A stretch of DNA of 64,000 nt. It comes from an uncultured bacterium (lineage in GTDB: Bacteria > Patescibacteriota > Minisyncoccia > UBA6257 > 2-01-FULL-56-20). A program made the translations under genes and the position numbers. How positions within the stretch are numbered: position 1 is the first letter of the stretch; every line of letters begins with the position of its first letter. Where the stretch lies: positions 454,715 through 518,714 of the forward strand of contig CAVYIK010000003.1 in the NCBI GenBank assembly GCA_963768625.1. Direction: 5' to 3'. Under the pieces are notes generated by a model. It ran no database searches. It saw only the letters and a list, made by a program, of their open reading frames with translations, and was not told where the DNA came from. Of this stretch, positions 1-64,000 are shown piece by piece.

Positions 1-178
1 TAGACCAGTCTAGATATCAGATCACTTTTTCTGTCCTAGGATTGGGCAAGTAATACCAACGCTGTTCGAAGATCGTCCAGGCCGATGGCAGTTTGAAATC
101 GTTTTATTTCAATTTAATTTTCGTTTGTTACTATAGCGGGATGGCCGCGAAGCGAGGCCGGAACATTAAGAGAAAAAA

Positions 179-751
179 GTGGTTTATATAAATGAATGGC
201 TGCCGAACCCTACAGGCGTGGATGCGAAGGGCGAATTCGCCGAACTTTATAACAGCGGCAGTGTTGCGATCAGCTTGAGTGGATGGATTTTGAAAACCGA
301 GAATGGGAAAAAGTTTTCGCTTGCGGGCCGGAGCGTCCCAGCGCATGGGTATCTCTTACTCCCGCGGAGCACTACAAAGTTGCCCTTACGGAATACCGAT
401 GGCGGATTGTTTCTTTACGGCCCGGGAGGCGCGCTCGTTGATTCGGGAAATTTTTTAGGGACCGCGCCTGAGGGGCAAAGTTTCTCGCGCATTGATTACC
501 GCACGGGCCCCGCACAGCATTTTGCGTTCGTGGATCCTACGCCCGGCGCGCCGAACAAGACCATGGGCGCCGCGATTGCGGTCAACGAATATCCAAGAGG
601 GATCCCTCTTAGCCGTCCATTGGAAAATTCGCAATTTTTCGCCATAATGATGGGAACCGCAGCGCTCATTACGGGACTCCTTATTTACGTCATTAGATCT
701 AATGAAGACCTATCAAAGCTTTTCCTCGAAGGAGACAAAAAAACTGGGTGA
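179..751 (+). CDS. Lamin-tail-domain (LTD) protein with C-terminal membrane anchor
   Basis: 190-aa ORF. INEWLPNPTGVDAKGEFAELYN...LSGWIL is the LTD signature. Hydrophobic helix FFAIMMGTAALITGLLIYVI lies near the C-terminus. GTG start, so the true N-terminus is uncertain. Confidence 0.6.
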   Translation: MVYINEWLPNPTGVDAKGEFAELYNSGSVAISLSGWILKTENGKKFSLAGRSVPAHGYLLLPRSTTKLPLRNTDGGLFLYGPGGALVDSGNFLGTAPEGQSFSRIDYRTGPAQHFAFVDPTPGAPNKTMGAAIAVNEYPRGIPLSRPLENSQFFAIMMGTAALITGLLIYVIRSNEDLSKLFLEGDKKTG

Positions 752-1208
752 AAAACTTGCGAGAGAGATCGCGGCCGCGGCGCCGCGACGCAATAAAAAG
801 AAGGGTGCGCTCGTTTTTGCCCTGCAGGGCGAGCTCGGCGCAGGAAAAACGACCTTCGTGCAAGGTTTTTTCGGCGGCCTCGGCCTTCGGAAGCGCGCGC
901 CAAGTCCGACATTCATCATCATGCGCCGACATGCTTTGCCGCGCCGGAAGGGGCGCCACCGCAATCCCCGGGGGACCCGGGCATTTTCGAACGTTTTTCA
1001 CGTGGACGCCTACCGCCTCAAAAAGGCAGCCGACCTTAAAATGCTCGGCGTTAAGGACATCGCAGCCGACCCCGCGAACATCATTCTCGTTGAGTGGGCG
1101 GACCGCGTGCGGAGCATCATTCCTAAAAATGCGCAGTGGCTGCGATTTGAGCACGGCAAGCGGGAAAATGAAAGGCGTATTATCATGAAACAGCAACCGC
1201 ACGCATGA
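702..1208 (+). CDS. tsaE: tRNA t6A37 biosynthesis ATPase TsaE (YjeE)
   Basis: Intact 168-aa ORF. Walker A GELGAGKTTFVQG plus SPTF, HVDAYRL and ILVEWA motifs are typical of TsaE. Confidence 0.8.
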   Translation: MKTYQSFSSKETKKLGEKLAREIAAAAPRRNKKKGALVFALQGELGAGKTTFVQGFFGGLGLRKRAPSPTFIIMRRHALPRRKGRHRNPRGTRAFSNVFHVDAYRLKKAADLKMLGVKDIAADPANIILVEWADRVRSIIPKNAQWLRFEHGKRENERRIIMKQQPHA

Positions 1209-2172
1209 AAACACTTCTCCTTATCGACGCGAACTCCATCATCCACCGCTCGTTCCATGCGTTGCCGCCATTCACGACGCCCGACGGCAGGCCGTCGGGC
1301 GCGATCTATGGCATCGCGAGTATCCTCCTTAAATTGTGGCGCGAAGAACGTTCGGATTACGTCGCGGCGCTTTTTGACCGGCCGGAGCCGACATTCCGCG
1401 ACAAGATCTATGCCGAGTATAAAGCGCAGCGGCCGCCGGCGCCGAACGAGCTCATTTCCCAGATAATCGAGGCGCGCAAGCTTTTCGACGCATTCGGCGA
1501 TAAAGACGTTTGAGAAAGCGGGGTTTGAGGCGGACGACCTCATCGCCACGTTCGCGGAAAAATTCAAGAAAGAAAAAGATTTGCAGGTAGTCATCTTGAC
1601 CGGCGACAGAGACACACTTCAGCTCGTCACGGACGCAAAGATCGTCGTGCGGACATTCAATAAGGGCGTGAGCGATACGACTATTTATGACGAGAAGGCG
1701 GTGGCGGAGAAATATGGCCTCAATCCGTCGCAGCTCATTGACTATAAATCGCTCGTCGGCGATGCGTCGGACAACGTGAAGGGCGTGCCGGGCGTGGGGC
1801 CGAAGACGGCCACCGACCTTCTTAAAAAATTCGGAAGCTTGGAAAAGATATATGAAGCCCTTCCGTCCGATCCGAAGCTCGAGAAAAGATTCGGGCCTTA
1901 TCGGAAGGAGGCGGAGCTTTCCGGACGAACTCGTGACGCTCGAAAGGAAAGTGCCGGTGGAGATGCCCGGCCTTCACGCACTTGTTTCTCAAAGCGAGCC
2001 GCCCGCGCTGCAGCAGTATTTTGAAGAGATGGGTTTCGCTACGCTTTTGAAACGTCTTTTGAACAAGGAGCCGATTCCGCCGCGAAGCCGGCGAAGCCAA
2101 AAGCCGAGGGCCCCAAAAGCGTCCAAGGAACAATATTCTAAGGGCAAGGCGACCTGGGGTGGTGTAGAATGA
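1205..2172 (+). CDS. Stand-alone 5'-3' exonuclease (FEN / Pol I N-terminal domain homologue), frameshifted in this assembly
   Basis: Fragments 1205-1513, 1581-2024 and 1852-2172 lie in three frames. Motifs: LLIDANSIIHRSFHA, GFEADDLIA (readable only after the break near 1497), LTGDRDTLQL and the H3TH motif GDASDNVKGVPGVGPKTA. No polymerase domain follows. Confidence 0.75.
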
Positions 2173-2181
2173 AAGAAAGCC

Positions 2182-3511
2182 GTGAACCGGGGAATATCAA
2201 AATTTAAAGAAGTTATCCTCTGGCCGGAATTTCAGGTGGCCTGGATCCTGCTTGCCGTGATTATTGTGGCGTTCGTGCTTGACGCGATGGTCTTTACGAA
2301 CAATATACTGCTTCTCATCGCGGGAGGGCTCCTTGCCATCGTTTTCGTGCTCGTTGTGCTTACCGCTTATAAGGCGGCGCGGACCGACCGCGATACAAAA
2401 ATAGAGCGGAGCGAACTGAACAGCATCCTGGGTAGCCTGGACGACGCGCTCATCGTCTACGACGAGAATTTCCGGGCGATCTTTTTCAATCCTGCCGCCG
2501 AGCGCATCTTCAAGATCACCGGCGAAGAAAGTGCTGGGGCACAAGTTTGCTCCGCAGGATGTGGAGCGCCAGGGATGGCGGACGCTCATCCAGGTCATTT
2601 TCCCGTCGCTCGCGCCGCGCGTCATCTCGCGCTCAAAAGAAGGCGAGTATCCGCAAGTGGTGGACGTTTCCTTTACCGACCCGCAACTTGAGTTCCGCGT
2701 GACGACGGCGCCGATCAACGGCGACGAATGGGCACACGCTCGCGTTCATGAAGATCGTCCGCGACCGCACGGCGCAGATCGCGGCGCTCCGTTCGCGGAG
2801 CGAGTTCGTGACCGTCGCTTCGCACCAGCTCCGCGGGCCCGTCACGGACATCAACTGGGCGCTTGAATCGCTTGCGCCACGCAACCGGGCTTTCGGAGAG
2901 CAACAAGCTTATCGTTGCGAACGCGCTCGCGGCGAGCCAGGGGCTTCTCCGCCGCATCGAGGGCTTGCTGAACATCTCAAAAATGGAAGAAGGGCAGTTC
3001 GGATATCAGTTTGAAGAAACGAATATAGTGGATTTTGTCGGGAAGATCCTGGCGGACGTTCTGCCTGCCGCGCGCAAAGCAGGAGTAAAGATCTATTTCG
3101 ACCGGCCGGCAGGGGGACTGCCGCGCGTCATGATCGATCCGAACCGGCTCTCGCTCGCGCTCACGAATATTCTGGAGAATGCAGTCCGCTATAACGTGGA
3201 GAACGGCGAGGTCATCGTGAAGGTGGACGTCATGCCCGGCAAGCCATTCCTGGAGGTGAGCGTCAAGGATACCGGCATCGGCATCCCGCCGGAAGCGATA
3301 GAAAAGATTTTCAGCAAGTTCTACCGGGCGGACAACGCCATGAAGTCTCCAGACCGAGGGGTCGGGGCTCGGCCTCTACATCGCAAAGAGCATCATGGCC
3401 GCCCACGGCGGCGAGATCTGGGTGGAATCGGAGCTCAACCGCGGCACGACGGTTCATTTCACCCTTCCGACCGACCCGAACCTTGATCCCCAGGCGCGAA
3501 GTTGGGCTTGA
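2182..3511 (+). CDS. Membrane sensor histidine kinase (PAS-like + HisKA + HATPase_c), frameshifted
   Basis: Fragments 2182-2691, 2531-2866, 2748-3014 and 2863-3486, plus a final frame to 3511. Two N-terminal TM helices. H-box SHQLRGP, N-box NAVRYN, DTGIGI, and [24 protein letters not shown] (seen only after a frame switch). No response regulator is adjacent. Confidence 0.75.
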
Positions 3512-3551
3512 CGGAGGTTTTCTAATGGGATGCAGTAATCAGTAAATCTGC

Positions 3552-5211
3552 ATGGGCGCACAAGCGAAGGAACCGAAATATATTTTTATTGTCGGAGGCG
3601 TGATGTCGGGCGTCGGGAAGGGCGTCGCTTCGGCATCCATCGGAAAAATTTTGCAGTCGCGCGGCCTCGAGGTGACCTCCATCAAGATCGATCCCTATGT
3701 GAACGTTGACGCGGGCACCATGAACCCCACCGAACACGGTGAGGTTTTTGTTTTGGATGACGGCACGGAGTGCGACCAGGATATGGGGAACTACGAGCGC
3801 TTCTTGGACCGCGATCTCTCCGGCGCGAACTATATGACGACGGGGAGCATCTATAAAGCGGTCATCGAGCGCGAGCGGCGCATGGAATACGGCGGCAAAT
3901 GCGTTGAGGTGGTGCCGCACATCCCGCTGGAGGTGATCGACCGCATTGAACCGCGCCGCGGCGAAGGCGAAAGCGGACCTCGTGATCACGGAGATCGGCG
4001 GCACGGTCGGCGAATACCAGAATATTCTTTTTCTGGAAGCGATCCGCATGCTGCAGATCGAGCATCCGGAGGACGTGCTGCTCGTGCTCGTGAGCTATCT
4101 GCCGATTATGAGCGACGAGAACGAGCTGAAGACGAAGCCGACACAGTACGCGGTGCGCTCGCTGAATTCCGCGGGCTTCAGCCGGACATCATCCTCGCGC
4201 GCGCGAAGCATCCGCTCGACGAAAAGCGCAAAGAGAAGATCGCGTTCAACTGCAATCTTGCGCGAGAAGGACATCATTTCCGCGCCGGACGTGTCGAGCT
4301 TATACGACGTGCCGATCAATTTTGAAAAGGATAATCTCGGCAATTTGCATCTTGGAAAAGCTTGGCATCCGTGCGCGCGAAGAAGGATCTGAAGGAATGG
4401 CGGCGCCTTGCGGACCGCATCCACGATGCGAAGGAGCGTGTGAAGATCGGCATCGTCGGAAAATATTTTTCGAGCGGAAAGTTCGTCCTCGCCGATTCGT
4501 ACATTTCCGTGATCGAGGCGATCAAGCATTCGTGCGGCGTACTGGAAAGTGAGGCCGGAGATCGAATGGCTGGAGTCGGAACAATTTGAGAACGGGAAGC
4601 GGCCGACTTCGCGCGAACTTGAACGATATGACGGCATCATCGTTCCCGGCGGCTTCGGAAGCCGCGGCATCGAAGGGAAACTGGCCGCCATCCGCTATTG
4701 CCGCGAGAACAAGATCCCGTATCTCGGGCCTTTGCTACGGCATGCAGCTCGCCGTCGTGGAATTCGCCCGGGACGTCCTGAAGCTCGAAGGCGCGAATAC
4801 CACCGAGATCGATCCGAAGACGAAATATCCCGGTGATCGACATCCTGCCGGAGCAGAAGAAGCTGATGGCGGAGAAAAAATATGGCGGGACGATGCGGCT
4901 CGGCGCCTATCCGGCGGTGCTTGCGAAGGGGAGCATCGCGGAGACGGCATACGGCAAGACGAAGATCTCCGAGCGGCACCGCCACCGCTACGAAGTGAAT
5001 CCCGCATTCATCAAAAGGCTCGAGAAAGCGGGGATGGTGTTTTCCGGCCAGTCGCCCGACCGCCGCCTCATGGAGGTGATGGAGCTTCCCGCGCGAAAGC
5101 CATCCGTTCTTTGTGGGCTCGCAGTTCCATCCCGAGCTCAAGTCCCGCCCGCTCTGGCCGCATCCGCTTTTCCGCGAGTTCATGAAGGCCGCCGCGAAGC
5201 GGAAGCGCTAA
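3552..5211 (+). CDS. pyrG: CTP synthase, heavily frameshifted in this assembly
   Basis: Motifs [36 protein letters not shown], glutaminase [15 protein letters not shown] and FHPE. The protein reconstructs only by switching frame about 8 times across fragments 3552-4325, 3946-4392, 4362-4589, 4549-4836, 4586-5185 and 4833-5363. Confidence 0.9.
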
Positions 5212-6000
5212 TGTTCATCTTTTTGTACGGTCCGGACGATTACCGCCGGCTCAAAAAAAAGAACGGGATCATCGCTGAGTTTGGAAAGAAACATTCTGGC
5301 CTCGGGCTCGGCCGTTGTTTTCGCGCTTCGAGGGCGCCACAGATGCACTCTTTGAATTCTTGAGGAACCAGTCAATATTTGAAACCGCAAAGCTCGCGGT
5401 TATTGAAAACGCGTTTGAGATGGAGCCGAAAAACTTGCGAAAGTTTTGAAGCCGCTCGTTACCGAGAAAAGCACCACATCCTCATCGCGGAAAAAGAGAA
5501 GCCAGTGAAGGCGCTCGCGTTCCTGCTTGAAAAGCCGTCGCTCGCCCAAAAATTCGAAAACCTTGAGGGCGCCGAGTGGACGCATTCATAAAACGGAGGC
5601 AAAAGGGTGGTGTTCGCGCTTGCCGACGCCGCCGCGCAGTTTTCGGGACGGTTTACCAGGGAAACTCATGGGCGCTTGTGACGGAGCTCGAAACTGAGCG
5701 CGCTCGCTGCGGCGGGCAGCGGCGTGGCGCGACGATCGAGAAAAAGGACCTGGAGTGCTTGACCTTGAGGCCGCGCCGAACTACTGGGGGCTTCTGAACG
5801 GCATGAAGAGCTTTGACGCGCGGACCCGCCTGTACGCGCTTGAGAAACTTTTTCGCCATCGAACGACCCGCCGCCAAAAATATTCAATATTCTAGCTGCG
5901 CAAGCCGGCGAAAAAACCCCGCGCATGGCGGAGTATGACCTTGCGGTGAAGTCCGGGAAGCTGGAATACGAAGAAGTTTTGCTTGACCTCGTGCTGCGCT
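5211..6000 (+). CDS. holA: DNA polymerase III delta subunit-like (HolA-like), frameshifted; 3' end uncertain
   Basis: The ATG overlaps the pyrG stop (TAATG). [17 protein letters not shown]... resembles HolA N-termini. Later pieces ([47 protein letters not shown]) lie in different frames. The call comes from general family resemblance only. Confidence 0.4.
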
Positions 6001-6233
6001 GCGCAAGCCGCATTTCAGGCGCGATGCTTTGTTCTTTTCGATCACCTTCGTTTTCGCCGCTTTATCGAGGGCCTTAAAGACCACGGGGCACACTTCCGTG
6101 CTTCATCACGCTTTTTGCGGCGATGAGTTTGCGGTAGTTCACCACCTTTTTATATTCTCTTTCTTGACCAGATTCCCCGCGTGCCGCGTCCGGTTCTGGC
6201 GCAGGCCTTTTTCGCTGATGAAGTGATTGGCAT
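5990..6233 (-). CDS. rpsT: 30S ribosomal protein S20, frameshifted; 3' end approximate
   Basis: Minus-strand reading gives MPITSSAKK, then LRQNRTRHAGNLVKKENIK, then VVNYRKLIAAK, then ALDKAAKTKVIEKNKASRLK spread over three frames. This is a typical S20 sequence. Confidence 0.6.
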
Positions 6234-6273
6234 ATAGGGCAGTATACTCAATTTGAAAAAAAGCGCAAGACGT

Positions 6274-6279
6274 TATAAT
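6274..6279 (+). promoter_or_regulatory. -10 box TATAAT 6 nt upstream of the ruvA ATG (leaderless-type promoter)
   Basis: gacgtTATAATgaaatcATG. No Shine-Dalgarno sequence fits between the box and the ATG. Confidence 0.4.
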
Positions 6280-6285
6280 GAAATC

Positions 6286-6867
6286 ATGCTCTACAGCGTC
6301 TCCGGAAAATTGGCTTTGAAATCGGACCATTTCGCCGTCATTGAAGCGGGAGGGCTGGGATTGAAGGTCGCGAGAGCGGGCGGACGATCGCGGCGCTTGC
6401 CGCACCGGGCGCCGCGGTCAAAATCTTCACGTACCTGCATGTGCGTGAGGACGCGCTGGACCTCTACGGCTTTTTAAACGAAAAGGAACTTACGTTTTTT
6501 GAGATGCTCATCTCGGTCTCGGGCGTCGGGCCAAAATCGGCGCTTGCGATCCTGGACGTGGCAAGCTCGACGAATTTTCCGCCGCGATCAAAGAAGGCCG
6601 GCCGGACCTTCTCACGCGCGCCTCGGGCATCGGCCGGAAGACAGCGGAGCGGATCATCGTAGAATTAAAAACAAAAGTGCAATCGGCGAAATCGGGGCTC
6701 GATCGTCGAAAAAATGGAAGACAGATGCGGACATTGTTGGAGGCGCTCATGGGCCTTGGCTATCGGCGCGAGGAAGCGCGCGCGGCGCTCGCGAAGGTTG
6801 ACCCGAAGCTGCGTGAGCATGGAAGAGCGGCTCAAGGCCGCGCTCGGGATCCTCGGGAAACGAAATC
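6286..6867 (+). CDS. ruvA: Holliday junction DNA helicase subunit RuvA, frameshifted; stop not resolved
   Basis: MLYSVSGKL...[58 protein letters not shown] and domain [21 protein letters not shown] are spread over 3 frames. Confidence 0.75.
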
Positions 6868-8150
6868 ATGGAGAAGGAAAAAATTCCCCCTCGTCCAATT
6901 TTTCTATAATCTCCCGGGCGGCCCGTCGACGTACCATTTTCTGTGGGCGTGGCTCGGCGCGAAGGGCGCACAAACATCCGAGCAGGAAAATATTCGTGAT
7001 CGGCGTCACGGGCACCAAAGGGAAGACGACTACGCTCGAACTTTTGAATGCAATTCTTGAGGCGGCGGGCAAGCGGACGGCGCTTCTTTCTTCGCTCCGC
7101 GTGAAGATCGGCGACGAGAGCCAGAAAAATCCGAAAGGGAATTCCATGCCGGGGCAGGGCGTATATCCAGGATTTTCTCGCGCGAGCGGTACGGGCGAAG
7201 TGCGGCTATGCGCTTATCGAGGTGACCTCGCAGGGGTGGCGCAGCACCGCCACCGTTTCATTGATTGGAACATGGGCGCGATCACAAATCTTGCGCCGGA
7301 GCATATCGAATCCCACGGCTCGTTTGAAAATTACCGGAAGCGAAGCTGGATTTCCTAATACGTCATTAAAAAAGGCGGCAAGGTGTTTTTGAACCGCGAC
7401 GACGCACAATTCGATTTTTTCGCCGCGGCGCTCGGCAGACGAAAAGACCCTATCGTATTCGCGCGAAGACGATTGGCTCCGGAACTATCTTCCTCGCCTG
7501 CAGCCCGTCCGTTCGGCCTCCGGCAGCGCTTTCAGGTTCCTCTTGAGCGGTTCAATGAGGAAAATATCGCCGTTGCCGTCGCGATCGCAAGGGAGCTTGG
7601 CATAGGCGACTCCGCGATCGGCGAAGCGCTCGCGGGCTTCCGGGGCGTTCCGGGGAGGATGGAGTTCGTTGAAGAGGGGCCCTACACCGCGATTGTCGAC
7701 TATGCGCACACGCCCGACTCGCTTGAGGCGGCGTACAAGGCCGCGAAGCCCACGCCCTACTGGAAACTATCCGGCGCCCCGCCTGATCTGCGTCCTCGGG
7801 GCCGCGGGCGGCGGCCGCGATAAATGGAAGCGCCCCCAGTTCGGGAAGATCGCCGCGGAATATTGCGACGAGATCATCCTTACGGATGAAGATCCTTACG
7901 ATGAAGATCCGACAGTTGTCGTGAAGGAGATTCGGTCCGGCATCCTGGGTGGCGATCCGGAACTTGCGAATGTGCACGAAGTGCTTGACCGCCGGGAGGC
8001 GATAAAAAAAGCGGTCGCGCTTGCGCGCCCGGGCGACGTCATGATCGGCACCGGCAAGGGAAGCGAAGATTGGATCCACGTTGCGCACGGCAAAAAAGTG
8101 CCATGGAACGAACGGCGGGTTTTTGAAGAAGCTCTTAGAGAAAAAGAAGC
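6868..8150 (+). CDS. Mur ligase family protein (MurE-like UDP-N-acetylmuramyl-peptide ligase), frameshifted; 3' end uncertain
   Basis: P-loop IGVTGTKGKTTT, plus NLAPEHIESHGSFENY, DYAHTPDSLEAAY, VLGAAGGGRDKWKR and ILTDEDPYDEDP. At least 5 frame changes. The last frame runs open to 8340 through a probable RNA gene. Confidence 0.65.
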
Positions 8151-8178
8151 CCAACCTACTTGGAGCAGTAGGTTGGGC
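8141..8178 (-). terminator. Rho-independent terminator (minus strand)
   Basis: Perfect 12-bp stem, gcccaacctact (8149-8160) with agtaggttgggc (8167-8178), and a 6-nt loop. Followed on the minus strand by TTCTTTTT. Confidence 0.65.
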
Positions 8179-8406
8179 CGATGCCAGTCATCGAGCCGAA
8201 TAGGAGACTTTTCATTAGATGTGAATGTTCGGTTCCACCTCCCTCCTGGACGACGTCGGTCGCCACGTTTTAGGGGGCTATCCCTGGGAGCTCGAGGCTC
8301 CGTTGGCCTCGTGGGCATAAGAAGCTTCGCTTGGTACTGACGGTTGAAGTTCAGTTCGTGGTTCAAGTTCGCCGGTGCCTCCTCATTGGCGAAGAGTCGC
8401 GATACT
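8141..8406 (-). ncRNA. Candidate ~260-nt structured ncRNA of unknown family (6S-like is one possibility)
   Basis: Own extended -10 promoter (TGTTATAAT, 8413-8421 minus) and own terminator. 8379-8390 pairs with 8195-8206, closing a ~170-nt domain. Internal hairpin GGAGCCTCGAGCTCC. The only ORF here (part of 7896-8519 minus) is low-complexity and lacks an RBS. Confidence 0.35.
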
Positions 8407-8412
8407 GTTTTC

Positions 8413-8421
8413 ATTATAACA
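8413..8421 (-). promoter_or_regulatory. Extended -10 promoter (TGTTATAAT) for the candidate ncRNA
   Basis: Minus strand reads tttGTTATAATgaaaacag. The -35 is weak. Confidence 0.4.
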
Positions 8422-8424
8422 AAC

Positions 8425-8433
8425 TGATATAAT
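8425..8433 (+). promoter_or_regulatory. Extended -10 promoter (TGATATAAT) 7 nt upstream of the beta-CASP hydrolase ATG
   Basis: acTGATATAATaaaccgtATG. Divergent with the ncRNA promoter. Confidence 0.4.
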
Positions 8434-8440
8434 AAACCGT

Positions 8441-9792
8441 ATGAAATTGACTTTTTACGGCGGGGTGGGCGAGGTGACGGGATCGAACTACTTCTTGAAT
8501 CCGGCGGGACGAAGATCATGGTGGATTGCGGGCTGCACCAGGGGAGCCACTACGCCGAGCGGGAGAATTTTGAGCCGTTTCCGTACGATCCGAAGGAGAT
8601 TACGCGCCGTTTTCGTCACGCACTCGCACCTTGACCATACCGGCCGCCTGCCGTCGCTCGTGCAGGCGGGTTTCAAGGGAACGATCTATTCCACGCGCGC
8701 GACGAAGGATTTTGCGGAATTGATGCTCCTTGACTCGGAACATATTCTTGAGCAGGAGGCGGAGCGCGAAGAGCGCCCGCCGCTTTACACGACGGAGGAT
8801 ATCATGCAGGCGCGGCAGCATTGGGAAGGGCTGCGCTACCACGCGCCGGTCGCAGGTAGGCCCTTTCACGGTGGAACTTTTTGACGCGGGGCACATTCTC
8901 GGCTCGGCGATCATAAAAGTACGCGCAGAAGGGAAGACGATCGTTTTTTCCGGTGATCTCGGCAATTCACCGGCGCCGATCATCCAGCCCACGGAACACG
9001 ATTGATGCGGCGGATTATTGCCTCATCGAATCCACCTACGGCGACCGCGTGCACGAGAACGTTGACCGGCCGCGAGGAACAACTGGAGGACGTCGTGGAA
9101 GATACGGTGAAGGCGGGCGGCACGCTCATGATCCCGACGTTCGCGATGGAGCGAACGCAGGAATTGCTCTATCACCTGCACCAGCTTTTCGAGGGGGGCC
9201 GCATCCCGCGCGTGCCGGTATTCATCGACAGCCCGCTCGCGATCAAGCTCACCGCGGTCTATAAAAAATATGAAAGCTATTTCAACGCCGAGACGCAGCA
9301 CATCGCGAAGTCCGGCGAGGACATCCTGAACTTCCCCGGCCTGCGCCTCACGCTCACCACCGAGCAGTCAAAGGAGATCAACGACGTCCCGCCGCCGAAG
9401 ATCGTGATCGCCGGTTCCGGCATGTCGAACGGCGGGCGCATCCTGCACCATGAGCAGCGCTATCTTCCCGATCCGAAGAGCACGATTTTGTTTATCGGTT
9501 ACCAGGCGAAGGGAACGCTCGGCCGCGCAGATTATGGACGGCGCGAAGGAGGTGCGCATCTTTGGCGAAAAGGTGCCCGTGCGATGCAAGAAGGTGAACA
9601 TCCCCGGCTATTCCGCGCATGCGGACCAGCCGCTGCTCCTCGCATGGCTCACGCCCATGCGCCATTCGCTCAAAAAGGTATTCGTGGTGCAGGGCGAGGA
9701 ACAGTCAAGCGAGCGCCCTTGCGCGGAAGATCGTGGACGATTTTGCCGTCGAAGCCGAAGTGCCGAAACCGGGCGAAACCGTGATATTATAG
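8441..9792 (+). CDS. MBL-fold beta-CASP RNA-metabolising hydrolase (CPSF/RNase J-like), frameshifted
   Basis: HxHxDH motif VTHSHLDHTGRLP, plus DAGHILGSA, IESTYGDRVH, MIPTFAMERTQELLY and the C-terminal YSAHADQ motif. Fragments 8441-8884, 8730-9005, 8953-9264, 9002-9784 and 9450-9965 must be joined, with a final frame to 9792. Confidence 0.75.
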
Positions 9793-9796
9793 AAGC

Positions 9797-10447
9797 ATGC
9801 CGAAGGAAAAGGAAAAAAGACGATGCGAAAACCGGTGGAAGAGCGACCACGTATCACTTGAAATATAAGATCTGCGTCTCCGGGTCGGCGGTGACGGATA
9901 CCGCGCGCCGGGCACGGTGGAAAAGGCCGAAGCGATCGGCCGGCTCATCGCGGAGCGCGGGATGATCCTCGTCACGGGCGCTACGACCGGCATCCCGTAT
10001 TGGGCGGCGAAAGGCGCGAAGGAGGCGGGCGGCATCGTGATCGGTCTTTCGCCGGCGGCCTCAAAGGCGGCGCATGTAAAAAGTTATCACTTGCCGGTTG
10101 ATTACCACGACCTCATCATCTACACCGGATTTGAATATTCGGGGAGGAACCTTCTCCTTATGCGTTCCGCGGATGCGGTGATTACTATTTCCGGCCGTAT
10201 GGGGACGCTCAACGAATTCACGATCGCGTTTGAGGACCAGAAGCCACAGGGGGTCCTTACGGAAACCGGCGGGATGAGCGATATGCTTCAAGAGATACTT
10301 GAAAGGTCGCATCGTGGGATGGGCAAGACCGTTTTTGAATCCGATCCCGAGCGCCTCCTTGATAAGGTGGTCGCGCTCATAGAGGCCGAGGAGGCCGAGC
10401 TGGACTCGGACGATTACGCGGTGTCTGCGCGCCGTGCCCGCGGATAA
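9797..10447 (+). CDS. TIGR00725/LOG-like Rossmann-fold nucleotide-binding protein, one 5' frameshift
   Basis: LVTGATTGIPYWAAKGAKEAGG...ITISGRMGTLNEF matches the LOG/TIGR00725 family. The KICVSGSA segment sits in another frame upstream of 9917. Confidence 0.6.
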
Positions 10448-10460
10448 TTTTATAAACAAC

Positions 10461-10772
10461 ATGCCGGAAAAGGCGAAAGCGAAAAAGACCGCCGGGGCGC
10501 CGAAGGCGAAGAAGGCCAAGAAAGAGCCGAAGCCGATCGGCGAGGTCACGCATTTCTACAGCAATATTGACGTCGCCATCGTGAAATTCAATAAAGCGGT
10601 GCCTGCGGGAACAAAGCTCGCATTCAAAGGCGCCACAACGGATTTTGAGCAGGTGGCGGAATCCATGCAGTTGGACCACGCGCCGATCGATTCGGCGCCA
10701 AAGGGCAAGCAGGTCGGCATCAAGGTGAAGGGAAAGGTGCGCGAGGGGGATTCGGTGTACGCAGTTGAATGA
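10461..10772 (+). CDS. Small hypothetical protein (Lys/Ala-rich N-terminus + beta-barrel-like domain)
   Basis: ORF 10434-10772 has a GTG start, so I prefer the ATG at 10461. The sequence is MPEKAKAKKTAGAPKAKKAKKEPKP followed by IGEVTHFYSNIDVAIVKF...GDSVYAVE. No family recognised with confidence. Confidence 0.45.
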   Translation: MPEKAKAKKTAGAPKAKKAKKEPKPIGEVTHFYSNIDVAIVKFNKAVPAGTKLAFKGATTDFEQVAESMQLDHAPIDSAPKGKQVGIKVKGKVREGDSVYAVE

Positions 10773-11860
10773 GGACTGCGGCGATCGTCGCAGCGGCCAC
10801 AATAGGGGACGGCGTCTTCGCGCTGCCCTTCGTATTTTATGAAGCCGGCTGGGTCGCCGGACTTTTTTATCTGGTCGTTCTCGGGATTTTTGTGGGTGTG
10901 GCGCACGTAGTGTACCTGAAAACGCTTGAAAAGATCGGCGAGAAAGAGCGACTCCTTGGGCTCACGGAAAAGTATTTCGGCAGAAGCGGATTTTGGATCG
11001 GCTTTGTCGCGATCGTCCTCGGCCTGCTCCTTACGCTCGTCGCCTACCTTATTTTAGGGACGCAGTTCATCCGCCTTGCGGTCCCATCGGCCGTGCCCGG
11101 TGTCGCCTTCCTCGTCTTTTGGCTCATCATATCGCTTCCCGTTCTCCTCGGCGACCGGAAAGTGGTGGACCTTGAGCTTGTGGGGGTCGCCTGTTCCTCG
11201 GCCGTCATCGTTTTAATATTCGCGACCGCCTGGCCGAACATCACCTTCGCGGGCGTTCCCGCACTGAATGCCGCAAAGTTGTTCCTTCCTTTCGGCGCCG
11301 TGCTTTTCGCGCTTGCAGGGTGGACGGGCGTGGAGCCCGCCTATGAATCGCGAAAGAAATTCGGCGAAAAAAGAGATCCGTGGCGCCCTCTCGTCTTGGG
11401 AACCTTTTTCGCGGGCGCCCTCTATCTGCTCTTCGCCGCCGGCATCCTCGGTTCGGCGCCGATCGTAACGTCCGACACCGTTTCCGGCCTTGTGGCCTGG
11501 CCGCTCTGGAAAAAGGAAATTGTCGCCATCCTCGGTCTGCTCGCAGTCGCGACGGTATATCTGCCTATCTCGCGCGAGGTCAGGAACTCGCTCGAGAAAG
11601 ATCTCCATTGGAATAAATTTACGGCCCGTTCGCTCATCATATTCGCGCCGCCCGCACTCGTCCTCCTCGGTTTCAACAATTTCCTAATCATCATTGGCCT
11701 CGTTGGTGGGCTTTTCATCAGCTTGCAGTACCTGCTCATCATCTTCGTCGGCCGGCGCGTGCTTTCTCTTTCGCCTCCGAAGAAATTCTTTCTTGACCTC
11801 ATCGCCACCGCATTCGTGGCCGCCGCCGTTTACTCGCTCTATGGTTTCGTAGTACATTAG
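10769..11860 (+). CDS. Amino-acid permease-like polytopic membrane transporter
   Basis: Intact 363-aa ORF with about 11 hydrophobic segments. The N-terminal IGDGVFALPFVFYEAGW resembles the Trp/Tyr-permease/Aa_trans families. Start overlaps the upstream stop (ATGA). Confidence 0.55.
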   Translation: MRTAAIVAAATIGDGVFALPFVFYEAGWVAGLFYLVVLGIFVGVAHVVYLKTLEKIGEKERLLGLTEKYFGRSGFWIGFVAIVLGLLLTLVAYLILGTQFIRLAVPSAVPGVAFLVFWLIISLPVLLGDRKVVDLELVGVACSSAVIVLIFATAWPNITFAGVPALNAAKLFLPFGAVLFALAGWTGVEPAYESRKKFGEKRDPWRPLVLGTFFAGALYLLFAAGILGSAPIVTSDTVSGLVAWPLWKKEIVAILGLLAVATVYLPISREVRNSLEKDLHWNKFTARSLIIFAPPALVLLGFNNFLIIIGLVGGLFISLQYLLIIFVGRRVLSLSPPKKFFLDLIATAFVAAAVYSLYGFVVH

Positions 11861-11867
11861 AAGCGTT

Positions 11868-11939
11868 GCCCCCGTAGTTCAACGGATAGAATATCTCCCT
11901 CCGAAGGAGGTGATTGAGGTTCAATTCCTCACGGGGGCA
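11868..11939 (+). tRNA. tRNA-Arg (anticodon CCG)
   Basis: Hand-folded cloverleaf. Acceptor GCCCCCG/CGGGGGC, D-arm GTTC..GAAT, anticodon stem TCTCC/GGAGG with loop CTCCGAA, T-arm TGAGG-TTCAATT-CCTCA, discriminator A. CCA is not encoded. Confidence 0.9.
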
Positions 11940-12009
11940 CAGGCAAGGCAAAAGGGCTCTGGGAAGAGTACTAAGAAGGGCTCTTCCCAGAGCCCTTTTG
12001 CCTTGCCTG
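11940..12009. repeat. Perfect 29-bp inverted repeat (70-nt hairpin) immediately 3' of tRNA-Arg
   Basis: The arm caggcaaggcaaaagggctctgggaagag (11940-11968) is the exact reverse complement of 11981-12009. The loop is 12 nt. Confidence 0.9.
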
Positions 12010-12137
12010 TGCTATCTCTTGTTGAGAGGAATTGAACGACGGAGGGGGTCGGGGAACCGCTCGCGGTTCCCCGTGTAGGAGGGTTGTTTGGAACCGAGGG
12101 TTCCGAAAGCGCAGGCGGCGAAGCCGCCGAGCAGTGA

Positions 12138-12153
12138 AATTCCTCACGGGGGC
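12138..12153 (+). repeat. Direct repeat of the tRNA-Arg 3' end (att-like scar)
   Basis: aattcctcacgggggc at 12138-12153 is identical to 11923-11938. The upstream ~8 nt are a degenerate copy of the T-arm. An inverted T-loop fragment, gaggaattgaac, lies at about 12027-12038. Confidence 0.8.
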
Positions 12154-12207
12154 TCGTACGTCGGAGAGCACGCAACGATGTTCGAGCAATCTTGCTAGCT
12201 GACCTTG

Positions 12208-12738
12208 CTAACTAAGTAAGTAATCGCTAACTACTTCTGTATATTCTTCAAAGGTGGGGAAGTCTGTTATGTCGAAGTATCCGAATTTATTATTAACAGC
12301 CCTCTTCTTAAGATCTTCGCTCTCGGGGATACCAGTTGTCATCCAACTTCTTATGGTTTGTTCCGTATAACGCCCAGCTTGTATTTCATTAAAAACCCAG
12401 TCCTTTATTTTGTAGGCATAGGCAAGTATGGCATCCGCATGAGATTCGCGGCCGAATCCAACAAACACAACATTTCCTAATACAAAGTTTTCTAATTTTA
12501 GGTCGCGAACACCTTCGGGAGTAATTGCCTTGCCTTCAATGACCACCTCTGATTTAAACGTGCCCTCTTTTAAGTGATTGACAAGGTTAAGCCAGCCTTG
12601 ATTGTCATTGCCGCCAGGACGGAAACGGTCTACCGATAATATCTCAAGGCAGCTATGCTTCTCCTTCATTTTTAGGGCAACTAAAGTTTTGCCCACTCTA
12701 GACATTCCGCCAATCACATATAATTTGTTTTTTTGCAT
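12208..12738 (-). CDS. P-loop NTPase / small-molecule-kinase-like protein
   Basis: Intact 176-aa ORF with Walker A GGMSRVGKT at the N-terminus. AT-richer than the flanks. Family not resolved. Confidence 0.45.
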   Translation of the reverse strand: MQKNKLYVIGGMSRVGKTLVALKMKEKHSCLEILSVDRFRPGGNDNQGWLNLVNHLKEGTFKSEVVIEGKAITPEGVRDLKLENFVLGNVVFVGFGRESHADAILAYAYKIKDWVFNEIQAGRYTEQTIRSWMTTGIPESEDLKKRAVNNKFGYFDITDFPTFEEYTEVVSDYLLS

Positions 12739-12760
12739 ACAGGAGGGTCGTCGCGCTGAC

Positions 12761-12961
12761 CTATGCTTTTTGGATGGCCAACTTGATCTGTTCAGTGAGG
12801 GGAAACCCCTGCTTTGAATAATTCAAAATCTCAAATCCGAGAAGGTTACCCCGTTGGTCATAGTCAGCAAGGTGGCCGTCTTCGCCTTTCGTCCTCGATA
12901 TTTTGCCCTGTTTCAGTCGAACATAAAGGGCATCTGCTTTGGGGTCGTACTTTATTTTCAT
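12761..12961 (-). CDS. DUF2283-family protein (putative antitoxin partner)
   Basis: MKIKYDPKADALYVRL...GNLLGFEILN is the DUF2283 signature. The start is taken at the internal ATG of ORF 12761-12982. Overlaps the upstream DUF4258 gene. Confidence 0.65.
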   Translation of the reverse strand: MKIKYDPKADALYVRLKQGKISRTKGEDGHLADYDQRGNLLGFEILNYSKQGFPLTEQIKLAIQKA

Positions 12962-12972
12962 AATAATTGTAT

Positions 12973-13185
12973 TTATTCCCAATATGTCGTAACGATAATG
13001 GTTTTTTCGGGGCCTTTCATGTTGTATATAACGATCAATGTCCCCTTTTGGTTTCTATGAATAGACCTCCGGAGTCCATTGCCAGCATCTTCTTGTACGC
13101 CCTCGCAGAGCGCTGTCTCAACCTCTTGTTTAGTGATCCCTCTTTCCTTCAGTCGCGCTAAAGCATGGTCAGTGTATCTTATCAC
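12973..13185 (-). CDS. DUF4258-family protein (putative toxin)
   Basis: The 70-aa sequence MIRYTDHALARLKERGITKQEVETAL...TLIVIY...IIVTTYW is the DUF4258 pattern, which is usually paired with DUF2283. Confidence 0.65.
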   Translation of the reverse strand: MIRYTDHALARLKERGITKQEVETALCEGVQEDAGNGLRRSIHRNQKGTLIVIYNMKGPEKTIIVTTYWE

Positions 13186-13237
13186 CGACGCATCATGCCA
13201 TATGGGGCATTAAATCTTCTTTAAGCGCGCCTTGCGG

Positions 13238-13243
13238 TATAAT
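13238..13243 (+). promoter_or_regulatory. -10 box TATAAT 7 nt upstream of the UDG ATG (leaderless-type)
   Basis: gcggTATAATgtcctatATGgac. The first ATG of ORF 13242 lies inside the box, so the ATG at 13251 is preferred. Confidence 0.35.
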
Positions 13244-13250
13244 GTCCTAT

Positions 13251-13883
13251 ATGGACAAACAGGCCGAACTCGCAAAGCTGGAATCCGAACTCATTGCCGA
13301 CGCCGCGCTCCCGCTTCGGGAGTCAAATCTGGTCTTCGGCGAGGGGAACATCAACTGCGACGTTATGTTCATCGGCGAGGGGCCCGGTTACAACGAAGAC
13401 AAATTAAAGCGCCCGTTCGTGGGGCGGGCGGGGCAGCTCCTAGATGACCTCATAAAGGGCATCGGCTGGAAGCGCGAGGACGTCTATATCACGAATATCA
13501 TCAAACGCCGGCCGCCGGAGAACCGCGATCCGCTGCCTCACGAGATAGAGGCATATAAGCCATATCTTACGAAGCAGATAGAGATCATGAATCCAAGGGT
13601 TATTGTCACGCTCGGCCGTTTTTCCATGAACTATTTCCTCCCCGATGCGAAGATCACGCGCGACCACGGGAGGGTGCTCACGATCGGAGGAAGGATTATT
13701 TTCCCGCTCTATCATCCGGCCGCGGCTCTCCGCTCGCCAGTGGAAATGATGGGCGTGCTTAAAGAGGACTTCAAAAAGCTCCCGAAGATATTGAAAGGAG
13801 AGCTTGCTCCCGAAGTGCCTCCGTCTGTCGTGACCGCCGTGGCCAAAAAACCCGCAAAACCGAAGCAGCCCGGCTTGTTTTGA
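13251..13883 (+). CDS. Uracil-DNA glycosylase, family 4
   Basis: Motifs GEGNINCDVMFIGEGPGYNED, PFVGRAGQLL, ITNIIKRRPPENR and LYHPAAALR are characteristic of family-4 UDG. Confidence 0.8.
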   Translation: MDKQAELAKLESELIADAALPLRESNLVFGEGNINCDVMFIGEGPGYNEDKLKRPFVGRAGQLLDDLIKGIGWKREDVYITNIIKRRPPENRDPLPHEIEAYKPYLTKQIEIMNPRVIVTLGRFSMNYFLPDAKITRDHGRVLTIGGRIIFPLYHPAAALRSPVEMMGVLKEDFKKLPKILKGELAPEVPPSVVTAVAKKPAKPKQPGLF

Positions 13884-13897
13884 GGTATCATTAAGGC

Positions 13898-14246
13898 ATG
13901 GATTTTGCGCCGATCTACCTTTTAGAGAGGTTCTTCTACCGCCTCGTCGATTTTTTCCACCATTGGTACATTGACGGCTCGCGCGTGATCGGGCATCGCT
14001 TCATCACGGCGCTCGAGTCGGCGGATCGGTCATTGGCGATTAAAGATCACGATCCGCTATTTCTTCCAGCCGCTTTACAGCGATTACACCGTGATCGGGC
14101 GCATTTTAGGCGTCATTTTCCGGTCGGGGAGGATATTGATCGGCGTCGTGGTTTACCTCGTGGTAGTCGCCCTCTTTTTGCTCTTCTATCTTGCGTGGCT
14201 CGCGACGCCCGCCATCATCATTTTCTATGCTGCAAAAGGCCTCTGA
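13898..14246 (+). CDS. Small membrane protein, one frameshift
   Basis: MDFAPIYLLERFFYRLVDFFHHWYIDGSR..., then (after a shift near 14045) IRYFFQPLYSDYTVIGRILGVIFRSGRILIGVVVYLVVVALFLLFYLAWLATPAIIIFYAAKGL*. Confidence 0.45.
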
Positions 14247-16740
14247 TTACGAATTGTATTTTGACGATCCGCGGCTCCGGATGACGATCGCGGGGAGGTT
14301 CACGGTCCGCGTCGTGAGCTATATCACCTACCTTGTCCTCGCGTTCGCCGCAGTGACGTTCCTCCTGTCGGAGGTGCAACCCATAAAGTATCTTGGGATA
14401 TTTCTCCTGCTCTTTTTTTTAGACCTCCTCGTGCACCGTGGCGAAGCGGACCTGCCTATCGCGGAATTGCCCTCGCACGGGAAGATCAACCTCGCGCGGA
14501 TCGTGCGGCCATCCGCCTTTTCCGCCTTGAGCCGGGCGTTTGATCGCGGCCTCGTCGCGCGGCAGGATTTTTTCCTCGGCGTCACCGAACGGCTGATGGA
14601 GCTGCGAACACATGGACGAGGGACTGCGCCGCCTTGACGTGAAGCCCGAAGAGTTCAAGGCGAAGCTCAACGAATTTCTCTGCGAAGTCGGCGCCGGAGT
14701 CAGCCGTCTCGCGGGAAGAGTATTTAAAGAGCGCCGAGGCGCTCGTTGTGGCTGCGTTCGGCGAAGCGCTCGCCGCCGGCCATAATTTCATTGAGCCGAG
14801 CGACCTTTTCTCGGCGCTCGCCAAGATGAAATCGGAAGGCGTGGAGCGGCTGCTTGAACGTTTTCTCCATAGAGGCGGGCGACCTTGCGCGCGCGCTCAT
14901 TTTCTCCGCGGAGCGGCACCTCTTAGGCAGCCTGCCGCGCTCGCTTGGCGGGTTCATCTTTGAATCGAACCGGCACATTCGGCACCGGATCATGAACCGC
15001 GCCTGGACCTCGCGCCCGACGCCCACCCTGGATCGCTACTGCACCGACTTCACCGATCTTGCGCGCGAGCGGGAATCGGGCTTCCTTGTCGGGCACGATG
15101 CCGAATATGCACGACTCGTCGAAACCCTCGCACGTCCTATAAATCCGAACGCTCTCCTCGTCGGCGACCCGGGCATCGGGAAGGAATCCATCATTCAGCC
15201 ACCTTGCGTTCGCGCTCACGAAGGATGACGTGCCGAAAGCGCTTTTTGACAAGCGGCTCGTGGCGCTTGAGCTTCAGAACCTCGTCGCGGGCGCGCCGCC
15301 GGACGAGCTCTCCGCGCGTCTCAAGAAGATCGTGGAGGAGATCTACATGGCGGGGAACGTCATCCTCTATATTCCGGATATCCACAATCTTGTGCGTACC
15401 TCCGGCACTGCGTATCTTTCTGCCGCGGATATTCTGATGCCCATCATCATGGATAATGCATTCCCGATCGTCGGCGCGACCTATCCGAAAGAGTTCAAGG
15501 AGCTCGTGGAGCCGCGGAGCGATTTCGTGGGGGTCTTTGAGGTTATCCGCGTGAACGAAGTGACGCGAAGCCGAAGCGGAGAAAATATTGGCCTACGAAA
15601 GCTTGATCCTTGAGCGCGGCCAGCGACATTACGATAAGCTTCGGCGCGATCAAGCGCGCAGTCACGCTCGCAAAGAAATATTTCAGGGACAAGTTCCTGC
15701 CTTCAAGCGCCGAAGAGCTTTTGAAGAGCGCGCTCGTGGATGCGGAGCGGCGCGGTGAAAAGACGCTTGCGGCGGACCGCGTGACGGCGGTCGCGGAAAC
15801 AAAGACGAACGTGCCGTTGCGCGAGGCAGGCGGCGAGGAAGCCGCGAAGCTCCTGCATTTGGAGGACATCATCCATGAGCGGCTCGTGGATCAGGAAGAA
15901 GCGGTCGCGGCGGTCGCGGAAGCGCTCCGCGAGTACCGGAGCGGCCTTGCCCGCAAGGGCGGCCCCATCGCAAGTTTCCTCTTTGTGGGGCCAACCGGCG
16001 TGGGGAAAACCGAGCTTGCGAAGATCCTCGCGAGCGTGCAGTTCGGTTCGGAAAAAATGATGACGCGGTTTGATATGACGGAATACCAAGACAAGACGAG
16101 CTTCTTCCGTTTCATCGGGTCGCCGGACGGCGCCACGCACGGCGTGCTTACGGACGCCATCCGCGAAAAGCCGTACAGCTTGATCCTCCTTGATGAGTTC
16201 GAGAAAGCATTCCCCGACATTTTAGACCTTTTCCTCCAGGTGTTTGACGACGGGCGGCTCACCGACAATCTTGGGCGCACGGTGGATTTTGCGAATACGA
16301 TCGTGATTGCGACCTCAAACGCCCATTCAGACATCATTAATGAATCGCTCGCAAAGGGGGAGTCAATGGCCGACATCGCCGAATATCTGAAGAAGCGCCT
16401 CGTGGACGTCTTCAAACCGGAGCTTTTAAATCGCTTCTCCAAAATAATCATTTTCAAAAACCTTGAGACGGCGCAGCTCGGGAAGATCGCGGAAATAAAC
16501 CTTAAAGAGCTCGCGGAAACCGTGAAGGGGCAGGGCATATTCCTGGATTTTGACCAGGCGGCGATAACGGCGCTCGCGAAGCTCGGCTACGACCCCGCGT
16601 TCGGCGCGCGCCCCCTGCGCCGCGTGATCGACGAAAAGATAAAGGCGCCGCTCTCGCGCGCTATCCTCGCGAAAAAAGTAGGGAAGGGCAGCCGCCTAAA
16701 GCTCGTGCTCAAAAACGACAACACTTTTGATTTCGAATAG
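14227..16740 (+). CDS. ClpA/ClpB/ClpC-family double-AAA+ chaperone with N-terminal TM segment, frameshifted in its first half
   Basis: N-terminal hydrophobic helices (VVSYITYLVLAFAAVTFLL, YLGIFLLLFFLDLL) and Clp_N-like repeats. D1 Walker A GDPGIGKES; D2 FLFVGPTGVGKTELAK with sensor GARPLRRVI. 15610-16740 is intact, and 14227-15610 needs about 6 frame changes. Confidence 0.8.
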
Positions 16741-16745
16741 GCATC

Positions 16746-18482
16746 ATGGCGAAGGTCTCAAACCAATCCGTTGCCGAACTACTCCGCGAGATCGGGGAAT
16801 ACCTCGCCATGCAGAACATTCCGTTCAAGCCGCGGGCATATGAAAAAGCCGCAGGGGTGGTGGAGGCGCTTGAAGAGGAGATTGCCGATATCTATGCGCG
16901 CGGCGGCATAAAGGCGCTTGAAGAGATCCCGGGCGTCGGCGTCTCCATTGCGGAAAAGGTAGAGGAATTCATACGGACGGGCAAGGTGAAATATTATGAA
17001 GGCCTCAAAAAGAAGACACCAGTGGACCTCGGCAGCTTGTCGCGCGTGGAAGGGCTTGGGCCGAAATCGATAAAGAAATTGTATCAAACGCTGGGCGTAG
17101 GGAACCTCGCCGACCTTGAAAAGGCGGCGAAGGCGGGGAAGATCGCGAAGCTCGAGGGGTTCGGCGCGAAGAGCGAAGAGAAGATATTGAAGGGCATTGG
17201 CTTCGCCAAGAAATCCGGCAACCGCTTTGTGCTCGGCTTTATGATGCCGCGCATCCGCGACATTGAAGCGAGCCTGAAGAAACTGCCGGGTGTGCAGAAA
17301 GCGGTCGTCGCGGGCTCCGCGCGGCGCCGGAAGGAAACGATCGGCGACGTGGACATCCTCGTCGTCTCCCCAAAACCAAAGGCGGTCATGGACTTTTTTG
17401 TTTCCATGCCGGAGGTTATTTCCGTGATCGCGCACGGAGAAACAAAATCATCGGTGAAAATAAAACCCGGGTTGAACGTTGACCTCCGTGTGGTGCCCGA
17501 AGAATCCTACGGCGCAGCCATGAATTATTTCACGGGCTCAAAGGACCACAACGTTGCCCTGCGGCAAATCGCGGTAACGAAAGGATGGAAGCTGAACGAA
17601 TACGGACTTTTTAAAGTGGTGGGCGGGCGCGAGACGGTGATCGCGGGCAGGAGCGAGGAGGAGGTCTACAAAGCGTTCGGCATGGATTATATAGAACCGG
17701 AATTGCGTGAGGAGACCGGCGAGATCGAAGCCGCCCGGACGCACCGGTTGCCGAAGATCGTGGGCTATGGCGACCTTGAGGGCGACCTCCAGGTGCAGAC
17801 GAGCTGGACGGACGGCTCGGATTCTATTGAAGCGATGGCGAAGGCAGCCATGGCGCACGGCCTCAAATATATGGCAGTCACCGACCATACGAAGCGGCTT
17901 GCGATGACGCACGGCCTGGATGAAAAGCGCATCCTGCAACAAATGGCGGAGATAGACAAGCTCAATAAAAAATTTGCCGGCAAGTTCAAAATATTGAAGG
18001 GGAGCGAGTGCGACATTCTGAAGGACGGCACGCTGGACCTCCCAGACGCCGTGCTTTCAAAGCTGGACGTTGTGGGCGCCTCGGTTCATTCATTCTTCAA
18101 TCTCTCCCGCGCCGAGCAGACCGAGCGAATAAAGCGCGCAATGGCAAACCCGAACGTGGACATCCTTTTCCATCCGACCGGCCGCATCATCAACCGCCGC
18201 GAGGCCTATGACGTAGATATGGAGGCGATCATCGCACATGCCAAAAAGACAGGGATAATCCTTGAAATAGACGCTTTCCCGGACCGCGCGGACCTTAAGG
18301 ACGAATACATCCGGAAGTGCGTTGAGGCGGGCGTCAAAATGTCCATTGATTCCGACGCCCATTCGCCGGCGCACTTTGCCTACCTTGAATATGGCATTGC
18401 GCAAGCCCGCCGCGGCTGGGCCACCCGCCACGATATCATAAACGCCTGGCCGCTCGAAAAGATGTTACAATTTTTGAAATGA
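16746..18482 (+). CDS. Family X DNA polymerase with C-terminal PHP phosphoesterase domain (PolX)
   Basis: Intact 578-aa ORF. HhH motifs (IPGVGVSIAEK, VEGLGPKSIKK), nucleotidyltransferase GSARRRKETIGDVDILV, and PHP histidines (DHTKRL...SVHS...DSDAH). Confidence 0.85.
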   Translation: MAKVSNQSVAELLREIGEYLAMQNIPFKPRAYEKAAGVVEALEEEIADIYARGGIKALEEIPGVGVSIAEKVEEFIRTGKVKYYEGLKKKTPVDLGSLSRVEGLGPKSIKKLYQTLGVGNLADLEKAAKAGKIAKLEGFGAKSEEKILKGIGFAKKSGNRFVLGFMMPRIRDIEASLKKLPGVQKAVVAGSARRRKETIGDVDILVVSPKPKAVMDFFVSMPEVISVIAHGETKSSVKIKPGLNVDLRVVPEESYGAAMNYFTGSKDHNVALRQIAVTKGWKLNEYGLFKVVGGRETVIAGRSEEEVYKAFGMDYIEPELREETGEIEAARTHRLPKIVGYGDLEGDLQVQTSWTDGSDSIEAMAKAAMAHGLKYMAVTDHTKRLAMTHGLDEKRILQQMAEIDKLNKKFAGKFKILKGSECDILKDGTLDLPDAVLSKLDVVGASVHSFFNLSRAEQTERIKRAMANPNVDILFHPTGRIINRREAYDVDMEAIIAHAKKTGIILEIDAFPDRADLKDEYIRKCVEAGVKMSIDSDAHSPAHFAYLEYGIAQARRGWATRHDIINAWPLEKMLQFLK

Positions 18483-18994
18483 CCCCTCCGCGCGAACCCA
18501 TGTCCGTTGAAAAACCTCCTACCAGGAAGCAGGTAGTGGCGGGCTTTGTCGTCTATCGCCGGACGAGCGACGGGATAAAATTTCTCCTCCTCTACCGCCG
18601 CGGCAATTATTGGAACTTTCCGAAGGGCCACTTTGAGCCGGGCGAGAGGAGCATTGAGACCGCCCTCCGGGAGCTTGAGGAGGAAACCGGCATCAAGAAA
18701 ACAGAGGTCCACATCGCGCCGAACTTCCGGGCATACGAAAGGTTCTATTTCAAGATCGGGAACCAGGGCATCTACGACACCGTTATCCTCTTTTTGGCCG
18801 AAACGCATAAGGCCGAGATAACGATCCGCCCGCGCGAGCATAGCGGCTACGGATGGTTCCTTTACCACGACGCAGTGAACGTCATTGGCAAGAAATACGG
18901 CGATACGCGCAAGGTATTGCGTCAGGCGCAGGATTTCCTCCGCGCGCGAAGCAGGCAATACCACCGGCCGCAGCGTCCCCCGCAGCGTCCTTGA
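18479..18994 (+). CDS. NUDIX hydrolase (Ap4A-hydrolase-like)
   Basis: Canonical Nudix box GHFEPGERSIETALRELEEETGI. Start overlaps the PolX stop. Confidence 0.8.
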   Translation: MTPPREPMSVEKPPTRKQVVAGFVVYRRTSDGIKFLLLYRRGNYWNFPKGHFEPGERSIETALRELEEETGIKKTEVHIAPNFRAYERFYFKIGNQGIYDTVILFLAETHKAEITIRPREHSGYGWFLYHDAVNVIGKKYGDTRKVLRQAQDFLRARSRQYHRPQRPPQRP

Positions 18995-18998
18995 GGTC

Positions 18999-19343
18999 CT
19001 ATTTCACGAACGCCACTATCTTCTTGAACACTTCCGGTTCGTGCTCGGCGAGGTCCGCGAGTATCTTCCGGTCAAGCTGCACATTCTTCTTTTTGAGCGC
19101 GGCGATGAAGCTGCTGTAGTTCATCCCTTCGGCGCGGATGGTGGCGTTGATCTTCACGTTCCAGAGGCGGCGGAACATGCGCTTCTTTTCTTTGCGGCCC
19201 TGGAAGGCGTGCGTCCATGCGTGCAGGAGCGCTTCCTTCGCGGCGCGTTCCTTTGATTTGCGGCCCCAACGGAAGCCCTTTGTATATTTAAGGACCTTCG
19301 CGCGCCGCTTATTGGCCATGGTGCCCCGTTTTACTCTCGGCAT
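18999..19343 (-). CDS. rplT: 50S ribosomal protein L20
   Basis: MPRVKRGTMANKRRAKVLKYTKGFRWGR...NRKILADLA is the typical L20 sequence. Confidence 0.9.
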   Translation of the reverse strand: MPRVKRGTMANKRRAKVLKYTKGFRWGRKSKERAAKEALLHAWTHAFQGRKEKKRMFRRLWNVKINATIRAEGMNYSSFIAALKKKNVQLDRKILADLAEHEPEVFKKIVAFVK

Positions 19344-19355
19344 GTCAAGCGATGA

Positions 19356-19523
19356 TTAATAGTTTTTTAATGTTTTCAGGGAAAAATCGAGCGAACGGCT
19401 TTTGCGCTTGTTCCGGATGGACTTCGCGTTCGTGCGCGTGCGAAAATGGCCCACCGCCATCGGGCGGCGCACCATTTTATTGTTTCTCGTAATCCTTATC
19501 CGCGAGGTGCGTGACTTCGTCAT
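19356..19523 (-). CDS. rpmI: 50S ribosomal protein L35
   Basis: 55-aa ORF below the ORF-track cutoff, translated by hand: MTKSRTSRIRITRNNKMVRRPMAVGHFRTRTNAKSIRNKRKSRSLDFSLKTLKNY. Sits between infC and rplT as in the conserved operon. Confidence 0.7.
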   Translation of the reverse strand: MTKSRTSRIRITRNNKMVRRPMAVGHFRTRTNAKSIRNKRKSRSLDFSLKTLKNY

Positions 19524-19559
19524 GGTTCGTGTGCAACAGAGGACAGTGTAGCACGGCCT

Positions 19560-20090
19560 CTATTTCTTTGCAATCTGGATGCTCAAACCGTAGCCGCCGA
19601 AACGTGGTTCGGAAAGGCGCTTGTACTCCACGGTGGGCGGGATCATTTTCATGAATTCCTCAAGCTTCAGCCGCGCCCAATCCTTATTGTATTTCTCGCG
19701 GCCGCGCAGGCGCAGGTTGATGTCCACCTGGTGCCCCTCTGCGAGGAACTTCTCGAGCTGCCGCATTTTTATCATAAGGTCGTTTTGCGCGGCGCGGGCG
19801 CTGATCTGCACTTGTTTCAGGCCGCCGCTTTTCTGCGCGAGCCGCTCTTTTTTCTCGCGTTTTGCCTCTTCGTAGCGGAACTTGTCATAGCTCATAAGCC
19901 GCGCCACGGGCGGTTTCGCGGTCGGCGATATCTCAATGAGGTCCATCCCTTCCTCCGGGCGCGCGAGCGCGAGCGCTTTCTCGCGGGAAAGGACGCCAAG
20001 ATTCTCCCCCCTTTCATTGATGACGCGGAGTTCCGGCGCAGTGATTTTATTGTTGATCTTCGGGATGAGTATGGCAGTAGGTTGAGGCAA
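19560..20090 (-). CDS. infC: Translation initiation factor IF-3
   Basis: ELRVINERGENLGVLSREKALALA...DLIEISPTAKPPVARLMSYDKFRYE plus the C-domain. Non-ATG start (TTG in the ORF track), and the real start codon is uncertain, as is usual for infC. Confidence 0.9.
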   Translation of the reverse strand: MPQPTAILIPKINNKITAPELRVINERGENLGVLSREKALALARPEEGMDLIEISPTAKPPVARLMSYDKFRYEEAKREKKERLAQKSGGLKQVQISARAAQNDLMIKMRQLEKFLAEGHQVDINLRLRGREKYNKDWARLKLEEFMKMIPPTVEYKRLSEPRFGGYGLSIQIAKK

Positions 20091-20160
20091 GACCGCCTTG
20101 AATACTTATTACTCCTTCATTGTAGCGGAAAATCGGCGCCCGTCAAAGTTCTTTTAATCT

Positions 20161-20169
20161 TGCTATAAT
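20161..20169 (+). promoter_or_regulatory. Extended -10 promoter (TGCTATAAT) about 10 nt upstream of ATG 20180
   Basis: cttGCTATAATgattgaaaccATG. The first ATG (20168) lies inside the box. Confidence 0.4.
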
Positions 20170-20179
20170 GATTGAAACC

Positions 20180-20758
20180 ATGGAAGAAGCCCCCGTAACC
20201 CATCCCGGCGTCCCCGCCGACACCTATCATACGCTCGGGCCGAAGACCCTTTGGATATTTATTCTGGAGCGCGTCCAGACCTCCGCAGTACTTCTGATTG
20301 TTTCAATCGTACTTTTCGCGGTCAAAGACCAATCGTTCCTTAAAAAGATCCCCGTTGTAGGCGACGTAACCGGCTATATGAATATAATCAGCTGGAGCGT
20401 ATTCGGTCTTTTCGTCATCGCTTTTTTGATTACGTTCCTCGTTGCATGGCTCATCTATGTGAACTACAAATTCTGCCTTGGTGAAGATGCGCTGAGGATC
20501 AAGCGCGGGATTTTTAATAAGGAGGAGATCGCGATGCCTTATCGGCAGATCCAGGATGTGGATATTGAACGCGACCTTGAGTTTCAGATGCTCGGATTGA
20601 GCAAGCTCGTTATTCTCACCGCCGGCGAACAGATGGAAAAATCGGAAGAAAGCGAATCGGAGGGGGTTTTGCCGGCGGTCGACAAGGACCTCGCCGAGTG
20701 GCTCCAGGCGGAACTTTTGAAGCGCACGAACGTGCAGAAGGTGGTGGAGGAGAAATAG
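20180..20758 (+). CDS. Membrane protein with bacterial PH domain (bPH_2, YdbS/YdbT-like)
   Basis: Two TM helices followed by YKFCLGEDALRIKRGIFNKEEIAMPYRQIQDVDIERDLEFQMLGLSKLVILTAG, which is the bPH_2 pattern. Confidence 0.65.
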   Translation: MEEAPVTHPGVPADTYHTLGPKTLWIFILERVQTSAVLLIVSIVLFAVKDQSFLKKIPVVGDVTGYMNIISWSVFGLFVIAFLITFLVAWLIYVNYKFCLGEDALRIKRGIFNKEEIAMPYRQIQDVDIERDLEFQMLGLSKLVILTAGEQMEKSEESESEGVLPAVDKDLAEWLQAELLKRTNVQKVVEEK

Positions 20759-20761
20759 GCG

Positions 20762-20770
20762 TGGTATAGT
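20762..20770 (+). promoter_or_regulatory. Extended -10 promoter (TGGTATAGT) for ssrA
   Basis: gTGGTATAGTgggggcctgacGGGGACG. Lies 11 nt upstream of the mature tmRNA 5' end. Confidence 0.45.
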
Positions 20771-20781
20771 GGGGGCCTGAC

Positions 20782-21087
20782 GGGGACGCACTGGTATTGA
20801 TGGGGATGCGGGATGGGTTTGCGGGCCGATGGCAACGCCGTAAGCGTTGCATCAACTAACTGCCAATCAAAAGGCGGCTCCAGCGTTCGCTTACGCGTAA
20901 CGTTGGGATCGGCGGATCCGGGTTCCTTGGGTCCATGTCCGGTCTTATATAAGGGGACTAGCGCGGGGTGGACGATTCTAAACCGCGCGCGAAAAACAGA
21001 ATCACGTTGCTAGTGTTCCACTAGACACGCCCGTAGACGGCCCATTCTCAGTATCTTCAGACGAGGGTTCGATTCCCTCCGTCTCCA
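20782..21087 (+). ncRNA. ssrA: tmRNA (SsrA)
   Basis: 5' GGGGACGCACUGGUAUUGAUGGGG. Acceptor GGGGACG pairs with CGTCTCC (21080-21086) including the G3:U pair. T-arm GAGGGTTCGATTCCCTC, discriminator A. Tag reading frame 20862-20900 encodes ANQKAAPAFAYA*. Confidence 0.85.
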
Positions 21088-22600
21088 CACCCCGTGAGTT
21101 AGAGATAGCAAAATGCTCAAAAACCCTTAAAGGAAGGGCTAACGGAGCGGTTCTAAATCCAATTCCTCGGTCATAGGAAAGCACACCCTCAAAAACGAGG
21201 TTCATTACAAGGTTCTTATCGCTCAAGTTGCCGTATTTCCACTGGCTATATGGGTTTTCTAGATAATTAAACACCATTCGCAAGGCGGTTCTAAACTCAA
21301 TTTTAGACTTCTTCGCCGGATCGTTATTTTCTTTCAGCTTTTCTTCCCGTGTTGCAAATTCTTCAATCTGCTTTTCATACTCAAGTCGGACACGATCATT
21401 ACTTGCCCGCTTCGCCAATTTAACGAGGTTTTTAATTTCATCCTCAATCCGCACAATTTCTCCCAATTCCTTCTTTTCGCTTGCGGCACGGTTTGCGATG
21501 CGCTTTCCCCATTGTTCATAAAGCATCGCTTCGCTGATCTTCAAGACGAGTGGCTTCGGCTTTATCTCTCGCAAGATGGTCTCAAATTGCCCTTCGATAA
21601 CACCAATCGGAATACTTTTTGTGTGTTCAGGGCAAGCAGTATTGTTGCAACGATAATATCCCCGCTTGTAGCCCTTCGTTTTTGTTGTATAGGAAGCCGT
21701 ATATTGACGACCGCAATTTCCGCACGCTACGAGTGTATGCCGCAGCGGAAAATCCTCTCGTATGTCCTTTCGTGTCCGCACCGGCCTACGTCCATCGAGC
21801 TTCGCGCAAATCTTTTGGAAGGTCGCCAAATCTATAAGCGGTTCGTGATGTCCTTGTCTCCGCGACACTTCCCAAGGCGTATATTCGATGAAGCCCGCGT
21901 ATATTGGGAGGCGGCTAAAAAGACGGCTCACCAACTGGAAATGGATTTTGTCTTTGCCGCAAAACTTTTCCGATTCGAGATAATGTAACACGTCGCCCTG
22001 CGTTTCAAACCGATCTACTGCAAACCCTTCGAGCGCAGTTTTAATTATCGCCGCTTCCGGTTCGTAAGGCGTTAAGAGCTTTCCATGTCCGGCTGTTTTG
22101 ACGTGTCGAAAGCCAGGTGGCGGACAAAACGGCCAGTAGCCAAGCTCCGTTCGAGCTTTTTGTTTCTGTATAACCTGCCGACGATTTAGTGCGCGATGGA
22201 GTTCAGCGTTGCCAGCCATAATAACCTCAACGTATTTCCCTTCTGGGCTATCATCAAAATCAAAATTTAAGCACTCTAGCTCCGTTTTACGATAATGAAA
22301 TGCCGCTCGCAATTTAATATGCATCTCAACATCTCGCGCCAAGCGTGAGATGTCGTCAAAAATGACGATATAGTTTTTATGAGGATGCTTGTCTATATGT
22401 TTAAGCAATTCCGTCATAGCGGGGCGACGCATAAAATCACCACCACCAGTAAAACTATCTCTAAAAACCTTCTCGATTTCATAGTTTTTCTGTTCGCAAC
22501 GAAGGCGGCATCGTTGCTCTTGGCTATCGAGGCCATGCCCTTCGGTTTTCTGCCGCTCGGATGAAACGCGGCAATATATTAATGCCTTTAGTTGGCTCAT
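21002..22600 (-). CDS. Large serine recombinase (integrase)
   Basis: Intact 532-aa ORF. Resolvase catalytic domain ALIYCRVSSERQ...DDISRLARD, a recombinase domain, zinc ribbon CGNCGRQY...YYRCNNTACPEH, and a coiled-coil. The last ~29 codons are antisense to the tmRNA 3' end. Confidence 0.85.
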   Translation of the reverse strand: MSQLKALIYCRVSSERQKTEGHGLDSQEQRCRLRCEQKNYEIEKVFRDSFTGGGDFMRRPAMTELLKHIDKHPHKNYIVIFDDISRLARDVEMHIKLRAAFHYRKTELECLNFDFDDSPEGKYVEVIMAGNAELHRALNRRQVIQKQKARTELGYWPFCPPPGFRHVKTAGHGKLLTPYEPEAAIIKTALEGFAVDRFETQGDVLHYLESEKFCGKDKIHFQLVSRLFSRLPIYAGFIEYTPWEVSRRQGHHEPLIDLATFQKICAKLDGRRPVRTRKDIREDFPLRHTLVACGNCGRQYTASYTTKTKGYKRGYYRCNNTACPEHTKSIPIGVIEGQFETILREIKPKPLVLKISEAMLYEQWGKRIANRAASEKKELGEIVRIEDEIKNLVKLAKRASNDRVRLEYEKQIEEFATREEKLKENNDPAKKSKIEFRTALRMVFNYLENPYSQWKYGNLSDKNLVMNLVFEGVLSYDRGIGFRTAPLALPLRVFEHFAISNSRGVETEGIEPSSEDTENGPSTGVSSGTLAT

Positions 22601-22758
22601 AGCTTTTTATGATTGGTTTTTTTATTCATTCGCCGTGCTTTGAGCGCATTCGCCGCCCAGTCGCCCATCTTCCCGCTCTTGCGTCGTGCCTCAACAGAAG
22701 CCAGCCCGCCACGCTTACCCATTTCCCGCATAACTTTGCTGATCGTCTTTTTGTCCAT
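22597..22758 (-). CDS. Small basic protein (53 aa) translationally coupled to the recombinase; possible directionality/DNA-binding factor
   Basis: Hand translation: MDKKTISKVMREMGKRGGLASVEARRKSGKMGDWAANALKARRMNKKTNHKKL. Its stop overlaps the recombinase ATG (ATGA). No clear RBS. Confidence 0.35.
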   Translation of the reverse strand: MDKKTISKVMREMGKRGGLASVEARRKSGKMGDWAANALKARRMNKKTNHKKL

Positions 22759-22987
22759 AGTTATTAATACAATCTAACCGCTTAATACCATTGTACCAAA
22801 CGCAATCATTCGCGCAAGTCGCCGGAATAGGATAGGTTTCCTGCCTCGTCAAAATACCTGTTAAGGACTTTCTCTAGGATGGGATGAAGCGCGTCGCGCA
22901 ATTCAAGAAGCTCCTGATCGGAGAGTTGATTTTCTGCATCTATTGTTCTTAGTTGTTCTGGCGATAACACTATTCACGGCCCGTGAA

Positions 22988-23025
22988 TTAAAAAGGACAC
23001 GAACGCTGAACGCGCCCGTGTCCTT
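22988..23025 (-). terminator. Terminator-like hairpin (minus strand) upstream of the recombinase module
   Basis: 9-bp stem aaggacacg/cgtgtcctt, followed on the minus strand by TTTTTAATT. Confidence 0.4.
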
Positions 23026-23027
23026 AA

Positions 23028-23057
23028 TTGTCAATTTCTACTTGTTGCCCCTATATT
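23028..23057 (+). promoter_or_regulatory. Candidate sigma70-type promoter (TTGTCA-18-TATATT) for the long leader of gene 23316
   Basis: aaTTGTCAatttctacttgttgccccTATATTatac. Confidence 0.35.
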
Positions 23058-23188
23058 ATACACCAACTATGTTTAGAAAGCCAGCGCTTAGAGGGATTCC
23101 TTGTTAAACGCCTCATTCGGCTCTATCATCAGGTTATAACTTAATAAAAGTCGCCTAAACCTTGCAGTAATGTGGGGCATGGCGCAAA

Positions 23189-23285
23189 AACGTTTCAGCG
23201 TATAAAGCTCCTAGTCAGAGCACGCTGAAACGTCATAGTCCGAAAGGATTATGGGTTCGCAAGAACCGCTGGCTGGGAGCTTTAT
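23189..23285 (+). promoter_or_regulatory. Structured RNA leader: 16-bp helix enclosing two GNRA-capped hairpins, plus a competing 11-bp helix (candidate riboswitch or cis-regulator)
   Basis: Helix B is 23203-23218 with 23269-23284 (16 bp, 2 G-U). Hairpin 23234-23253 has an 8-bp stem and GAAA loop. Hairpin 23254-23267 has a 5-bp stem and GCAA loop. Helix A is 23190-23200 with 23223-23233 (11 bp). The G-U pairs and GNRA loops are valid only on the plus strand. Confidence 0.5.
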
Positions 23286-23315
23286 GTTTCCGGCTCAATA
23301 AAATCCAATAAAGAC

Positions 23316-24269
23316 GTGATTAAGAAAATACTTATAATCTCATGTATTCTTGGGTTTGCAGGCTATCATATCGCTGGGGCTACATCAGGCGCGTGCTCGT
23401 CTCATGGAGGCGTAAATTGTTCGGCAATAGGTGTATATGCAACTTGCAACGATTGGACTCAAAGCAGTGTATTTTACACGGACGTGGTCGAATGCAAAAA
23501 TTCTGTTAGTTGTTATTATCCAATAGCGGCAGGATGCGTAAGCCAAGACCAATATAATCTCCTACTGAACCAAGAAGCTCAGGCGACCAATGTGAGCAAT
23601 TGGCGAGGATTTGGATATAGTGCGGATGAGATAAACCAAAAAGTAGCAGAAATATCTCAGGAGTACGATCAGAAACTTTCTCAATGCCAAACTCAAATAC
23701 AGGGATATGAACTTCAAAAAACTGCTTATCAGGAATGTCTTAATAATCAACTCAAACAGTCAGCGCAACTATTTAATCCAACGCCACTCGTCGCTCCACA
23801 AGCAACCAGCCAAAACAGTTCGAGTATAGAAGCGTACGTAAATGCGGAGATGCAAAAAGAATGCGTTGGGCGAGATCCAAATAGCTTCTATGACACACAG
23901 CGCCCAATAAAAGGGTGCAGTTGCAATGCTGGGTATATTATGAATCACAGCAATCAATGCATTCTAGTAACTCCGACCTCCACAACGACCATCTCCGCGC
24001 CGCTTCCTGCCACGACTCCCTCTACGCCTCCTGCTATACAAGGTTTTACTATTACTGCCAGTCTTTCTTTGGGAAGTTCAGGGTCAAACGTGGTTAGTCT
24101 ACAAAAGCTTTTAGAAGGGCACGGGTTCCTAGTCATGCCATCAGGGGTGTTCGAGGGATATTTTGGCGGCCTTACAAAACAAGCGCTCGTCGCCTTCCAA
24201 GCCTCTATAGGACTACCGGCAACGGGGAATTGCGGCCCAATGACCAGATCGGCGATAAACGGCCAATAA
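23316..24269 (+). CDS. Secreted Cys-rich protein with C-terminal peptidoglycan-binding domain (PG_binding_1-like)
   Basis: Signal-like N-terminus MIKKILIISCILGFAGYHIAGA. Many Cys residues and a Thr/Pro linker. C-terminal SSGSNVVSLQKLLEGHGFL...GYFGGLTKQALVAFQASIGLPATG is the PGBD pattern. GTG start. Confidence 0.6.
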   Translation: MIKKILIISCILGFAGYHIAGATSGACSSHGGVNCSAIGVYATCNDWTQSSVFYTDVVECKNSVSCYYPIAAGCVSQDQYNLLLNQEAQATNVSNWRGFGYSADEINQKVAEISQEYDQKLSQCQTQIQGYELQKTAYQECLNNQLKQSAQLFNPTPLVAPQATSQNSSSIEAYVNAEMQKECVGRDPNSFYDTQRPIKGCSCNAGYIMNHSNQCILVTPTSTTTISAPLPATTPSTPPAIQGFTITASLSLGSSGSNVVSLQKLLEGHGFLVMPSGVFEGYFGGLTKQALVAFQASIGLPATGNCGPMTRSAINGQ

Positions 24270-24275
24270 GTTTTC

Positions 24276-24938
24276 ATGGAAAACAAAACCCTTTCCCATC
24301 TGAACTCAAAAGTGTGGTACAGACTTTTGAAGGTAATTTTTATTGTTGCGTTCTTTATTGTTTTGGCGGCCTATAATTTCATCATTTTTTCTAGCGGGAT
24401 TAGGCAGCTCGACCAAAATAGAACAACCATTAAATGCAATGTTTTCGGTAACGCATCGTTTAGCCCCGCGAGCATCAACATTTCCATTGATCCATCTTAC
24501 TTCAGCAATGGACAGTTCAACTATATAGGTTTCTTTCACGGCTATAACGACTATGAAACGATGGCGATATTGAAGCGCTGCGGGAATTTTACTCCGGTGG
24601 TCGCCAATGCCGACAGCTACGACGAACAGGAATTACAAGATATTATCTACGACAATGGGTTCACCGGTATCACTAATTGGACGCCCCAACAGGTTGATAC
24701 CATCAACACCGCATTTGAAATTTACCAACAACGAACGAAGGACTCTTTTGAAGGCGACAATCAAAAAGCCCAATACTTAGATTTCAGTTCCACAATGTTT
24801 GAGGTTCAGCCGGTATTCGCCTACAACCAATTTCGAGAACTTTTCGTTATCGGCAATCTGCTAATCCTACTCGTCTTTGAAGCGATGAGAAGGATATTCT
24901 ATTACGTAATTTTAGGGAGTTTAGGGCCTGCGAAATAG
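24276..24938 (+). CDS. Hypothetical membrane protein (N- and C-terminal TM helices)
   Basis: Intact 220-aa AT-rich ORF. TM helices VIFIVAFFIVLAAYNFIIF and LFVIGNLLILLVF. No family recognised. Confidence 0.45.
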   Translation: MENKTLSHLNSKVWYRLLKVIFIVAFFIVLAAYNFIIFSSGIRQLDQNRTTIKCNVFGNASFSPASINISIDPSYFSNGQFNYIGFFHGYNDYETMAILKRCGNFTPVVANADSYDEQELQDIIYDNGFTGITNWTPQQVDTINTAFEIYQQRTKDSFEGDNQKAQYLDFSSTMFEVQPVFAYNQFRELFVIGNLLILLVFEAMRRIFYYVILGSLGPAK

Positions 24939-24942
24939 CCGA

Positions 24943-25410
24943 TCACGAATACTCCGGCCGGACAAGATGCTTGCGCATGTTTCTTACATAATCTTCGCCC
25001 TCTAAATCTTGGAGCATTCGCAATACCCGTTGTATTTTTTCTTGATCTTCAGGGCAGTTACCAAACATAATCGGGATTGGTAGTTTATTATTGGCATTCT
25101 GTTCTTGTCTCGCCCTATCGGTCAATCCAAGCAGCTTAAAGGCGAGGAGAAGCTCACTTACTCGATCCTGTGGCTTGTCTTTAATGTCCTCAACGAGTGA
25201 TTTTACGACCAAATCAGCATCCAGCCCGTTGGCCGTCAGAGATTCGCTGATAGTCCTTTGAATGTTAGGTTTTGTTAGGTTTTCGCTCCCTATAGCCCGC
25301 GCCGTAGCCCTTTTCGCTGGCTTGTAGACGCGATTAGCCGCTTCAGTAGCATTTCCCCTTTCAATGTACTCCTGAATGAACTGGCTTTGCTTTGAGGTTA
25401 ATTTCCGCAT
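24943..25410 (-). CDS. Terminase small subunit-like HTH protein (Terminase_2-type), copy 1
   Basis: LTSKQSQFIQEYIERGNATEAANRVYKPAKRATARAIGSENLTKPNIQ matches the TerS N-terminal HTH signature. Confidence 0.65.
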   Translation of the reverse strand: MRKLTSKQSQFIQEYIERGNATEAANRVYKPAKRATARAIGSENLTKPNIQRTISESLTANGLDADLVVKSLVEDIKDKPQDRVSELLLAFKLLGLTDRARQEQNANNKLPIPIMFGNCPEDQEKIQRVLRMLQDLEGEDYVRNMRKHLVRPEYS

Positions 25411-25426
25411 AACGCTTCCATTTCGT

Positions 25427-25870
25427 TTAATCGCTTTTTTGAATTTCCTCTGCGCGGGTGGCGATCATCATATCTCCTATAACCGTTCCATGTTTAACGC
25501 CATTTTGCTCAGCGATTTCCGGCGCAACGACAATAATTTTTGTTACCTGAGGCTTATCTTGAAGTTGGGGTTTCGATTTATCGACGAAATAGCCAGCCCG
25601 ATCAAGAATATCCCGACTGGCGTTTAGTCGGACAGCCTCATTCTTTGCCCTCTGAGAGAGCCGATATACCTCAGCCATCGCATCAGCCGCACTTGCCTCT
25701 AAATACGCCTTAATCGTAGGTTTCCGTAGGTTCTCTGCCCCTATGGCGTGCGCTGTATTGCGGTTCTTGGCCTTATAGGCGCGATCTGTCGCTTCGGTAG
25801 CATTTCCCGTTTCTAAATATGACGCAACGAATTTAGTTTGTTTTTTCGTTAATTCTGCCCTCATATTCAA
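25427..25870 (-). CDS. Terminase small subunit-like HTH protein (Terminase_2-type), copy 2
   Basis: LTKKQTKFVASYLETGNATEATDRAYKAKNRNTAHAIGAENLRKPTIK. Tandem paralogue of 24943-25410. Confidence 0.65.
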   Translation of the reverse strand: MNMRAELTKKQTKFVASYLETGNATEATDRAYKAKNRNTAHAIGAENLRKPTIKAYLEASAADAMAEVYRLSQRAKNEAVRLNASRDILDRAGYFVDKSKPQLQDKPQVTKIIVVAPEIAEQNGVKHGTVIGDMMIATRAEEIQKSD

Positions 25871-26086
25871 ATCCTCTCATGTGTACCAGGACGCCCCATT
25901 TTATTGGCTTATTTCAGCCATTTTTCGGCTCTGTAGGATTTCTCCCCATCGGAAAATATAGGATTCAAGAGAGTTCCAACTTTTCTGAACCATGTCCACA
26001 TCGCGGGAATTGAACTCGAACTCGGGAGTAGGCGGCTTTACAGATTTTCACCTTCCTGTTATATAAGTTCCTAGGAGGGGCCAGAC

Positions 26087-26317
26087 ATGATCGTGAGGTT
26101 AGATGTTTCGAGCGATGAGGAAGAAGAGATTCTGCGCCTTGCTACTGAAGATGAGATCTCGGTTGACGAGCTTTTTAGGAGACTTGCGGCGGCAGAGGAT
26201 GCCCGTCGGCATATCGATAGACCGCCTTTCTCGGGGGAAGTGCGGGCGAGATGTTCAAGAGAGCTCTGTTCCGAGACGCAGCAAAGGCAGAACGCGGTTG
26301 GAGCGGAAGAGTCGTAA
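26087..26317 (+). CDS. Ribbon-helix-helix (CopG-like) small protein
   Basis: Strong RBS ctAGGAGGGGccagacATG. MIVRLDVSSDEEEEILRLATEDEISVDELFRRL fits the strand-helix-helix pattern. Confidence 0.45.
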   Translation: MIVRLDVSSDEEEEILRLATEDEISVDELFRRLAAAEDARRHIDRPPFSGEVRARCSRELCSETQQRQNAVGAEES

Positions 26318-26337
26318 AGGGTTTGTATTCGCTTGAC

Positions 26338-26374
26338 GGCCGGGTCCGCGTCTCTGGGTCCGGCCCTTTTTATT
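26338..26374 (+). terminator. Rho-independent terminator after the RHH gene
   Basis: GC-rich stem ggccgggtcc...gggtccggcc followed by TTTTTATTT. Confidence 0.6.
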
Positions 26375-26407
26375 TCCGATAACGCACCATGGACTCTACT
26401 TGCAGCT

Positions 26408-27427
26408 TCAATCGTCGTACACGTGCCGTGGCCAGCGGGAGCGGGAATATGATTCTATCTCGCTCAGCTTCAGCGAAGTGGAAATGTTCCCCGTTCTCAC
26501 GTAGAACTGTTCATTATTGTCGGCTTTGAGATAAACCGGCCGGGGGCTCGCGAGCACTTGGACAATGCAGAGATCGTGACTATCTAATTTGTGGAACCAT
26601 AGTTTGATCAAGCTGCGGAATTCCGGACCGATCATGCTGTTGAATGCCTGAGTAAAATGGTTTTCAAAGCCATCCGCGTCTTTTCTTTGAAGCGTTTGAT
26701 AGTCGTCCTCAAGGCCTAGGGGCGTCCGCGAGTCGTTTACCCCCAGGATCAAGTGCCCGCCCCTTGAGTTCAAAAAGGCAGCAACCGTTTTCATCCCCGC
26801 CTTTTCGATCTCGCGGTTTGCTTGGCCGGTTTTATGGTCAAACCGCAAAGACGATTTAAACTCCAGCCTGTCGTGCTCATTTTCCGAGAGGAGCTGCCGG
26901 AGGTCAGGCGCTCCCTTGAATGTGCTCTCGTGAGTATTGTTCTCGCGCCGAACGAGGTTGATAAAATTCCCCGGTCGCGAGATGCAAGTTAAGTTGAAAG
27001 ATGATGTGCCGGTCTCTGCGTGGATGGATCCATAATGAAAAAGTTTTCCCAGAAGATTTGATGAAGCAGTAAACGTCGTAGCATTGTTCACCCGAAATGC
27101 CCCTTCCTTCTTTAAGAAAATGCCCCGCGCGTAAGCAATCGAACCGGGGCGGATAACGTAGTACTCGTAATACCAAGAAAGGAACGCATATACGGTGACC
27201 GCAAATTGCGCTCCGGAGAGGAATAATATTTTTGCGATCTGGTAGGAAAGAAAGCTTGAAAAAGAAAGCTGCGTGTAAAGTTCATACTTTACATTGCCGA
27301 GCATGGCGGCTCCGAGATAAAGCAAAAATCCCGCAATCTCAATGATTGCGAATTTCCATACGAGAACAACGGGGCTCCGCTTGATCATGCGGCCCTCGTC
27401 CCATCCATGGACGCCCGGGGTTTTCAT
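26408..27427 (-). CDS. Membrane bPH_2-like module fused to an AlbA_2 (Schlafen-type putative nucleic-acid-binding) domain
   Basis: Intact 339-aa ORF. Three or more N-terminal TM helices and YYVIRPGSIAYARGIFLKKEGAFRVNN (bPH_2-like). The C-terminal ENEHDRLEFKSSLRFD...FLNSRGGHLILGVND...FYVRTGN is the AlbA_2 signature. Confidence 0.6.
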   Translation of the reverse strand: MKTPGVHGWDEGRMIKRSPVVLVWKFAIIEIAGFLLYLGAAMLGNVKYELYTQLSFSSFLSYQIAKILFLSGAQFAVTVYAFLSWYYEYYVIRPGSIAYARGIFLKKEGAFRVNNATTFTASSNLLGKLFHYGSIHAETGTSSFNLTCISRPGNFINLVRRENNTHESTFKGAPDLRQLLSENEHDRLEFKSSLRFDHKTGQANREIEKAGMKTVAAFLNSRGGHLILGVNDSRTPLGLEDDYQTLQRKDADGFENHFTQAFNSMIGPEFRSLIKLWFHKLDSHDLCIVQVLASPRPVYLKADNNEQFYVRTGNISTSLKLSEIESYSRSRWPRHVYDD

Positions 27428-27469
27428 AGATTGAGCATATCAAAGGTGGATGAACTTGGACAAGCTTTG

Positions 27470-27478
27470 TGGTAGAAT
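27470..27478 (+). promoter_or_regulatory. Extended -10 promoter (TGGTAGAAT) upstream of small ORF 27497
   Basis: ttgTGGTAGAATgg. The identical 9-mer recurs at 61905-61913. Confidence 0.35.
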
Positions 27479-27496
27479 GGGTTTGGGCGTAAGTCC

Positions 27497-27664
27497 ATGA
27501 TCGGAAGCTTTATCCTCGCATTTATTATCTGCGCTATCCCGATCGCTGCCGCTCTCTACGGCTTAACGCTCCTTACGAGTTCCATCGTTTTCAATTGGAT
27601 TTTTGTAATAATCGTATCTGCGGTCCTCGCGGTTGTCTGGACGGTGAAGTCGGAGATGAGCTAG
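27497..27664 (+). CDS. Small two-TM membrane protein (55 aa)
   Basis: Hand translation: MIGSFILAFIICAIPIAAALYGLTLLTSSIVFNWIFVIIVSAVLAVVWTVKSEMS. Below the ORF-track cutoff. Confidence 0.4.
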   Translation: MIGSFILAFIICAIPIAAALYGLTLLTSSIVFNWIFVIIVSAVLAVVWTVKSEMS

Positions 27665-27739
27665 CGTCGCGTGAGAGGTTGTGCGGAAAAAAATGACCCA
27701 GAGCGAACTCTGGGTCTTAGGGTGTCTCCTTCCGAACGG

Positions 27740-28021
27740 TCACCGTGGCTGGTGTTGCGCAAGGGCTTTTTTCTGCTTCGCCTCGATCTTTCCCATATGC
27801 GCAAGCCTTCTCTCCAGGTATCCCGCGAGCTTAACGCTCGGGCACTTCGTGACGTCCTTTAGGGTTCCAAGCTCGGCCACGGTATTGCTGAACTTGGCCG
27901 CCCTCCTGTAGGTCTCGTGCCATCGATTGTAGAGCCGCGCCCTCTCCTTCTCGTCTCTTGCGCCCTCATAGGACGCATGGGCGTTTAGGACTTCGTCGAC
28001 AAGGATCTTCACCGGTATCAC
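27740..28021 (-). CDS. Hypothetical helical protein (93 aa from the GTG start)
   Basis: Part of ORF 27740-28168. The start is moved to GTG 28021 because of the strong RBS cAGGAGGGttacGTG, and because a near-consensus plus-strand promoter occupies the ORF's upstream part. Confidence 0.4.
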   Translation of the reverse strand: MIPVKILVDEVLNAHASYEGARDEKERARLYNRWHETYRRAAKFSNTVAELGTLKDVTKCPSVKLAGYLERRLAHMGKIEAKQKKALAQHQPR

Positions 28022-28105
28022 GTAACCCTCCTGACGTGAATTTGCAGCAGCACTTATCCTATGATTTTCATATCTGGGTGTCAAACCTTCATTGGCGTGC
28101 GCCCA

Positions 28106-28134
28106 TTGACAAAGTGCATTTTGTATGCTAAATT
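28106..28134 (+). promoter_or_regulatory. Near-consensus sigma70 promoter TTGACA-17-TAAATT with TGc extension
   Basis: caTTGACAaagtgcattttgtaTGcTAAATTgt. Lies about 75 nt upstream of ORF 28211. Confidence 0.55.
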
Positions 28135-28210
28135 GTATTCGTGCACTCGTGTGGCATGTTCTTTCCAAATCTTATCCGTTCCCAATGAGGGGCGGAGAAA
28201 CAGGTGAATT

Positions 28211-28708
28211 GTGGAAAAGGCGGAAAAGCGTGTGATGATGGGCTTCGCCATTCTCGTACTTGCGGTCATCGCTGGCGCCGTGCTCATAGAAGTTACCCAG
28301 TACTACGTAAATAAGTACGATGCCGAGTATGCGAGAGTTGCCGCGACGAAGAAGGACTACGAGATGCGGATCAAGGCCGCGATGGACGTGACCAAGAAAC
28401 CGTGCGGTAACCACTACCAATTCGTCGAGCAGCCGTTCACGAGTGGAAAGTTCGCGCTGGTCTTTAATGGATACGTTATCGGCGAGGACTTTCCCTCGGA
28501 AGAAATAATCAAGTTCCACGAAGAGTGCGACAAAGAGGGCGGGTGCACTCTTTGGCGGACATACAAGGAAAACCTTCCGGATTATCGATTCGCGGATTTC
28601 GGTCCGAGCCCGACGATAAAAGCGTGCCCGGCGGACACGCGCAAATCACTTAACCACAAGCATCACCGTCAGAAAAGGCATGGATTTCTCCATGCCTTTC
28701 TTTTTTAA
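28211..28708 (+). CDS. Membrane-anchored hypothetical protein
   Basis: 165-aa ORF with a GTG start (ATG 28235 is the alternative). N-terminal TM helix MMGFAILVLAVIAGAVLIEV, then a Cys-containing soluble domain. No family recognised. Confidence 0.45.
   Translation: MEKAEKRVMMGFAILVLAVIAGAVLIEVTQYYVNKYDAEYARVAATKKDYEMRIKAAMDVTKKPCGNHYQFVEQPFTSGKFALVFNGYVIGEDFPSEEIIKFHEECDKEGGCTLWRTYKENLPDYRFADFGPSPTIKACPADTRKSLNHKHHRQKRHGFLHAFLF
28674..28706. terminator. Bidirectional terminator hairpin between convergent genes
   Basis: 11-bp stem aaaggcatgga/tccatgccttt with loop tttc. Followed by TTTTTT on the plus strand and TTTTCT on the minus strand. Confidence 0.7.
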
Positions 28709-29133
28709 TGCGCCCCGAGATTGGGGAGATCGCTCAAGAAAGAGTCGGCGTCAATATAGAACTTTTGACAGACAAGATAGAACACCTCCGGCTGCTCAAT
28801 GGGGCCTATCGTGATGACCGCTTTTCCCATGCCGTAGCCGATGCCCGCCTCAAGAAGCGAAGAATGCCCTGCCGGCTGGAGCAGGATGACCATGTCGCTA
28901 TTTTTGAGGCCTTCAAGCTCGGAGTCAAAGATCTTCTTGATGTTCGGGTCGCTTTCCCAGTTCACGAGCGCTTCGCCGAAGGTCTTTAATTCCTCTGTGA
29001 TAGAAAGTCCTGTGGACAGGTTTGAGCCGCTTTGCAAAAAGGAATATACCTCCACGCCGCGCTTCGCGAGTTCCTCGCTCAATTTTTGTACCGCCTCCCT
29101 GTTCCTCCAGGGAGAAGCAATAAAAACTTTCAT
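28705..29133 (-). CDS. Nucleoside 2-deoxyribosyltransferase-like protein
   Basis: MKVFIASPW... at the N-terminus and SDMVILLQPAGHSSLLEAGIGYGMGKAVITIG fit the Nuc_deoxyrib_tr fold pattern. Lies 4 nt downstream of the preceding gene in the smpB transcription unit. Confidence 0.45.
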   Translation of the reverse strand: MKVFIASPWRNREAVQKLSEELAKRGVEVYSFLQSGSNLSTGLSITEELKTFGEALVNWESDPNIKKIFDSELEGLKNSDMVILLQPAGHSSLLEAGIGYGMGKAVITIGPIEQPEVFYLVCQKFYIDADSFLSDLPNLGAH

Positions 29134-29137
29134 ACGG

Positions 29138-29635
29138 TTATTGCCCGCCGAACAAGTTCGAGAACCAATTTTTTATCATCGAGAAAAAGTCGCCGGATTG
29201 TGCATTGACGTTCGCCGTCTGGTTCTGCCCTCCGTTCAGGGCTGCGGCTGCACCGGGGACGGTGATGCTGTAGACCGTCTGGTTATTGGAGTTCGAGATG
29301 AGCGTGCGAACCGGGTCGATGGTGACCGTCACTGAATATGTTTTGCCCGTCCGCATACTGAGCGCGCCATAGGTGAGATAGCTATACGCGCAGGCCTTTG
29401 GCTGGATCGAAGAAGCGGAAGTGACCGTTGCCGTTTGGCCGCCGACGGCGACCGTGACCGGCACCGCTTGGGTCACTGCCTTCGCGCCGCCGTTGCACAC
29501 CGCCACGCCGAAATTCTGCATATCTCCGGCAACCTGCCCGAGGCCTCCATTATAGAGGTTCACGCCTGCGGCCAGCACCGCGAGGGGAAGTGCGAGCGCC
29601 GCAACGCCCGCGGACACGATTAATATTTTTTTCAT
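29138..29635 (-). CDS. Secreted hypothetical protein (signal peptide, Gly/Thr/Val-rich beta-type domain)
   Basis: The start is taken at MKKILIVSAGVAALALPLAVLAAG within ORF 29138-29704. No family recognised. Confidence 0.5.
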   Translation of the reverse strand: MKKILIVSAGVAALALPLAVLAAGVNLYNGGLGQVAGDMQNFGVAVCNGGAKAVTQAVPVTVAVGGQTATVTSASSIQPKACAYSYLTYGALSMRTGKTYSVTVTIDPVRTLISNSNNQTVYSITVPGAAAALNGGQNQTANVNAQSGDFFSMIKNWFSNLFGGQ

Positions 29636-29675
29636 ATTTGCAGTATAGCACAAACGGCGTCGGTCTGCAACGCCC

Positions 29676-30113
29676 TTATCCTGCGGCGCGCATTTCCCGC
29701 TCATGGGAGCGCTTTTTTAGCGCCTCGCGCTGGTCGGATTTCTTCTTTGAGCGCCCGAGGCCGAGCGCGAGCTTTATAAAACCCCTTTGGAGGTAGGCAC
29801 GAAGCGGAACAAGCGTCCGTCCTTTTTCCTGGAGCGCGCCCGTCAGGCGTTTTATCTCTTCCTTTGTAAGCAGGAGCCGCCGCGAGCGATCCTCTTCGTA
29901 TCCTGCCGGAGTGTTCTTCGGTTGGTACGGCGGGATGTGGGAGTTTACGAGCCATGCCTCGCCGCCGCGGATAAGAACGCGGGCGCCCGCGATCTGGAAG
30001 CGGCCGCCCTTCGCACTTTTCACCTCATGACCCAAGAGCTCAATGCCGGCGTTGTAGGTTTCCTCGATGTTGTAATCGAATCCCGCCCGTTTGTTTTCCG
30101 CGATGTTCTCCAT
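29676..30113 (-). CDS. smpB: SsrA-binding protein SmpB
   Basis: The 145-aa sequence contains NKRAGFDYNIEETYNAGIELLGHEVKS...LLLTKEEI...GRTLVPL...G.IKLALGLGRSKK, which is typical of SmpB. Confidence 0.9.
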   Translation of the reverse strand: MENIAENKRAGFDYNIEETYNAGIELLGHEVKSAKGGRFQIAGARVLIRGGEAWLVNSHIPPYQPKNTPAGYEEDRSRRLLLTKEEIKRLTGALQEKGRTLVPLRAYLQRGFIKLALGLGRSKKKSDQREALKKRSHEREMRAAG

Positions 30114-30119
30114 AGGTTC

Positions 30120-30128
30120 ATTCTAGCA
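30120..30128 (-). promoter_or_regulatory. Extended -10 promoter (TGCTAGAAT) 6 nt upstream of the smpB ATG (leaderless-type)
   Basis: Minus strand reads ttTGCTAGAATgaacctATG. Confidence 0.45.
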
Positions 30129-30170
30129 AAGAAAACCCGCTTTGGCGGGTTGTGGGTTTTGCGGTATCGT

Positions 30171-30261
30171 AAAGAAAAAGGGCGGCAGGAGTTGCGCCAC
30201 CGGGGACGGAGCCGAGAGCTCCGGTAGAGTTCCCCGGCTTCTCCCACCGCCAGTTGCAACC
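30171..30261 (-). ncRNA. Candidate ~90-nt hairpin sRNA between smpB and argS
   Basis: Minus-strand promoter TTGCAA-16-TATAGT (30268-30295). A long imperfect hairpin spans 30181-30251 (11 + 7 + 6 bp). Two positions are G-U on the minus strand but C-A mismatches on the plus strand. Followed on the minus strand by CTTTTTCTTT. Confidence 0.35.
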
Positions 30262-30274
30262 AAGAACACTATAT

Positions 30275-31963
30275 ATGAAAAAGAGGATCTTGCAAATATT
30301 GAAAAAAGCGTTGGGCGCAGGCGCGCTGCCGGCCGAGGTTTCTGTCCCTGAAAAGGAGAATTTCGGGCATTACACGACGAACATCGCGATGCGGCTCGCG
30401 GGCGGCGGCGCGCCGCTCGCGCGGGCACAGGCGCTTGCGGAAAAAATAAAAAAGGCGGCTCCTGTGGGTTTTTTTGAAAAAGTGGAGGCCGTGCCGCCCG
30501 GCTTCGTGAATTTCTGGTTGAGTAAAAAAACGTTACAGGAGGAATTTCGGGATGTTGCGGGAGAAAAAGAGTACGGCAGGGGCAGCATCGGCGCCAAGAA
30601 GACGGTGATCGTGGAATATTCCGATCCGAACATCGCAAAGATGATGCACGTTGGGCATTTGCGGACCACGATCATCGGCGACGCGCTTGCGAACATCCTT
30701 GCGGCCTCGGGCTACAAGGTGGTCCGATGGAACTATCTCGGCGACTGGGGCACGCAGTTCGGCAAGCTCATTGCGGCATACAAACTGTGGGGCGACGAGG
30801 CGGCGATCAAAAAGAACCCGATCGAGGAACTGCAGAAGCTCTATGTCCGTTTCCATGACGAGATGAAGTCGAAACCCGAGCTTGAAAAGCGCGGCCAGGA
30901 AGAGTTCAAGAAATTGGAGGAAGGCGACGCGGGGAACAAGAAGCTTTGGGAACGGTTCAAGAAAGAATCACTTAAGGAATTTGAGAAAGCATACGAAACG
31001 CTCGGCGTGAAGTTTGATCTGTGGATCGGCGAGAGCTTTTTTGAGCCGGAGATGAAGCCGCTCGTCAAAGAACTTTCAAAAAAGAAGATCGTGGAGCGGA
31101 GCGAGGGATCGCTCGTCGTAAAACTGGACGATCAGGGCCTCCCGCCGGCGCTCATTGAGAAATCCGACGGCGCGAGCTTGTACCTTACGCGCGACATCGC
31201 GAATCTCCGCTATCGGCTCAAAAAATACAAGCCGGCGAAGATCCTTTATGTGGTCGGGAACGAACAGTCGCTCCACTTTGAACAACTTTTTGCCATCGCG
31301 AAGATATTGGGCCTTGATGCTGCGGAGATCAAGCATGTAAAATACGGCCTTGTTCTCGGTGAAGCGGGCAAGAAGCTTGCGACGCGGGAAGGGCGGACGC
31401 AGTTGCTTAGCGAGGTGGTTGACGAAGCGGTCGTGAAAGCGAGGGAGATCGTCCAAGAAAAGAGTCCGGACCTCTCCGATGTGGAAAAGCACGAGATCGC
31501 GTATGCGGTCGCGCTCGGCGCGCTCAAATACAACGACCTTAAGGAGAATCGCACGACAGATATTATTTTTGACTGGGATAAAATGCTTGATTTTACGGGG
31601 GACAGCGCGCCCTACCTCCAATATACCTACGCCCGCCTCACGAGCATCTTGCGCAAGGCAGGAAAGGCAGGAAAAGCGGATTTTGGCGCACTTGACACGG
31701 AACCCGAGCTCGGACTCATGCGGAAGATTTTTGAATTCCCGGACATTGTGGAGCGGGCGGGCGAACTGTATTCCACGAGCACGCTCGCCACGTATCTTTA
31801 TAAGCTGGCCGTCGCGGCAAACAAATTCTACGAGACCACTCCCATATTGAAGGATGAAAACGCGCCGCGCCGCAGCGCGCGCCTCGCGCTCGCGGGAGCC
31901 GCTGCACGAACGCTCCGCGTGGGCCTCGCGCTCCTCGGCATCAAAACGCCCGAGAAGATTTAA
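30275..31963 (+). CDS. argS: Arginyl-tRNA synthetase
   Basis: Intact ORF. Class I motifs PNIAKMMHVGHLR and the DALR anticodon-binding region (YLQYTYARLTSILRK). The start is taken at MKKRILQ, the second ATG of ORF 30254. Confidence 0.9.
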   Translation: MKKRILQILKKALGAGALPAEVSVPEKENFGHYTTNIAMRLAGGGAPLARAQALAEKIKKAAPVGFFEKVEAVPPGFVNFWLSKKTLQEEFRDVAGEKEYGRGSIGAKKTVIVEYSDPNIAKMMHVGHLRTTIIGDALANILAASGYKVVRWNYLGDWGTQFGKLIAAYKLWGDEAAIKKNPIEELQKLYVRFHDEMKSKPELEKRGQEEFKKLEEGDAGNKKLWERFKKESLKEFEKAYETLGVKFDLWIGESFFEPEMKPLVKELSKKKIVERSEGSLVVKLDDQGLPPALIEKSDGASLYLTRDIANLRYRLKKYKPAKILYVVGNEQSLHFEQLFAIAKILGLDAAEIKHVKYGLVLGEAGKKLATREGRTQLLSEVVDEAVVKAREIVQEKSPDLSDVEKHEIAYAVALGALKYNDLKENRTTDIIFDWDKMLDFTGDSAPYLQYTYARLTSILRKAGKAGKADFGALDTEPELGLMRKIFEFPDIVERAGELYSTSTLATYLYKLAVAANKFYETTPILKDENAPRRSARLALAGAAARTLRVGLALLGIKTPEKI

Positions 31964-32001
31964 TAGGAAAATCGGCAAAAATCTGGTATTTTAAGGGGAT
32001 A

Positions 32002-35000
32002 ATGGAGGAAGAGAAAATACTGGCGTTCTGGGACTCGCATAAGACGTTCGAAAAAAGCTTGGAGAGGACGAAGGATGGCAAACCGTTCACGTTCTACGAC
32101 GGCCCGCCGTTCGCGACCGGTCTCCCGCATTACGGTCATATTCTCGCGTCTACGATCAAAGACGTAATACCGCGGTATCAGACGATGAAAGGACATTTTG
32201 TGCGCCGGCGCTGGGGTTGGGATTGCCACGGCTTGCCGATAGAAGAGATCGTTGAGCGGAAGCTCGGCATCTCGGGCAAAAAACAGATCGAGAAGATCGG
32301 CATCAAAAAGTTCAACGAGACCTGCCGGAGCATGGTCTTGGAGTATGCCGCGGAATGGAAAAAGATGGTTCGCCGCATCGCGCGCTGGGTGGAGTTTGAT
32401 GATTCCTATAAGACGATGGACGCGAGCTATATGGAATCCGTCTGGTGGGCGTTCAAAAAGATCTACGACAAGAAACTCGTATATGAAGGAAGAAAAGTGC
32501 TCCTCTATTGCCCTCGTTGCGAGACGCCCGTTTCCAACTTTGAGGTCGCGATGGATAACAGCTACAAAGACGTCACCGAGGAGTCAGTGACGGTGAAGTT
32601 CAAGATTGTCATTGAAGATCAAACAAAAGGACTCAATTTGCCACCGGATACATTCCTTTTGGCCTGGACAACTACCCCGTGGACGCTGCCTGGCAATGTT
32701 GCGCTTGCCGTGAACACCGATCTGGAGTACGGCGTTTATGAGCGCGGCGATGAAGCTTTCGTTCTCGCCGTGAGTAGGGCGGAAGCGTATGGCTTCCAAA
32801 ATCCGAGAGTCAGATTTCCCGGAAGCCAATTACGGGGAGTCGCATACGTGCCACTTTATAAAATTGCGGCAATGGAGAGCCAGAAATCCCACAAGGTCTA
32901 TGGCGCGGGCTTTGTGACGGCGGAGGATGGTACGGGCGTTGTCCATACTGCAGTGGTCTACGGCGAAGATGACTATAATCTTGGCATCCAGCAAGGCCTT
33001 CCCGTCGTGCCGATGCTTGATGAGAAGGGTATTTTCAACGACAAAGCACCAGAGTTCTTGCGCGGACAATACTTCAAAAAGGCGGATGCGCTCGTGATCG
33101 CGGACTTGGAAAAGCGCAGCATGCTCTTCAAGAAAGAGAAACATACGCACTCGTATCCGCACTGCTGGCGCTGCGGCAACGTGCTCTTTTATAACGCGAT
33201 ACCTGCGTGGTTTATCAATATCCAAAAGATAAAGCCGCAGCTTTTGAAGTCCAATAAAAAAGAGATCAATTGGTTCCCGGAGCACCTGAAGCACGGCCGC
33301 TACGAAAAGAGCGTGGAGGCGGCGCCGGATTGGAATATTTCGCGCAATCGCTATTGGGGGAACCCCATTCCGGTCTGGAAATGCGCTAGCTGTGATCATG
33401 AAGAAGTGGCGGGCAGCACGGAGGAGCTCGCCAAGCTCGCAGGCGGCGGGAAGAACCATTATTGGGTGATGCGGCATGGCCAGGCGGAAAGCAATATGTT
33501 CGACATTATCGATTCCGGGGAGAGAAAGTTCCTCCATCTCACGCCGACCGGCCGGAAGCAGGTCGAGACGTCTATCAAGAATTTCAAGGCGGAGCTCGCC
33601 CGGAAGCATAAAAAGATAGACCTCATCATTTCGTCAGACATCGTGCGTACCAAGGAGACCGAAGCGATCGATGAAAAAATATTGGGCGAGGAGAACGTGA
33701 TATTTGATAAGCGGTTGGAGGAGGTCCACTTGGGACCGACGCTCGTGGGTTACAAGGACAAGAAATATTTTGATCTTTTTCCCACCTACCGGATGCGTTT
33801 TGAGAAACGGCCTGAAGGAGGGGAATCATTGCGCGACCTCCGTGCACGCATGTGGGGATTCTTGGCCGATTGCGAAGATAAGTATGAGGGGAAGAATATT
33901 CTACTCGTCACCCATGACTATCCGTCCTGGATGCTCTTCCATACGGCCGAAGGATGGAGCGAAAGCCGCGCGATCGAAGAAAAAGAAAAGCGGGGAGACG
34001 ATTTCATTAATTTCGCCGAGGTGCGCGAGCTTGAGTTCGCAAAGCTACCCAGGAATGATGCGGGAGAGGTTGATCTCCACCGGCCGTACATTGATGAGGT
34101 CGTGTTCCCGTGCCCATCCTGCAAGGGCACAATGAAGCGGACGCCGGAGATCTTTGATTCCTGGATGGAAGCGGGTTCAATGCCTTTCGCGGAATATCAC
34201 TATCCCTTTGAGAACAAGAAGCTTTTTGAGAGCCGTTTTCCGGCGCAGTTCGTCGCCGAGTACATCGCGCAAACTCGGGCGTGGTTCTACGTGATGCACG
34301 TCATCTCGCTCATCCTCTTCGACAAGGCGCCCTTCGAGAACGTCGTCACGACCGGGACAATCCTCGCGGAGGACGGTTCCAAGATGAGCAAATCAAAAGG
34401 GAACTTCCCGGACCCGTGGATCGTGCTTGAAAAATACGGCGCCGACAGCTTGCGATTCTATCTAATGGACTCGGTTGTCATGCAAGCGGACAACCTGAAC
34501 TTTTCCGAGAAGGGCGTGGAGAGCGCCCACCGGAAGGTGTCGCTCCTGCTTTGGAACGTGTATCAATATTTTGCAACCTATCATGGCGAGTCCGCGCCGG
34601 GCACCGTCGCGTCGGCCTCGGAGAACATCCTTGACCAGTGGATTGGCGCGCGCACTGCGGAGCTCGTCCAGGAGGTGACCAAATGCCTGGATGCATATGA
34701 CACGGTGCACGCGACGCGGGCGATCCAAAATTATATTGATGATCTTTCCACGTGGTACCTCCGCCGCAGCCGCAAGCGGAAGGACGCCGCGTTCTTCGGG
34801 ACGCTGCACGGCGCGCTTCTTACGGCAAGCAAGGTGATCGCGCCGTTCACGCCGTTCCTCGCAGAGACGTTATATGGGCGGTTGAAGGGCGCCGGAGCCG
34901 AGGAATCTGTCCACTTGACAGCATGGCCCAGCGCCGAGGTTGCCATGTCCGTAGGCGAGCGGAAGAAACTTATGGAATTCATGACCGAGACGCGGCGACT

Positions 35001-35466
35001 CGCGAGTTTGGCGCTCGCAAAGCGCGCCGAGGCGGGCGTGAAAGTGCGGCAGCCGCTCGCGAAGCTCATCATCAAGGGCACGGCCTCGCGGTTGGCTAAG
35101 GAATTCGTTGATATCCTCGCAAGCGAAGTGAACGTGAAAGAAGTCGTGTTCGATCCGGCGTTGAAAGACGAGATGGAGATCGACACCGCAATATCGACGG
35201 AACTGCGCGACGAGGGATTGCTCCGCGAGGTCGCAAGGATGGCCCAGGGGTTGCGCCAGAAAGCGGGGCTTCAGCCGAAAGATAAAATAGTCCTCATGCT
35301 CGCGCTTCCCGCGGAGATAAAAGACGCCGTTTCAAAACACGAAACAGCGCTGCGCTCCGACGTCGGCGCGAAATTAGTGGAATATGGCAAATCCGAAAAA
35401 TTCACCGCCGAAGCGGCGGCGAAGATAGACGGGCAGGAGGTTTGGATCGCGATACGGAAGGTTTAG
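32002..35466 (+). CDS. ileS: Isoleucyl-tRNA synthetase (type 2-like) carrying an inserted histidine-phosphatase domain
   Basis: Intact 1154-aa ORF. Motifs PPFATGLPHYGHIL (HIGH), WTTTPWTLPGN (CP1 editing) and KMSKSKGN. Residues ~484-689 form a His_Phos_1-like domain (RHGQAESN...VRTKET...LLVTHDYP) between the Zn-knuckle region and DLHRPYID. Confidence 0.9.
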   Translation: MEEEKILAFWDSHKTFEKSLERTKDGKPFTFYDGPPFATGLPHYGHILASTIKDVIPRYQTMKGHFVRRRWGWDCHGLPIEEIVERKLGISGKKQIEKIGIKKFNETCRSMVLEYAAEWKKMVRRIARWVEFDDSYKTMDASYMESVWWAFKKIYDKKLVYEGRKVLLYCPRCETPVSNFEVAMDNSYKDVTEESVTVKFKIVIEDQTKGLNLPPDTFLLAWTTTPWTLPGNVALAVNTDLEYGVYERGDEAFVLAVSRAEAYGFQNPRVRFPGSQLRGVAYVPLYKIAAMESQKSHKVYGAGFVTAEDGTGVVHTAVVYGEDDYNLGIQQGLPVVPMLDEKGIFNDKAPEFLRGQYFKKADALVIADLEKRSMLFKKEKHTHSYPHCWRCGNVLFYNAIPAWFINIQKIKPQLLKSNKKEINWFPEHLKHGRYEKSVEAAPDWNISRNRYWGNPIPVWKCASCDHEEVAGSTEELAKLAGGGKNHYWVMRHGQAESNMFDIIDSGERKFLHLTPTGRKQVETSIKNFKAELARKHKKIDLIISSDIVRTKETEAIDEKILGEENVIFDKRLEEVHLGPTLVGYKDKKYFDLFPTYRMRFEKRPEGGESLRDLRARMWGFLADCEDKYEGKNILLVTHDYPSWMLFHTAEGWSESRAIEEKEKRGDDFINFAEVRELEFAKLPRNDAGEVDLHRPYIDEVVFPCPSCKGTMKRTPEIFDSWMEAGSMPFAEYHYPFENKKLFESRFPAQFVAEYIAQTRAWFYVMHVISLILFDKAPFENVVTTGTILAEDGSKMSKSKGNFPDPWIVLEKYGADSLRFYLMDSVVMQADNLNFSEKGVESAHRKVSLLLWNVYQYFATYHGESAPGTVASASENILDQWIGARTAELVQEVTKCLDAYDTVHATRAIQNYIDDLSTWYLRRSRKRKDAAFFGTLHGALLTASKVIAPFTPFLAETLYGRLKGAGAEESVHLTAWPSAEVAMSVGERKKLMEFMTETRRLASLALAKRAEAGVKVRQPLAKLIIKGTASRLAKEFVDILASEVNVKEVVFDPALKDEMEIDTAISTELRDEGLLREVARMAQGLRQKAGLQPKDKIVLMLALPAEIKDAVSKHETALRSDVGAKLVEYGKSEKFTAEAAAKIDGQEVWIAIRKV

Positions 35467-36449
35467 ATTACAAGGCCAACTTTCGCTTTCACTTCCGCCA
35501 TCTTTTTCTCGGCAACTTTCGCAGCGCGCGCCGAGCCGTCTTCCAATATTTTTTTGAGCCCGGCCGGTTTTGCAAGAAACGCCTTTTTCTCCGCGCGAAA
35601 CTCCGCGAAATGCTGTGCCACGAATTTCGCGAGATGTTCCTTTAGCGCCGAATAGTTCTGGCCGGAAAATTCCTTTGTGACTGCCTTTGGTTCCTTATGC
35701 GAAAGCGCGGCATAGATGTCCAAAAGGTTTGCGAGGCCGGGCCGCTTCTCCGGCTCATAGGCGATCTCCGAACCGGAATCGGTGACTGCGCGCGCGATCT
35801 TCGTTTTTATTTCTTCAGGCGAGTCATCCAGAAAGAGGCATCCTTCCGGCTGCGACTTGGACATTTTTTTCTCCGGACTTTTTAAACTCATTACGCGCGG
35901 CGTCTCCGTGAGCAACCCCTTCGGCTCAATGAAGGTCTTCCCAAAGCGGGCATTGAACTTCCGCGCGAGCGTGCGCGCGAGTTCAATATGCTGCAGTTGG
36001 TCCTCGCCGACGGGAACCGCCGCCGCGTCGTAGAGTAGGATGTCCGCCGCCATAAGAACCGGGTACATGAGAAGTCCTGTGTTTGCTTCCGTCTTTTTGA
36101 CCACCACTTTGTCTTTATATTGGGTCATGCGCCGCAGCTCGCCTTCGGAGGTGATCGTCGTGAGGAGCCACATAAGCTCCGAGTGCGCGGGGACCATGGA
36201 TTGCAGGAAGATGGTCGATTTCGCGGGATCAAGTCCGGCGGCGAGATATTCCGCTGCAAGCTCAAGTATCTGCACCCGCTTTTTCTGCGGTTCGAATTCT
36301 TCCGTGAGCGAGTGGAGGTCGGCAAGGAAAAAATAACAATCGTATTTGCCCGAATTCTGGAGGTCAACGAAATTCTTCAAACTGCCGAGATAGTTGCCGA
36401 GGTGCGCGTGGCCTTCCGGCTTTATTCCCGAAACAAGCACTGGTTTCAT
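35463..36449 (-). CDS. trpS: Tryptophanyl-tRNA synthetase
   Basis: Intact 328-aa ORF. SGIKPEGHAHLGNYLG (HIGH-type) and KMSKSQ motifs. Its 3' end overlaps the ileS stop by 4 nt (convergent). Confidence 0.9.
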   Translation of the reverse strand: MKPVLVSGIKPEGHAHLGNYLGSLKNFVDLQNSGKYDCYFFLADLHSLTEEFEPQKKRVQILELAAEYLAAGLDPAKSTIFLQSMVPAHSELMWLLTTITSEGELRRMTQYKDKVVVKKTEANTGLLMYPVLMAADILLYDAAAVPVGEDQLQHIELARTLARKFNARFGKTFIEPKGLLTETPRVMSLKSPEKKMSKSQPEGCLFLDDSPEEIKTKIARAVTDSGSEIAYEPEKRPGLANLLDIYAALSHKEPKAVTKEFSGQNYSALKEHLAKFVAQHFAEFRAEKKAFLAKPAGLKKILEDGSARAAKVAEKKMAEVKAKVGLVI

Positions 36450-36468
36450 GCTTTGATGATATCACGGA

Positions 36469-36494
36469 CAAAAAACTCCCGCATCTGCGGGAGT
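36469..36494 (-). terminator. Rho-independent terminator downstream of rnj
   Basis: 8-bp stem actcccgc/gcgggagt with loop atct, followed on the minus strand by TTTTTT. Confidence 0.6.
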
Positions 36495-36520
36495 TTCGGC
36501 GACTAGCGAGTGCCCGGCGG

Positions 36521-38460
36521 CTATATCTCGATGATGACCGGCAAGATCATCGGCCGGCGCTTGGTCTTCGTGTAAAGATACTGCCCGATCTGGTCGCGGA
36601 TGAGCGTCTTTAAATAGTCGGGTTCCATTTCGCGGTAGGAGGGGAGCCGCTGCATGAGCGCGCGGATGCGCTTGCGGATCTCGTCCAAAAGCTCCTGGCT
36701 CTCTTTGAGGTAGATGAAACCGCGCGAGATGATGTCGGGATTTTTGAGCAGCCGGCCCTTGTCGCGGTCGATCGTGAGGATGATGACGATCATGCCTTCC
36801 TGCGCGAGCGCGCGGCGGTCGCGGAGCACGACTTCTTCCACGTCGCCCACGCCCAGGCCGTCCACCATCACGTAGAATGCCGGGCACGGTTTCCTTGGTC
36901 ATCGTGAAATCGTCTTTCGTGAGTTCCGCCACCTGGCCGTTGTCCATCAAGATGACGTTCTCTTTGGGGATGCCGACTTCCCGCGCCGAAATGCCGTTCG
37001 CGGCGCGCATGAAGTAATAGCCGTGCACGGGCACGAGGAATTTCGGTTTGATGAGCTTCATGACGAGCTTCAGGTCTTCTTTCGGCGCATGGCCGGAGGA
37101 GTGGATGTCGACGAGCGCTGAGTGGTAGACGATCGCGCCCTGCCGCGCGAGATTGTCCTTCACCGACTGCACGCTCCGTTCGTTGCCCGGGATGATGGAG
37201 GACGAAAGCACCATCGTGTCGCCCGGCTTGATCTTCACGTGCCGGTGTTCGCCGTTGATGATCTTCATCAGGCTTGCGTTCGATTCGCCCTGCGCGCCGG
37301 TCGAGAGGATGAGCACCTTATCGTCCCTCACTTTGTTGGCTTCTTCAATGGGGATGATCGTGCCTTCCTTCGCCTTGATGAAGCCGAGCGATTGCGCGAT
37401 TTGGATGTTCGTCTTCATGGAGTAGCCGGTGAGCGCGACCTTGCGGCCGAGGCGTTCGCAGATCTTGATGATCTCCGCGATGCGGGTGAGGAGCGATGCG
37501 AACGTGGCGACGATGATGCGCCCTTCGGCCGCCTTGAAGATCTCCTCAAGGTTTCGTTCCACTGTTTTTTCCGAGAGCGAGTGGCCTGGCTTTTCGGCAT
37601 TCGTGCTGTCCACCATGAACGTGTGGACGCCCATTTTCCCGATCGCTTCGAACTCTTCAAGTCCTTGCGGCTCGTCCTTATCGTTATAGTCCACGCGGAA
37701 GTCGGCGAAGTGGACGATGTTGCCGATCGGGCGTTTTCATGAGAACGCCGGTCGTTTCGGGAATCGTGTGCGGCACGCCGAAGAAAAGCGCGCTGAAATA
37801 GTTCGAGATTTTTATCTCGTCGCCGTTTTTCACGATGATCACGTTCATCTTCGGCGAGTTCGGAAAGTCCTCCTGCCGCCGTTCGATGATCGCTTTCGTG
37901 ATGGAGGTGGCGTAGATCGGGGGATTGCCGAGCTTCTGGAGCAGATGTGGCAGGGCGCCGATGTGGTCGTAGTGGCCGTGCGTAAGAATGATCGCCTGGA
38001 CGTTCTGTTTTTTCTTCTCGAGATAGGCGATGTTCGGGATGATGTAGTCAATGCCCGGCGTTTCTTCTTCCGGGAATTGCAAGCCGACGTCGATCACGAC
38101 GATCTCGTTCTTGTATTCCAGAAACATGCAGTTCCGGCCGACCTCTTCAAGGCCGCCGAGCGGTACGAAGCGAAGGACGTCGTCGCGGCGTTCCCGCGTG
38201 TTCACGGCTGCCGCGTTCTCTCCCATCGGTTCGCCGTGCATCGGCTCGCGCGGTTTGATCGCGCTTTTCGGGGTGTGGACCGGATTTCCCGCGGAAGTGG
38301 GGCGCCCAGAACGGCCGCCGCGTCCTCCGCCTGGACGCGAAAATCGCTGCGGCGGGGTTCCTGAAGGCCGCGGCCCGGCGGGCGCAGCAGGCGCTGGCCT
38401 TGGACGGATCTCCGGCGGCCGTATCCTCGGCCGCTCTTTCTCTTCGATTTTTTTGATCAT
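36521..38460 (-). CDS. rnj: Ribonuclease J with Arg/Gly/Pro-rich N-terminal extension, two frameshifts
   Basis: Motifs LGGLEEVGRNCMFLEY, ILTHGHYDHIGALP, beta-CASP, HSSGHA and a C-terminal domain. Fragments 37684-38460, 36462-37694 and 36521-36871. The break near 37729-37731 is at a G3/C3 run. Confidence 0.85.
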
Positions 38461-38478
38461 TTCTTTCTCTTAGTTGGG

Positions 38479-38562
38479 TGGGCAGGGAGGGATTTGAACC
38501 CTCATGACCTTGCGGCCACAGCGACCTGAACGCTGCGTGTCTGCCAGTTCCACCACCTGCCC
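38479..38562 (-). tRNA. tRNA-Leu (anticodon CAG)
   Basis: Minus strand reads GGGCAGGTGGTGGAACTGGCAGACACGCAGCGTTCAGGTCGCTGTGGCCGCAAGGTCATGAGGGTTCAAATCCCTCCCTGCCCA. Long variable arm. Anticodon loop TTCAGGT. Confidence 0.9.
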
Positions 38563-38655
38563 GTCAGGAAACGGCGTTGCCGAAGGAGGGGTTCGTCATG
38601 GAAAATTCAGTCTAGCATGCCTCTTTTTGATCTGTCAAACGCCGCACGGTTTCCC

Positions 38656-40301
38656 CTATTTCAGTACCCGCGCGGTGTTCAGATACCAGCTTCCGACCTC
38701 CCTGAACCGGTCCGAAGGATCGGGCAGGAAATGCGGCATTTATCCCTTGCACGCTCTTATCGGTCACATAAAGGTAGTCCGGCGAGTAAAGGAAGATCGC
38801 CGGGGTGTCATTCACGATCGCGCTTTCCGCGTTTGCGAACTGCTGCGCGCGCGAAGCGTCGTTAAGGTTCCCGCGCGCCGCTTCAACGAGCGAATCCACT
38901 TTCTTGTTGCTATAGATGGCGAGGTTCAATCCCGGGGAGAACCGTTCAGAAGAATCCCAGAAGGCATACAGGTCGGAGCTTCGGCCCGAGGACATTCCCG
39001 AAGAGCAGCGATTCATAGTCGCGGTTCTTACGGCATCGCTCATAAGGTCCGTGGGCGATGCCGGCGAGATATTGACCCGTACGCCTATCGCCTGCCACGC
39101 GTTCTGGAGGTCCTGCGCGGTCTCCGTGAGGGAATCAATTTGAGGAACCGTGAGATTCACGGCGAGCGGCACGGAGGTGTTCTGTATGGTCTTTGCGCGG
39201 AAGCCGTCCGCGCCCGGCGTCCATCCGGCGGCAGTAAGGGTCTCCGAAGCGAGATCAAGCGAAGTGCTCACGACGGTCGGGACAAAATACGGCGCGCTGT
39301 CCGGGACGGGACCGTATTCGGGCTGCCCGTGGCCGCCGAGCACGTTCGCGACGAGCGCGTTGCGGTCGGTCGCGAGGGAGAGCGCCTCACGCACGGCGGG
39401 GTCCTGGAGCGGCAAGCTCTTGCTTTGGTTGAAGAAGACGGCGTAATAGCTTGAATCGCGCCACGAGAAAAGGTCGTAAGGCCGTTTGATGGAGGCGAGG
39501 TCCGCGGGCGCCGCGTTCCCCGTGCCGTTGATCTGCCCCGCGTTGAAGCTTTTTACAAGATCGCTGTCGTTCGCGAAGAATTGGAAATCAAAATTTTGGA
39601 TGAGGGGTTTTGTTCCGGAATAGTCGTCCCATGCCTCAAGATGGTAGGCCGAGATCGTTCCATCAGCTTGTTTTTCGTAGGAAACGAACGCGTAAGGGCC
39701 GCTACCGACCGGCTTCAGATTGTAGTCGGACAGGCGCCAGTTGCCGGGCGGCGCGTTTGCAAAGAGATGCTTAGGAAGGACGTAGAGATTTTTTAGATTG
39801 TCGGCAAAGAAAGCATAAGGATTCGCCAGGCTGAATTGAAGTTCGAGCTCGCTCACGCGGTTCACGGTAACGCCCTGCCATGCTTGGTTCTGCGGCGATC
39901 CGGCATCGGGGTCTTGGATGGACTGGACGGTGAAGATCACGTCGTCCGAAGTGAGCTTTGGTGCCGTCTTGGCAGTGGAGATTTTCTTTGAGGCGCACCG
40001 TCCACGTTTTTCCGTCAGGGGAGCTCTGGACGCTGTCCGCGATGTCGTAAAGGTTGCTGTAGATCATCTTCACGAGGGCCAGATCGGTTTCGCTCGCCGC
40101 GGTCACCGGGTTCACATACTCCGGCTGGCCGATCATCCCCTCCGTGTAGCTCCCGCCCGCGGCGGGAACGACCGTCGTCGCCTGCGCGACAAACAGGCTC
40201 ATGACGACGACGAAGCTTACGGCGGCGACAGTGGCAGCGGACAGAAATATTGCGCGTTCACTTTTCGTGAGGGCGGAAAATATTTTTTTGAACCGTTGCA
40301 T
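38656..40301 (-). CDS. ABC transporter substrate-binding protein, family 5 (peptide/nickel type), frameshifted
   Basis: N-terminal TM/signal segment, then GGSYTEGMIGQPEYVNP..., YNLKPVGSGPYAFVSYE and a C-terminal ...RFREVGSWYLNTARVLK* seen after a frame switch. At least 3 frame changes. Confidence 0.7.
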
Positions 40302-40355
40302 GGGAAATAGTTCTCAAAAAGAAAGCTTGGGTCCATGCCCGCCCGCGCAAGCACG

Positions 40356-40571
40356 CTAGGCGTGCGCAGTGAGCCGGTAAACGGCGATCCCGATGAAGAT
40401 GATGATCAAAACGATCGTGGCATAAAAAACGATCTTCTCCATGCCCCGCCGCGCCTGATAAAACCCGCCGCCGTCGCCGCCAAGAAGCCCCGACATGCCG
40501 GAGGACCGTTCCTGGAGCAGGATAAGGACGACGATTGCGACCGCGATGATGATTTGGATGATGCCGATCAT
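40356..40571 (-). CDS. secG: Preprotein translocase subunit SecG
   Basis: 71 aa with two TM helices and the LLQERSSGMSGLLGG motif. Confidence 0.8.
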   Translation of the reverse strand: MIGIIQIIIAVAIVVLILLQERSSGMSGLLGGDGGGFYQARRGMEKIVFYATIVLIIIFIGIAVYRLTAHA

Positions 40572-40940
40572 TTATATGGCGAGATGTATGACGAAGTTCA
40601 CGGCGCTTACGATGAGCGTCACGAGGACGAGCGCTGGGATTGTTTGAATACTAATACTTCCGCGAAGCATGTCAAGATGATCGGCGAGGACGGGGAGCAG
40701 ATAGATGATGATGACGTTCACGATGATCACGCCGAGGCCGAGCGTGAGGACGATGATGGGGCCGAGGATGAGCGTAAGGGCGGGCTTCAAGATGAAGTTG
40801 AGGAGGGCAAGGATGAGGGCAATGACCGCGAGTTGGAGCCAGTTCGCGTTTAAAACGAACCCCGGGACGTATTGGTTCGCAAGCCACAAGGCGAAGCCGT
40901 TGCCCGCGATCACGAAAGCGATCTTCAAAAGCCAATGCAT
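40572..40940 (-). CDS. Phage-holin-4_2/DUF360-family membrane protein
   Basis: 122 aa with four TM helices. VPGFVL...ALILALLNFILKPALTLILGPIIVLTLGLGVIIVN matches the DUF360 pattern. Confidence 0.55.
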   Translation of the reverse strand: MHWLLKIAFVIAGNGFALWLANQYVPGFVLNANWLQLAVIALILALLNFILKPALTLILGPIIVLTLGLGVIIVNVIIIYLLPVLADHLDMLRGSISIQTIPALVLVTLIVSAVNFVIHLAI

Positions 40941-41045
40941 GCCTTTATTTTAGCAGATTTGTCAGGCAATTGACGGACTATCTATTTTATGGTATATTGG
41001 CCAAGCATTTTGTTGCGGTTCATTGACATAAGAACGAGGTGAACA

Positions 41046-41849
41046 GTGCGAGAAACAGGCATCGATTTCTTGAAGACCTCCTCAAGCCTCCGGGATTTTT
41101 TCGCCGAGCATCTTGATGTTTTTCGGCCCCAGCGTCGCGAGACGATGAGGCGGAAAGCTGACGGGAGCATGGTGGGTCCGGGTGATATGAAAATGGACGA
41201 GGCGCTCCGCGAATTTCTTCGGGGACACTGGGAGATCCCAGTGGTAAGCGAAGAAAAAGAATGCGTTTGGCCTCCTCCTCACGACCATTTCTGGCTGGTC
41301 GATCCGTGGGATGGATCAAATAACGCGGCGCGAGGATTGTATCTTCTCACCGGTTCCATGGTATCTCTCTTCGTCAACGGCGAGCCGGTCTTCGGCGGTA
41401 TTTTTATCCCCGCCGAGGAACGGGAATGCGGAAACGGATTCTACTCTGCCGCTCACGGTTGCGGAGCATGGCAGTGGGAAGCAGATCGTGCCGCGAGGAT
41501 CCACGTCTCGAAGATCAATACGATAGAGGACGCAGGGCTTCTCCTTGAAGGGTCTTCCCGCAAGACAGCGGCCAACGATCGCGTTCGGAGACTGCAACAA
41601 GCGATAGCTTGGCGCAACGGTCTTACGTGCGCATGGACTTTCACGCGCTTGGCCTCTGGCTTTGACGAGGTCGCTGTATCTGCCCATAACAAACCAACCG
41701 ATGCGCTGCACGGCATCCTCTTCGTCCGCGAAGCGGGCGGCGAAGTGACCGATTTTGAAGGCAATCCGCCAACGCTGGAGAATTGCACCGATCTGGTTTA
41801 TTCCAACGGTGTGTTGCACCAAGCGGCACTCGACATACTACGCGCCTAA
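41046..41849 (+). CDS. Inositol monophosphatase/CysQ-family phosphatase
   Basis: VVSEEKE and WLVDPWDGSNNAARG (the metal-binding WxxDPxDG[ST] motif). GTG start. Confidence 0.65.
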   Translation: MRETGIDFLKTSSSLRDFFAEHLDVFRPQRRETMRRKADGSMVGPGDMKMDEALREFLRGHWEIPVVSEEKECVWPPPHDHFWLVDPWDGSNNAARGLYLLTGSMVSLFVNGEPVFGGIFIPAEERECGNGFYSAAHGCGAWQWEADRAARIHVSKINTIEDAGLLLEGSSRKTAANDRVRRLQQAIAWRNGLTCAWTFTRLASGFDEVAVSAHNKPTDALHGILFVREAGGEVTDFEGNPPTLENCTDLVYSNGVLHQAALDILRA

Positions 41850-41862
41850 GGAGGGCACGATT

Positions 41863-43089
41863 ATGACGTTGACGTTGCTCAGTCGCAGAGAGGTACCATT
41901 CGCCACTGAAGGCGAGGACACGCATGGCCTCAGGGTCATACGCGAGGATTGGACGGAGTACAATGACACGGGAATAATGACGCATTGGAAGTACGATCTT
42001 CCCGATGGCGTCGTTGTTTTCGGGCTCACGACCGACAAGAAGGTGATTGCTATCAAGAAGTGGCAGCCGGGGATCGGAGAGTATCCGCAGATTCCCGCCG
42101 AAACCCTTGAACCTGGCGAGCTCGCGAAACTTCGCGCAGCTCTCGCCGACAAGAATGACGTAGCGGTCGAGGGCGTCGCCGTTCGGGTCGCCCGTCGGTG
42201 CCTCTTTGAGGAAACGGGCTACACGGCAGAGACCGTCCGATTGCTCACCGTGCTCTCGCAGCACAGCGGCAAAACCCCGATGGTCCACTGTTTCTGCCTT
42301 GCGGAGGGCTGCACAAAGGCCCAAAGCGAAGGATCGGGACAGAAAGAAGAGGGCATCACGCTTCTCCCGCCCGCCGAAACGACTCGGATATGGGAGGCGC
42401 TCACGAAGTACGTGAACGACCGACCAACCGAACCCCACGGCGGCAAGAACAGCATCGTCGCCGCGGCACTCGCCATGGAGAAGGTCGGCGCATTGCGCGT
42501 TGAGCCTATCCCCGAGTTCCGCGGTACACCGACGGTGGTCGCGCTTCGCGGCCTCCCGCTTTCAGGCAAGAGCACATTGGCGCGGGGGCTCGTGGAGAAG
42601 TTCGGATGGCACCTCATCGACGTGGATGATATGCGCCACGTTGGTGCCGGTGAACCGAATCGCAGCGAAGTTCCCAATCCTTGGCTCGAGGAGGCTTCGA
42701 AGCAGAAAGAGGGCGAGGACATGCGGATTGCCTATACGTTGATGCACGAGGCCGTTCGGGCCAACATCAATCTTGGGCGATCGGTGATCGTTGTGGCAAC
42801 GTATTCCAGGCAGCCAGCGCAGCAGTTTCTGCTCGATATCGTGAAGGCGCATCCAGGTGCCCGTCTCAAAGGCATCCGATGTGTTTTCAACGATACCCTG
42901 GAGGAAGTCGAGCGGCGCATCGCGGCAAAAGACCGCGGGCGCGGCGGTTGCAAGACCGTCGAGCACTATTTCATCGACAAAAACGAGCGGCATGATTATA
43001 CCGATCTCTGGGGAGTCTGCGAGGTCAATACATCCGAGCCGCCGGAGGCCTGCGTGAAGCGGGCCGCACAGTTCATTGCAGAAGATTAG
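41863..43089 (+). CDS. Fusion protein: Nudix-like hydrolase domain + P-loop kinase (AAA_33-like) domain
   Basis: RBS ctAAGGAGGGcacgattATG. Degenerate Nudix box VEGVAVRVARRCLFEETGY. C-terminal half has Walker A LRGLPLSGKSTLARGL. Confidence 0.55.
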   Translation: MTLTLLSRREVPFATEGEDTHGLRVIREDWTEYNDTGIMTHWKYDLPDGVVVFGLTTDKKVIAIKKWQPGIGEYPQIPAETLEPGELAKLRAALADKNDVAVEGVAVRVARRCLFEETGYTAETVRLLTVLSQHSGKTPMVHCFCLAEGCTKAQSEGSGQKEEGITLLPPAETTRIWEALTKYVNDRPTEPHGGKNSIVAAALAMEKVGALRVEPIPEFRGTPTVVALRGLPLSGKSTLARGLVEKFGWHLIDVDDMRHVGAGEPNRSEVPNPWLEEASKQKEGEDMRIAYTLMHEAVRANINLGRSVIVVATYSRQPAQQFLLDIVKAHPGARLKGIRCVFNDTLEEVERRIAAKDRGRGGCKTVEHYFIDKNERHDYTDLWGVCEVNTSEPPEACVKRAAQFIAED

Positions 43090-43093
43090 CCAA

Positions 43094-43138
43094 GAGGGCG
43101 TTGCGCAGTTTGTTTGTTTGCGCAACGCCTCTTTTTTA
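43094..43138 (+). terminator. Rho-independent terminator after the Nudix-kinase gene
   Basis: Stem gagggcgttgcgca / tgcgcaacgcctc (one bulge) followed by TTTTTT. Confidence 0.65.
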
Positions 43139-43150
43139 TATTCGCCCAAG

Positions 43151-44686
43151 CTAGACGATCTGGTCGAGCAGGCTTCTGCCGGTCATGTCGGGGGGTTTCG
43201 GGATGCCCATGGCTTCAAGGAGGGTCGGCGCGACGTCGGCGAGCGAACCCAGCGTTTCAGAGGTCAGCGAATCGGCGTTCACGAATTTCCTTCCGCGATA
43301 TTTGTCCATGATGAGATGAAGCGGCACGGGGCTTGCATCATGCTGGCTTTCGGGGAGGCCGGTCACCGGGCTGATCATCTCCTCGATGTTCCCGTGGTCG
43401 CCGGTGATCGCAAGGATGACATCGGGGCCCGTCGCCACCCGGAGAACGCGGCCGATCTCGCGGTCGATCACGCGCACCGCTTCCATAGCGGCATTGTAAT
43501 CGGCGGTATGGGCGATCGTGTCGGGATTTGCATAATTCACGAGGATGAAATCGAACGCCTTGTTTTGGATCGCTTCTATCAGGCGGTCGGTGACAGCGTT
43601 TGCCATCATCGCGGGATGTTCTTCGGGATGCAGCCCGGATGCGGAGGGGATGAGCGTCCGGTATTCCCCCTTGAAAGGCGGCTCGCGCAGTCCGTTGAAG
43701 AAATAAGTTACGTGGGCGTATTTATAGGTTTCAGCGAGGCGGAGTTGGCTCATGCCGAGGTCGGAGATCACTTTCCCGAAGGGCGTCTCCACTTTGTCGG
43801 CGGGATAGATGACGGGAACGTCAAAAGAATCGTCGTAGTGGCTCATCGTGGCGAGGTAAAGATTTTTGAAGCCAAGCACGGGGAATTTATCGAAGTCCTT
43901 GAGTATGAAGGACGAAGCAAGCTGGCGAATACTGTCTTCGCGATAGTTAAAGAAGACCACCGAGTCGCCATCCTGAATCTTCTTGTCGTCTGCGAAGCGA
44001 ATAGGCGGCAGGTATTCTTCAGTGCCGCTCTCCGCATAAGCGGCTTGGATGATGGGCTCGGGATCGTCCACGACTTTGCCTATTTGCCCCGTGAGGGTTT
44101 GGTAGGCGGTCTCCGTAAGCCGCCAATTCTCGTTCCGGTCCATTGCGTAATAGCGGCCGATGAGCGAGGCGAAATATTCGCGCGGGAGCTCTGCAAGGAA
44201 ACCCTCAATCGTCCGCGGCGGGCTGTCCTTGGCGTCGGCGAAGAGCTGCAAATTGATCTTCGGGACGTTCTCTTGCTGCGCCATTTTGATGAGCGCTTTC
44301 AAGTGATCAAGCGACGCGTGGACGTTCGCCTTCGTAAGAAGCCCTACGAAGTTCACGGCGCCACCCGTCTCGCGGGCATGAGCGCAGGCGGCCTTGAGTA
44401 CTGGGTTCTCAAAAAAGCTGCCATCCTGGATGGCCATTGTGATCTTCGGAAAGTATTGATAAAGCACCTTTCCTGCGCCGAGCGTGAGGTGCCCCACCTC
44501 ACTGTTCCCGACCTCGCCCCACGGAAGGCCGATGGCGATCCCTGATGCCTGTAGGCTCGTCATGGGGTAATTCTGCCGCAGCCACTCGAAATTCTGCGGC
44601 TTCACCATGTAGATTGGGTTTGATTCGTTGTCGGCGCCGATGCCCCATCCGTCGAGCACGATGAGTACCGCGGTCTTCTTCGCCAT
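43151..44686 (-). CDS. gpmI: 2,3-bisphosphoglycerate-independent phosphoglycerate mutase
   Basis: Motifs VLIVLDGWGIG, GNSEVGHLTLGAG and ITGDHGN. The start is taken at MAKKTAV within ORF 43151-44722. Confidence 0.9.
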   Translation of the reverse strand: MAKKTAVLIVLDGWGIGADNESNPIYMVKPQNFEWLRQNYPMTSLQASGIAIGLPWGEVGNSEVGHLTLGAGKVLYQYFPKITMAIQDGSFFENPVLKAACAHARETGGAVNFVGLLTKANVHASLDHLKALIKMAQQENVPKINLQLFADAKDSPPRTIEGFLAELPREYFASLIGRYYAMDRNENWRLTETAYQTLTGQIGKVVDDPEPIIQAAYAESGTEEYLPPIRFADDKKIQDGDSVVFFNYREDSIRQLASSFILKDFDKFPVLGFKNLYLATMSHYDDSFDVPVIYPADKVETPFGKVISDLGMSQLRLAETYKYAHVTYFFNGLREPPFKGEYRTLIPSASGLHPEEHPAMMANAVTDRLIEAIQNKAFDFILVNYANPDTIAHTADYNAAMEAVRVIDREIGRVLRVATGPDVILAITGDHGNIEEMISPVTGLPESQHDASPVPLHLIMDKYRGRKFVNADSLTSETLGSLADVAPTLLEAMGIPKPPDMTGRSLLDQIV

Positions 44687-44795
44687 AGCTCCATTGTAGC
44701 CCAGGCAGGGTTGACGCACCAATCTTTTCGAGTTAATCTTAGAGTAATTAAAGAGTCATTAATAAAAATGAAGACATCGGGAATTAACTATCATT

Positions 44796-46262
44796 ATGGC
44801 AACAGCGCTTATCGCGGCGGCCTGTCTTTTGGTTGGCGTAACGGCAGGCTACTTTGCCCGCCGATACTGGGCCGCTAGCCGCTTAGGGGAGACCGAAGAA
44901 AAAATACGTCGTAATCTTGCAGAAGCGGAAGCCAAGGCCGCGTCGCTTCTTGTTGAGGTAAGGAACGAGGAGAAGGAACGGCGGAAGGAGATCGACGCGC
45001 TCGAGAAGCGCCTGCTCAACAAGGAAGAAGCGCTCGACAAGCGGTCGGGCGACCTTCTGGGCCAGGAAAAGGAAATGCGCGTCCGCGAGGACAAGGTAAA
45101 GGTGGGGGAGACGGAGATGGAAACGCGCCTGCAAAAAATAAGCGGGCTTTCGGCGGCTGAAGCAAAGGAGGAGATCATCCGCCGCGTGCGGGAGAGCCGC
45201 GCGCAGGACCTGGCGCAGCTCGTCCAGAAAATGGACCGGGAGAATCATGACGAGATTGAGAAGAAGGCCTCGGATATCATTACGACCGCACTCCAGCGCT
45301 ATGCCCGCTCGCACGTTTCGGAGATCACGACGACGCTCCTTCCCTTGAGCGACGAAGAGCTGAAGGGGAAGATCATCGGCCGGGAAGGCAGGAACATACG
45401 GGCCTTGGAGCGCGCGACCGGCGTGGAATTCATAATCGACGAAGCGCCGGAGGCCATCATCATTTCCTCATTTGACCCGTACCGGCGCGAAGTGGCCCGA
45501 CTCGCACTTGAGCGTTTGATCAAGGACGGTCGTATACAGCCGGCAAAGATAGAGGAGAAAGTGGAGGAAGCGAAAGCGGACCTCGCGAAGCGCACACAGG
45601 AGATCGGCGAAGCGGCGGCACAGGACCTCGGTGTTTTTGATCTGCCGAAGGAACTCTTGCAGATGGTCGGACGCCTCCATTTCCGGACAAGCTACGGGCA
45701 GAACGTGCTCACGCACTCCGTAGAAATGGCCTACATTTCCGAAATGATGGCGCGGGAGCTCGGATTGAACGCGGAGGTCGCAAAAAAAGGTGCACTCCTT
45801 CACGATATCGGGAAAGCGATCGACCACGAGGTCGAGGGGACGCATGTGGACCTTGGCATGAAGCTCCTCAAGAAATATAACATTGACGAGCGCGTGATCG
45901 AAGCGATGCAATCGCACCACGACGACTATCCGTACGCCCGGCCGGAGGCATATGTGGTAACTGCGGCGGACGTGCTCTCGGCGGCCCGGCCCGGCGCGCG
46001 GCGCGGCACACTCGAGAATTACGTGAAGCGCCTCGGCGACCTCGAAAAGATCGCGATGGAGTTTCCGGGCGTAAAACAGGCCTACGCCATCTCCGCGGGC
46101 CGCGAATTGAGGGTTTTTGTGGTTCCGGAGAAGGTAGACGACTTCCGCGCGCTCGAGCTTGCGGGGGAGATTGCGAACCGGATACAATCCGAGTTAAAAT
46201 ATCCTGGAGAGATAAAAGTGAATGTCATCCGGGAGATCCGGGCCGTGGAGTACGCCAGATAA
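44796..46262 (+). CDS. rny: Ribonuclease Y
   Basis: N-terminal TM helix, a coiled-coil, KH domain (IIGREGRNIRALE) and HD domain (HSVEMAYISEMMA...LLHDIGKA). Confidence 0.9.
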   Translation: MATALIAAACLLVGVTAGYFARRYWAASRLGETEEKIRRNLAEAEAKAASLLVEVRNEEKERRKEIDALEKRLLNKEEALDKRSGDLLGQEKEMRVREDKVKVGETEMETRLQKISGLSAAEAKEEIIRRVRESRAQDLAQLVQKMDRENHDEIEKKASDIITTALQRYARSHVSEITTTLLPLSDEELKGKIIGREGRNIRALERATGVEFIIDEAPEAIIISSFDPYRREVARLALERLIKDGRIQPAKIEEKVEEAKADLAKRTQEIGEAAAQDLGVFDLPKELLQMVGRLHFRTSYGQNVLTHSVEMAYISEMMARELGLNAEVAKKGALLHDIGKAIDHEVEGTHVDLGMKLLKKYNIDERVIEAMQSHHDDYPYARPEAYVVTAADVLSAARPGARRGTLENYVKRLGDLEKIAMEFPGVKQAYAISAGRELRVFVVPEKVDDFRALELAGEIANRIQSELKYPGEIKVNVIREIRAVEYAR

Positions 46263-46291
46263 ATTTTCAATTTACCAACTTTCAATTTTCA

Positions 46292-47740
46292 ATGGATAGC
46301 ATTGCAAATCACCCCGTCACGCTCGCCGTCATCATCGCGCTGCCGCTCATGGGCATCGTCGCGCGGTTTTTCGGGATCACCTTCAAGCGTATCGCGACGT
46401 GGTATCTTTACGTCGCGGTCTTCGCGATCGTCATCGTGATGAACTCGGTCTTTTTCCCCTTCATCGGCGGAAAGGATTATTTCTTCCGGTTTGCGGTTGA
46501 GCTCGCGCTTATCTTCTTTGTGCTTTGGTGGGCATTTGAAGCGCGGGTAGGGGAAGCGAAGGAACTTTTCAATTCAATAAAGAAGAGGCCGCTCTTCCTT
46601 GCGGTTTCGGCATTCGTCCTCATGGTCCTTCTCTCCTGCCTTTTTGCATATGACATGCATGCGGCGTTCTGGTCCAACTATGAACGCGGCGAAGGCGGTT
46701 TTCAGATGATCCACTACTATATCTTTTTCGTCCTGCTGCTGCTTCTCTTGCGAACAGAAAAGGAGTGGCAGAACATCTTCAAATACTCGCTTGTTGCAGC
46801 CGGCCTCATGATCCTCTACGGCCTCGGTGGCAGCTTTGTTGTCTCGGGTTTTATCGGCCCTTATGCGGGCGGCGGACCTCCCGCTGGTTGGTGGCACGAA
46901 TTAGTGGATGGTCGCTTCCAGGGGTCTCTTGGTAACCCTGCCTACGTCGCTCCCTACCTTATTTTCTCCATGTTTTTCGCTGCCTATCTTTGGGTCAAGC
47001 GTAAAGCGGCTGGCACTGCGAGCGCCTTCGTGCAATGGGGCTACGGCGTTCTCATCGCGATCTTCTTGTTCTTCTTTGTCTTAAGTCAGACGCGTGGCGC
47101 TTTCTTGGGCTTGGCCGCCGGCGTATTCGTGCTCCTGCTCTACTTCGTCGTCGCTGGCCGCGGTGCGCTCCGAAAGTGGTCCACGATCGCTTTGGCCATT
47201 GTGATCGTTTTGGGCGGCGGAGCATTCGCTCTCAGAAATACCTCTTTTGTGCAGAGTTTTCCGGAAGGCCGGCTTCTGCAGATAAGCACTTCCGACTACA
47301 CGGCCCAGACCAGGTTCTGGGTTTGGGGCGAGGCATGGAAAGGTTTTTTGGAACGCCCCGTGTTCGGATGGGGCCCGGAGAATTTCACCGCCGTATACGA
47401 TAAATTTTTCGATCCCCGGTTCTTCGTCCCCGGGCAGAGCACCGAGACGTGGTTTGACCGCGCGCACAGCGTATTCTTCGATTACCTCGCGGAGACCGGC
47501 GCGCTCGGCCTTTTGAGCTACCTCTCCATTTTCTTTATTTTCTTCTGGTCGTTCTTCCGCCGGAAGGGCGATGCATCAACGCCCCTCTTGGAACGCGGGC
47601 TTATTCTTGCGCTTCCCGTAGCGTATCTCGTGCAAGGCGCCGCGATCTTTGATGTGCTGCCGATGTATCTCAACCTGTTCCTTTTCATCGCTTTCGCCTG
47701 TTATCATTTTTCTTCACACAACAATGGACAGAACCATTAA
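46292..47740 (+). CDS. O-antigen ligase/polymerase-like (Wzy_C) polytopic membrane protein
   Basis: 482 aa with more than 10 TM helices. LSQTRGAFLGLAAG loop and a periplasmic WGPENF...FDRAHSVFFDYLAETGALG segment. Confidence 0.55.
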   Translation: MDSIANHPVTLAVIIALPLMGIVARFFGITFKRIATWYLYVAVFAIVIVMNSVFFPFIGGKDYFFRFAVELALIFFVLWWAFEARVGEAKELFNSIKKRPLFLAVSAFVLMVLLSCLFAYDMHAAFWSNYERGEGGFQMIHYYIFFVLLLLLLRTEKEWQNIFKYSLVAAGLMILYGLGGSFVVSGFIGPYAGGGPPAGWWHELVDGRFQGSLGNPAYVAPYLIFSMFFAAYLWVKRKAAGTASAFVQWGYGVLIAIFLFFFVLSQTRGAFLGLAAGVFVLLLYFVVAGRGALRKWSTIALAIVIVLGGGAFALRNTSFVQSFPEGRLLQISTSDYTAQTRFWVWGEAWKGFLERPVFGWGPENFTAVYDKFFDPRFFVPGQSTETWFDRAHSVFFDYLAETGALGLLSYLSIFFIFFWSFFRRKGDASTPLLERGLILALPVAYLVQGAAIFDVLPMYLNLFLFIAFACYHFSSHNNGQNH

Positions 47741-48371
47741 GCAGACAATAGGGGTAGTCGTCACGGCGGCCATTTTGGGGGTTGCATATTATGGTTCGTA
47801 TCTTCCTTTAGGGAAGGCCCAGTCCTTCATCGCAACGCTGCAGGATTTCCAATCAAAGCCACCGGTATCGTTGCAGGACCTTGAGGATAGGCTCTCGCCC
47901 CCGTTGGACGCGCCGTCCCCGATCGGGCAGGAAGAGCTTGTACGAAATGCGGCAAACAGCGTCCTTGGCCTCGTGCAGAGAGGCATTGATGCGACTTCAA
48001 CTGCCGGCCTCGTCGCCTACTTGAACTCCTATTACAACCCTATCCTTTCCACGGGGAAGGGCATGAGCTTCGGCCAGGATGCCTATCTTGAAGGTGCGAT
48101 CAATGAGATCGCGTTCGCCCACACGGGCGACCCCAATTATCTTTTGGCAGCAAAACAGAGCTATCTTATGGGAGAAGCACTCGGCCCCAACCGTCCACAG
48201 CCGCTCTATGGATTGTTTGATGTGTACCGGGCGATGGGCGACGTGACGGACACGACGGCAATCGCGCAAAAGATACTCGCCAATTGGCCGACGGATTCAA
48301 ACATAGGGCCGGCGCTCGCGCAATTTTTGACTTCCGTGAAGGCTGCGAAATCGAATACCAAGAGCAAGTAA
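47724..48371 (+). CDS. Membrane-anchored hypothetical protein
   Basis: The start is taken at MDRTIKQTIGVVVTAAILGVAYY within ORF 47649-48371. It overlaps the preceding gene's end. Helical soluble domain. Confidence 0.4.
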   Translation: MDRTIKQTIGVVVTAAILGVAYYGSYLPLGKAQSFIATLQDFQSKPPVSLQDLEDRLSPPLDAPSPIGQEELVRNAANSVLGLVQRGIDATSTAGLVAYLNSYYNPILSTGKGMSFGQDAYLEGAINEIAFAHTGDPNYLLAAKQSYLMGEALGPNRPQPLYGLFDVYRAMGDVTDTTAIAQKILANWPTDSNIGPALAQFLTSVKAAKSNTKSK

Positions 48372-48375
48372 GGCT

Positions 48376-49356
48376 ATGCCGCAAAAAACGGCTCTCGTCT
48401 GCGGGGCGGGCGGGTTCATCGGGGCCCATTTGGCAAGACGCCTTGTGCGGGAGGGCTATTGGGTGCGTAGCACCGACCGGAAAGAGTCGCAGTTCAACAA
48501 GAGCAAAGCCGCTGATTTTATGAACGGCGACCTTTCGGACCAGGTGTTCGCGAAGAAGGTATTTGACCGTCCGTTTGACGAGGTCTATCAGCTTGCCGCC
48601 GACATGGGCGGTGCGGGATACGTCTTCACGGGCGAACATGACGCCGACATTTTGCAGACCTCCGCGGCGGTGAACCTGAACGTTTTGAGATACGGCTGCG
48701 CGAGCGGGATGAAAAAGATATTTTATTCTTCTTCCGCCTGTATCTATCCCGCGTACAACCAGGAAGACCCGGACAACCCCAAGTGTTCCGAAGATTCCGC
48801 CTATCCCGCGGCGCCGGACAGCGAATATGGATGGGAAAAACTTTTCAGCGAGCACCTTTATCTTGCGATGCACCGGAACTACGGCCTTGCGGTGCGCGTC
48901 GCCCGCTTCCACAACATATTCGGTCCCGAAGGCACATGGAACGGCGGCCGCGAAAAAGCGCCCGCCGCGATGTGCCGAAAAGTGGCGGAGACGCCGGATG
49001 GCGGGACGATCGAGATGTGGGGCGACGGCAAACAGACGCGTTCATTCCTCTACGTTGATGAATGCCTGGAGGGCGTGCGCCGGCTCATGGATTCCGATTT
49101 CATAGGGCCGGTGAACATCGGCTCGGAGGAAATGGTCACGATCAACCAGCTTGCGGAAATGACGATGAAGATCGCCGGCAAAAAGCTTTCAATAAAACAC
49201 GTTCCGGGCCCGCTCGGTGTGCGCGGGCGCAATTCCGACAATCGGCTGATCCGCGAGAAGCTCGGTTGGGCGCCGAAGGTATCGCTTGAAGACGGCATGC
49301 GTAAGACGTATGCGTGGATCCGCGAACAGGCCGAGAAGGCTGGCACGGCGAAGTAG
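48376..49356 (+). CDS. GDP-mannose 3,5-epimerase-like SDR
   Basis: GAGGFIGAHL, SSACIYP, and the long block FHNIFGPEGTWNGGREKAPAAMCRK...MWGDGKQTRSF..DEC.EG closely resembles plant/bacterial GME. Confidence 0.7.
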   Translation: MPQKTALVCGAGGFIGAHLARRLVREGYWVRSTDRKESQFNKSKAADFMNGDLSDQVFAKKVFDRPFDEVYQLAADMGGAGYVFTGEHDADILQTSAAVNLNVLRYGCASGMKKIFYSSSACIYPAYNQEDPDNPKCSEDSAYPAAPDSEYGWEKLFSEHLYLAMHRNYGLAVRVARFHNIFGPEGTWNGGREKAPAAMCRKVAETPDGGTIEMWGDGKQTRSFLYVDECLEGVRRLMDSDFIGPVNIGSEEMVTINQLAEMTMKIAGKKLSIKHVPGPLGVRGRNSDNRLIREKLGWAPKVSLEDGMRKTYAWIREQAEKAGTAK

Positions 49357-49357
49357 C

Positions 49358-50254
49358 ATGGTCACTGTTTTTTTGCGCGGCGGACTGGGCAACCAGATGT
49401 TCCAATACGCGGCCGGCCTGTCCCTCGCGAAGAAGAACAGGGCAGAGCTCGTCCTCGACACCGTCCATCTCCGCGACCGTTTCCCGCGGCCCCGGTTTTC
49501 CTACCGCGCCTACGACCTCGGCGTGTTCGCGATCGAGCCGCAGTTCACGGCGCTCTCGCGCCTCGCGGATAAGTTTCCCGTTCCCGGCGCCTGGCTTGGC
49601 CTCGACCTTTTGGGCATCGCTTTCGGGCACGCGTTTGGGGCGAAAAAGGTGATCCGCGAAAAGAGCAGCGCATTCGATCCGTCCGTGCTCGCCGCGCGTG
49701 GGAAAGTCCTTTTATATGGCAGGTGGCAGAGCGAAAAATATTTTGCGGACGTAAAAGACGATGTCCGCGCCGCATTCCGGTTCCGCCAGCCGCTCGCGGG
49801 CGATGCGAAAGCGCTCGCGGGGAAGATCGCGGGTTGCAATTCCGTTTCGCTCCATGTGCGCCGCGGCGATTACGCCGCCTTCAAGAACGTGGAGCAATTG
49901 ATGGGCAAGACCGACCTCGCTTACTACAACCGCGCGGCGAACTATATCGCCGGGCGTGCGAAAGACCCGCAGTTCTTCGTCTTTTCGGACGACATCGCAT
50001 GGTGTCGCGCGAATCTCAAGCTTCCGTTCCCGGCAACCTACGTGGACGATGCTTCGCGCGGCCCGAAAGCCGCGTTCCACCTCGAACTTATGTCGCGGTG
50101 CAAGCACAATATAATTACGAACAGCACCTTTTCCTGGTGGGGCGCATGGCTGAATGCGAATCCGGGAAAGATGGTCATCACGCCCGCGCATTGGTATGCC
50201 GATAAGACGAAGATCAACGAGGATATCATTCCCGCCGGTTGGGTGAAAATCTGA
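49358..50254 (+). CDS. Glycosyltransferase family 11 (alpha-1,2-fucosyltransferase-like)
   Basis: GGLGNQMFQYAAG, SLHVRRGDY and NSTFSWWGAWLN motifs. The start is taken at MVTVFL within ORF 49286. Confidence 0.8.
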   Translation: MVTVFLRGGLGNQMFQYAAGLSLAKKNRAELVLDTVHLRDRFPRPRFSYRAYDLGVFAIEPQFTALSRLADKFPVPGAWLGLDLLGIAFGHAFGAKKVIREKSSAFDPSVLAARGKVLLYGRWQSEKYFADVKDDVRAAFRFRQPLAGDAKALAGKIAGCNSVSLHVRRGDYAAFKNVEQLMGKTDLAYYNRAANYIAGRAKDPQFFVFSDDIAWCRANLKLPFPATYVDDASRGPKAAFHLELMSRCKHNIITNSTFSWWGAWLNANPGKMVITPAHWYADKTKINEDIIPAGWVKI

Positions 50255-50290
50255 CGCGGGAATTGACTTACCGTTTGTTTTGCAGCATTA

Positions 50291-50862
50291 TTGATAGCGA
50301 TGATAAAAGAATACCTTGCTGAATCGCAGGCGCTTGCGGGGGTGCTCGCTAAAGATGCTACGCTTCCGCAACGATTCGAAAAAACCGTGGACACGGTTGT
50401 TACTGCGTTCAAGACGGGCCATAAGGTGCTTGCGGCAGGGAATGGCGGGAGCGCCGCGGACGCCCAGCACTTTTCCGCAGAGTTTGTGGGGAAGTATAAG
50501 ATGGTTCGCGATGCGTATCCCGCGATCGCGCTTACGACAGATGTTTCCGTCCTCACCGCGTGGGCAAACGATGTCGCGTTCGAAGGTATTTTTGAGCGCC
50601 AGATAGAGGGGCTTGGGAAGAAGGGAGATGTGTTTTTTGGGATTTCAACAAGCGGCAATTCAAAGAATGTCATAGCGGCTCTCGCAAAGGCGAAGAGCAT
50701 GGGGCTCACGACCGTTGCCATGCTTGGTGGTGATGGCGGGCAGACAAAGGGGATGGCCGACATCGAATTTATCATCCCTTCAAAAAACACCCCCGAATCC
50801 AGGAGATGCACAAGCTTTTTCTCCACAGCATTGCCGAGGAGGCCGAGAAGCGAATGTCATGA
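50291..50862 (+). CDS. gmhA: SIS-domain sedoheptulose-7-phosphate isomerase (GmhA-like), one 3' frameshift
   Basis: [18 protein letters not shown] and [12 protein letters not shown]. The C-terminal [15 protein letters not shown] appears only after a shift at the C5 run 50790-50794. Its stop overlaps the gmd ATG. Confidence 0.75.
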
Positions 50863-51890
50863 ACACAACGAATAAAAAAGCCCTTATCACCGGCGTCACT
50901 GGCCAGGATGGGAGCTATCTCGCGGAGCTTTTGCTTAAAAAAGGATACGAAGTGCACGGGATCATCCGGCGCTCTTCATCGTTGAATACCGCCCGTCTCG
51001 ATCATATTTACGTTGACCCTCGCGAGAGAGGAGCGCGGCTCTATACCCATTATGGCGATCTCGCCGATGCGAATACGATCCGGAAGTTGATCTACGCGAT
51101 CAAGCCGGACGAGATCTATAATCTTGGGGCGCAATCCCACGTACGCGTTTCGTTCGACATCCCGGAATATACCGGTAATATAACTGGCCTTGGGACCCTT
51201 CGCATCCTTGAGGCCATAAAGGATTACGAGGCGGATACCGGTAATAAGGTAAGGTTTTATCAGGCCTCGAGCTCCGAAATGTTCGGCGCTGCGCCGCCGC
51301 CGCAGAATGAAGAGACAAAATTCTATCCGCGGAGTCCCTATGGCACGGCAAAAGTATTTGCATTTGATACGACGCGTAACTATCGCGAGGCCTACGGTAT
51401 TTTTGCGGCGAACGGCATACTTTTCAACCACGAATCGGAGCGCCGCGGCCATAATTTCGTTACGCGGAAAGTTACGACTGGTATCGCGCGGATCCTCGCG
51501 GGATTGGACAAAAAGCTCTATCTTGGCAATTTGAGCGCGCACCGCGATTGGGGCTACGCTCCCGAATACGTTGAAGCGATCTGGCTGATGCTTCAGCAGC
51601 CGGAACCAGAGGACTATGTGATTGGCAGCGGAGTGTCGCACAGCGTGGAAGATTTTGTCTCCACCGCTTTTAAGCAGGTAGGCATCACCGATTGGAAAAA
51701 GTATGTTGAGATAGATTCGCGCTATTACCGCCCTACGGAGGTGGAACGTCTCGTGGCTGATGCTACGAAGGCAAAGAGGAAATTGCATTGGGAGCCGAAG
51801 ACCGGATTCGAAGCATTAGTAAAAAAGATGCTCAAGCATGATCTTGAAAATCACGGCCTCCGTGACTACGCGGAGAAAATAATATTATAA
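50859..51890 (+). CDS. gmd: GDP-mannose 4,6-dehydratase
   Basis: [52 protein letters not shown] and FNHESERRG. Confidence 0.9.
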
Positions 51891-51893
51891 GAC

Positions 51894-53168
51894 ATGAGCC
51901 AGGATCTTATTGCACTTAGAGAAACCTGCCGGGTCTGCGGCGGGAAAAACCTTGACCCAATTCTTTCGCTCGGGAACCTCTATGTCTCCGATTTTTTGGG
52001 CGAGAGCGAAGGCGACCGCTCTTTTAAGGCACCGCTTGACGTCGTATTTTGCAATGCCGAGAAAGGCGGATGTGGATTATTGCAGCTTCAGCATACTGTT
52101 TCCCATGAAGCGATGTACCGGAATTATTGGTATCGCTCGGGCGTGAATAAAACAATGACCGATGCGCTGCACGGCATCGCGCGCACCGTCGAATCTCTTG
52201 CCGGACTGCACACCGGCGATTACGTGATCGATATCGGCGCCAATGATGGGACGCTGCTCCGCGGCTACGGGGTGAGCGATCTCAATCGGATCGGTTTTGA
52301 GCCTGCGAGGAATCTTGCGCAGTACAACAAAGCAGGGACGACCGAGATCATCAATGATTTCTTCAATTATGGAGCATGGGCTAAAAAATTTCCCGGAAAG
52401 AAAGCTAAAGCGATAACCGCTATCGCCATGTTCTACGACCTTGAAGATCCGAACCTTTTCGTTTCGGAAGTGGGGCGGTGCCTGGACGATGACGGAGTGT
52501 TCATCATTCAAATGAGCTATCTCCCGCTCATGCTTTCCACGAACGAGCTGGGGAATATTTGCCATGAACACATTGAATATTACTCCCTCTTTTCGCTTGA
52601 GAACCTCCTCGGGCGAAATGGGCTTGAGGTTTTTGACGTTGAGCTGAATGATGTGAACGGCGGCAGTTTCCGCACTTATATCCGGCACAAGGGGAAAGGG
52701 GGACGCCTTTCTGCCCCTATCGGGGCTGATATACGCGTTGAAGCCTTGAGAGAATACGAAAAGAAGCTCGGCCTCGCCAGTAAGAAAGTGTACGAAGATT
52801 TCGTGCGCCGCGTAGAGGGCATAAAGAAAGAGCTGACTGCTTTTTTGGAAAAAGAGACCGCGCGCGGGAAAAAGATCCATGTCTATGGAGCATCAACGAA
52901 AGGCAACACGGTCCTCCAGTATTTCGGTATTGATCATTCGATGATCGGAGCCGCCGCCGAGCGGAATCCGGACAAGTGGGGGAAAAAGACCGTCGGCACG
53001 CTTATCCCCATCATCTCGGAGGAACAGGCGCGAAATGAAAAACCGGATTATTTCCTCGTGCTGCCGTGGCATTTTTTGAGGGAATTCCGGGCTCGCGAGC
53101 AAGAGTTTTTCAAGCGTGGAGGTAAGTTCATCGTGCCGTTCCCCGAGCTCAAGATCATTGAACGCTAA
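51894..53168 (+). CDS. NDP-hexose C-methyltransferase (TylCIII-like), copy 1
   Basis: N-terminal Zn-ribbon CRVCGGKNL, SAM fold VIDIGANDGTLL, and a C-methyltransferase C-terminal domain (HVYGASTKGNTVLQYFG). Confidence 0.7.
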   Translation: MSQDLIALRETCRVCGGKNLDPILSLGNLYVSDFLGESEGDRSFKAPLDVVFCNAEKGGCGLLQLQHTVSHEAMYRNYWYRSGVNKTMTDALHGIARTVESLAGLHTGDYVIDIGANDGTLLRGYGVSDLNRIGFEPARNLAQYNKAGTTEIINDFFNYGAWAKKFPGKKAKAITAIAMFYDLEDPNLFVSEVGRCLDDDGVFIIQMSYLPLMLSTNELGNICHEHIEYYSLFSLENLLGRNGLEVFDVELNDVNGGSFRTYIRHKGKGGRLSAPIGADIRVEALREYEKKLGLASKKVYEDFVRRVEGIKKELTAFLEKETARGKKIHVYGASTKGNTVLQYFGIDHSMIGAAAERNPDKWGKKTVGTLIPIISEEQARNEKPDYFLVLPWHFLREFRAREQEFFKRGGKFIVPFPELKIIER

Positions 53169-54238
53169 TGAGCGATACTCAAGTTATCGTCGTGGGTGCC
53201 GATTGGCACGGCGAGTGGGCCAAGGACGTTTATCTCGCTTTCCGTGAGTCCGGCGCGGATGCGGAGATAATTTATACGAATACGCTCTTCGGGGGGATGG
53301 GCAGCAGCAAGGTCGCCGCGAAGGCGCGCGTGGAGATTATCAAGCAATTTTTCAGGAAACGCATGCCTTCCCTTTTTGATTTCGTAAGAGAGGCGCGGCG
53401 GCGGATGTCGGAGCGGACGGTGCTCAAAAAGATCGCATCGTTCCACAAACCGGGGCGCAAGCTGCTGGTTCTTTTTATCTGGACGCCGCCCGGCGTCTCG
53501 CTTCTTAAGGCCCTCGGGGCGAACAAGGAGATAGCGCTTGTGCTCTGGCAGGGTGAAGCGCCTTCGCGCAATGCCCAGTGGCCCCTTTCCTTCCCTTATT
53601 TCCACCATGTTTTTTCCGTGGATGAAGAGTGGCTCCCGCTTTTCGATGAGGAAACGAGGAAAAAGGCGACCTACTTGCCCCTCTCTTCGAGTTCAGCGAC
53701 GCACTTCCCGCTTTCCAGGGAGGCGCAGGATCAGAAATTTGTTTCCGATATCGCCTTCGTCGGGCATTATCGGCCCGAGCGCGCGGAAAAACTGTCAGCC
53801 CTCAAAGATAACGATCTTAAAATTTATGGCTATTGGTGGGAGGCCGGGGCGAGCCAGTTTCCCTGGCTTAAGGAGAAATATTGCGGACCCGTATCGGATA
53901 AAGATGCAAACCAGGTGTTCAATGGAGGAAAGATCCAGATCGGCCGCCTATCAACGCCTGTCGCGTACGGCAATACTATCACCCAGCGGGTTTTCGACGC
54001 CGCCCTTGCCGGGAGTTTCCAATTGAGCGAGTACTCGCCAGCCATTGAAAAGATATTCGGCAAGTCGGTCGTTATGTTCCGCGACGGCAAGGAACTTAAA
54101 AAACTTGCGGATTATTACCTTCTTCATGCCGAAGAGCGGCAGCGGCTCGCTGCTCAAGCGCACGCTATCGCCCTCAAGGACCATACTTACGCGAGCCGCA
54201 CAAAAACAATCATGAAGGTTTCTCACGCAATGCGATGA
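53168..54238 (+). CDS. CgeB-like glycosyltransferase (DUF3880 + Glyco_trans_1_2), copy 1
   Basis: IAFVGHYRPERAEKL...TQRVFDAALAGSFQLSEY...LLHAEERQRLAAQAHAIALKDHTYASR. Confidence 0.55.
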   Translation: MSDTQVIVVGADWHGEWAKDVYLAFRESGADAEIIYTNTLFGGMGSSKVAAKARVEIIKQFFRKRMPSLFDFVREARRRMSERTVLKKIASFHKPGRKLLVLFIWTPPGVSLLKALGANKEIALVLWQGEAPSRNAQWPLSFPYFHHVFSVDEEWLPLFDEETRKKATYLPLSSSSATHFPLSREAQDQKFVSDIAFVGHYRPERAEKLSALKDNDLKIYGYWWEAGASQFPWLKEKYCGPVSDKDANQVFNGGKIQIGRLSTPVAYGNTITQRVFDAALAGSFQLSEYSPAIEKIFGKSVVMFRDGKELKKLADYYLLHAEERQRLAAQAHAIALKDHTYASRTKTIMKVSHAMR

Positions 54239-55329
54239 AGATATTGCTCATAACTAATAAATACGTATACAATCCGCGGACGCTCTCGGTGCTCCGGCGG
54301 GCCGACGGCATCTATTCAATGGAAGATTCGCTTCGGGAAACGCTCGGCGCGCGCGGGCACTCGATGGACGTTTTTTATATTGACGAAGCCGTGAGTTCGC
54401 ACGGACTCGATGCCGCGCGTAAAGAATTATGGGACCACATTTGCAAGACGGTGCCCGATGTGTGCATCCCGATCGCGGTCGACGAATATATCTACGGCAA
54501 AGAACTTTTTCGGAAGATGCGCGACCAGAATTTTACCCAGTTCGTCTACCTCGGCGAAGATGATGCGTGGACGTGGGCGCGGCAGGGGCGCCATCTCGGA
54601 AAATATTTTCAGTGGATCGTAACGTACGACGGGAGAGCGGTTGCGAAATATAAAAGCATGGGTTGCCGTAATGTTGCACATCACCAGCCCGGCATTGATA
54701 TAAGCATTTTCAGAAAGCTTCAAGGAAGGCCGAAAAACATCGATGTGAGTTTTATAGGGCTTTGGAGCAAGCCGCGGGAAAAGGTTATCCAGTACCTTCG
54801 GGCGGCGGGCGTGGACGTGTTCGTGAGAGGAAGGGGATGGCCGGAAGGGCCCATTGAGAGCGACGAAGGAATGGTCGACATCATTAACCGGAGCAAGATA
54901 TGCCTTTCTCTCAATACGCCGGCGTTCTATTTCGGCTGGCGGCCGATCGCGAGCTTGTTCTTCCGCCGCGCGAGCTTGGGCGAAGGAGGTTTCCGCGTCA
55001 AGCTTGATATCTGGAACTTTTTCGGCAATCTGCGCCTGTGGCTCGACAAAAGAAATGCGCAGGTAAAGTCGCGACACTTTGACGTGCCTGCTTGCGGGAC
55101 CATGGAAATGACTAAAGACGCCGACGATCTTAGGGATTATTACAAACTCGGAGAAGAGATCGTCGTTTACAAAGATAACAAGGACCTCGTGGAGAAGATA
55201 AAGTATTATCTCGCGCATCCCGAAGAGCGGGAGGCGATAGCGAAGCGTGGCTACGAGCGCACGATACGCGAGCACTCGAAGAAGAAAAGATACGAGGATA
55301 TCTTTCGAATGATCGGGAAACCGCTGTAG
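54235..55329 (+). CDS. CgeB-like glycosyltransferase (Glyco_trans_1_2), copy 2
   Basis: DVSFIGLW...SRHFDVPACGTMEMT...YLAHPEEREAIAKRGYERTIREHS. Overlaps the upstream gene by 4 nt. Confidence 0.55.
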   Translation: MKILLITNKYVYNPRTLSVLRRADGIYSMEDSLRETLGARGHSMDVFYIDEAVSSHGLDAARKELWDHICKTVPDVCIPIAVDEYIYGKELFRKMRDQNFTQFVYLGEDDAWTWARQGRHLGKYFQWIVTYDGRAVAKYKSMGCRNVAHHQPGIDISIFRKLQGRPKNIDVSFIGLWSKPREKVIQYLRAAGVDVFVRGRGWPEGPIESDEGMVDIINRSKICLSLNTPAFYFGWRPIASLFFRRASLGEGGFRVKLDIWNFFGNLRLWLDKRNAQVKSRHFDVPACGTMEMTKDADDLRDYYKLGEEIVVYKDNKDLVEKIKYYLAHPEEREAIAKRGYERTIREHSKKKRYEDIFRMIGKPL

Positions 55330-55379
55330 GCACAAGGCAAATAGTTGCAATTACCCTTTTCCAAAGGTATTCTTGGTAT

Positions 55380-56642
55380 GTGCAAAATAACCGTCCCCGG
55401 AACCTCGTCTGTGATCCAGCCCAGCTGATCAAGCGGTGCCGCGTATGCGATTCGAAGAACTTGGAGATGGCCATCGATCTTGGCTTCCAGCCGTGGTGCA
55501 ATCATTTTTTAAAAAAAGAGGAGATCGGCACGGAGCCGTTCTATCCTTTACGCGTCGTTTTCTGCATGGATTGTCGGACGCCGCAGCTTGATTATACGGT
55601 TCCGAAGGAGACCATGTTCGGCCACCACACCTACCTGTCCGGCGTTACGAAAACGTTGAGCGACCATTTTAAATCCGTAGCCGAGAAGGTTAACGAAAAG
55701 TTTTTCAAAAATGCGCCAAAGAAATCGGTGCTTGATATTGGCTCGAATGACGGTACGCAGCTGAAATACTTCAAACAGCTTGGGTATGATGTGTTGGGGA
55801 TTGACCCAGCGGAGACGCCCGCACGGCTTGCGAATGAAGCAGGCATACCGACGGTCCACGATTTCTTCAATCTGGATTCTGCGAAAAAGCTAGGCCGGAA
55901 ATTCGACGTGATCAATGCCGCGGGCGTATTCTTTCACCTCGAAGAATTGCATTCCGTCTGCGATGCCATAAAACAGGTCCTCGCGGATGACGGTGTTTTC
56001 GTCGTCCAATTTTTGTACATGAAGAGCATCGTGGAAAATATGGCGTTTGACCAGATCTACCACGAGCATTTGCTGTACTACAATCTTAAAAACATCGAGA
56101 CGCTTTTGAACCGGCACGGACTTTCTTTATTTGACGCGTATCTCGCGCCCATCCACGGCGGCTCTATGATCGCCTACGCCACCCACAAGGGGCGAAAGAG
56201 CCCCTCGCCCGAACTCGTCGCGTTCAGGGATGAAGAAGCGGAGCATGGAATCAACGAGCTCCCGACCTATCTGCGGTTCGCCGAAAATATAAAAAAGAGG
56301 AAGGAGGAGGTCTTGGCATACCTTCAGGATGCCAAAAAGCGGGGGAAAAGGATTTTCGGCATGGGAGCGCCGGTCAAGGGGAACACCATGCTGAATTATT
56401 TCGGGGTCGGAACCGACCATATAGAATGTTTGGTTGAGAAAAACGAATTACGCCGCGGTCTTTACGCGCCCGGGTCGCACATCCCGATCGCGATCGAAAA
56501 GGAGCTTACCGAGCTGCCGGACATTTATTACTTCCTTGCATGGAATTTCAAAAAAGAGATCTTAGCGAACAATCAATTCCTGATCGACAAAGGCGTAGAA
56601 TTCTATTTTCCCGTTGACCCGGATAAAAAGTCTGGTAGTTGA
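55380..56642 (+). CDS. NDP-hexose C-methyltransferase (TylCIII-like), copy 2
   Basis: Zn-ribbon CRVCDSKNL, SAM fold VLDIGSNDGTQL, and a C-terminal domain with IFGMGAPVKGNTMLNYFG. Paralogue of 51894-53168. Confidence 0.7.
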   Translation: MQNNRPRNLVCDPAQLIKRCRVCDSKNLEMAIDLGFQPWCNHFLKKEEIGTEPFYPLRVVFCMDCRTPQLDYTVPKETMFGHHTYLSGVTKTLSDHFKSVAEKVNEKFFKNAPKKSVLDIGSNDGTQLKYFKQLGYDVLGIDPAETPARLANEAGIPTVHDFFNLDSAKKLGRKFDVINAAGVFFHLEELHSVCDAIKQVLADDGVFVVQFLYMKSIVENMAFDQIYHEHLLYYNLKNIETLLNRHGLSLFDAYLAPIHGGSMIAYATHKGRKSPSPELVAFRDEEAEHGINELPTYLRFAENIKKRKEEVLAYLQDAKKRGKRIFGMGAPVKGNTMLNYFGVGTDHIECLVEKNELRRGLYAPGSHIPIAIEKELTELPDIYYFLAWNFKKEILANNQFLIDKGVEFYFPVDPDKKSGS

Positions 56643-56717
56643 GCTACGACTCGTACGGTGATGGACAAAGATTGGGATTTTTTATACCATAACCATGAAA
56701 GATTACACGGGTGACGT

Positions 56718-57614
56718 ATGAAAATAATCGTAACCGGCTCGGAAAGTTTTGTCGCGCGGGAGCTTATTGCGCAATGCCTTAAAGAAGGAATTGAGGTTTT
56801 CGGGTTCGATTTCGCGAAGAACAGCGATTTGCCCTACGAATTCCAAAAAGGCGATATCAACGATCCGAAGATCGGCGATCTTTTCCCGGAGGGGGCGGAC
56901 GCGCTTGTGCACCTTGCTGCTCTCTCGCGCGATAAAGACTGCGCCGGCAGGGCGTATGAGTGTTTTTCGACGAACGTGCTGGGGACGCTGAATCTCGTGC
57001 GCGCGGCTAAAACTCGCGGCGTGAAGCAGTTCATTTTTTCTTCAAGCGACTGGGTGTACGAGAAATTCGCACCCGGCGAGGTGAAAGACGAGACCTCGCT
57101 TATTGACATCGCGGGGCACACTTCCGAGTACGCGCTCTCAAAGCTTGTGAGTGAAGCGAATTTGCGTCAGGAGTACTTGCGGGGGCAGTCCATGGGGATT
57201 ACCGTCCTTCGTTTCGCCATCATCTACGGGCCGCGCCCGCTCACGGTGGCGGGTTCCGTCGAGAGGATCATGAGCGAAGCGAAGACAAGCGAGGCCATAA
57301 CGTTTTCCGGGTCGCGCAAATCGGGACGTTGTTATATGCACGTGCATGATATCGCGCGCGGCATCCGTGCGGCGCTAGGAAGAAAGGATTTTCAGATCGT
57401 GAATCTTGCCGGCGACGAATTTGTCACGCTTGAAGATATCGTCCGCATAACCGAGAAGCTGTGCGGCAAGACAAAGCCGGCCGAGATCATCGAGAAGGAT
57501 CCTGCGGCTGTTGTTGCGAGGAATATATCGAACAAAAAAGCCAAAGAGATGCTTCACTGGAAGCCAGAGATCAATATAGAAGCCGGCTTCAAAACGATCC
57601 TGCCCTTTATCTAA
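56718..57614 (+). CDS. NAD-dependent sugar epimerase/dehydratase (SDR)
   Basis: Rossmann motif IIVTGSESFVAREL and the catalytic YALSK triad region. Confidence 0.65.
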   Translation: MKIIVTGSESFVARELIAQCLKEGIEVFGFDFAKNSDLPYEFQKGDINDPKIGDLFPEGADALVHLAALSRDKDCAGRAYECFSTNVLGTLNLVRAAKTRGVKQFIFSSSDWVYEKFAPGEVKDETSLIDIAGHTSEYALSKLVSEANLRQEYLRGQSMGITVLRFAIIYGPRPLTVAGSVERIMSEAKTSEAITFSGSRKSGRCYMHVHDIARGIRAALGRKDFQIVNLAGDEFVTLEDIVRITEKLCGKTKPAEIIEKDPAAVVARNISNKKAKEMLHWKPEINIEAGFKTILPFI

Positions 57615-58547
57615 ATGCCAACCGGCTCTGATACGAAGAAAAAAATTGCCGGGGAAGTGATCCGCCTGCGCGTGAGCCAGATGATCGTGAATGAAGAATA
57701 CAAGGCGGGGAAATTTAAGGTTCCGATCCATCTCGCCTTGGGGCACGAAGCTATTGCCGTTGCCGTAAGCGAGATGATGGAGCAAGGAGACAGCCTGCTC
57801 CCGACGCACCGCAACATCGCCTACAATCTCGCCCGCGCCGGCAGGTTGCGGCCCATTCTTGACGAATATCTTTTGAAGTCGACGGGCTTGAACGGGGCGC
57901 GCTCCGGGTCTATGAACCTCTTGAACCCGGAGAGGGGGATCCTTTACGCTTCAAGCATCCTCGGAAACCAGTTTTCCGTGGCGACGGGGATCGCGATGGC
58001 AGATAAAATATCGGGGAAAAAGAATATCGTGATCGTCATGGGAGGAGATGGTTCGATGGAGGAAGGTTCGTTCTATGAAAGCATGCTTATGGCGCGGAGC
58101 CTTGAATTGCCGGTGCTTTTCGTTGTGGAAAATAACGAGTGGTCCATGGCGACCCGCATTGGTGAACGTCGTTCGCCCATCGACCTTTCACTTTTCGCCG
58201 AATCCCTGAATATCCGCTATGCCCATCTTCACGACAATGACGTCTACCGCTATATCGATACGCTAAAAGACATACGGAAAGCCGCCATCAAGAATAACGC
58301 CCCGATGTGTATTGAGGTGCGCGTCTCGACGTTGGGGGATTGGCGCATGAAGACGGAGGGGTTTCCGGAGGGAGAATTCATTAACTATCACGCCGGTCCT
58401 GCGCCCGAGGTGTCGCTTACCGAATGGCCGATCATCCGTGAGAACGACGAAGATCCCGTGTTTGCGCTGACGCGCCACATTGAGCAGTCGGTGCTTGAGG
58501 AAGACGCACGCAGGCAATTTGCGGAACTTCAAAAAGAGATCTCGTAG
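57615..58547 (+). CDS. Thiamine-diphosphate-dependent dehydrogenase E1 alpha-like subunit
   Basis: HLALGHEAIAVA...THRN and the TPP-binding motif GGDGSMEEGSFYESMLMARSLELPVLFVVENNEW. Confidence 0.75.
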   Translation: MPTGSDTKKKIAGEVIRLRVSQMIVNEEYKAGKFKVPIHLALGHEAIAVAVSEMMEQGDSLLPTHRNIAYNLARAGRLRPILDEYLLKSTGLNGARSGSMNLLNPERGILYASSILGNQFSVATGIAMADKISGKKNIVIVMGGDGSMEEGSFYESMLMARSLELPVLFVVENNEWSMATRIGERRSPIDLSLFAESLNIRYAHLHDNDVYRYIDTLKDIRKAAIKNNAPMCIEVRVSTLGDWRMKTEGFPEGEFINYHAGPAPEVSLTEWPIIRENDEDPVFALTRHIEQSVLEEDARRQFAELQKEIS

Positions 58548-58553
58548 AAAAAT

Positions 58554-59492
58554 ATGCCTAAATATCTTGAACACATAAATTCGGTTTTGAAAAAAGAGGT
58601 CGGCGCGCACGACGGGCTTGTTGTGTTCGGCCAGAACGTGAGCGCGGGTTCGCGCATCAGCGGGTTCACGAAGGGCTTTAAGGTAAAAGCGTCAGGGAAA
58701 ATAATAAATACGACGAATACGGAAAACTCGCTTGTCGGTTTTGGATTTGGCGTGATGCTCGCCGGCGGCACGTCAGCGTTCTTTATGAAGCAACTCGACT
58801 TTCTTTTCCTCGGCATAGACCAATTGGTGAATACGTATAATATTCTCCGCAATTCTCGTGAGGCCAAGGGTTCATTCACGATCCTGCCGCTTGTTGTCGA
58901 CATGGGCTATCAAGGCCCGCAATCGAGCGCAAACAATTTCGGCGACTTTTGCTCGATCGCGCGCATCCCGGGCTATGCCGTGACGAATAAGTATGATGCC
59001 GAACAGATCGTAGGGAGTCACCTCGTTTCTCCGGGATTCCGCATTATTGCTTTCAGCCAGCGGATGTTCAAGGACGAGGTCATCGATCCGGGTGTGCCCG
59101 TGCACGCCGATAGAGGTCTGAAGTTCGCGCAGTACAAAGACGGTCCCGATGCGACGATTGTTTCGTTCAATTTTTCTTTCCCGTACGCATGGAAGCTCGG
59201 CCTTGAGCTCGAAAAAGCAGGAAAGAGACCCGCGGTATTCAATGTGAACTATATGACGCCGATCGATTGGGCGCCGATTTTGGAAAGCGTAAAGAAAACA
59301 AAAAGGCTTGTCGTTCTGGACGACAGCAAGAGCGAAAATCTATCATGCTTCTCGCTTCTTGCCGAAGCGCGTGCCCTGGGCCTTAAGAAAGATATTTTTA
59401 TCAAGCGCACGCTGAATGATAATTGGCTCAACCCTGTTTCCGACGCGATGGATATCGATTACGAAGCGATCATGCGGGGGTTGGGTATCTAA
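58554..59492 (+). CDS. E1 beta-like subunit (transketolase pyrimidine-binding + C-terminal domains)
   Basis: VFGQNVSAGSRISGFTKGF, TENSLVGFGFGVMLAGG, and a C-terminal VVLDDSKSEN segment. Confidence 0.7.
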   Translation: MPKYLEHINSVLKKEVGAHDGLVVFGQNVSAGSRISGFTKGFKVKASGKIINTTNTENSLVGFGFGVMLAGGTSAFFMKQLDFLFLGIDQLVNTYNILRNSREAKGSFTILPLVVDMGYQGPQSSANNFGDFCSIARIPGYAVTNKYDAEQIVGSHLVSPGFRIIAFSQRMFKDEVIDPGVPVHADRGLKFAQYKDGPDATIVSFNFSFPYAWKLGLELEKAGKRPAVFNVNYMTPIDWAPILESVKKTKRLVVLDDSKSENLSCFSLLAEARALGLKKDIFIKRTLNDNWLNPVSDAMDIDYEAIMRGLGI

Positions 59493-59514
59493 CTTCGACA
59501 TCTCTAGAGAAACA

Positions 59515-60318
59515 ATGGGTGAAAAGAAAAAGAATCTCATTCTCGGGAAAGGCCTTATCGGGTCCCACTTGGCCGCCGTCCTCAAGGAACGGAAGGAAGA
59601 AGTTTCGGTGCTCTCCCGTGGCGACGGTCAGGATCTAAAAAGCGCCGAAAAATATTTTGACCGGTTCCAGTGGGCGGACCGGGTGTGGTTTGTGGCATGG
59701 GACGTGGGCGTCTGGAAAAAATCCACCTCGTCCGCCTACGAAAGCGAAGTTTTGGATTCCAATCTTGCGCTGTGCCGGTCTGTATTCAAGTGTCTGGAGC
59801 GGTCCGGGAAACCATTTCTTTTTGTGAGCTCGCAAGCCGCGCTCGCGCCGGATATGGTCACGCTGGGCGTTACGAAGCGGGTCGGCGAATTTTGGACGCG
59901 AATTTTGGGAGGGCATATCGCGCGGCTCTGGAACGTGTATGGCTGGGAGTTGCCCGGAGAGAAAAGCCATCTTATCCCCGACCTGGTCCACCAGGGTCTC
60001 CGGGGGAAAATTCAACTGATGACGAACGGCGAGGAAACGAGGCAGTTTTTGTATGCCCGGGATTGCGCGGAGGCTTTCGTGCACCAATTTGATATCGGCC
60101 AAAAGGAGGCGGATGTCACAAGCGGCGAATGGATTTCCGTAAAAGAGATGGCCCGACGCATCGGCCAGAAATTGAGGGCAGAAGTCGTGTTCGGGTCAAA
60201 ACCCGGCAGGCCTCCTTTCTGGATCCCAAAAACTCCGCTCGCATCATGGAAGCCGAGGTTCTCTCTGGATGAAGGGTTGGATGAGGTCATAAGAGATGCA
60301 AAGTCGAGCATTGTGTGA
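59515..60318 (+). CDS. Short NAD(P)-binding SDR (sugar reductase/epimerase-like)
   Basis: The start is taken at MGEKKKNLILGKGLIGSHL within ORF 59416. Rossmann fold. Contains ETRQFLYARDCAEAF. Confidence 0.55.
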   Translation: MGEKKKNLILGKGLIGSHLAAVLKERKEEVSVLSRGDGQDLKSAEKYFDRFQWADRVWFVAWDVGVWKKSTSSAYESEVLDSNLALCRSVFKCLERSGKPFLFVSSQAALAPDMVTLGVTKRVGEFWTRILGGHIARLWNVYGWELPGEKSHLIPDLVHQGLRGKIQLMTNGEETRQFLYARDCAEAFVHQFDIGQKEADVTSGEWISVKEMARRIGQKLRAEVVFGSKPGRPPFWIPKTPLASWKPRFSLDEGLDEVIRDAKSSIV

Positions 60319-60331
60319 TATCCTTGGCACT

Positions 60332-60844
60332 ATGAAAATCACGGAGACAAAATTGGAGGGAGTCCTTCTCATAGAACCCGAGGTTTTCAAGGACTTCCGC
60401 GGCTCGTTCACCGAGATCTATAACGAAGATGCATATGCGAAGGCGGGGATCGCGGACCGCTTCGTTCAGGACGACATGTCACTTTCAAAAAAGAATGTCC
60501 TGCGCGGCATTCATGTCGAGAATAAGATCGCGAAGTTGGTCATGTGCGGTCACGGTCGCCTGTATTGCGTTGTCGTAAACTGCGACAAGGCATCTAAAAA
60601 GTTTGGAGCGTGGGAATCGTTCATTTTGACCGATGAAAATCGTCACCAACTTTTTATTCCTCCGAAGCATGGCACCGCATACCTCGTACTGTCCGACTGG
60701 GGAATGTTCCACTATAAACAATCGGGATATTACAATCCGGCCAATCAGGATAGTTATCGCTGGAACGATCCAAAATTCAATATTTCGTGGCCGATAGAAA
60801 ATCCGATTCTTTCCGCGCGAGACGAGGCGGGGAAGTATGTTTAG
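60332..60844 (+). CDS. RmlC-like cupin sugar-nucleotide 3,5-epimerase
   Basis: LEGVLLIEPEVFKDFRGSFTEIYN...LRGIH...FIPPKHGTAYLVLSD...YKQS.YY are the dTDP-4-dehydrorhamnose 3,5-epimerase family motifs. Confidence 0.75.
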   Translation: MKITETKLEGVLLIEPEVFKDFRGSFTEIYNEDAYAKAGIADRFVQDDMSLSKKNVLRGIHVENKIAKLVMCGHGRLYCVVVNCDKASKKFGAWESFILTDENRHQLFIPPKHGTAYLVLSDWGMFHYKQSGYYNPANQDSYRWNDPKFNISWPIENPILSARDEAGKYV

Positions 60845-60896
60845 GGCGAGAAACACTTGTTAAAATGCCCGGAGGGGGATATGATAGCAAGCATTG

Positions 60897-61859
60897 ATGG
60901 CGAAACAGAATAATATCTCAAAAAAGATTTTGGTGACGGGCGGCGCCGGCTATATCGGATCGGTCTTGGTGCCCGAACTCCTGCGCGCCGGGCACGAAGT
61001 GACCGTCGTGGATAATTTTATGTACGGCCAGCATTCGTTGCTTGACGTGGCCAACATGAAGACACTCACCGTGGTCCGTGGCGATGCGCGCGATGAAGCG
61101 CTTATAAAAAAGCATATCGCCGGGAAAGACTTCATTATTCCTTTGGCATGCATCGTCGGAGCTCCGGCGTGCGATCGCGATCCGGCGAAGGCCCGCAGCA
61201 CGAACCTAGGAGCAGTCGAACTCATCCTTAAGCTCCGCACGCCGGACCAGAAGATCATTTTCCCAAATACGAACAGCGGCTATGGCCGGATGGCGGCCGG
61301 GGTCGCATTTTGCGATGAAAATAGCCCGCTTGAGCCCATTTCCCTTTACGGCAAGCTTAAGGTCCAGGCAGAAAAGGAGCTTTTGGAGGCGGGGAACGCG
61401 ATCACGCTGCGCCTCGCGACGGTGTTCGGCGCAAGCCCCCGGATGCGCATAGACCTCCTTGTGAATGATTTCGTCTATCGCGCCGTGACCGACCGATCGA
61501 ATCTTATCTTTGAAGGTCATTTCAAACGGAATTATATCCATGTGCGCGATGTCGCCCGCGCTTTCATGCACGCAATGGACCACTTTGAGACAATGAAAGA
61601 CCAGGCATACAACGTCGGCCTTTCCAGCGCGAACTTGAGCAAGCTTGAGCTTTGTGAAGAGATCAAAAAGCAGCTCCCACAGTTCGTTTTCGTGGAGTCC
61701 GAGATCGGCAAGGACCCTGACCAGCGCAACTATATCGTTTCCAATGCAAAGATAGAGGCGACCGGGTATAAGCCGATCGTCTCGCTCGCAGACGGCATCG
61801 CCGAGCTCATCAAGGCGTATCAGATCGTTCGGCGGGACCACTTTACGAATTTAGTATAG
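60897..61859 (+). CDS. NAD-dependent sugar epimerase/dehydratase (SDR)
   Basis: ILVTGGAGYIGSVLV, YGKLK catalytic motif, and NYIHVRDVARAF. ATG 60897 is preferred over TTG 60894. Confidence 0.7.
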   Translation: MAKQNNISKKILVTGGAGYIGSVLVPELLRAGHEVTVVDNFMYGQHSLLDVANMKTLTVVRGDARDEALIKKHIAGKDFIIPLACIVGAPACDRDPAKARSTNLGAVELILKLRTPDQKIIFPNTNSGYGRMAAGVAFCDENSPLEPISLYGKLKVQAEKELLEAGNAITLRLATVFGASPRMRIDLLVNDFVYRAVTDRSNLIFEGHFKRNYIHVRDVARAFMHAMDHFETMKDQAYNVGLSSANLSKLELCEEIKKQLPQFVFVESEIGKDPDQRNYIVSNAKIEATGYKPIVSLADGIAELIKAYQIVRRDHFTNLV

Positions 61860-61884
61860 CCATTGGCCGTTTTCGGGCGGCATC

Positions 61885-61913
61885 TTGCCATCCTGTTGAA
61901 ATAGTGGTAGAAT
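61885..61913 (+). promoter_or_regulatory. Sigma70-type promoter TTGCCA-17-TAGAAT with TGg extension
   Basis: cTTGCCAtcctgttgaaatagTGgTAGAATc. Lies about 48 nt upstream of the RBS-preceded ATG 61961. Confidence 0.5.
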
Positions 61914-61960
61914 CTCCGCAGCAGTAGCATTACAGAATCTTGTTCTGGGAGGAATTCCGA

Positions 61961-62689
61961 ATGTTCATTGATGAATTGGCCTGCCTGTTACGGGAGGAGT
62001 ACGTCTATCCGAACGTCAAGCTTGGCCACGATTTTTTTCACGTGGAAAGAATGGTCTCGCGTGGTCCGGAGATTTACGACGCCTTTCCATTGTTCGACCT
62101 CAACGAATTTGCCGTAGCGGTGTGGCTGCACAACGTGGACCGCTGCCGTACTTTAGGGGCCCGGATCGTCCAGAGCGGGGGACTCCGACAGTATCTCGAT
62201 GGCCTTTTAGGGGATGACTTTCCCCGCGAGGCCAAGGAGAGGATCATCATCGCCGACATCGACCACCCGAAGAAATATGATGAGCCCGGAGACATCCCAT
62301 TGCTCACCGCGGTCCGCGTGGCAGACAAGCTGGATCGTTTCAACCCGACGCTGTTGGTGGAAGCCCCCGCTTCATGGGCGCATCTCCCCATCTTTGATCC
62401 GGAAGATCCATTCGGCTATGACGACACCGAGCCGGGCGAGCACGGCCAATCCGGCGGGGGGCACAAAAGCATCTACGAGACCTACTATCGCGTGCTTGGG
62501 TGGGTCCCGATGATGCCTGAATGGGCCCGTAAGCTCATTCCGCGCGAACATCTGCGGCTCTTCATCACTTTCCTTCGATTGCTTGGAGCCCAGGCAGCGA
62601 AGCAATTCCAGACGGATAATCTCGTCGAGAACGATATCCGCCGAGCCCTGGGCCCGTGCTATATGTGGGCGAATCGGTATATCGGTTAA
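61961..62689 (+). CDS. HD-domain-like hypothetical protein
   Basis: RBS GGGAGGAattccgaATG. H...HD-type residues (GHDFFHVERM, WLHNVDR, DIDHPKK, RVADKLDRF). Confidence 0.4.
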   Translation: MFIDELACLLREEYVYPNVKLGHDFFHVERMVSRGPEIYDAFPLFDLNEFAVAVWLHNVDRCRTLGARIVQSGGLRQYLDGLLGDDFPREAKERIIIADIDHPKKYDEPGDIPLLTAVRVADKLDRFNPTLLVEAPASWAHLPIFDPEDPFGYDDTEPGEHGQSGGGHKSIYETYYRVLGWVPMMPEWARKLIPREHLRLFITFLRLLGAQAAKQFQTDNLVENDIRRALGPCYMWANRYIG

Positions 62690-62714
62690 TTCTCGCGGGT
62701 TGGTTTTCTTCCAG

Positions 62715-62746
62715 CGCGCCGGTTGAGAAATCGGCGCGTTTTTTTT
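62715..62746 (+). terminator. Rho-independent terminator
   Basis: Stem cgcgccg/cggcgcg followed by TTTTTTTT. Confidence 0.7.
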
Positions 62747-62783
62747 ATTGCCACCAATTGAATTGTGTCCTATTATTCTCCTT

Positions 62784-63740
62784 ATGAGCGCTTATAAGCG
62801 TATTCTCGTTACGGGCGGCAGCGCTGTTGCGGGCGACGGCTTAAAAAGCGTGGTCGCGAAAGGGGAATATCCCGGCCGTGAATTTATTTTCCCGACATCC
62901 AAAGAATGTAATTTACTGGATGCCGAAGCGACGAAAAAATTCGTCGCCGATTGGAAGCCGGACGCCATCATCCATTTTGCTGCCATCTCCGGCGGCATCC
63001 AGCTTACCATTGATCATCCGGCGAGCGTCTTGCGGGACAATGTTGTGCTCAATTTCAATGTTATTGAAGCTGCGCGGCTTGCGGGCGTCAAGAAGCTCTT
63101 AATGACGCTTTCCGCCGCCATGTATCCGCTTGAAGCTCCGGTGCCGATGAAAGAAGAGTGGATCCATAAAGGGTATCCCCACGAGACAAACTATAGTTAC
63201 GCATTTGCGAAGCGACTTATGGATCCGATGGCGCGGGCTTACAAAAAAGAGTTCGGCATGAATGTCGTCGGTATCATTCCTGGGGGGATCATCGGGCCGC
63301 GTAACAACTTTGATCCAAAATTTTCAACCGCGATTCCGGGGATGATCAAGCGATTCTACGAAGATCGCGAGGGGAATGATCCGCTCATCATCTGGGGAGA
63401 TGGCACGCCGGTTCGGCAGTTCACCTCGGCTGAAGACATCGGCCGCATCGCGATGTGGTTCATCGATAATTACAATGATCCGCAGCCCCTCAATATCAGT
63501 ACCATGGAGGAGACATCCATCAAGGACGCTGCATATATGGTTGCGGAATTCCTCAAACTTGATCCAAAGCGCATAGCGTTTGACACCTCGAAACCTTCCG
63601 GGACGCCGCGCCAATCAATCGACAGTTCGAAATTCATAGCGCTCTCCGGATTTAAATATGCGCCGAGCCGGGAAGCGATAAAACAAACGGTGGAATATTT
63701 TGCGGCGAACTACCCCGACGCTAAAAAACTCCGTCTTTAA
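62784..63740 (+). CDS. fcl: GDP-L-fucose synthase-like (GDP-4-keto-6-deoxymannose 3,5-epimerase/4-reductase family)
   Basis: ILVTGGSA..G, ECNLLDAEATKKF, IHFAA.SGGI, YSYAFAKR, GPRNNFDP and IIWGDGTPVRQF parallel the E. coli Fcl layout. The start is taken at MSAYKR. Confidence 0.65.
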   Translation: MSAYKRILVTGGSAVAGDGLKSVVAKGEYPGREFIFPTSKECNLLDAEATKKFVADWKPDAIIHFAAISGGIQLTIDHPASVLRDNVVLNFNVIEAARLAGVKKLLMTLSAAMYPLEAPVPMKEEWIHKGYPHETNYSYAFAKRLMDPMARAYKKEFGMNVVGIIPGGIIGPRNNFDPKFSTAIPGMIKRFYEDREGNDPLIIWGDGTPVRQFTSAEDIGRIAMWFIDNYNDPQPLNISTMEETSIKDAAYMVAEFLKLDPKRIAFDTSKPSGTPRQSIDSSKFIALSGFKYAPSREAIKQTVEYFAANYPDAKKLRL

Positions 63741-63741
63741 T

Positions 63742-64000
63742 ATGAAATACCGCGCTATCGGGAAAACCGGCATCAAAGTTTCGGAGATCGGCTTCGGCGC
63801 GTGGGGGATCGGCGGCGAAACTTTTGATGGAGCGCATTCCTACGGCGCGACCGATGACAATGAATCAAAGCGGGCGCTCCAAAGGGCTTTTGAGCTCGGC
63901 ATCACTTTTTACGACACCTCGGATATCTATGGATATGGACACAGTGAAGATCTGTTGGGAGAGGTATTCGGAAAGCGGAGGGACAAAGTGGTCATCGCAG
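63742..64000 (+). CDS. Aldo/keto reductase (partial, runs off the window)
   Basis: MKYRAIGKTGIKVSEIGFGAWGIGG...ALQRAFELGITFYDTSDIYGYGHSEDLLG is the AKR N-terminal signature. Confidence 0.75.
   Translation, partial: MKYRAIGKTGIKVSEIGFGAWGIGGETFDGAHSYGATDDNESKRALQRAFELGITFYDTSDIYGYGHSEDLLGEVFGKRRDKVVIA

Follow-up and report, generated by a model that had tools for sequence, protein, structure and literature searches.

The glycan island and its genes

The 64-kb window, i.e. the whole stretch of 64,000 nucleotides that we analysed, belongs to a tiny Patescibacteria/CPR genome (Paceibacteria/Minisyncoccia-like), in line with the CPR-like host proposed in the first-pass annotation. It carries a large, operon-like island of at least 19 co-directional genes that begins at 46292 and runs past the window end (64000). 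A cluster of 14 co-directional genes had been delimited at 50291-63740. All 14 plus-strand reading frames were retrieved at or near their positions, and the family calls agree with Pfam, NCBIfam and PDB matches or, for the HD-like protein, with an AlphaFold model. The limits were too narrow: four genes of the island lie upstream (Wzy_C, a further protein, GME and GT11) and an aldo-keto reductase (AKR) lies downstream. The features are listed below, using realistic gene starts for 50300, 50859, 59515, 60332, 60897, 61961 and 62784.

44796-46262, RNase Y, housekeeping, outside the upstream end of the island
46292..47740, +, Wzy_C membrane protein (PF04932, 66.6 bits), upstream end of the island
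47715..48371, +, protein without family, about 218 aa, one predicted N-terminal TM anchor
48376..49356, +, GDP-mannose 3,5-epimerase (GME) homologue (Pfam Epimerase)
49358..50254, +, GT11-family glycosyltransferase (alpha-1,2-fucosyltransferase family; PF01531, 120.9 bits)
50300..50862, +, gmhA (sedoheptulose-7-P isomerase; SIS/GmhA-like; TIGR00441)
50859..51890, +, gmd (TIGR01472)
51894..53168, +, C-methyltransferase 1 (CMT1), TylCIII/TcaB9 architecture (PF08421 + PF13489 + PF08484)
53168..54238, +, glycosyltransferase-like protein a (PF13524, Glyco_trans_1_2, CgeB-like; 90 bits)
54235..55329, +, glycosyltransferase-like protein b (PF13524, 96.9 bits)
55380..56642, +, C-methyltransferase 2 (CMT2; PF08421 + PF13489 + PF08484)
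56718..57614, +, extended SDR g07 (Pfam Epimerase/3Beta_HSD)
57615..58547, +, divergent thiamine-diphosphate (ThDP) E1 alpha subunit, 310 aa (PF00676, 117 bits)
58554..59492, +, E1 beta-like subunit, 312 aa (weak Transket_pyr/Transketolase_C matches)
59515..60318, +, degenerate SDR g10, 267 aa (LGVTK replaces YxxxK)
60332..60844, +, RmlC-like NDP-4-keto-sugar 3,5- (or 3-) epimerase (TIGR01221)
60897..61859, +, 6vo6-like SDR g12 (PDB 6vo6 match)
61961..62689, +, HD-fold protein g13 (AF2 model and Foldseek)
62713..62740, +, strong terminator-like hairpin, 12-bp stem and T-run (consensus match only)
62748-62776, +, promoter-like site (consensus match only)
62784..63740, +, GDP-L-fucose synthase (GMER/Fcl)-like epimerase/reductase (PDB 4e5y and NF047922 matches)
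63742..64000, +, AKR, incomplete at the window end (translated from L001)

The Wzy_C family comprises O-antigen ligases, polymerases and O-oligosaccharyltransferases; its member here has about 13 TM segments predicted by a hydropathy scan. Its gene keeps its position in the relative L086, as does that of the adjacent protein, which had no match in Pfam and is 70% identical there. The start of the GT11 gene was placed from the L086 homologue (89% identity), and the AKR extends to at least 301 aa in L001, a contig identical to the window. GT11 and the two PF13524 proteins make three glycosyltransferase-like proteins. Protein a is lineage-specific, as it is present in L086 and has almost no homologues across the 84 related loci (80 collected with an E1 alpha profile plus L001-L004); protein b also has a counterpart in L086. 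The hairpin and the promoter-like site may mark a transcription-unit boundary ahead of the fcl-like gene.

Integrity of the island

The gmhA gene carries a 1-nt deletion within a C-run at about 50793-50797. Its proper C-terminus lies in another frame, in which gmhA, once corrected, ends within an ATGA shared with the start of gmd (50859). It scores 178.8 bits with TIGR00441, against 199 for the intact copy of L086 (cutoff 209). The overlap once described between the first two genes (50291-50875 and 50715-51890) is an artefact of this frameshift and of mechanical ORF calling.

Two other proteins have unusual motifs. The g10 SDR has Leu in place of the catalytic Tyr and is 74% conserved in L085. 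The g13 protein is rare (60 representatives among 1.84 billion proteins) and had no match in Pfam or NCBIfam; its AF2 model (pLDDT 79.7) has as best Foldseek matches the HD hydrolases YpgQ, SE1688 and YedJ (TM 0.56-0.71). The modelled fold is thus HD-domain phosphohydrolase-like, with H..HN..D instead of the H..HD..D motif (alignment A2). Together with the frameshift, these features could be taken as signs of decay or inactivity of the island in this genome, a reading to which we give hardly any credence. Essential genes of the window are broken far worse (pyrG has at least three frame changes and RNase J is split), so that its indels look like assembly errors, as the gmhA frameshift probably is. 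Compared with a relative of 88-93% DNA identity, all of the other 13 genes have their full length. Finally, the oddities of g10 and g13 are retained in homologues and therefore appear to be under selection.

GDP-hexose enzymes and C-methyltransferases

Five enzymes tie the island to GDP-sugars: Gmd, GME, the GDP-fucose synthase-like and the 6vo6-like enzyme have their best matches among GDP-sugar enzymes, and the RmlC-like protein has matches to GDP-heptose epimerases. These results support the earlier description of the cluster as one that tailors GDP-sugars for a surface glycan. Gmd scores 507.7 bits with TIGR01472 (cutoff 415) and 448 bits against PDB 1n7g, but only 114 against the GDP-heptose 4,6-dehydratase 7us5. 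The GME homologue (333 bits against Arabidopsis GME, PDB 2c59) is expected from its sequence to yield GDP-L-galactose or GDP-L-gulose, and GT11 is likely to use GDP-L-Fuc or GDP-L-Gal. The Fcl-like enzyme has 211 bits against human GFS (PDB 4e5y) and 188.7 with NF047922, below the cutoff of 500.

Both methyltransferases have the complete three-domain architecture of the sugar 3-C-methyltransferases TylC3, TcaB9 and MtmC, even if their mutual identity is only 34%. The likeness is one of sequence and architecture; characterised members of this group use dTDP-sugars. CMT1 and CMT2 align over their full length with the D-mycarose 3-C-methyltransferase MtmC (PDB 4rv9), with 207 and 260 bits. They are sugar C-methyltransferases, so the placement in non-sugar families that had been named beforehand as evidence against a branched sugar did not occur.

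The two differ in their neighbours. CMT1 is linked to gmd both here and in L027, where a 66% identical homologue lies within a gmd/fcl-like/SDR block. Homologues of CMT2 adjoin a 6vo6-like SDR in L009 and L012 (69-71% identity), and more distant ones occur in 35 loci (32-43%). Of the two paralogues, CMT2 is thus the one that accompanies the probable branching cassette discussed below. A GDP route to virenose has been proposed in silico for Coxiella burnetii, with Gmd, the TylCIII-like CBU_0691 and GMER (PMC3539893). Here too, gmd adjoins a TylCIII-type C-methyltransferase and the cluster has an Fcl/GMER-like enzyme, which makes the suggested virenose-like logic plausible (PMC3539893). Unlike in Coxiella, this route would account for only one of several branches.

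A GDP-heptose-type module

The protein previously listed as the third SDR does belong to this family, and is more exactly a close homologue of PDB 6vo6 (374.6 bits, E 3e-111), which we take to be Campylobacter Cj1427. Cj1427 is a GDP-heptose C4-dehydrogenase (PMC10680097), and its homologue g12 would produce a 4-keto sugar with the 6-oxygen left in place. The RmlC-like epimerase exceeds the cutoff of TIGR01221 (161.5 bits against 155.75), and has 126 bits against RmlC and about 105 against the Campylobacter GDP-4-keto-heptose epimerases.

These enzymes and the Fcl-like reductase recall the modification of capsular heptose in C. jejuni, whose set comprises GmhA, HddA, GmhB, HddC, the Cj1427 C4-dehydrogenase, the Cj1430 epimerase and the Cj1428 reductase. 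The shared part includes gmhA in the window and HddA, HddC and GmhB in relatives, where they are the best NCBIfam matches of the heptose-type neighbours. Together with the 6vo6-like SDR, this points to a heptose route that retains the 6-OH. Since HddA, HddC and GmhB were not found within the 64-kb window and gmhA is frameshifted, the case for a heptose substrate rests on the relatives. The Campylobacter system, in contrast to the island, has neither a C-methyltransferase nor a ThDP enzyme, and makes heptose epimers or deoxyheptoses without branches.

The E1 alpha/beta pair

No feature of the island is more informative than the E1 alpha/beta pair, since it suggests two-carbon or acyl branching. 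The first-pass annotation had listed both genes correctly and given them no interpretation. E1 alpha has the GDG...ENN TPP-binding motif, invariant at the GDG and ENN columns (alignment A1). One could regard the pair as unrelated to sugar tailoring, i.e. as a remnant or ordinary E1 of a 2-oxo-acid or acetoin dehydrogenase, since the family-level matches are to PDH E1 alpha and beta. We consider this very unlikely. Scores are far under the PDH cutoffs for both E1 alpha (TIGR03182, 148 bits against 394; 62 bits against human PDH E1a) and E1 beta (PRK09212, 46.8 bits against 321), and E2/E3 genes were seen neither in the window nor in the annotated loci L002-L004, L022, L085, L086, L088 and L089. 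Homologues with at least 35% identity sit in sugar-nucleotide clusters of about 60 genomes from unrelated phyla. Pairs without sugar genes do exist, in the lowest-identity loci (L072-L082, at most 33%), and plasmid homologues are at most 32% identical, the one context examined (H15) being a non-sugar cluster.

The sole precedents for an E1 alpha/beta pair in sugar clusters are AviB1/AviB2 (avilamycin, methyleurekanate) and Pau11/Pau12 (paulomycin, paulomycose) of Streptomyces. They are proposed to install a pyruvate-derived C4 acetyl branch on a 4-keto sugar, which Pau7, an AKR, reduces; the assignments of the pairs are themselves genetic or proposed (PMC4425429, PMC4753412). The likeness to the island is one of gene type and context: a separate E1 pair in a deoxysugar cluster without E2/E3 and, as in the paulomycin cluster, an AKR (cf. 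Pau7) that abuts it. By analogy, the cassette probably adds a two-carbon branch. For the Streptomyces pairs, the proposed substrates are TDP-activated deoxyhexoses, perhaps once the sugar has been transferred, and the setting is antibiotic pathways of actinomycetes. The present pair instead lies among surface-glycan genes of the GDP-sugar/GDP-heptose type, in lineages that comprise CPR, archaea and many further phyla, and it has a dedicated adjacent SDR and a C-methyltransferase.

Other close ThDP branching systems are YerE/YerF (yersiniose A) and ErwE, MMAR_2332 and MyGE (erwiniose, caryophyllose, gastriose); YerE and the last three are acetolactate-synthase-like. In the YerE type, a ThDP carboligase acylates a 4-keto sugar bound to a nucleotide, and the NAD(P)H reductase next to it then reduces the acyl group, for a cell-surface glycan; the pairing of a ThDP enzyme with a neighbouring reductase is how acyl-branched sugars are generally made (PMC9306805). 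The resemblance is functional, as the island has a proposed carboligase next to a candidate reductase and would serve a surface glycan. YerE-type enzymes are described as single proteins (YerE as a ThDP-dependent flavoprotein) and act on CDP-4-keto-3,6-dideoxyglucose, whereas the pair described here is a two-subunit E1_dh-family enzyme in a GDP context and not a member of the YerE family.

The reductase might be g07, for which the PDB search gave generic matches only: it may act as the branch ketoreductase, in a YerF-like role, or generate the keto sugar. Aldo_ket_red genes occur in the related clusters L002, L004, L088 and L089; in the last two the AKR adjoins a mini-E1 pair rather than the large one. 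Reduction of the branch may fall to g07, to the AKR or to both.

Conservation of the cassette

We counted adjacencies in the 61 loci whose E1 alpha is at least 35% identical. E1 alpha is immediately followed by E1 beta in 57 of them and immediately preceded by g07 in 28; g07 lies no further than 2.6 kb away in 41. One bearer of the cassette is Jiella sp. LLJ827 (L057). Across the 84 loci, frequent neighbours are the HddA-like kinase (52), RmlC-like proteins (about 50), HddC/GmhB (45), C-methyltransferases (35) and GmhA (35). In relatives with 87-93% identity, the AKR is followed by genes for a mini-E1 pair, for HddA, for two GT2s and for malic enzyme, the last of which might supply pyruvate.

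These patterns bear on what the pair makes. Rather than a simple C4 acetyl-brancher, it could be a ThDP carboligase leading to a higher-carbon sugar, by chain extension at an aldehyde (C6/C7), with a longer 2-oxo acid donor or as a carbocycle-forming start. ThDP enzymes with long functionalised donors are known, e.g. ErwE, MMAR_2332 and MyGE (PMC9306805), E1 alpha also matches DXP-synthase N-terminal models, the pair has a strong association with heptose genes, and clusters of relatives hold extra ThDP systems (a split transketolase in L002, mini-E1 pairs in L088 and L089). We nevertheless find this option rather doubtful, as the conserved partners are a 4-keto generator, a 4-keto-dependent epimerase and a methyltransferase, malic enzyme in L085 and L089 suggests a pyruvate donor, and an aldolase gene for longer 2-oxo acids is absent from the window and the annotated relatives.

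Parallel GDP-sugar branches

Tight packing of co-directional genes, with two C-methyltransferases and many SDRs in one island, might indicate one linear pathway that converts a single GDP-4-keto sugar into one monosaccharide, doubly C-methylated and two-carbon branched. This seems unlikely. GME, Gmd and the 6vo6-like SDR are three alternative entry enzymes on GDP-mannose/GDP-heptose, not consecutive steps; there are three glycosyltransferase-like proteins; and the terminator-like site divides the cluster. Moreover, relatives carry the pieces apart: gmd with fcl and a fucosyltransferase, gmd with CMT1, or RmlC, CMT2, 6vo6-like SDR, g07 and E1 alpha/beta. For example, L009 has one block with gmd, fcl and GT10, and another with RmlC, CMT2, 6vo6-like SDR, another SDR, g07, E1 alpha, E1 beta, HddA and HddC.

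We favour, at somewhat better than even odds, an island of several parallel GDP-sugar branches with assembly proteins. Its basis is the observed family and fold assignments, gene order and cassette conservation; from these we infer all substrates, regiochemistry, step order and the acceptor, while the split into three branches is deduced from gene neighbourhoods in only a few loci. In the first, GME would give GDP-L-galactose, and Gmd with the Fcl-like enzyme GDP-L-fucose; GT11 would transfer either of the two, or both. In the second, the Gmd product, CMT1 and a 4-reductase or epimerase-reductase would lead to a virenose/evalose-type C-methyl-6-deoxyhexose. The third, the conserved core, would start with C4 oxidation of GDP-heptose or, failing that, GDP-mannose by the 6vo6-like dehydrogenase. 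The RmlC-like enzyme would epimerise the 4-keto sugar and CMT2 would C-methylate it. E1 alpha/beta would decarboxylate pyruvate and add the hydroxyethyl-ThDP carbanion to a sugar carbonyl, giving a C-acetyl branch that g07 and/or the AKR may reduce to 1-hydroxyethyl. The outcome would be a heptose or hexose that carries a C-methyl group and an acetyl or hydroxyethyl branch. The two PF13524 proteins, GT11 and the Wzy_C protein would then build the glycan on some acceptor. Of the earlier proposal of one or more branched sugars or heptose derivatives, the branching thus stands, while parallel sugars including L-fucose and L-galactose fit better than a single elaborate pathway.

No characterised pathway was found to match the gene set one-to-one, as anticipated, and the island is a variation on known chemistry without such a counterpart. 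Its cassette recurs, uncharacterised, across many uncultivated bacterial and archaeal lineages. What had been seen as a heavy investment for a CPR organism is not exceptional: the core cassette occurs widely, both within CPR and in many other phyla, and CPR genomes encode many surface-modification genes (PMC12911398).

The glycan island and its flanks

ORF calling delineated 14 co-directional genes on the plus strand between 50291 and 63740, and Pfam, NCBIfam and PDB sequence searches bore out the families assigned to them in the first-pass annotation: a SIS/GmhA-like gene (gmhA), gmd, C-methyltransferase 1, two PF13524 proteins, C-methyltransferase 2, an SDR (g07), E1 alpha, E1 beta, a second SDR, an RmlC-like enzyme, a third SDR, an HD-fold protein and an fcl-like gene. 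Realistic gene starts were taken from the gene calls on L001, a short contig identical to the window, and on a relative, L086 (88-93% identical in DNA). The limits first set for the cluster proved too narrow. The island starts after RNase Y and passes the window end, adding these features:

46292-47740: Wzy_C protein with about 13 predicted transmembrane segments, upstream of gmhA
between the Wzy_C and GME genes: membrane-anchored protein without known family
48376-49356: GDP-mannose 3,5-epimerase (GME) homologue
49358-50254: GT11 fucosyltransferase-family enzyme
from 63742, past the window end: aldo-keto reductase (AKR), directly after the fcl-like gene

The GC content of the island is 0.52-0.53, against 0.54-0.59 in its flanks. 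A strong terminator-like hairpin (62713-62740) and then a promoter-like site, both consensus-level matches only, lie 5' of the fcl-like gene.

The apparent 160-nt overlap between gmhA and gmd is an artefact. The gmhA gene is one C short in a C-run at about 50793-50797; the true C-terminus is encoded in a different frame, and its stop shares an ATGA with the start of gmd at 50859. On the GmhA model TIGR00441 (curated cutoff 209.45), the frameshifted copy scores 178.8 bits and the intact copy of L086 (187 aa) 199 bits, both below the cutoff. The indel is most likely an assembly error of the 588-kb contig and not the mark of a pseudogene, because essential genes in the window are broken much worse. 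The stretches affected are 3540-5400, 36462-38460 (minus strand), 15610-16740, 9002-9784 and 6714-7358. There are at least three frame changes in the CTP synthase gene pyrG, the coding sequence of RNase J falls into two ORFs that overlap, and only fragments are present of ClpB, a beta-CASP protein and a Mur ligase. Such damage to housekeeping genes suggests indel errors of long-read assembly, the contig being a single one of 588 kb, rather than real pseudogenes. It is unlikely that the island is decaying in this genome: the indels follow the pattern of assembly errors, and the odd features of the island are conserved in homologues.

Outside the island, the plus-strand ORFs 43076-44545, 40335-40853 and 38504-39454 are apparently spurious, the real genes being on the minus strand:

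43151-44722, minus strand: iPGM
38612-39940, minus strand: solute-binding protein

Between these genes, the plus-strand ORF 41755-43089 has a weak match to NUDIX and, at its C-terminus, a kinase domain of the AAA_33/chloramphenicol-phosphotransferase-like kind. This ORF adjoins a gene of the inositol-monophosphatase family (41046-41849), a family that also flanks the Liptonbacteria cluster L002. Isoleucyl-tRNA synthetase (32002-35466, plus strand, 1154 aa) carries a histidine-phosphatase (His_Phos_1) domain at residues 488-656, between the matches of its catalytic domain (tRNA-synt_1) and the anticodon-binding domain. Further upstream, a tmRNA gene (20782-21088) shares its 3' end with the end of a minus-strand gene for a serine recombinase (21002-22600). 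From about 20 to 26 kb the GC content is down to 0.45-0.49, and 26408-27427 encodes a Schlafen/AlbA_2 protein. The region 20782-27427 thus resembles a mobile element inserted at ssrA.

Sugar-nucleotide enzymes and methyltransferases

The gmd product exceeds the equivalog cutoff for GDP-mannose 4,6-dehydratase (TIGR01472, 507.7 bits, cutoff 415) and matches PDB 1n7g at 448 bits, against 114 bits for the Campylobacter GDP-heptose 4,6-dehydratase 7us5. The GME homologue aligns over its full length with the Arabidopsis enzyme (PDB 2c59, 333 bits), the next family scoring about 100 bits. The third SDR (60897-61859) aligns equally in full with PDB 6vo6 (374.6 bits, residues 8-318), which we take to be Cj1427. 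For Cj1427, PMC10680097 describes a tightly bound NADH that is recycled by alpha-ketoglutarate, and GDP-heptose as the substrate. The assignment to the SDRs holds, and the close similarity makes the role more specific: the protein is a candidate Cj1427-type GDP-sugar C4-dehydrogenase, predicted to yield a 4-keto sugar that keeps its 6-OH and so to open a further route that does not depend on Gmd. Each of GME, Gmd and the 6vo6-like enzyme is a starting step of its own on GDP-mannose or GDP-heptose, alternative to the other two. HddA, HddC and GmhB were not found in the 64-kb window by tblastn; they are present just downstream in close relatives.

Both C-methyltransferases have a PF08421 Zn-binding N-terminal domain, a SAM methyltransferase domain and a PF08484 C-terminal domain, and can be aligned with PDB 4rv9 and TcaB9 over the whole length. 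Their best PDB match is the D-mycarose 3-C-methyltransferase 4rv9 (207 and 260 bits for enzymes 1 and 2), and they share 34% identity with each other. By this architecture they are classed as TylCIII/TcaB9-type NDP-sugar C-methyltransferases. Since both fall in sugar C-methyltransferase families, and not in non-sugar ones, the original observation of a sugar-tailoring cluster stands. The RmlC-like enzyme lies above its cutoff (TIGR01221, 161.5 bits, cutoff 155.75). The fcl-like product lies below that of the bacterial Fcl equivalog (NF047922, 188.7 bits vs 500), and its best PDB matches are GDP-fucose synthases (211 bits), closest to the eukaryote type; by similarity it is a relative of GDP-fucose synthase.

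Two proteins have odd features. In the second SDR (59515-60318, plus strand), the catalytic Tyr of YxxxK is replaced by Leu (LGVTK) and about 20 residues are deleted before it. Both features are kept in a 74% identical homologue, and hence the protein is probably a non-redox or regulatory SDR. It has no detectable similarity to the short SDR beside C-methyltransferase 1 in the related locus L027, tried as a possible homologue. The HD-fold protein (61961-62689) belongs to a tiny family: a set of 1.84 billion proteins contains 60 representatives of it. Its predicted model (pLDDT 79.7) matches YpgQ, SE1688, YedJ and LpR71 with Foldseek probability 1.0 and TM 0.56-0.71, at E-values no better than 8e-3. 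Residues H57-N58 are invariant across the family (alignment A2), the canonical H...HD...D metal-binding motif is absent, and there is no Pfam HD match. The description "HD-like" hence appears valid for the predicted fold and fails for the motif, which is HN and not HD.

A two-subunit E1-type enzyme in a sugar cluster

The E1 alpha and beta genes encode subunits of the E1_dh and transketolase-pyr families (Pfam), and the GDG…ENN ThDP motif of E1 alpha is invariant in 16 diverse homologues. They do not classify as the E1 of a pyruvate or other 2-oxo-acid dehydrogenase complex: scores are far below the equivalog cutoffs (148.6 bits vs the PDH cutoff of 393.85 for E1 alpha, 46.8 vs 321 for E1 beta), and no E2/E3 gene was found in the window or in the annotated related loci. 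The result is a ThDP enzyme pair, its E1 alpha-like and E1 beta-like subunits encoded separately, inside a sugar-nucleotide cluster that lacks E2/E3, with a sugar context in about 60 loci. AviB1/AviB2 share this two-subunit E1-like organisation in a sugar cluster without E2/E3. YerE, in contrast, is a single-chain ThDP flavoprotein, which we take to be acetolactate-synthase-like; membership in E1_dh and transketolase-pyr rules out a YerE-type flavoenzyme here, and the two systems would be alike in role only. Decoration with a phosphonate by way of phosphonopyruvate decarboxylase was also rejected, as the pair is of the E1_dh family and not of the ComDE/Ppd type, and no PEP-mutase-like match occurred among the ORFs scanned.

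A widespread cassette

An E1 alpha profile search with one genome per species returned 80 loci, which with L001-L004 make 84. Adjacency was counted in the 61 loci with E1 alpha identity of at least 35%. E1 beta lies directly 3' of E1 alpha in 57 of these, and g07 homologues are direct neighbours in 28 and no more than 2.6 kb away in 41. At distances of up to 10 kb, the 84 loci encode HddA-like kinases (52 loci), RmlC-like epimerases (about 50), HddC/GmhB (45), CmcI-type methyltransferases (38), TylCIII-type C-methyltransferases (35) and GmhA (35). The best NCBIfam matches of the heptose-type neighbours are HddA, HddC and GmhB, all below equivalog cutoffs. A Chloroflexi locus that is typical (L022, RBG_16_56_11) has, in order, an ABC ATPase, HddA, GmhA, an SDR, an HddC-GmhB fusion, a C-methyltransferase and RmlC, followed by an SDR, a CmcI methyltransferase, a g07-like SDR, a small methyltransferase, E1 alpha, E1 beta and a GT2. 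That the pair is an unrelated metabolic E1 is unlikely, as the conserved synteny speaks against it. The lowest-identity loci (L072-L082, at most 33%) are without sugar neighbours, and their E1s are probably ordinary ones.

The carriers include Paceibacteria, Liptonbacteria, Giovannonibacteria and MAGs labelled Saccharibacteria; among archaea, Nitrosotalea, Nitrosopumilus, other Thaumarchaeota and Methanosarcinales; and further Omnitrophota, Nitrospirae, Chloroflexi, Planctomycetes, Lentisphaerae, Cytophagaceae, and Alpha- and Gammaproteobacteria, including the cultured Jiella sp. LLJ827 (L057, NZ_JAKQZG010000004.1:349268-370155). Pelagibacteraceae/SAR11 and Prochlorococcus carry it at lower identity (32-37%). 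Relatives of E1 alpha on plasmids of cultured bacteria were only generic E1 matches of at most 32% identity and were rejected as cassette copies; one on a Streptomyces plasmid (H15) lies in a catabolic context and not in a sugar cluster. None was found on viral contigs.

Among named organisms, the window's ArgRS is closest to those of Minisyncoccia and Candidatus Paceibacterota (70-71% identity), and the nearest genomes with E1 alpha are Paceibacteria and Liptonbacteria, in agreement with the initial label of the organism as CPR-like. The cluster had also been judged an unusually heavy investment for such an organism, which does not hold, the cassette being common in CPR and elsewhere. CPR genomes are rich in surface-modification genes (PMC12911398), and the island is a typical glycan island, though a rich one.

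Gene order beyond the window end

The window stops just short of the position at which close relatives have a second, shorter E1 pair, directly 3' of the AKR gene (2852-4022 in L089, 12812-13969 in L088). The alpha subunit of this pair (about 205 aa) consists of the ThDP-binding core only and the beta subunit (about 185 aa) of the Pyr domain only, without Transketolase_C. This mini-E1 pair is distantly paralogous to the large one (29% identity) and is followed 3' by an HddA-like kinase. In L089, from the same sample as L086 and with a copy of the HD-fold protein 87% identical to that of the window, the order after AKR is mini-E1 alpha (206 aa), mini-E1 beta (193 aa), HddA-like kinase, two GT2s and malic enzyme. 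L088, a 66% relative, also encodes GmhB, a nucleotidyltransferase of the HddC-like kind and a Wzx-type flippase. Malic enzyme genes lie inside the glycan clusters of L085 (9270-10445) and L089 (6864-8006). In the Liptonbacteria cluster (L002/L003, 4655-6361), a transketolase split into N- and C-terminal subunits stands beside E1 alpha/beta, giving two ThDP systems.

Several proposed sugars and a proposed branching sequence

A single hyper-modified sugar, on which all tailoring enzymes act, is possible, but fits poorly with the modular synteny. In L009 one block holds gmd, an fcl-like gene and a GT10 fucosyltransferase, and the next RmlC, C-methyltransferase 2, a 6vo6-like SDR, another SDR, g07, E1 alpha, E1 beta, HddA and HddC. 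C-methyltransferase 1 has a single close homologue (66%), in L027, where its block-mates are gmd, an fcl-like gene and a short SDR. In the window, GME adjoins GT11 and gmd adjoins C-methyltransferase 1. Because of these blocks and adjacencies, the alternative entry enzymes and the hairpin before the fcl-like gene, we prefer several branches, and the simplest reading is that the island makes several sugars. One branch would give L-fucose and/or L-galactose, transferred by GT11. A second, through Gmd and C-methyltransferase 1, would give a virenose- or evalose-type C-methyl-6-deoxyhexose, in line with the virenose logic that was proposed in silico for Coxiella (PMC3539893). A third would give a two-carbon-branched sugar from the E1 cassette. 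The PF13524 proteins and the Wzy_C protein would assemble these sugars on an acceptor, which in an organism without LPS might, speculatively, be a lipid carrier, an S-layer protein or a pilin.

For two-carbon branching of sugars, the literature describes only two routes (PMC4425429, PMC4753412, PMC9306805). The first uses a YerE-type ThDP flavoenzyme with an adjacent reductase, YerF, and ErwE, MMAR_2332 and MyGE extend it to longer acyl donors; the second, as proposed, uses E1 alpha/beta-like AviB1/AviB2 or Pau11/Pau12, and the AKR Pau7 reduces the acetyl branch. The cassette has the enzyme type of the second route in the arrangement of the first, a ThDP enzyme beside a reductase-type SDR, with an AKR also near. 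For these reasons we propose a branching sequence, whose chemistry we infer from family membership, motif retention, E2/E3 absence and conserved synteny. The Cj1427-like dehydrogenase would produce a GDP-4-keto sugar, from GDP-heptose where Hdd genes are present and possibly from GDP-mannose otherwise. The RmlC-like enzyme would epimerise it and C-methyltransferase 2 would C-methylate the product. Hydroxyethyl-ThDP, formed from pyruvate on E1 alpha/beta, would then attack the sugar carbonyl, and g07 and/or the AKR would reduce the resulting acetyl branch. The malic enzymes in the clusters of L085 and L089 may be a local pyruvate supply for the ThDP enzyme. Alternatively, the ThDP enzyme might extend the chain or take another 2-oxo acid, as the additional ThDP systems of relatives could indicate (the split transketolase of L002, the mini-E1 pairs of L088 and L089), but no aldolase gene for making longer donors was seen in the window or the annotated relatives.

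We suggest tentatively, with the balance somewhat against it, that an undescribed class of surface sugar is specified by the E1/SDR triad in combination with the genes for GDP-heptose, a C-methyltransferase and an RmlC-like epimerase. The sugar, a heptose of about ten carbons, would carry a C-methyl group and an acyl branch (or be chain-extended) and be made by a two-subunit E1-type carboligase acting on GDP-4-keto-heptose. Under the same tentative proposal, the cassette would have spread by horizontal transfer over CPR bacteria, ammonia-oxidising archaea, other uncultivated lineages and, at 32-37% identity, SAR11/Prochlorococcus, and the lineage of the window would add a second, mini-E1 system and a second C-methyltransferase.

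Significance

Each enzyme type of the island has precedent. What appears new is the combination of GDP-heptose/GDP-mannose entry, TylCIII-type C-methylation and E1-type ThDP branching, of which we found no characterised case. The literature on a link between caryophyllose and pyruvate dehydrogenase, or on heptose with C-methyltransferase and thiamine, yielded no described pathway with this gene combination, consistent with the initial impression that it matched no pathway that could be named. A few LPS O-antigens and antibiotics are known to contain acyl-branched sugars, which in surface glycans are the work of YerE-type enzymes; to our knowledge, discussion of E1-type branchers has until now been confined to actinomycete antibiotics.

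The interest lies more in the wide, uncharacterised distribution of the cassette than in this one genome. If the enzymes work as proposed, the cassette would be a simple genomic marker to predict such sugars from sequence, and its two-subunit ThDP carboligase, taking nucleotide keto-sugars, would be useful in biocatalysis. Branched, C-methylated heptoses would then be a common surface trait of abundant uncultivated microbes, namely CPR bacteria, Thaumarchaeota, SAR11 and Prochlorococcus, in which surface glycans plausibly affect host attachment, phage adsorption and grazing.

Follow-up and report, generated by a model that had tools for sequence, protein, structure and literature searches.

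Gene content of the locus

Two adjacent genes on the + strand of the window (the 64 kb stretch of DNA that was analysed) encode an E1-alpha-like ThDP subunit (57615–58547; 310 aa, ATG start; Pfam E1_dh) and an E1-beta-like ThDP subunit (58554–59492; 312 aa, ATG start; Pfam Transketolase_C), separated by 6 nt. Directly upstream lies an extended SDR, here called sdrA (56718–57614, +; 298 aa), whose TAA stop abuts the ATG of the alpha gene; its catalytic Ser and YxxxK are conserved, and its closest structures are generic GalE/UXS-type SDRs. The beta gene is followed on the same strand by a short SDR-like protein of the Epimerase family (59515–60318; 267 aa), an RmlC-type cupin assigned as a keto-sugar 3-, 5- or 3,5-epimerase (60332–60844), which matched GDP-4-keto-heptose epimerases at about 1e-29, a Cj1427-like SDR (60897–61859; 320 aa), and a conserved protein with no Pfam match (61961–62689; 242 aa). 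The Cj1427-like SDR matched PDB 6VO6/6VO8 over its full length (E = 3e-111), and we take 6VO6 to be Cj1427 from its molecule name. A terminator-like hairpin (62713–62740) lies 3' of the gene at 61961–62689; our promoter and terminator scan gave counts no higher than the shuffled expectation, and this hairpin alone was convincing.

Upstream of sdrA, also on the + strand, we found a GmhA-like SIS protein (sedoheptulose-7-phosphate isomerase; 50291–50875, with a start near 50312 implied by a relative's gene call), GDP-mannose 4,6-dehydratase (gmd; 50865–51890), a sugar C-methyltransferase (51894–53168), two tandem glycosyltransferases of the Glyco_trans_1_2 family (53168–54238 and 54235–55329), and a second C-methyltransferase paralog (55380–56642; Methyltransf_13/_23/_14), the latter being the paralog that recurs beside the module in related loci. 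The top NCBIfam family of the SIS protein was gmhA (178.8 bits against a cut-off of 209.45), and gmd was a canonical member of its own family (TIGR01472, 507 bits; PDB 1N7G, E = 2e-133), located 5.7 kb upstream of the pair in the same strand-coherent cluster as the two C-methyltransferases. Toward the end of the window lie a GDP-L-fucose-synthase-like SDR (62784–63740, +; 188.7 bits to Fcl, under the cut-off) and an aldo/keto reductase that starts at 63742 and continues past the window end. The cluster also encodes a GT11 and a Wzy-type protein.

The original prediction described an orphan E1 alpha/beta pair between SDR genes, lacking E2 and E3. We recovered both reading frames and the flanking SDRs, and a tblastn search with five reference proteins, four of them E2 and one E3, returned 0 matches in the entire 64 kb window (E ≤ 1e-3), in agreement with that description.

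Family assignment of the pair

We then compared both subunits with domain, structure and equivalog models. The alpha subunit matched E1_dh in the profile search (E = 7.9e-34, 117.4 bits), with a secondary Pfam match to TPP_enzyme_C of only 33.6 bits, and its top PDB sequence match was human PDH E1-alpha (E = 3.9e-16). Its AlphaFold model (pLDDT 83.9) superimposed on BCKDH and PDH E1-alpha folds with TM scores of 0.72–0.80, and identity of the pair to E1 structures in structural alignments was 17–23%. The beta subunit matched Transketolase_C (E = 1.6e-8) and, weakly and under the gathering score, Transket_pyr (E = 3e-4); its top PDB sequence match was Thermus E1-beta (1UM9_B, E = 1.3e-15, residues 6–260). 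Residues 143–176 of alpha hold the motif GGDGSMEEGSFYES...VVENNEW, in which residues 144–174 form the GDG-X(~26)-NN ThDP/Mg motif. These results indicate that, by sequence, the two proteins are true homologs of E1 alpha and E1 beta of the heterotetramer type (TEED 'alpha-KADH2'). Scores for the NCBIfam PDH equivalogs were nevertheless far below the respective cut-offs for alpha (148.6 bits vs 393.85) and beta (46.8 bits vs 321), and the highest transketolase model score for alpha was 29.1 bits against a cut-off of 488.

A discrete clade of sugar-linked E1 homologs

The pair belongs to a clade whose members, usually with an extended SDR immediately upstream, occur in both bacteria and archaea: 56 species-level genomes of about 14 phyla, including Patescibacteria, Thaumarchaeota, SAR11 and many other mostly uncultured lineages, with Jiella sp. 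LLJ827 as a cultured carrier. The JGI and NCBI pipelines name members of this clade 'pyruvate dehydrogenase E1 component alpha subunit'. In a neighbour-joining tree of E1s, drawn without support values, the clade was separate and carried a long stem, so that the pair fell outside the metabolic E1s, the grouping on which the original prediction had proposed to judge it. Identity of alpha to any of 400 E1-alphas in a plasmid collection was at most 32% (tblastn), and a search with beta recovered only 92 cluster representatives at E ≤ 1e-30 among 1.84 billion. At the sequence level, the clade is deep-branching, discrete and set apart from all E1s compared, with its own active-site changes.

The absence of E2 and E3 extends beyond the window: tblastn found neither in the sugar-linked loci (L001–L071, L080 and L082–L086; flanks of at most 10 kb per side), whereas E2 adjoins 6 of 10 remote matches (28–31% identity) and all four plasmid reference pairs. 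A Streptomyces plasmid match (L087) served solely as a metabolic reference because an E2 homolog lies directly downstream. A search seeded with a Bacillota member of a second sugar-linked group returned more than 8000 metagenome proteins that were unnamed or had generic names, and among them no natural-product enzyme could be recognised.

Active-site residues

Residues that handle the cofactor are retained in the clade. The cofactor-activating Glu of beta (Glu57 in the window protein; equivalent to Geobacillus beta-Glu59) is kept in 57/57 clade betas, the GDG Asp and the second Asn of the NN motif are each present in 61/61 clade alphas, and the alpha-His271 equivalent (His259 in the window protein) is found in 60/61. 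Substrate-side positions differ from those of other E1s. The beta-His128 position is Ser124 ('GPQSS') in the window protein, Ser in 54 and Ala in 3 of the 57 clade betas, and Ser in all five SAR11 relatives; it is His in 22/22 other E1-betas compared. The 'GSMH' His of other E1-alphas is replaced by Asn in 60/61 clade alphas (Asn101 in the window protein), and clade alpha His65 stands where E2-linked E1s carry Tyr. Most clade members have about 16 added residues ahead of His259, in the outer active-site loop, and about 25 residues are missing from the alpha C-terminus.

Beta-His128 is reported to be conserved in all known E1s and is the proposed proton donor in acyl transfer to lipoate; the H128Q variant retains decarboxylation with complex activity below 5% (PMC2663715). 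The same Geobacillus residue also touches pyruvate, and H128N and H128A cripple decarboxylation (PMC2663715), so Ser at this position could mean another donor or another chemistry. The conserved Gln123 beside Ser124 might substitute for the missing His. Taken together, the loss of beta-His128, the alpha His-to-Asn change and the loop insertion of about 16 residues argue for an altered substrate pocket.

A conserved module associated with heptose activation

Related loci showed a recurrent gene order of NT-HAD, SIS, Cj1427-like SDR, C-MT, cupin, SDR, GHMP kinase, CmcI-MT, sdrA, E1a and E1b. Among 57 related loci, sdrA was present in 45, GHMP kinase in 41 and the Cj1427-like SDR in 37; when only loci of at least 18 kb were considered (n = 30), at least one heptose-activation gene was present in 28, GHMP kinase in 26, sdrA in 25, the cupin in 24 and the Cj1427-like SDR in 23. 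The top families of module genes in related loci were HddA, GmhA, GmhB and HddC, all heptose-pathway assignments being under curated cut-offs except the 6VO6 match. The strongest gene associations of the pair were those of the GDP-glycero-manno-heptose pathway (GmhA, HddA, HddC/GmhB, Cj1427-like C4 dehydrogenase, cupin epimerase) together with the C-methyltransferase. Even the Cj1427-like SDR from locus L027, at 30% identity, had 6VO6 as its top PDB match.

Within the 64 kb window we found the GmhA-like protein, and did not find HddA, HddC or GmhB (heptose kinase, guanylyltransferase, phosphatase). The loci of relatives carry every part of the heptose pathway, below cut-offs, and in a relative at 85% identity the kinase lies about 8 kb downstream, past the position matching the window end.

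Proposed function of the pair

With about even confidence, we read the pair as a putative ThDP carboligase that would transfer the acetyl unit of pyruvate to a GDP-4-keto-heptose, having departed from the 2-oxoacid dehydrogenase complexes. Which donor and acceptor are used, which carbon is attacked and what each SDR does are all inferred. The SDR at 60897–61859 is proposed to be a GDP-heptose C4 dehydrogenase that would oxidise C4 and supply GDP-4-keto-heptose as the acceptor, which the C-methyltransferase and the cupin may modify. The E1 pair would then decarboxylate pyruvate on ThDP and add the hydroxyethyl carbanion to the keto carbon of the sugar, giving a tertiary alcohol with an acetyl branch. 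The proposed role of sdrA (56718–57614) is that of a reductase, acting on the new branch carbonyl, as do YerF and Pau7, or on the product. Neighbouring glycosyltransferases and the Wzy-type protein could build the product into a surface glycan. Pyruvate would be the simplest donor, as neither an aldolase nor any other gene for 2-oxoacid formation is conserved in the module, and GDP-4-keto-heptose appears a better acceptor than GDP-4-keto-6-deoxymannose, because the pair travels with heptose-activation genes and the Cj1427-like SDR, and gmd is rare.

Such chemistry has precedent. C2 (acetyl) branching of keto-sugar nucleotides by E1-like pairs is supported genetically for AviB1/AviB2 and Plm8/Plm9 and in vitro, on ketone analogues, for KbDH, and E1-like pairs add acetyl branches in the avilamycin, paulomycin, aldgamycin, kosinostatin and kibdelomycin pathways (PMC4753412, PMC4802897, PMC12247030). 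The link that the original prediction drew between AviB1/AviB2 and a two-carbon branch agrees with this genetic evidence, and its proposal of two-carbon transfer to a 4-keto sugar nucleotide remains chemically plausible, given an E2-less E1 pair in a sugar operon and the published C2-branching pairs.

More tentatively, and a little short of even confidence, the SDR–E1alpha–E1beta triad may constitute an undescribed, widespread way of making a heptose that bears a C2 branch and often a C-methyl group, a higher sugar of nine or ten carbons at the surface of Patescibacteria, ammonia-oxidising archaea, SAR11 and members of a dozen further phyla. The clade would then be an E1 lineage that abandoned lipoate chemistry, with beta-His128 changed to Ser and the alpha His to Asn, and that came to serve solely as a GDP-4-keto-heptose carboligase. 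In the literature searched we found no C2-branched heptose and no branching enzyme of the E1 type that serves envelope glycans, and nothing relevant on heptose with ThDP or with a C-methyltransferase. Bradyrhizose, a C10 sugar, was considered as a product and rejected, its published cluster being dTDP-glucose-dehydratase-based and the text of the paper lacking the terms ThDP, transketolase and dehydrogenase. We also set aside, on chemical grounds, a retro-acyloin or transketolase-like cleavage of a 6-keto-heptose side chain; since C5 bears the ring oxygen, C5–C6 cleavage would give no aldehyde without ring opening.

The pair might instead transfer a different unit or attack a different carbon: a hydroxyacetyl (glycolaldehyde) group from hydroxypyruvate in transketolase style, a longer 2-oxoacid, or addition to an exocyclic C6/C7 aldehyde or ketone that would extend the chain. 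The replacement of both substrate-side histidines and the insertion in the outer loop are compatible with this, split transketolases have been proposed to form the hydroxyacetyl branches of miharamycin and amipurimycin (PMC12247030), and the B12-dependent and SPASM radical SAM genes that come after the pair in several loci hint at elaborate side-chain chemistry. We nonetheless regard it as unlikely: alpha is an E1_dh protein whose transketolase score is 29 bits at best against 117 bits for its own family, the module has no conserved gene for hydroxypyruvate or a longer 2-oxoacid, and E1-type sugar branching is so far confined to C2 units from pyruvate (PMC12247030).

The same carboligase could also act on GDP-4-keto-6-deoxymannose supplied by gmd of this cluster, with a C2-branched, C-methylated 6-deoxyhexose as its product; this was the acceptor named by the original prediction. 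The canonical gmd and two C-methyltransferases in the cluster, the absence of a heptose kinase and nucleotidyltransferase from the window, and the acceptance of various deoxysugar acceptors by Plm8/Plm9 (PMC4802897) speak for it. However, only three other loci (L005, L013 and L024, plus an L007 match cut at the locus end) had an ortholog of gmd at full length, taken as 45% identity or higher across more than 250 residues, against 41/57 for GHMP kinase and 37/57 for the Cj1427-like SDR. Of the genes whose co-occurrence with the pair the original prediction had suggested checking, the C-methyltransferase recurs beside the module and gmd rarely accompanies the pair. The window itself holds GmhA and, two genes downstream of the pair, the 6VO6-like dehydrogenase, and gmd, the Fcl-like SDRs and the GT11 probably make up a separate, self-sufficient GDP-fucose/6-deoxyhexose branch. 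We accordingly judge a 6-deoxymannose acceptor to be quite improbable.

That the pair is an ordinary metabolic E1 (for pyruvate, a branched-chain 2-oxoacid or acetoin) placed by chance among sugar genes, its E2 and E3 being encoded elsewhere, is suggested by its pipeline names, its E1-type fold and its cofactor motifs, but is highly improbable given the scores far under the PDH equivalog cut-offs, the lack of E2 in about 75 sugar-linked loci as opposed to its adjacency in true metabolic loci, the loss of beta-His128, the shortened alpha C-terminal region, the strict synteny with sugar genes over about 14 phyla, Patescibacteria included, and the host, a Patescibacteria bacterium whose contig measures 588 kb. 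To our knowledge, Patescibacteria generally do not have 2-oxoacid dehydrogenase complexes.

Comparison with known systems

The putative GDP-4-keto-heptose carboligase is closest in type to the actinomycete 'alpha-KADH2' enzymes AviB1/AviB2, Plm8/Plm9 (= Pau11/Pau12), EvdU5/EvdS3 (everninomicin), the aldgamycin and kosinostatin enzymes, and KbDH-alpha/beta, which we likened to it by gene context and description. Both comprise E2/E3-less alpha and beta genes in a nucleotide-sugar cluster that makes a keto-sugar acceptor, C-methyltransferases are present in both, and a neighbouring dedicated ketoreductase (cf. Pau7) is plausible here as well. The window pair differs in lying in a cell-surface glycan locus (Wzy, glycosyltransferases) rather than a secondary-metabolite cluster, in its carriers (Patescibacteria, Thaumarchaeota, SAR11 and other mostly uncultured lineages), in the activated sugar associated with its clade (GDP-heptose instead of a dTDP/UDP deoxysugar), and in its short proteins (310/312 aa) with Ser for beta-His128 and Asn for the alpha 'GSMH' His.

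Branched sugars of the envelope have so far been tied to YerE-type enzymes and not to E1 pairs (PMC12247030). YerE/YerF (yersiniose), ErwE and MygE, whose substrate is CDP-4-keto-3,6-dideoxyglucose for envelope glycans, resemble our proposal in the addition of an acyl anion to a C4 keto group, an NAD(P)H reductase acting next, and a surface polysaccharide as destination. YerE is, however, a single-chain acetolactate-synthase-type flavoprotein of the decarboxylase superfamily, whereas the window enzyme is of the two-subunit E1 type and does not have the single-polypeptide TPP_enzyme_N/_M/_C layout. With the PDH, BCKDH and acetoin E1s (Geobacillus 1W85/3DUF, human 1NI4, Thermus 1UM9) the pair shares its fold, ThDP/Mg motif, beta Glu and alpha outer-loop His, and it departs from them in its missing E2/E3, missing beta-His128, shorter alpha C-terminus and sugar context.

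The Campylobacter jejuni capsular heptose pathway (GmhA/HddA/GmhB/HddC, the Cj1427 C4 dehydrogenase, the Cj1430 epimerase and the Cj1428 reductase) has homologous parts and the same logic. The pathways described for C. jejuni include no ThDP enzyme and no C-methyltransferase (PMC10680097); there the 4-keto intermediate is simply reduced, whereas here it would be trapped by C–C bond formation.

Implications for annotation and enzyme discovery

Genes of this kind carry an energy-metabolism label in hundreds of genomes. As the clade is named 'pyruvate dehydrogenase E1', metabolic reconstructions of Patescibacteria, Thaumarchaeota and SAR11 could wrongly credit these organisms with pyruvate oxidation. 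Ser or Ala at beta-128, the Asn of alpha 'GSMN' and an SDR directly upstream are markers of the clade. The module of 10–13 genes, conserved in groups as far apart as archaea and Proteobacteria, predicts a branched heptose of a new kind on cell surfaces whose glycans are essentially uncharacterised.

There is demand for ketone-accepting ThDP enzymes as biocatalysts for chiral tertiary alcohols (PMC12247030). KbDH is the sole E1-type example studied in vitro, and the clade adds a large and very different sequence space to it, as well as a natural experiment at two active-site histidines.

Identity, distribution and active site of the E1-like pair

The pair comprises two + strand ORFs, E1-alpha at 57615-58547 (310 aa; Pfam E1_dh, E = 7.9e-34) and E1-beta at 58554-59492 (312 aa; Transketolase_C, 1.6e-8), confirming the location, the alpha-subunit ThDP motif and the SDR flanks of the original prediction; the genes on either side are extended SDRs. 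The TAA stop of the upstream SDR, sdrA, directly precedes the alpha ATG, and a 6-nt spacer lies between alpha and beta. The Pfam Transket_pyr match of beta is weak (3e-4), and its residues 6-260 align with the Thermus E1-beta 1UM9_B (E = 1.3e-15). An AlphaFold model of alpha, with 26 family members as input (pLDDT 83.9, pTM 0.87), superposes on BCKDH and PDH E1-alpha with TM 0.72-0.80 at 17-23% identity. By its architecture, the pair belongs to the heterotetramer-type E1 superfamily.

While it has this architecture in common with complex E1s, the pair misses three of their hallmarks: a cognate E2, beta-His128 and equivalog scores. Its NCBIfam scores were 148.6 for alpha and 46.8 for beta, against PDH equivalog cut-offs of 393.85 and 321. 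Searches by tblastn, for which one Streptomyces locus and three annotated plasmid operons supplied the E2 and E3 queries, gave zero matches in the window, where the original prediction had noted neither component near the pair, and zero in any sugar-linked locus; E2 adjoined the E1 genes in 6 of the 10 most remote matches (28-31% identity) and in 4/4 reference loci. A neighbour-joining tree built from 91 alpha sequences, without support values, groups the window alpha with its relatives in a single long-stemmed clade, apart from the E2-linked enzymes and from another set of pairs in sugar clusters. The closest of 400 plasmid-borne E1-alphas shared 32% identity over most of the protein. Beta is strongly diverged, with 716 matches at E <= 0.001 and just 92 at E <= 1e-30 when all 1.84 billion cluster representatives were searched by HMMER. 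We conclude that the pair is almost certainly not a dehydrogenase-complex E1.

A word-indexed search found 991 relatives, the best 120 of which all reach 53% identity or more. Scanning a single genome for each GTDB species returned 80 loci, 56 of them at 39-80% identity to the window alpha: 19 from Patescibacteria, 6 from Thaumarchaeota and other archaea, and the remainder from Omnitrophota, Nitrospirota, Chloroflexota, Planctomycetota, Lentisphaerota, Bacteroidota, Marinimicrobia, Acidobacteriota, Actinomycetota, Bdellovibrionota and several proteobacterial classes. Jiella sp. LLJ827 is the only isolate among the 56. The practical consequence is for genome annotation; automatic pipelines call the relatives 'pyruvate dehydrogenase E1 component alpha subunit'.

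Alignment with Geobacillus PDH E1, used here for residue numbering, indicates that the clade keeps the ThDP-binding and -activating residues. The GDG Asp and the second Asn of the NN motif are kept in 61/61 clade alphas, the alpha-His271 equivalent (window His259) in 60/61, and beta-Glu59 (window Glu57) in 57/57 clade betas. The beta-His128 position holds Ser in 54/57 and Ala in 3/57 clade members, Ser in 5/5 SAR11 relatives, and His in 22/22 other E1-betas aligned. Likewise, the His of alpha 'GSMH' is replaced by Asn in 60/61 clade members, and the Geobacillus Tyr touching the thiazole and diphosphate is His in all of them, as it is in some other E1s. Most members carry a ~16-residue insertion ahead of alpha-His259, and the clade's alpha C-terminus is without ~25 residues. 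The changed positions are tied to the second half-reaction. Beta-His128 touches pyruvate and has been proposed to donate the proton in reductive acetylation of lipoate; the H128Q variant keeps DCPIP activity, with complex activity below 5% (Pei et al., PMC2663715). Loss of this residue with the cofactor machinery kept fits an enzyme that presumably makes a ThDP-bound carbanion and hands it to an acceptor other than lipoate.

Sugar cluster and proposed heptose link

The host is a member of the Patescibacteria, whose ArgRS shares 68-71% identity with MAG proteins of Minisyncoccia and Paceibacterota; the contig measures 588,419 bp. All genes from ~46.3 kb to the window end lie on the + strand, in a cluster that is intact and 99-100% identical to an independent short-read contig. 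It runs from a Wzy_C-type protein (46292-47740) through an Fcl-like SDR (48376-49356), GT11 (49358-50254), a GmhA-like SIS protein (50291-50875), gmd (50865-51890), a C-methyltransferase (51894-53168), two glycosyltransferases (53168-54238 and 54235-55329), a second C-methyltransferase (55380-56642) and sdrA (56718-57614) to the pair, followed by a short SDR (59515-60318), an RmlC-type cupin (60332-60844), a Cj1427-like SDR (60897-61859), a protein without Pfam match (61961-62689), a terminator-like hairpin (62713-62740), another Fcl-like SDR (62784-63740) and an aldo/keto reductase from 63742 onward, past the window end. The gmd gene, the two GDP-fucose-synthase-like SDRs and GT11, of a fucosyltransferase family (48376-51890 and 62784-63740), look like a complete GDP-fucose/6-deoxyhexose branch, interleaved with heptose-type genes in the one cluster.

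We clustered all ORFs of the loci, named the clusters by Pfam and NCBIfam, and counted them in 57 core loci and in the 30 loci with a length of 18 kb or more. A recurrent operon emerged, in the order nucleotidyltransferase(-HAD phosphatase), SIS, GalE-like SDR, C-methyltransferase, cupin, SDR, GHMP kinase, CmcI-type methyltransferase, (adh_short), sdrA, (methyltransferase, cupin), E1-alpha and E1-beta. At least one heptose-activation gene is present in 45/57 core loci (28/30 of the longer loci), and sdrA also in 45/57 (25/30), followed by the cupin (41/57; 24/30), GHMP kinase (41/57; 26/30), second SDR, sdrC (38/57; 21/30), GalE-like, Cj1427-like SDR (37/57; 23/30), CmcI methyltransferase (34/57; 19/30) and SIS (28/57; 18/30). 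The original prediction had suggested looking for co-occurrence with gmd and C-methyltransferases. A C-methyltransferase is present in 31/57 core loci (20/30). A full-length gmd ortholog occurs together with the pair in only 3 loci besides the window, plus 1 match cut at the locus end.

The top NCBIfam matches, all below cut-off, were HddA for the GHMP kinase family and GmhA for the SIS protein. For the fusion protein they were GmhB in the phosphatase half and, among others, mannose-1-phosphate guanylyltransferase and HddC in the transferase half. An 85% relative has its GHMP kinase ~8 kb downstream of beta; the equivalent spot in the window would be beyond 64000. The SDR at 60897-61859 aligns over its full length with PDB 6VO6/6VO8 (E = 3e-111), and 6VO6 is the best structure by a wide margin for a 30%-identical Cj1427-like SDR of a planctomycete locus. 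We take 6VO6 to be Cj1427, consistent with its molecule name and chain length. The function of Cj1427 is documented (PMC10680097). Three things appear to be new: the clade and the substitutions that mark it, its association with a heptose pathway, and its occurrence in envelope-glycan loci of bacteria and archaea that are mostly uncultured.

Proposed reaction

Acetyl branches on keto-sugar nucleotides have been credited to E1-like pairs in the avilamycin, paulomycin, everninomicin, aldgamycin and kosinostatin pathways, KbDH-alpha/beta of the kibdelomycin pathway joins pyruvate to ketones in vitro, and reduction of the branch ketone often follows (PMC4753412, PMC4802897, PMC10338323, PMC12247030). 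Envelope-glycan branches have been assigned to YerE-type enzymes (PMC12247030). The likeness of the window pair to the sugar-branching pairs of actinomycetes is one of genomic context.

The pair is very probably an enzyme of nucleotide-sugar modification. By analogy with the published pairs and from the gene neighbourhood, we propose that the Cj1427-like SDR would supply GDP-4-keto-heptose, the pair would place a pyruvate-derived C2 unit on the keto carbon, and sdrA, which keeps the catalytic Ser and YxxxK, would reduce the acetyl branch. Pyruvate is favoured as donor, since the module has no conserved gene for an aldolase or for another enzyme that forms 2-oxoacids. We hold this specific reaction with about even confidence; the replaced histidines and the loop insertion in the clade leave room for another donor, hydroxyacetyl transfer, or attack at a different carbon.

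Additional observations

Beyond the recurrent operon, B12-binding and SPASM-type radical SAM genes adjoin the pair in several related loci (L015, L022, L038, L046 and L067), directly downstream of E1-beta in four of them, which suggests that the sugar or its branch is modified further. The Rhodospirillaceae locus L042 carries, from 20025 onward, a second, more distant E1-alpha (33% identity) ~10 kb downstream of the clade member.

A separate E1 alpha/beta group also occurs in sugar clusters, in loci L062, L064 and L071 (Prochlorococcus), L065 (Leptospira), L068 (Saganbacteria), L080 (Elusimicrobia), L069 and L070, with two E1 pairs each in L068 and L080. Its flanks are without E2, it keeps both beta-His128 and the 'GSMH' His, and it often adjoins a DegT-type aminotransferase or gmd-like SDR. 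A homology search with the L070 member gave at least 8000 relatives. This group may be closer kin of the antibiotic-pathway enzymes than the clade is.

Elsewhere in the window, a phage-like island (20782-27427), where GC drops to 0.45-0.49, adjoins a tmRNA gene (20782-21090) whose 3' end is overlapped by a 532-aa serine recombinase (21002-22600, - strand). The island holds a LOOT RNA (23152-23267; 93.8 bits), a PG_binding protein (23316-24269), a small-terminase gene (24943-25410, -) and a Schlafen/AlbA_2 protein (26408-27427, -); flanking direct repeats of at least 16 nt were not found. In an isoleucyl-tRNA-synthetase-like protein (32002-35466, 1154 aa), an inserted histidine-phosphatase domain (His_Phos_1, residues 488-656, E = 7e-21) divides the class I catalytic domain in two. 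Several housekeeping genes are represented by partial, separate ORFs (3552-4325, 9002-9784, 15610-16740 and 36462-38460), which hold the N-terminal part only of CTP synthase, a lone Beta-Casp domain, the C-terminal half of a ClpB-like ATPase, and RNase J as two - strand ORFs, one Lactamase_B (37684-38460) and one beta-CASP (36462-37694). Either indel errors in the assembly or genuine decay or splitting of the genes could explain this. Three genes upstream of RNase Y (41046-44545) encode an inositol-monophosphatase-family protein (41046-41849), an AAA_33/CPT-type kinase-domain protein with a partial, weak match to NUDIX (41755-43089), and a 489-aa protein without Pfam match (43076-44545).
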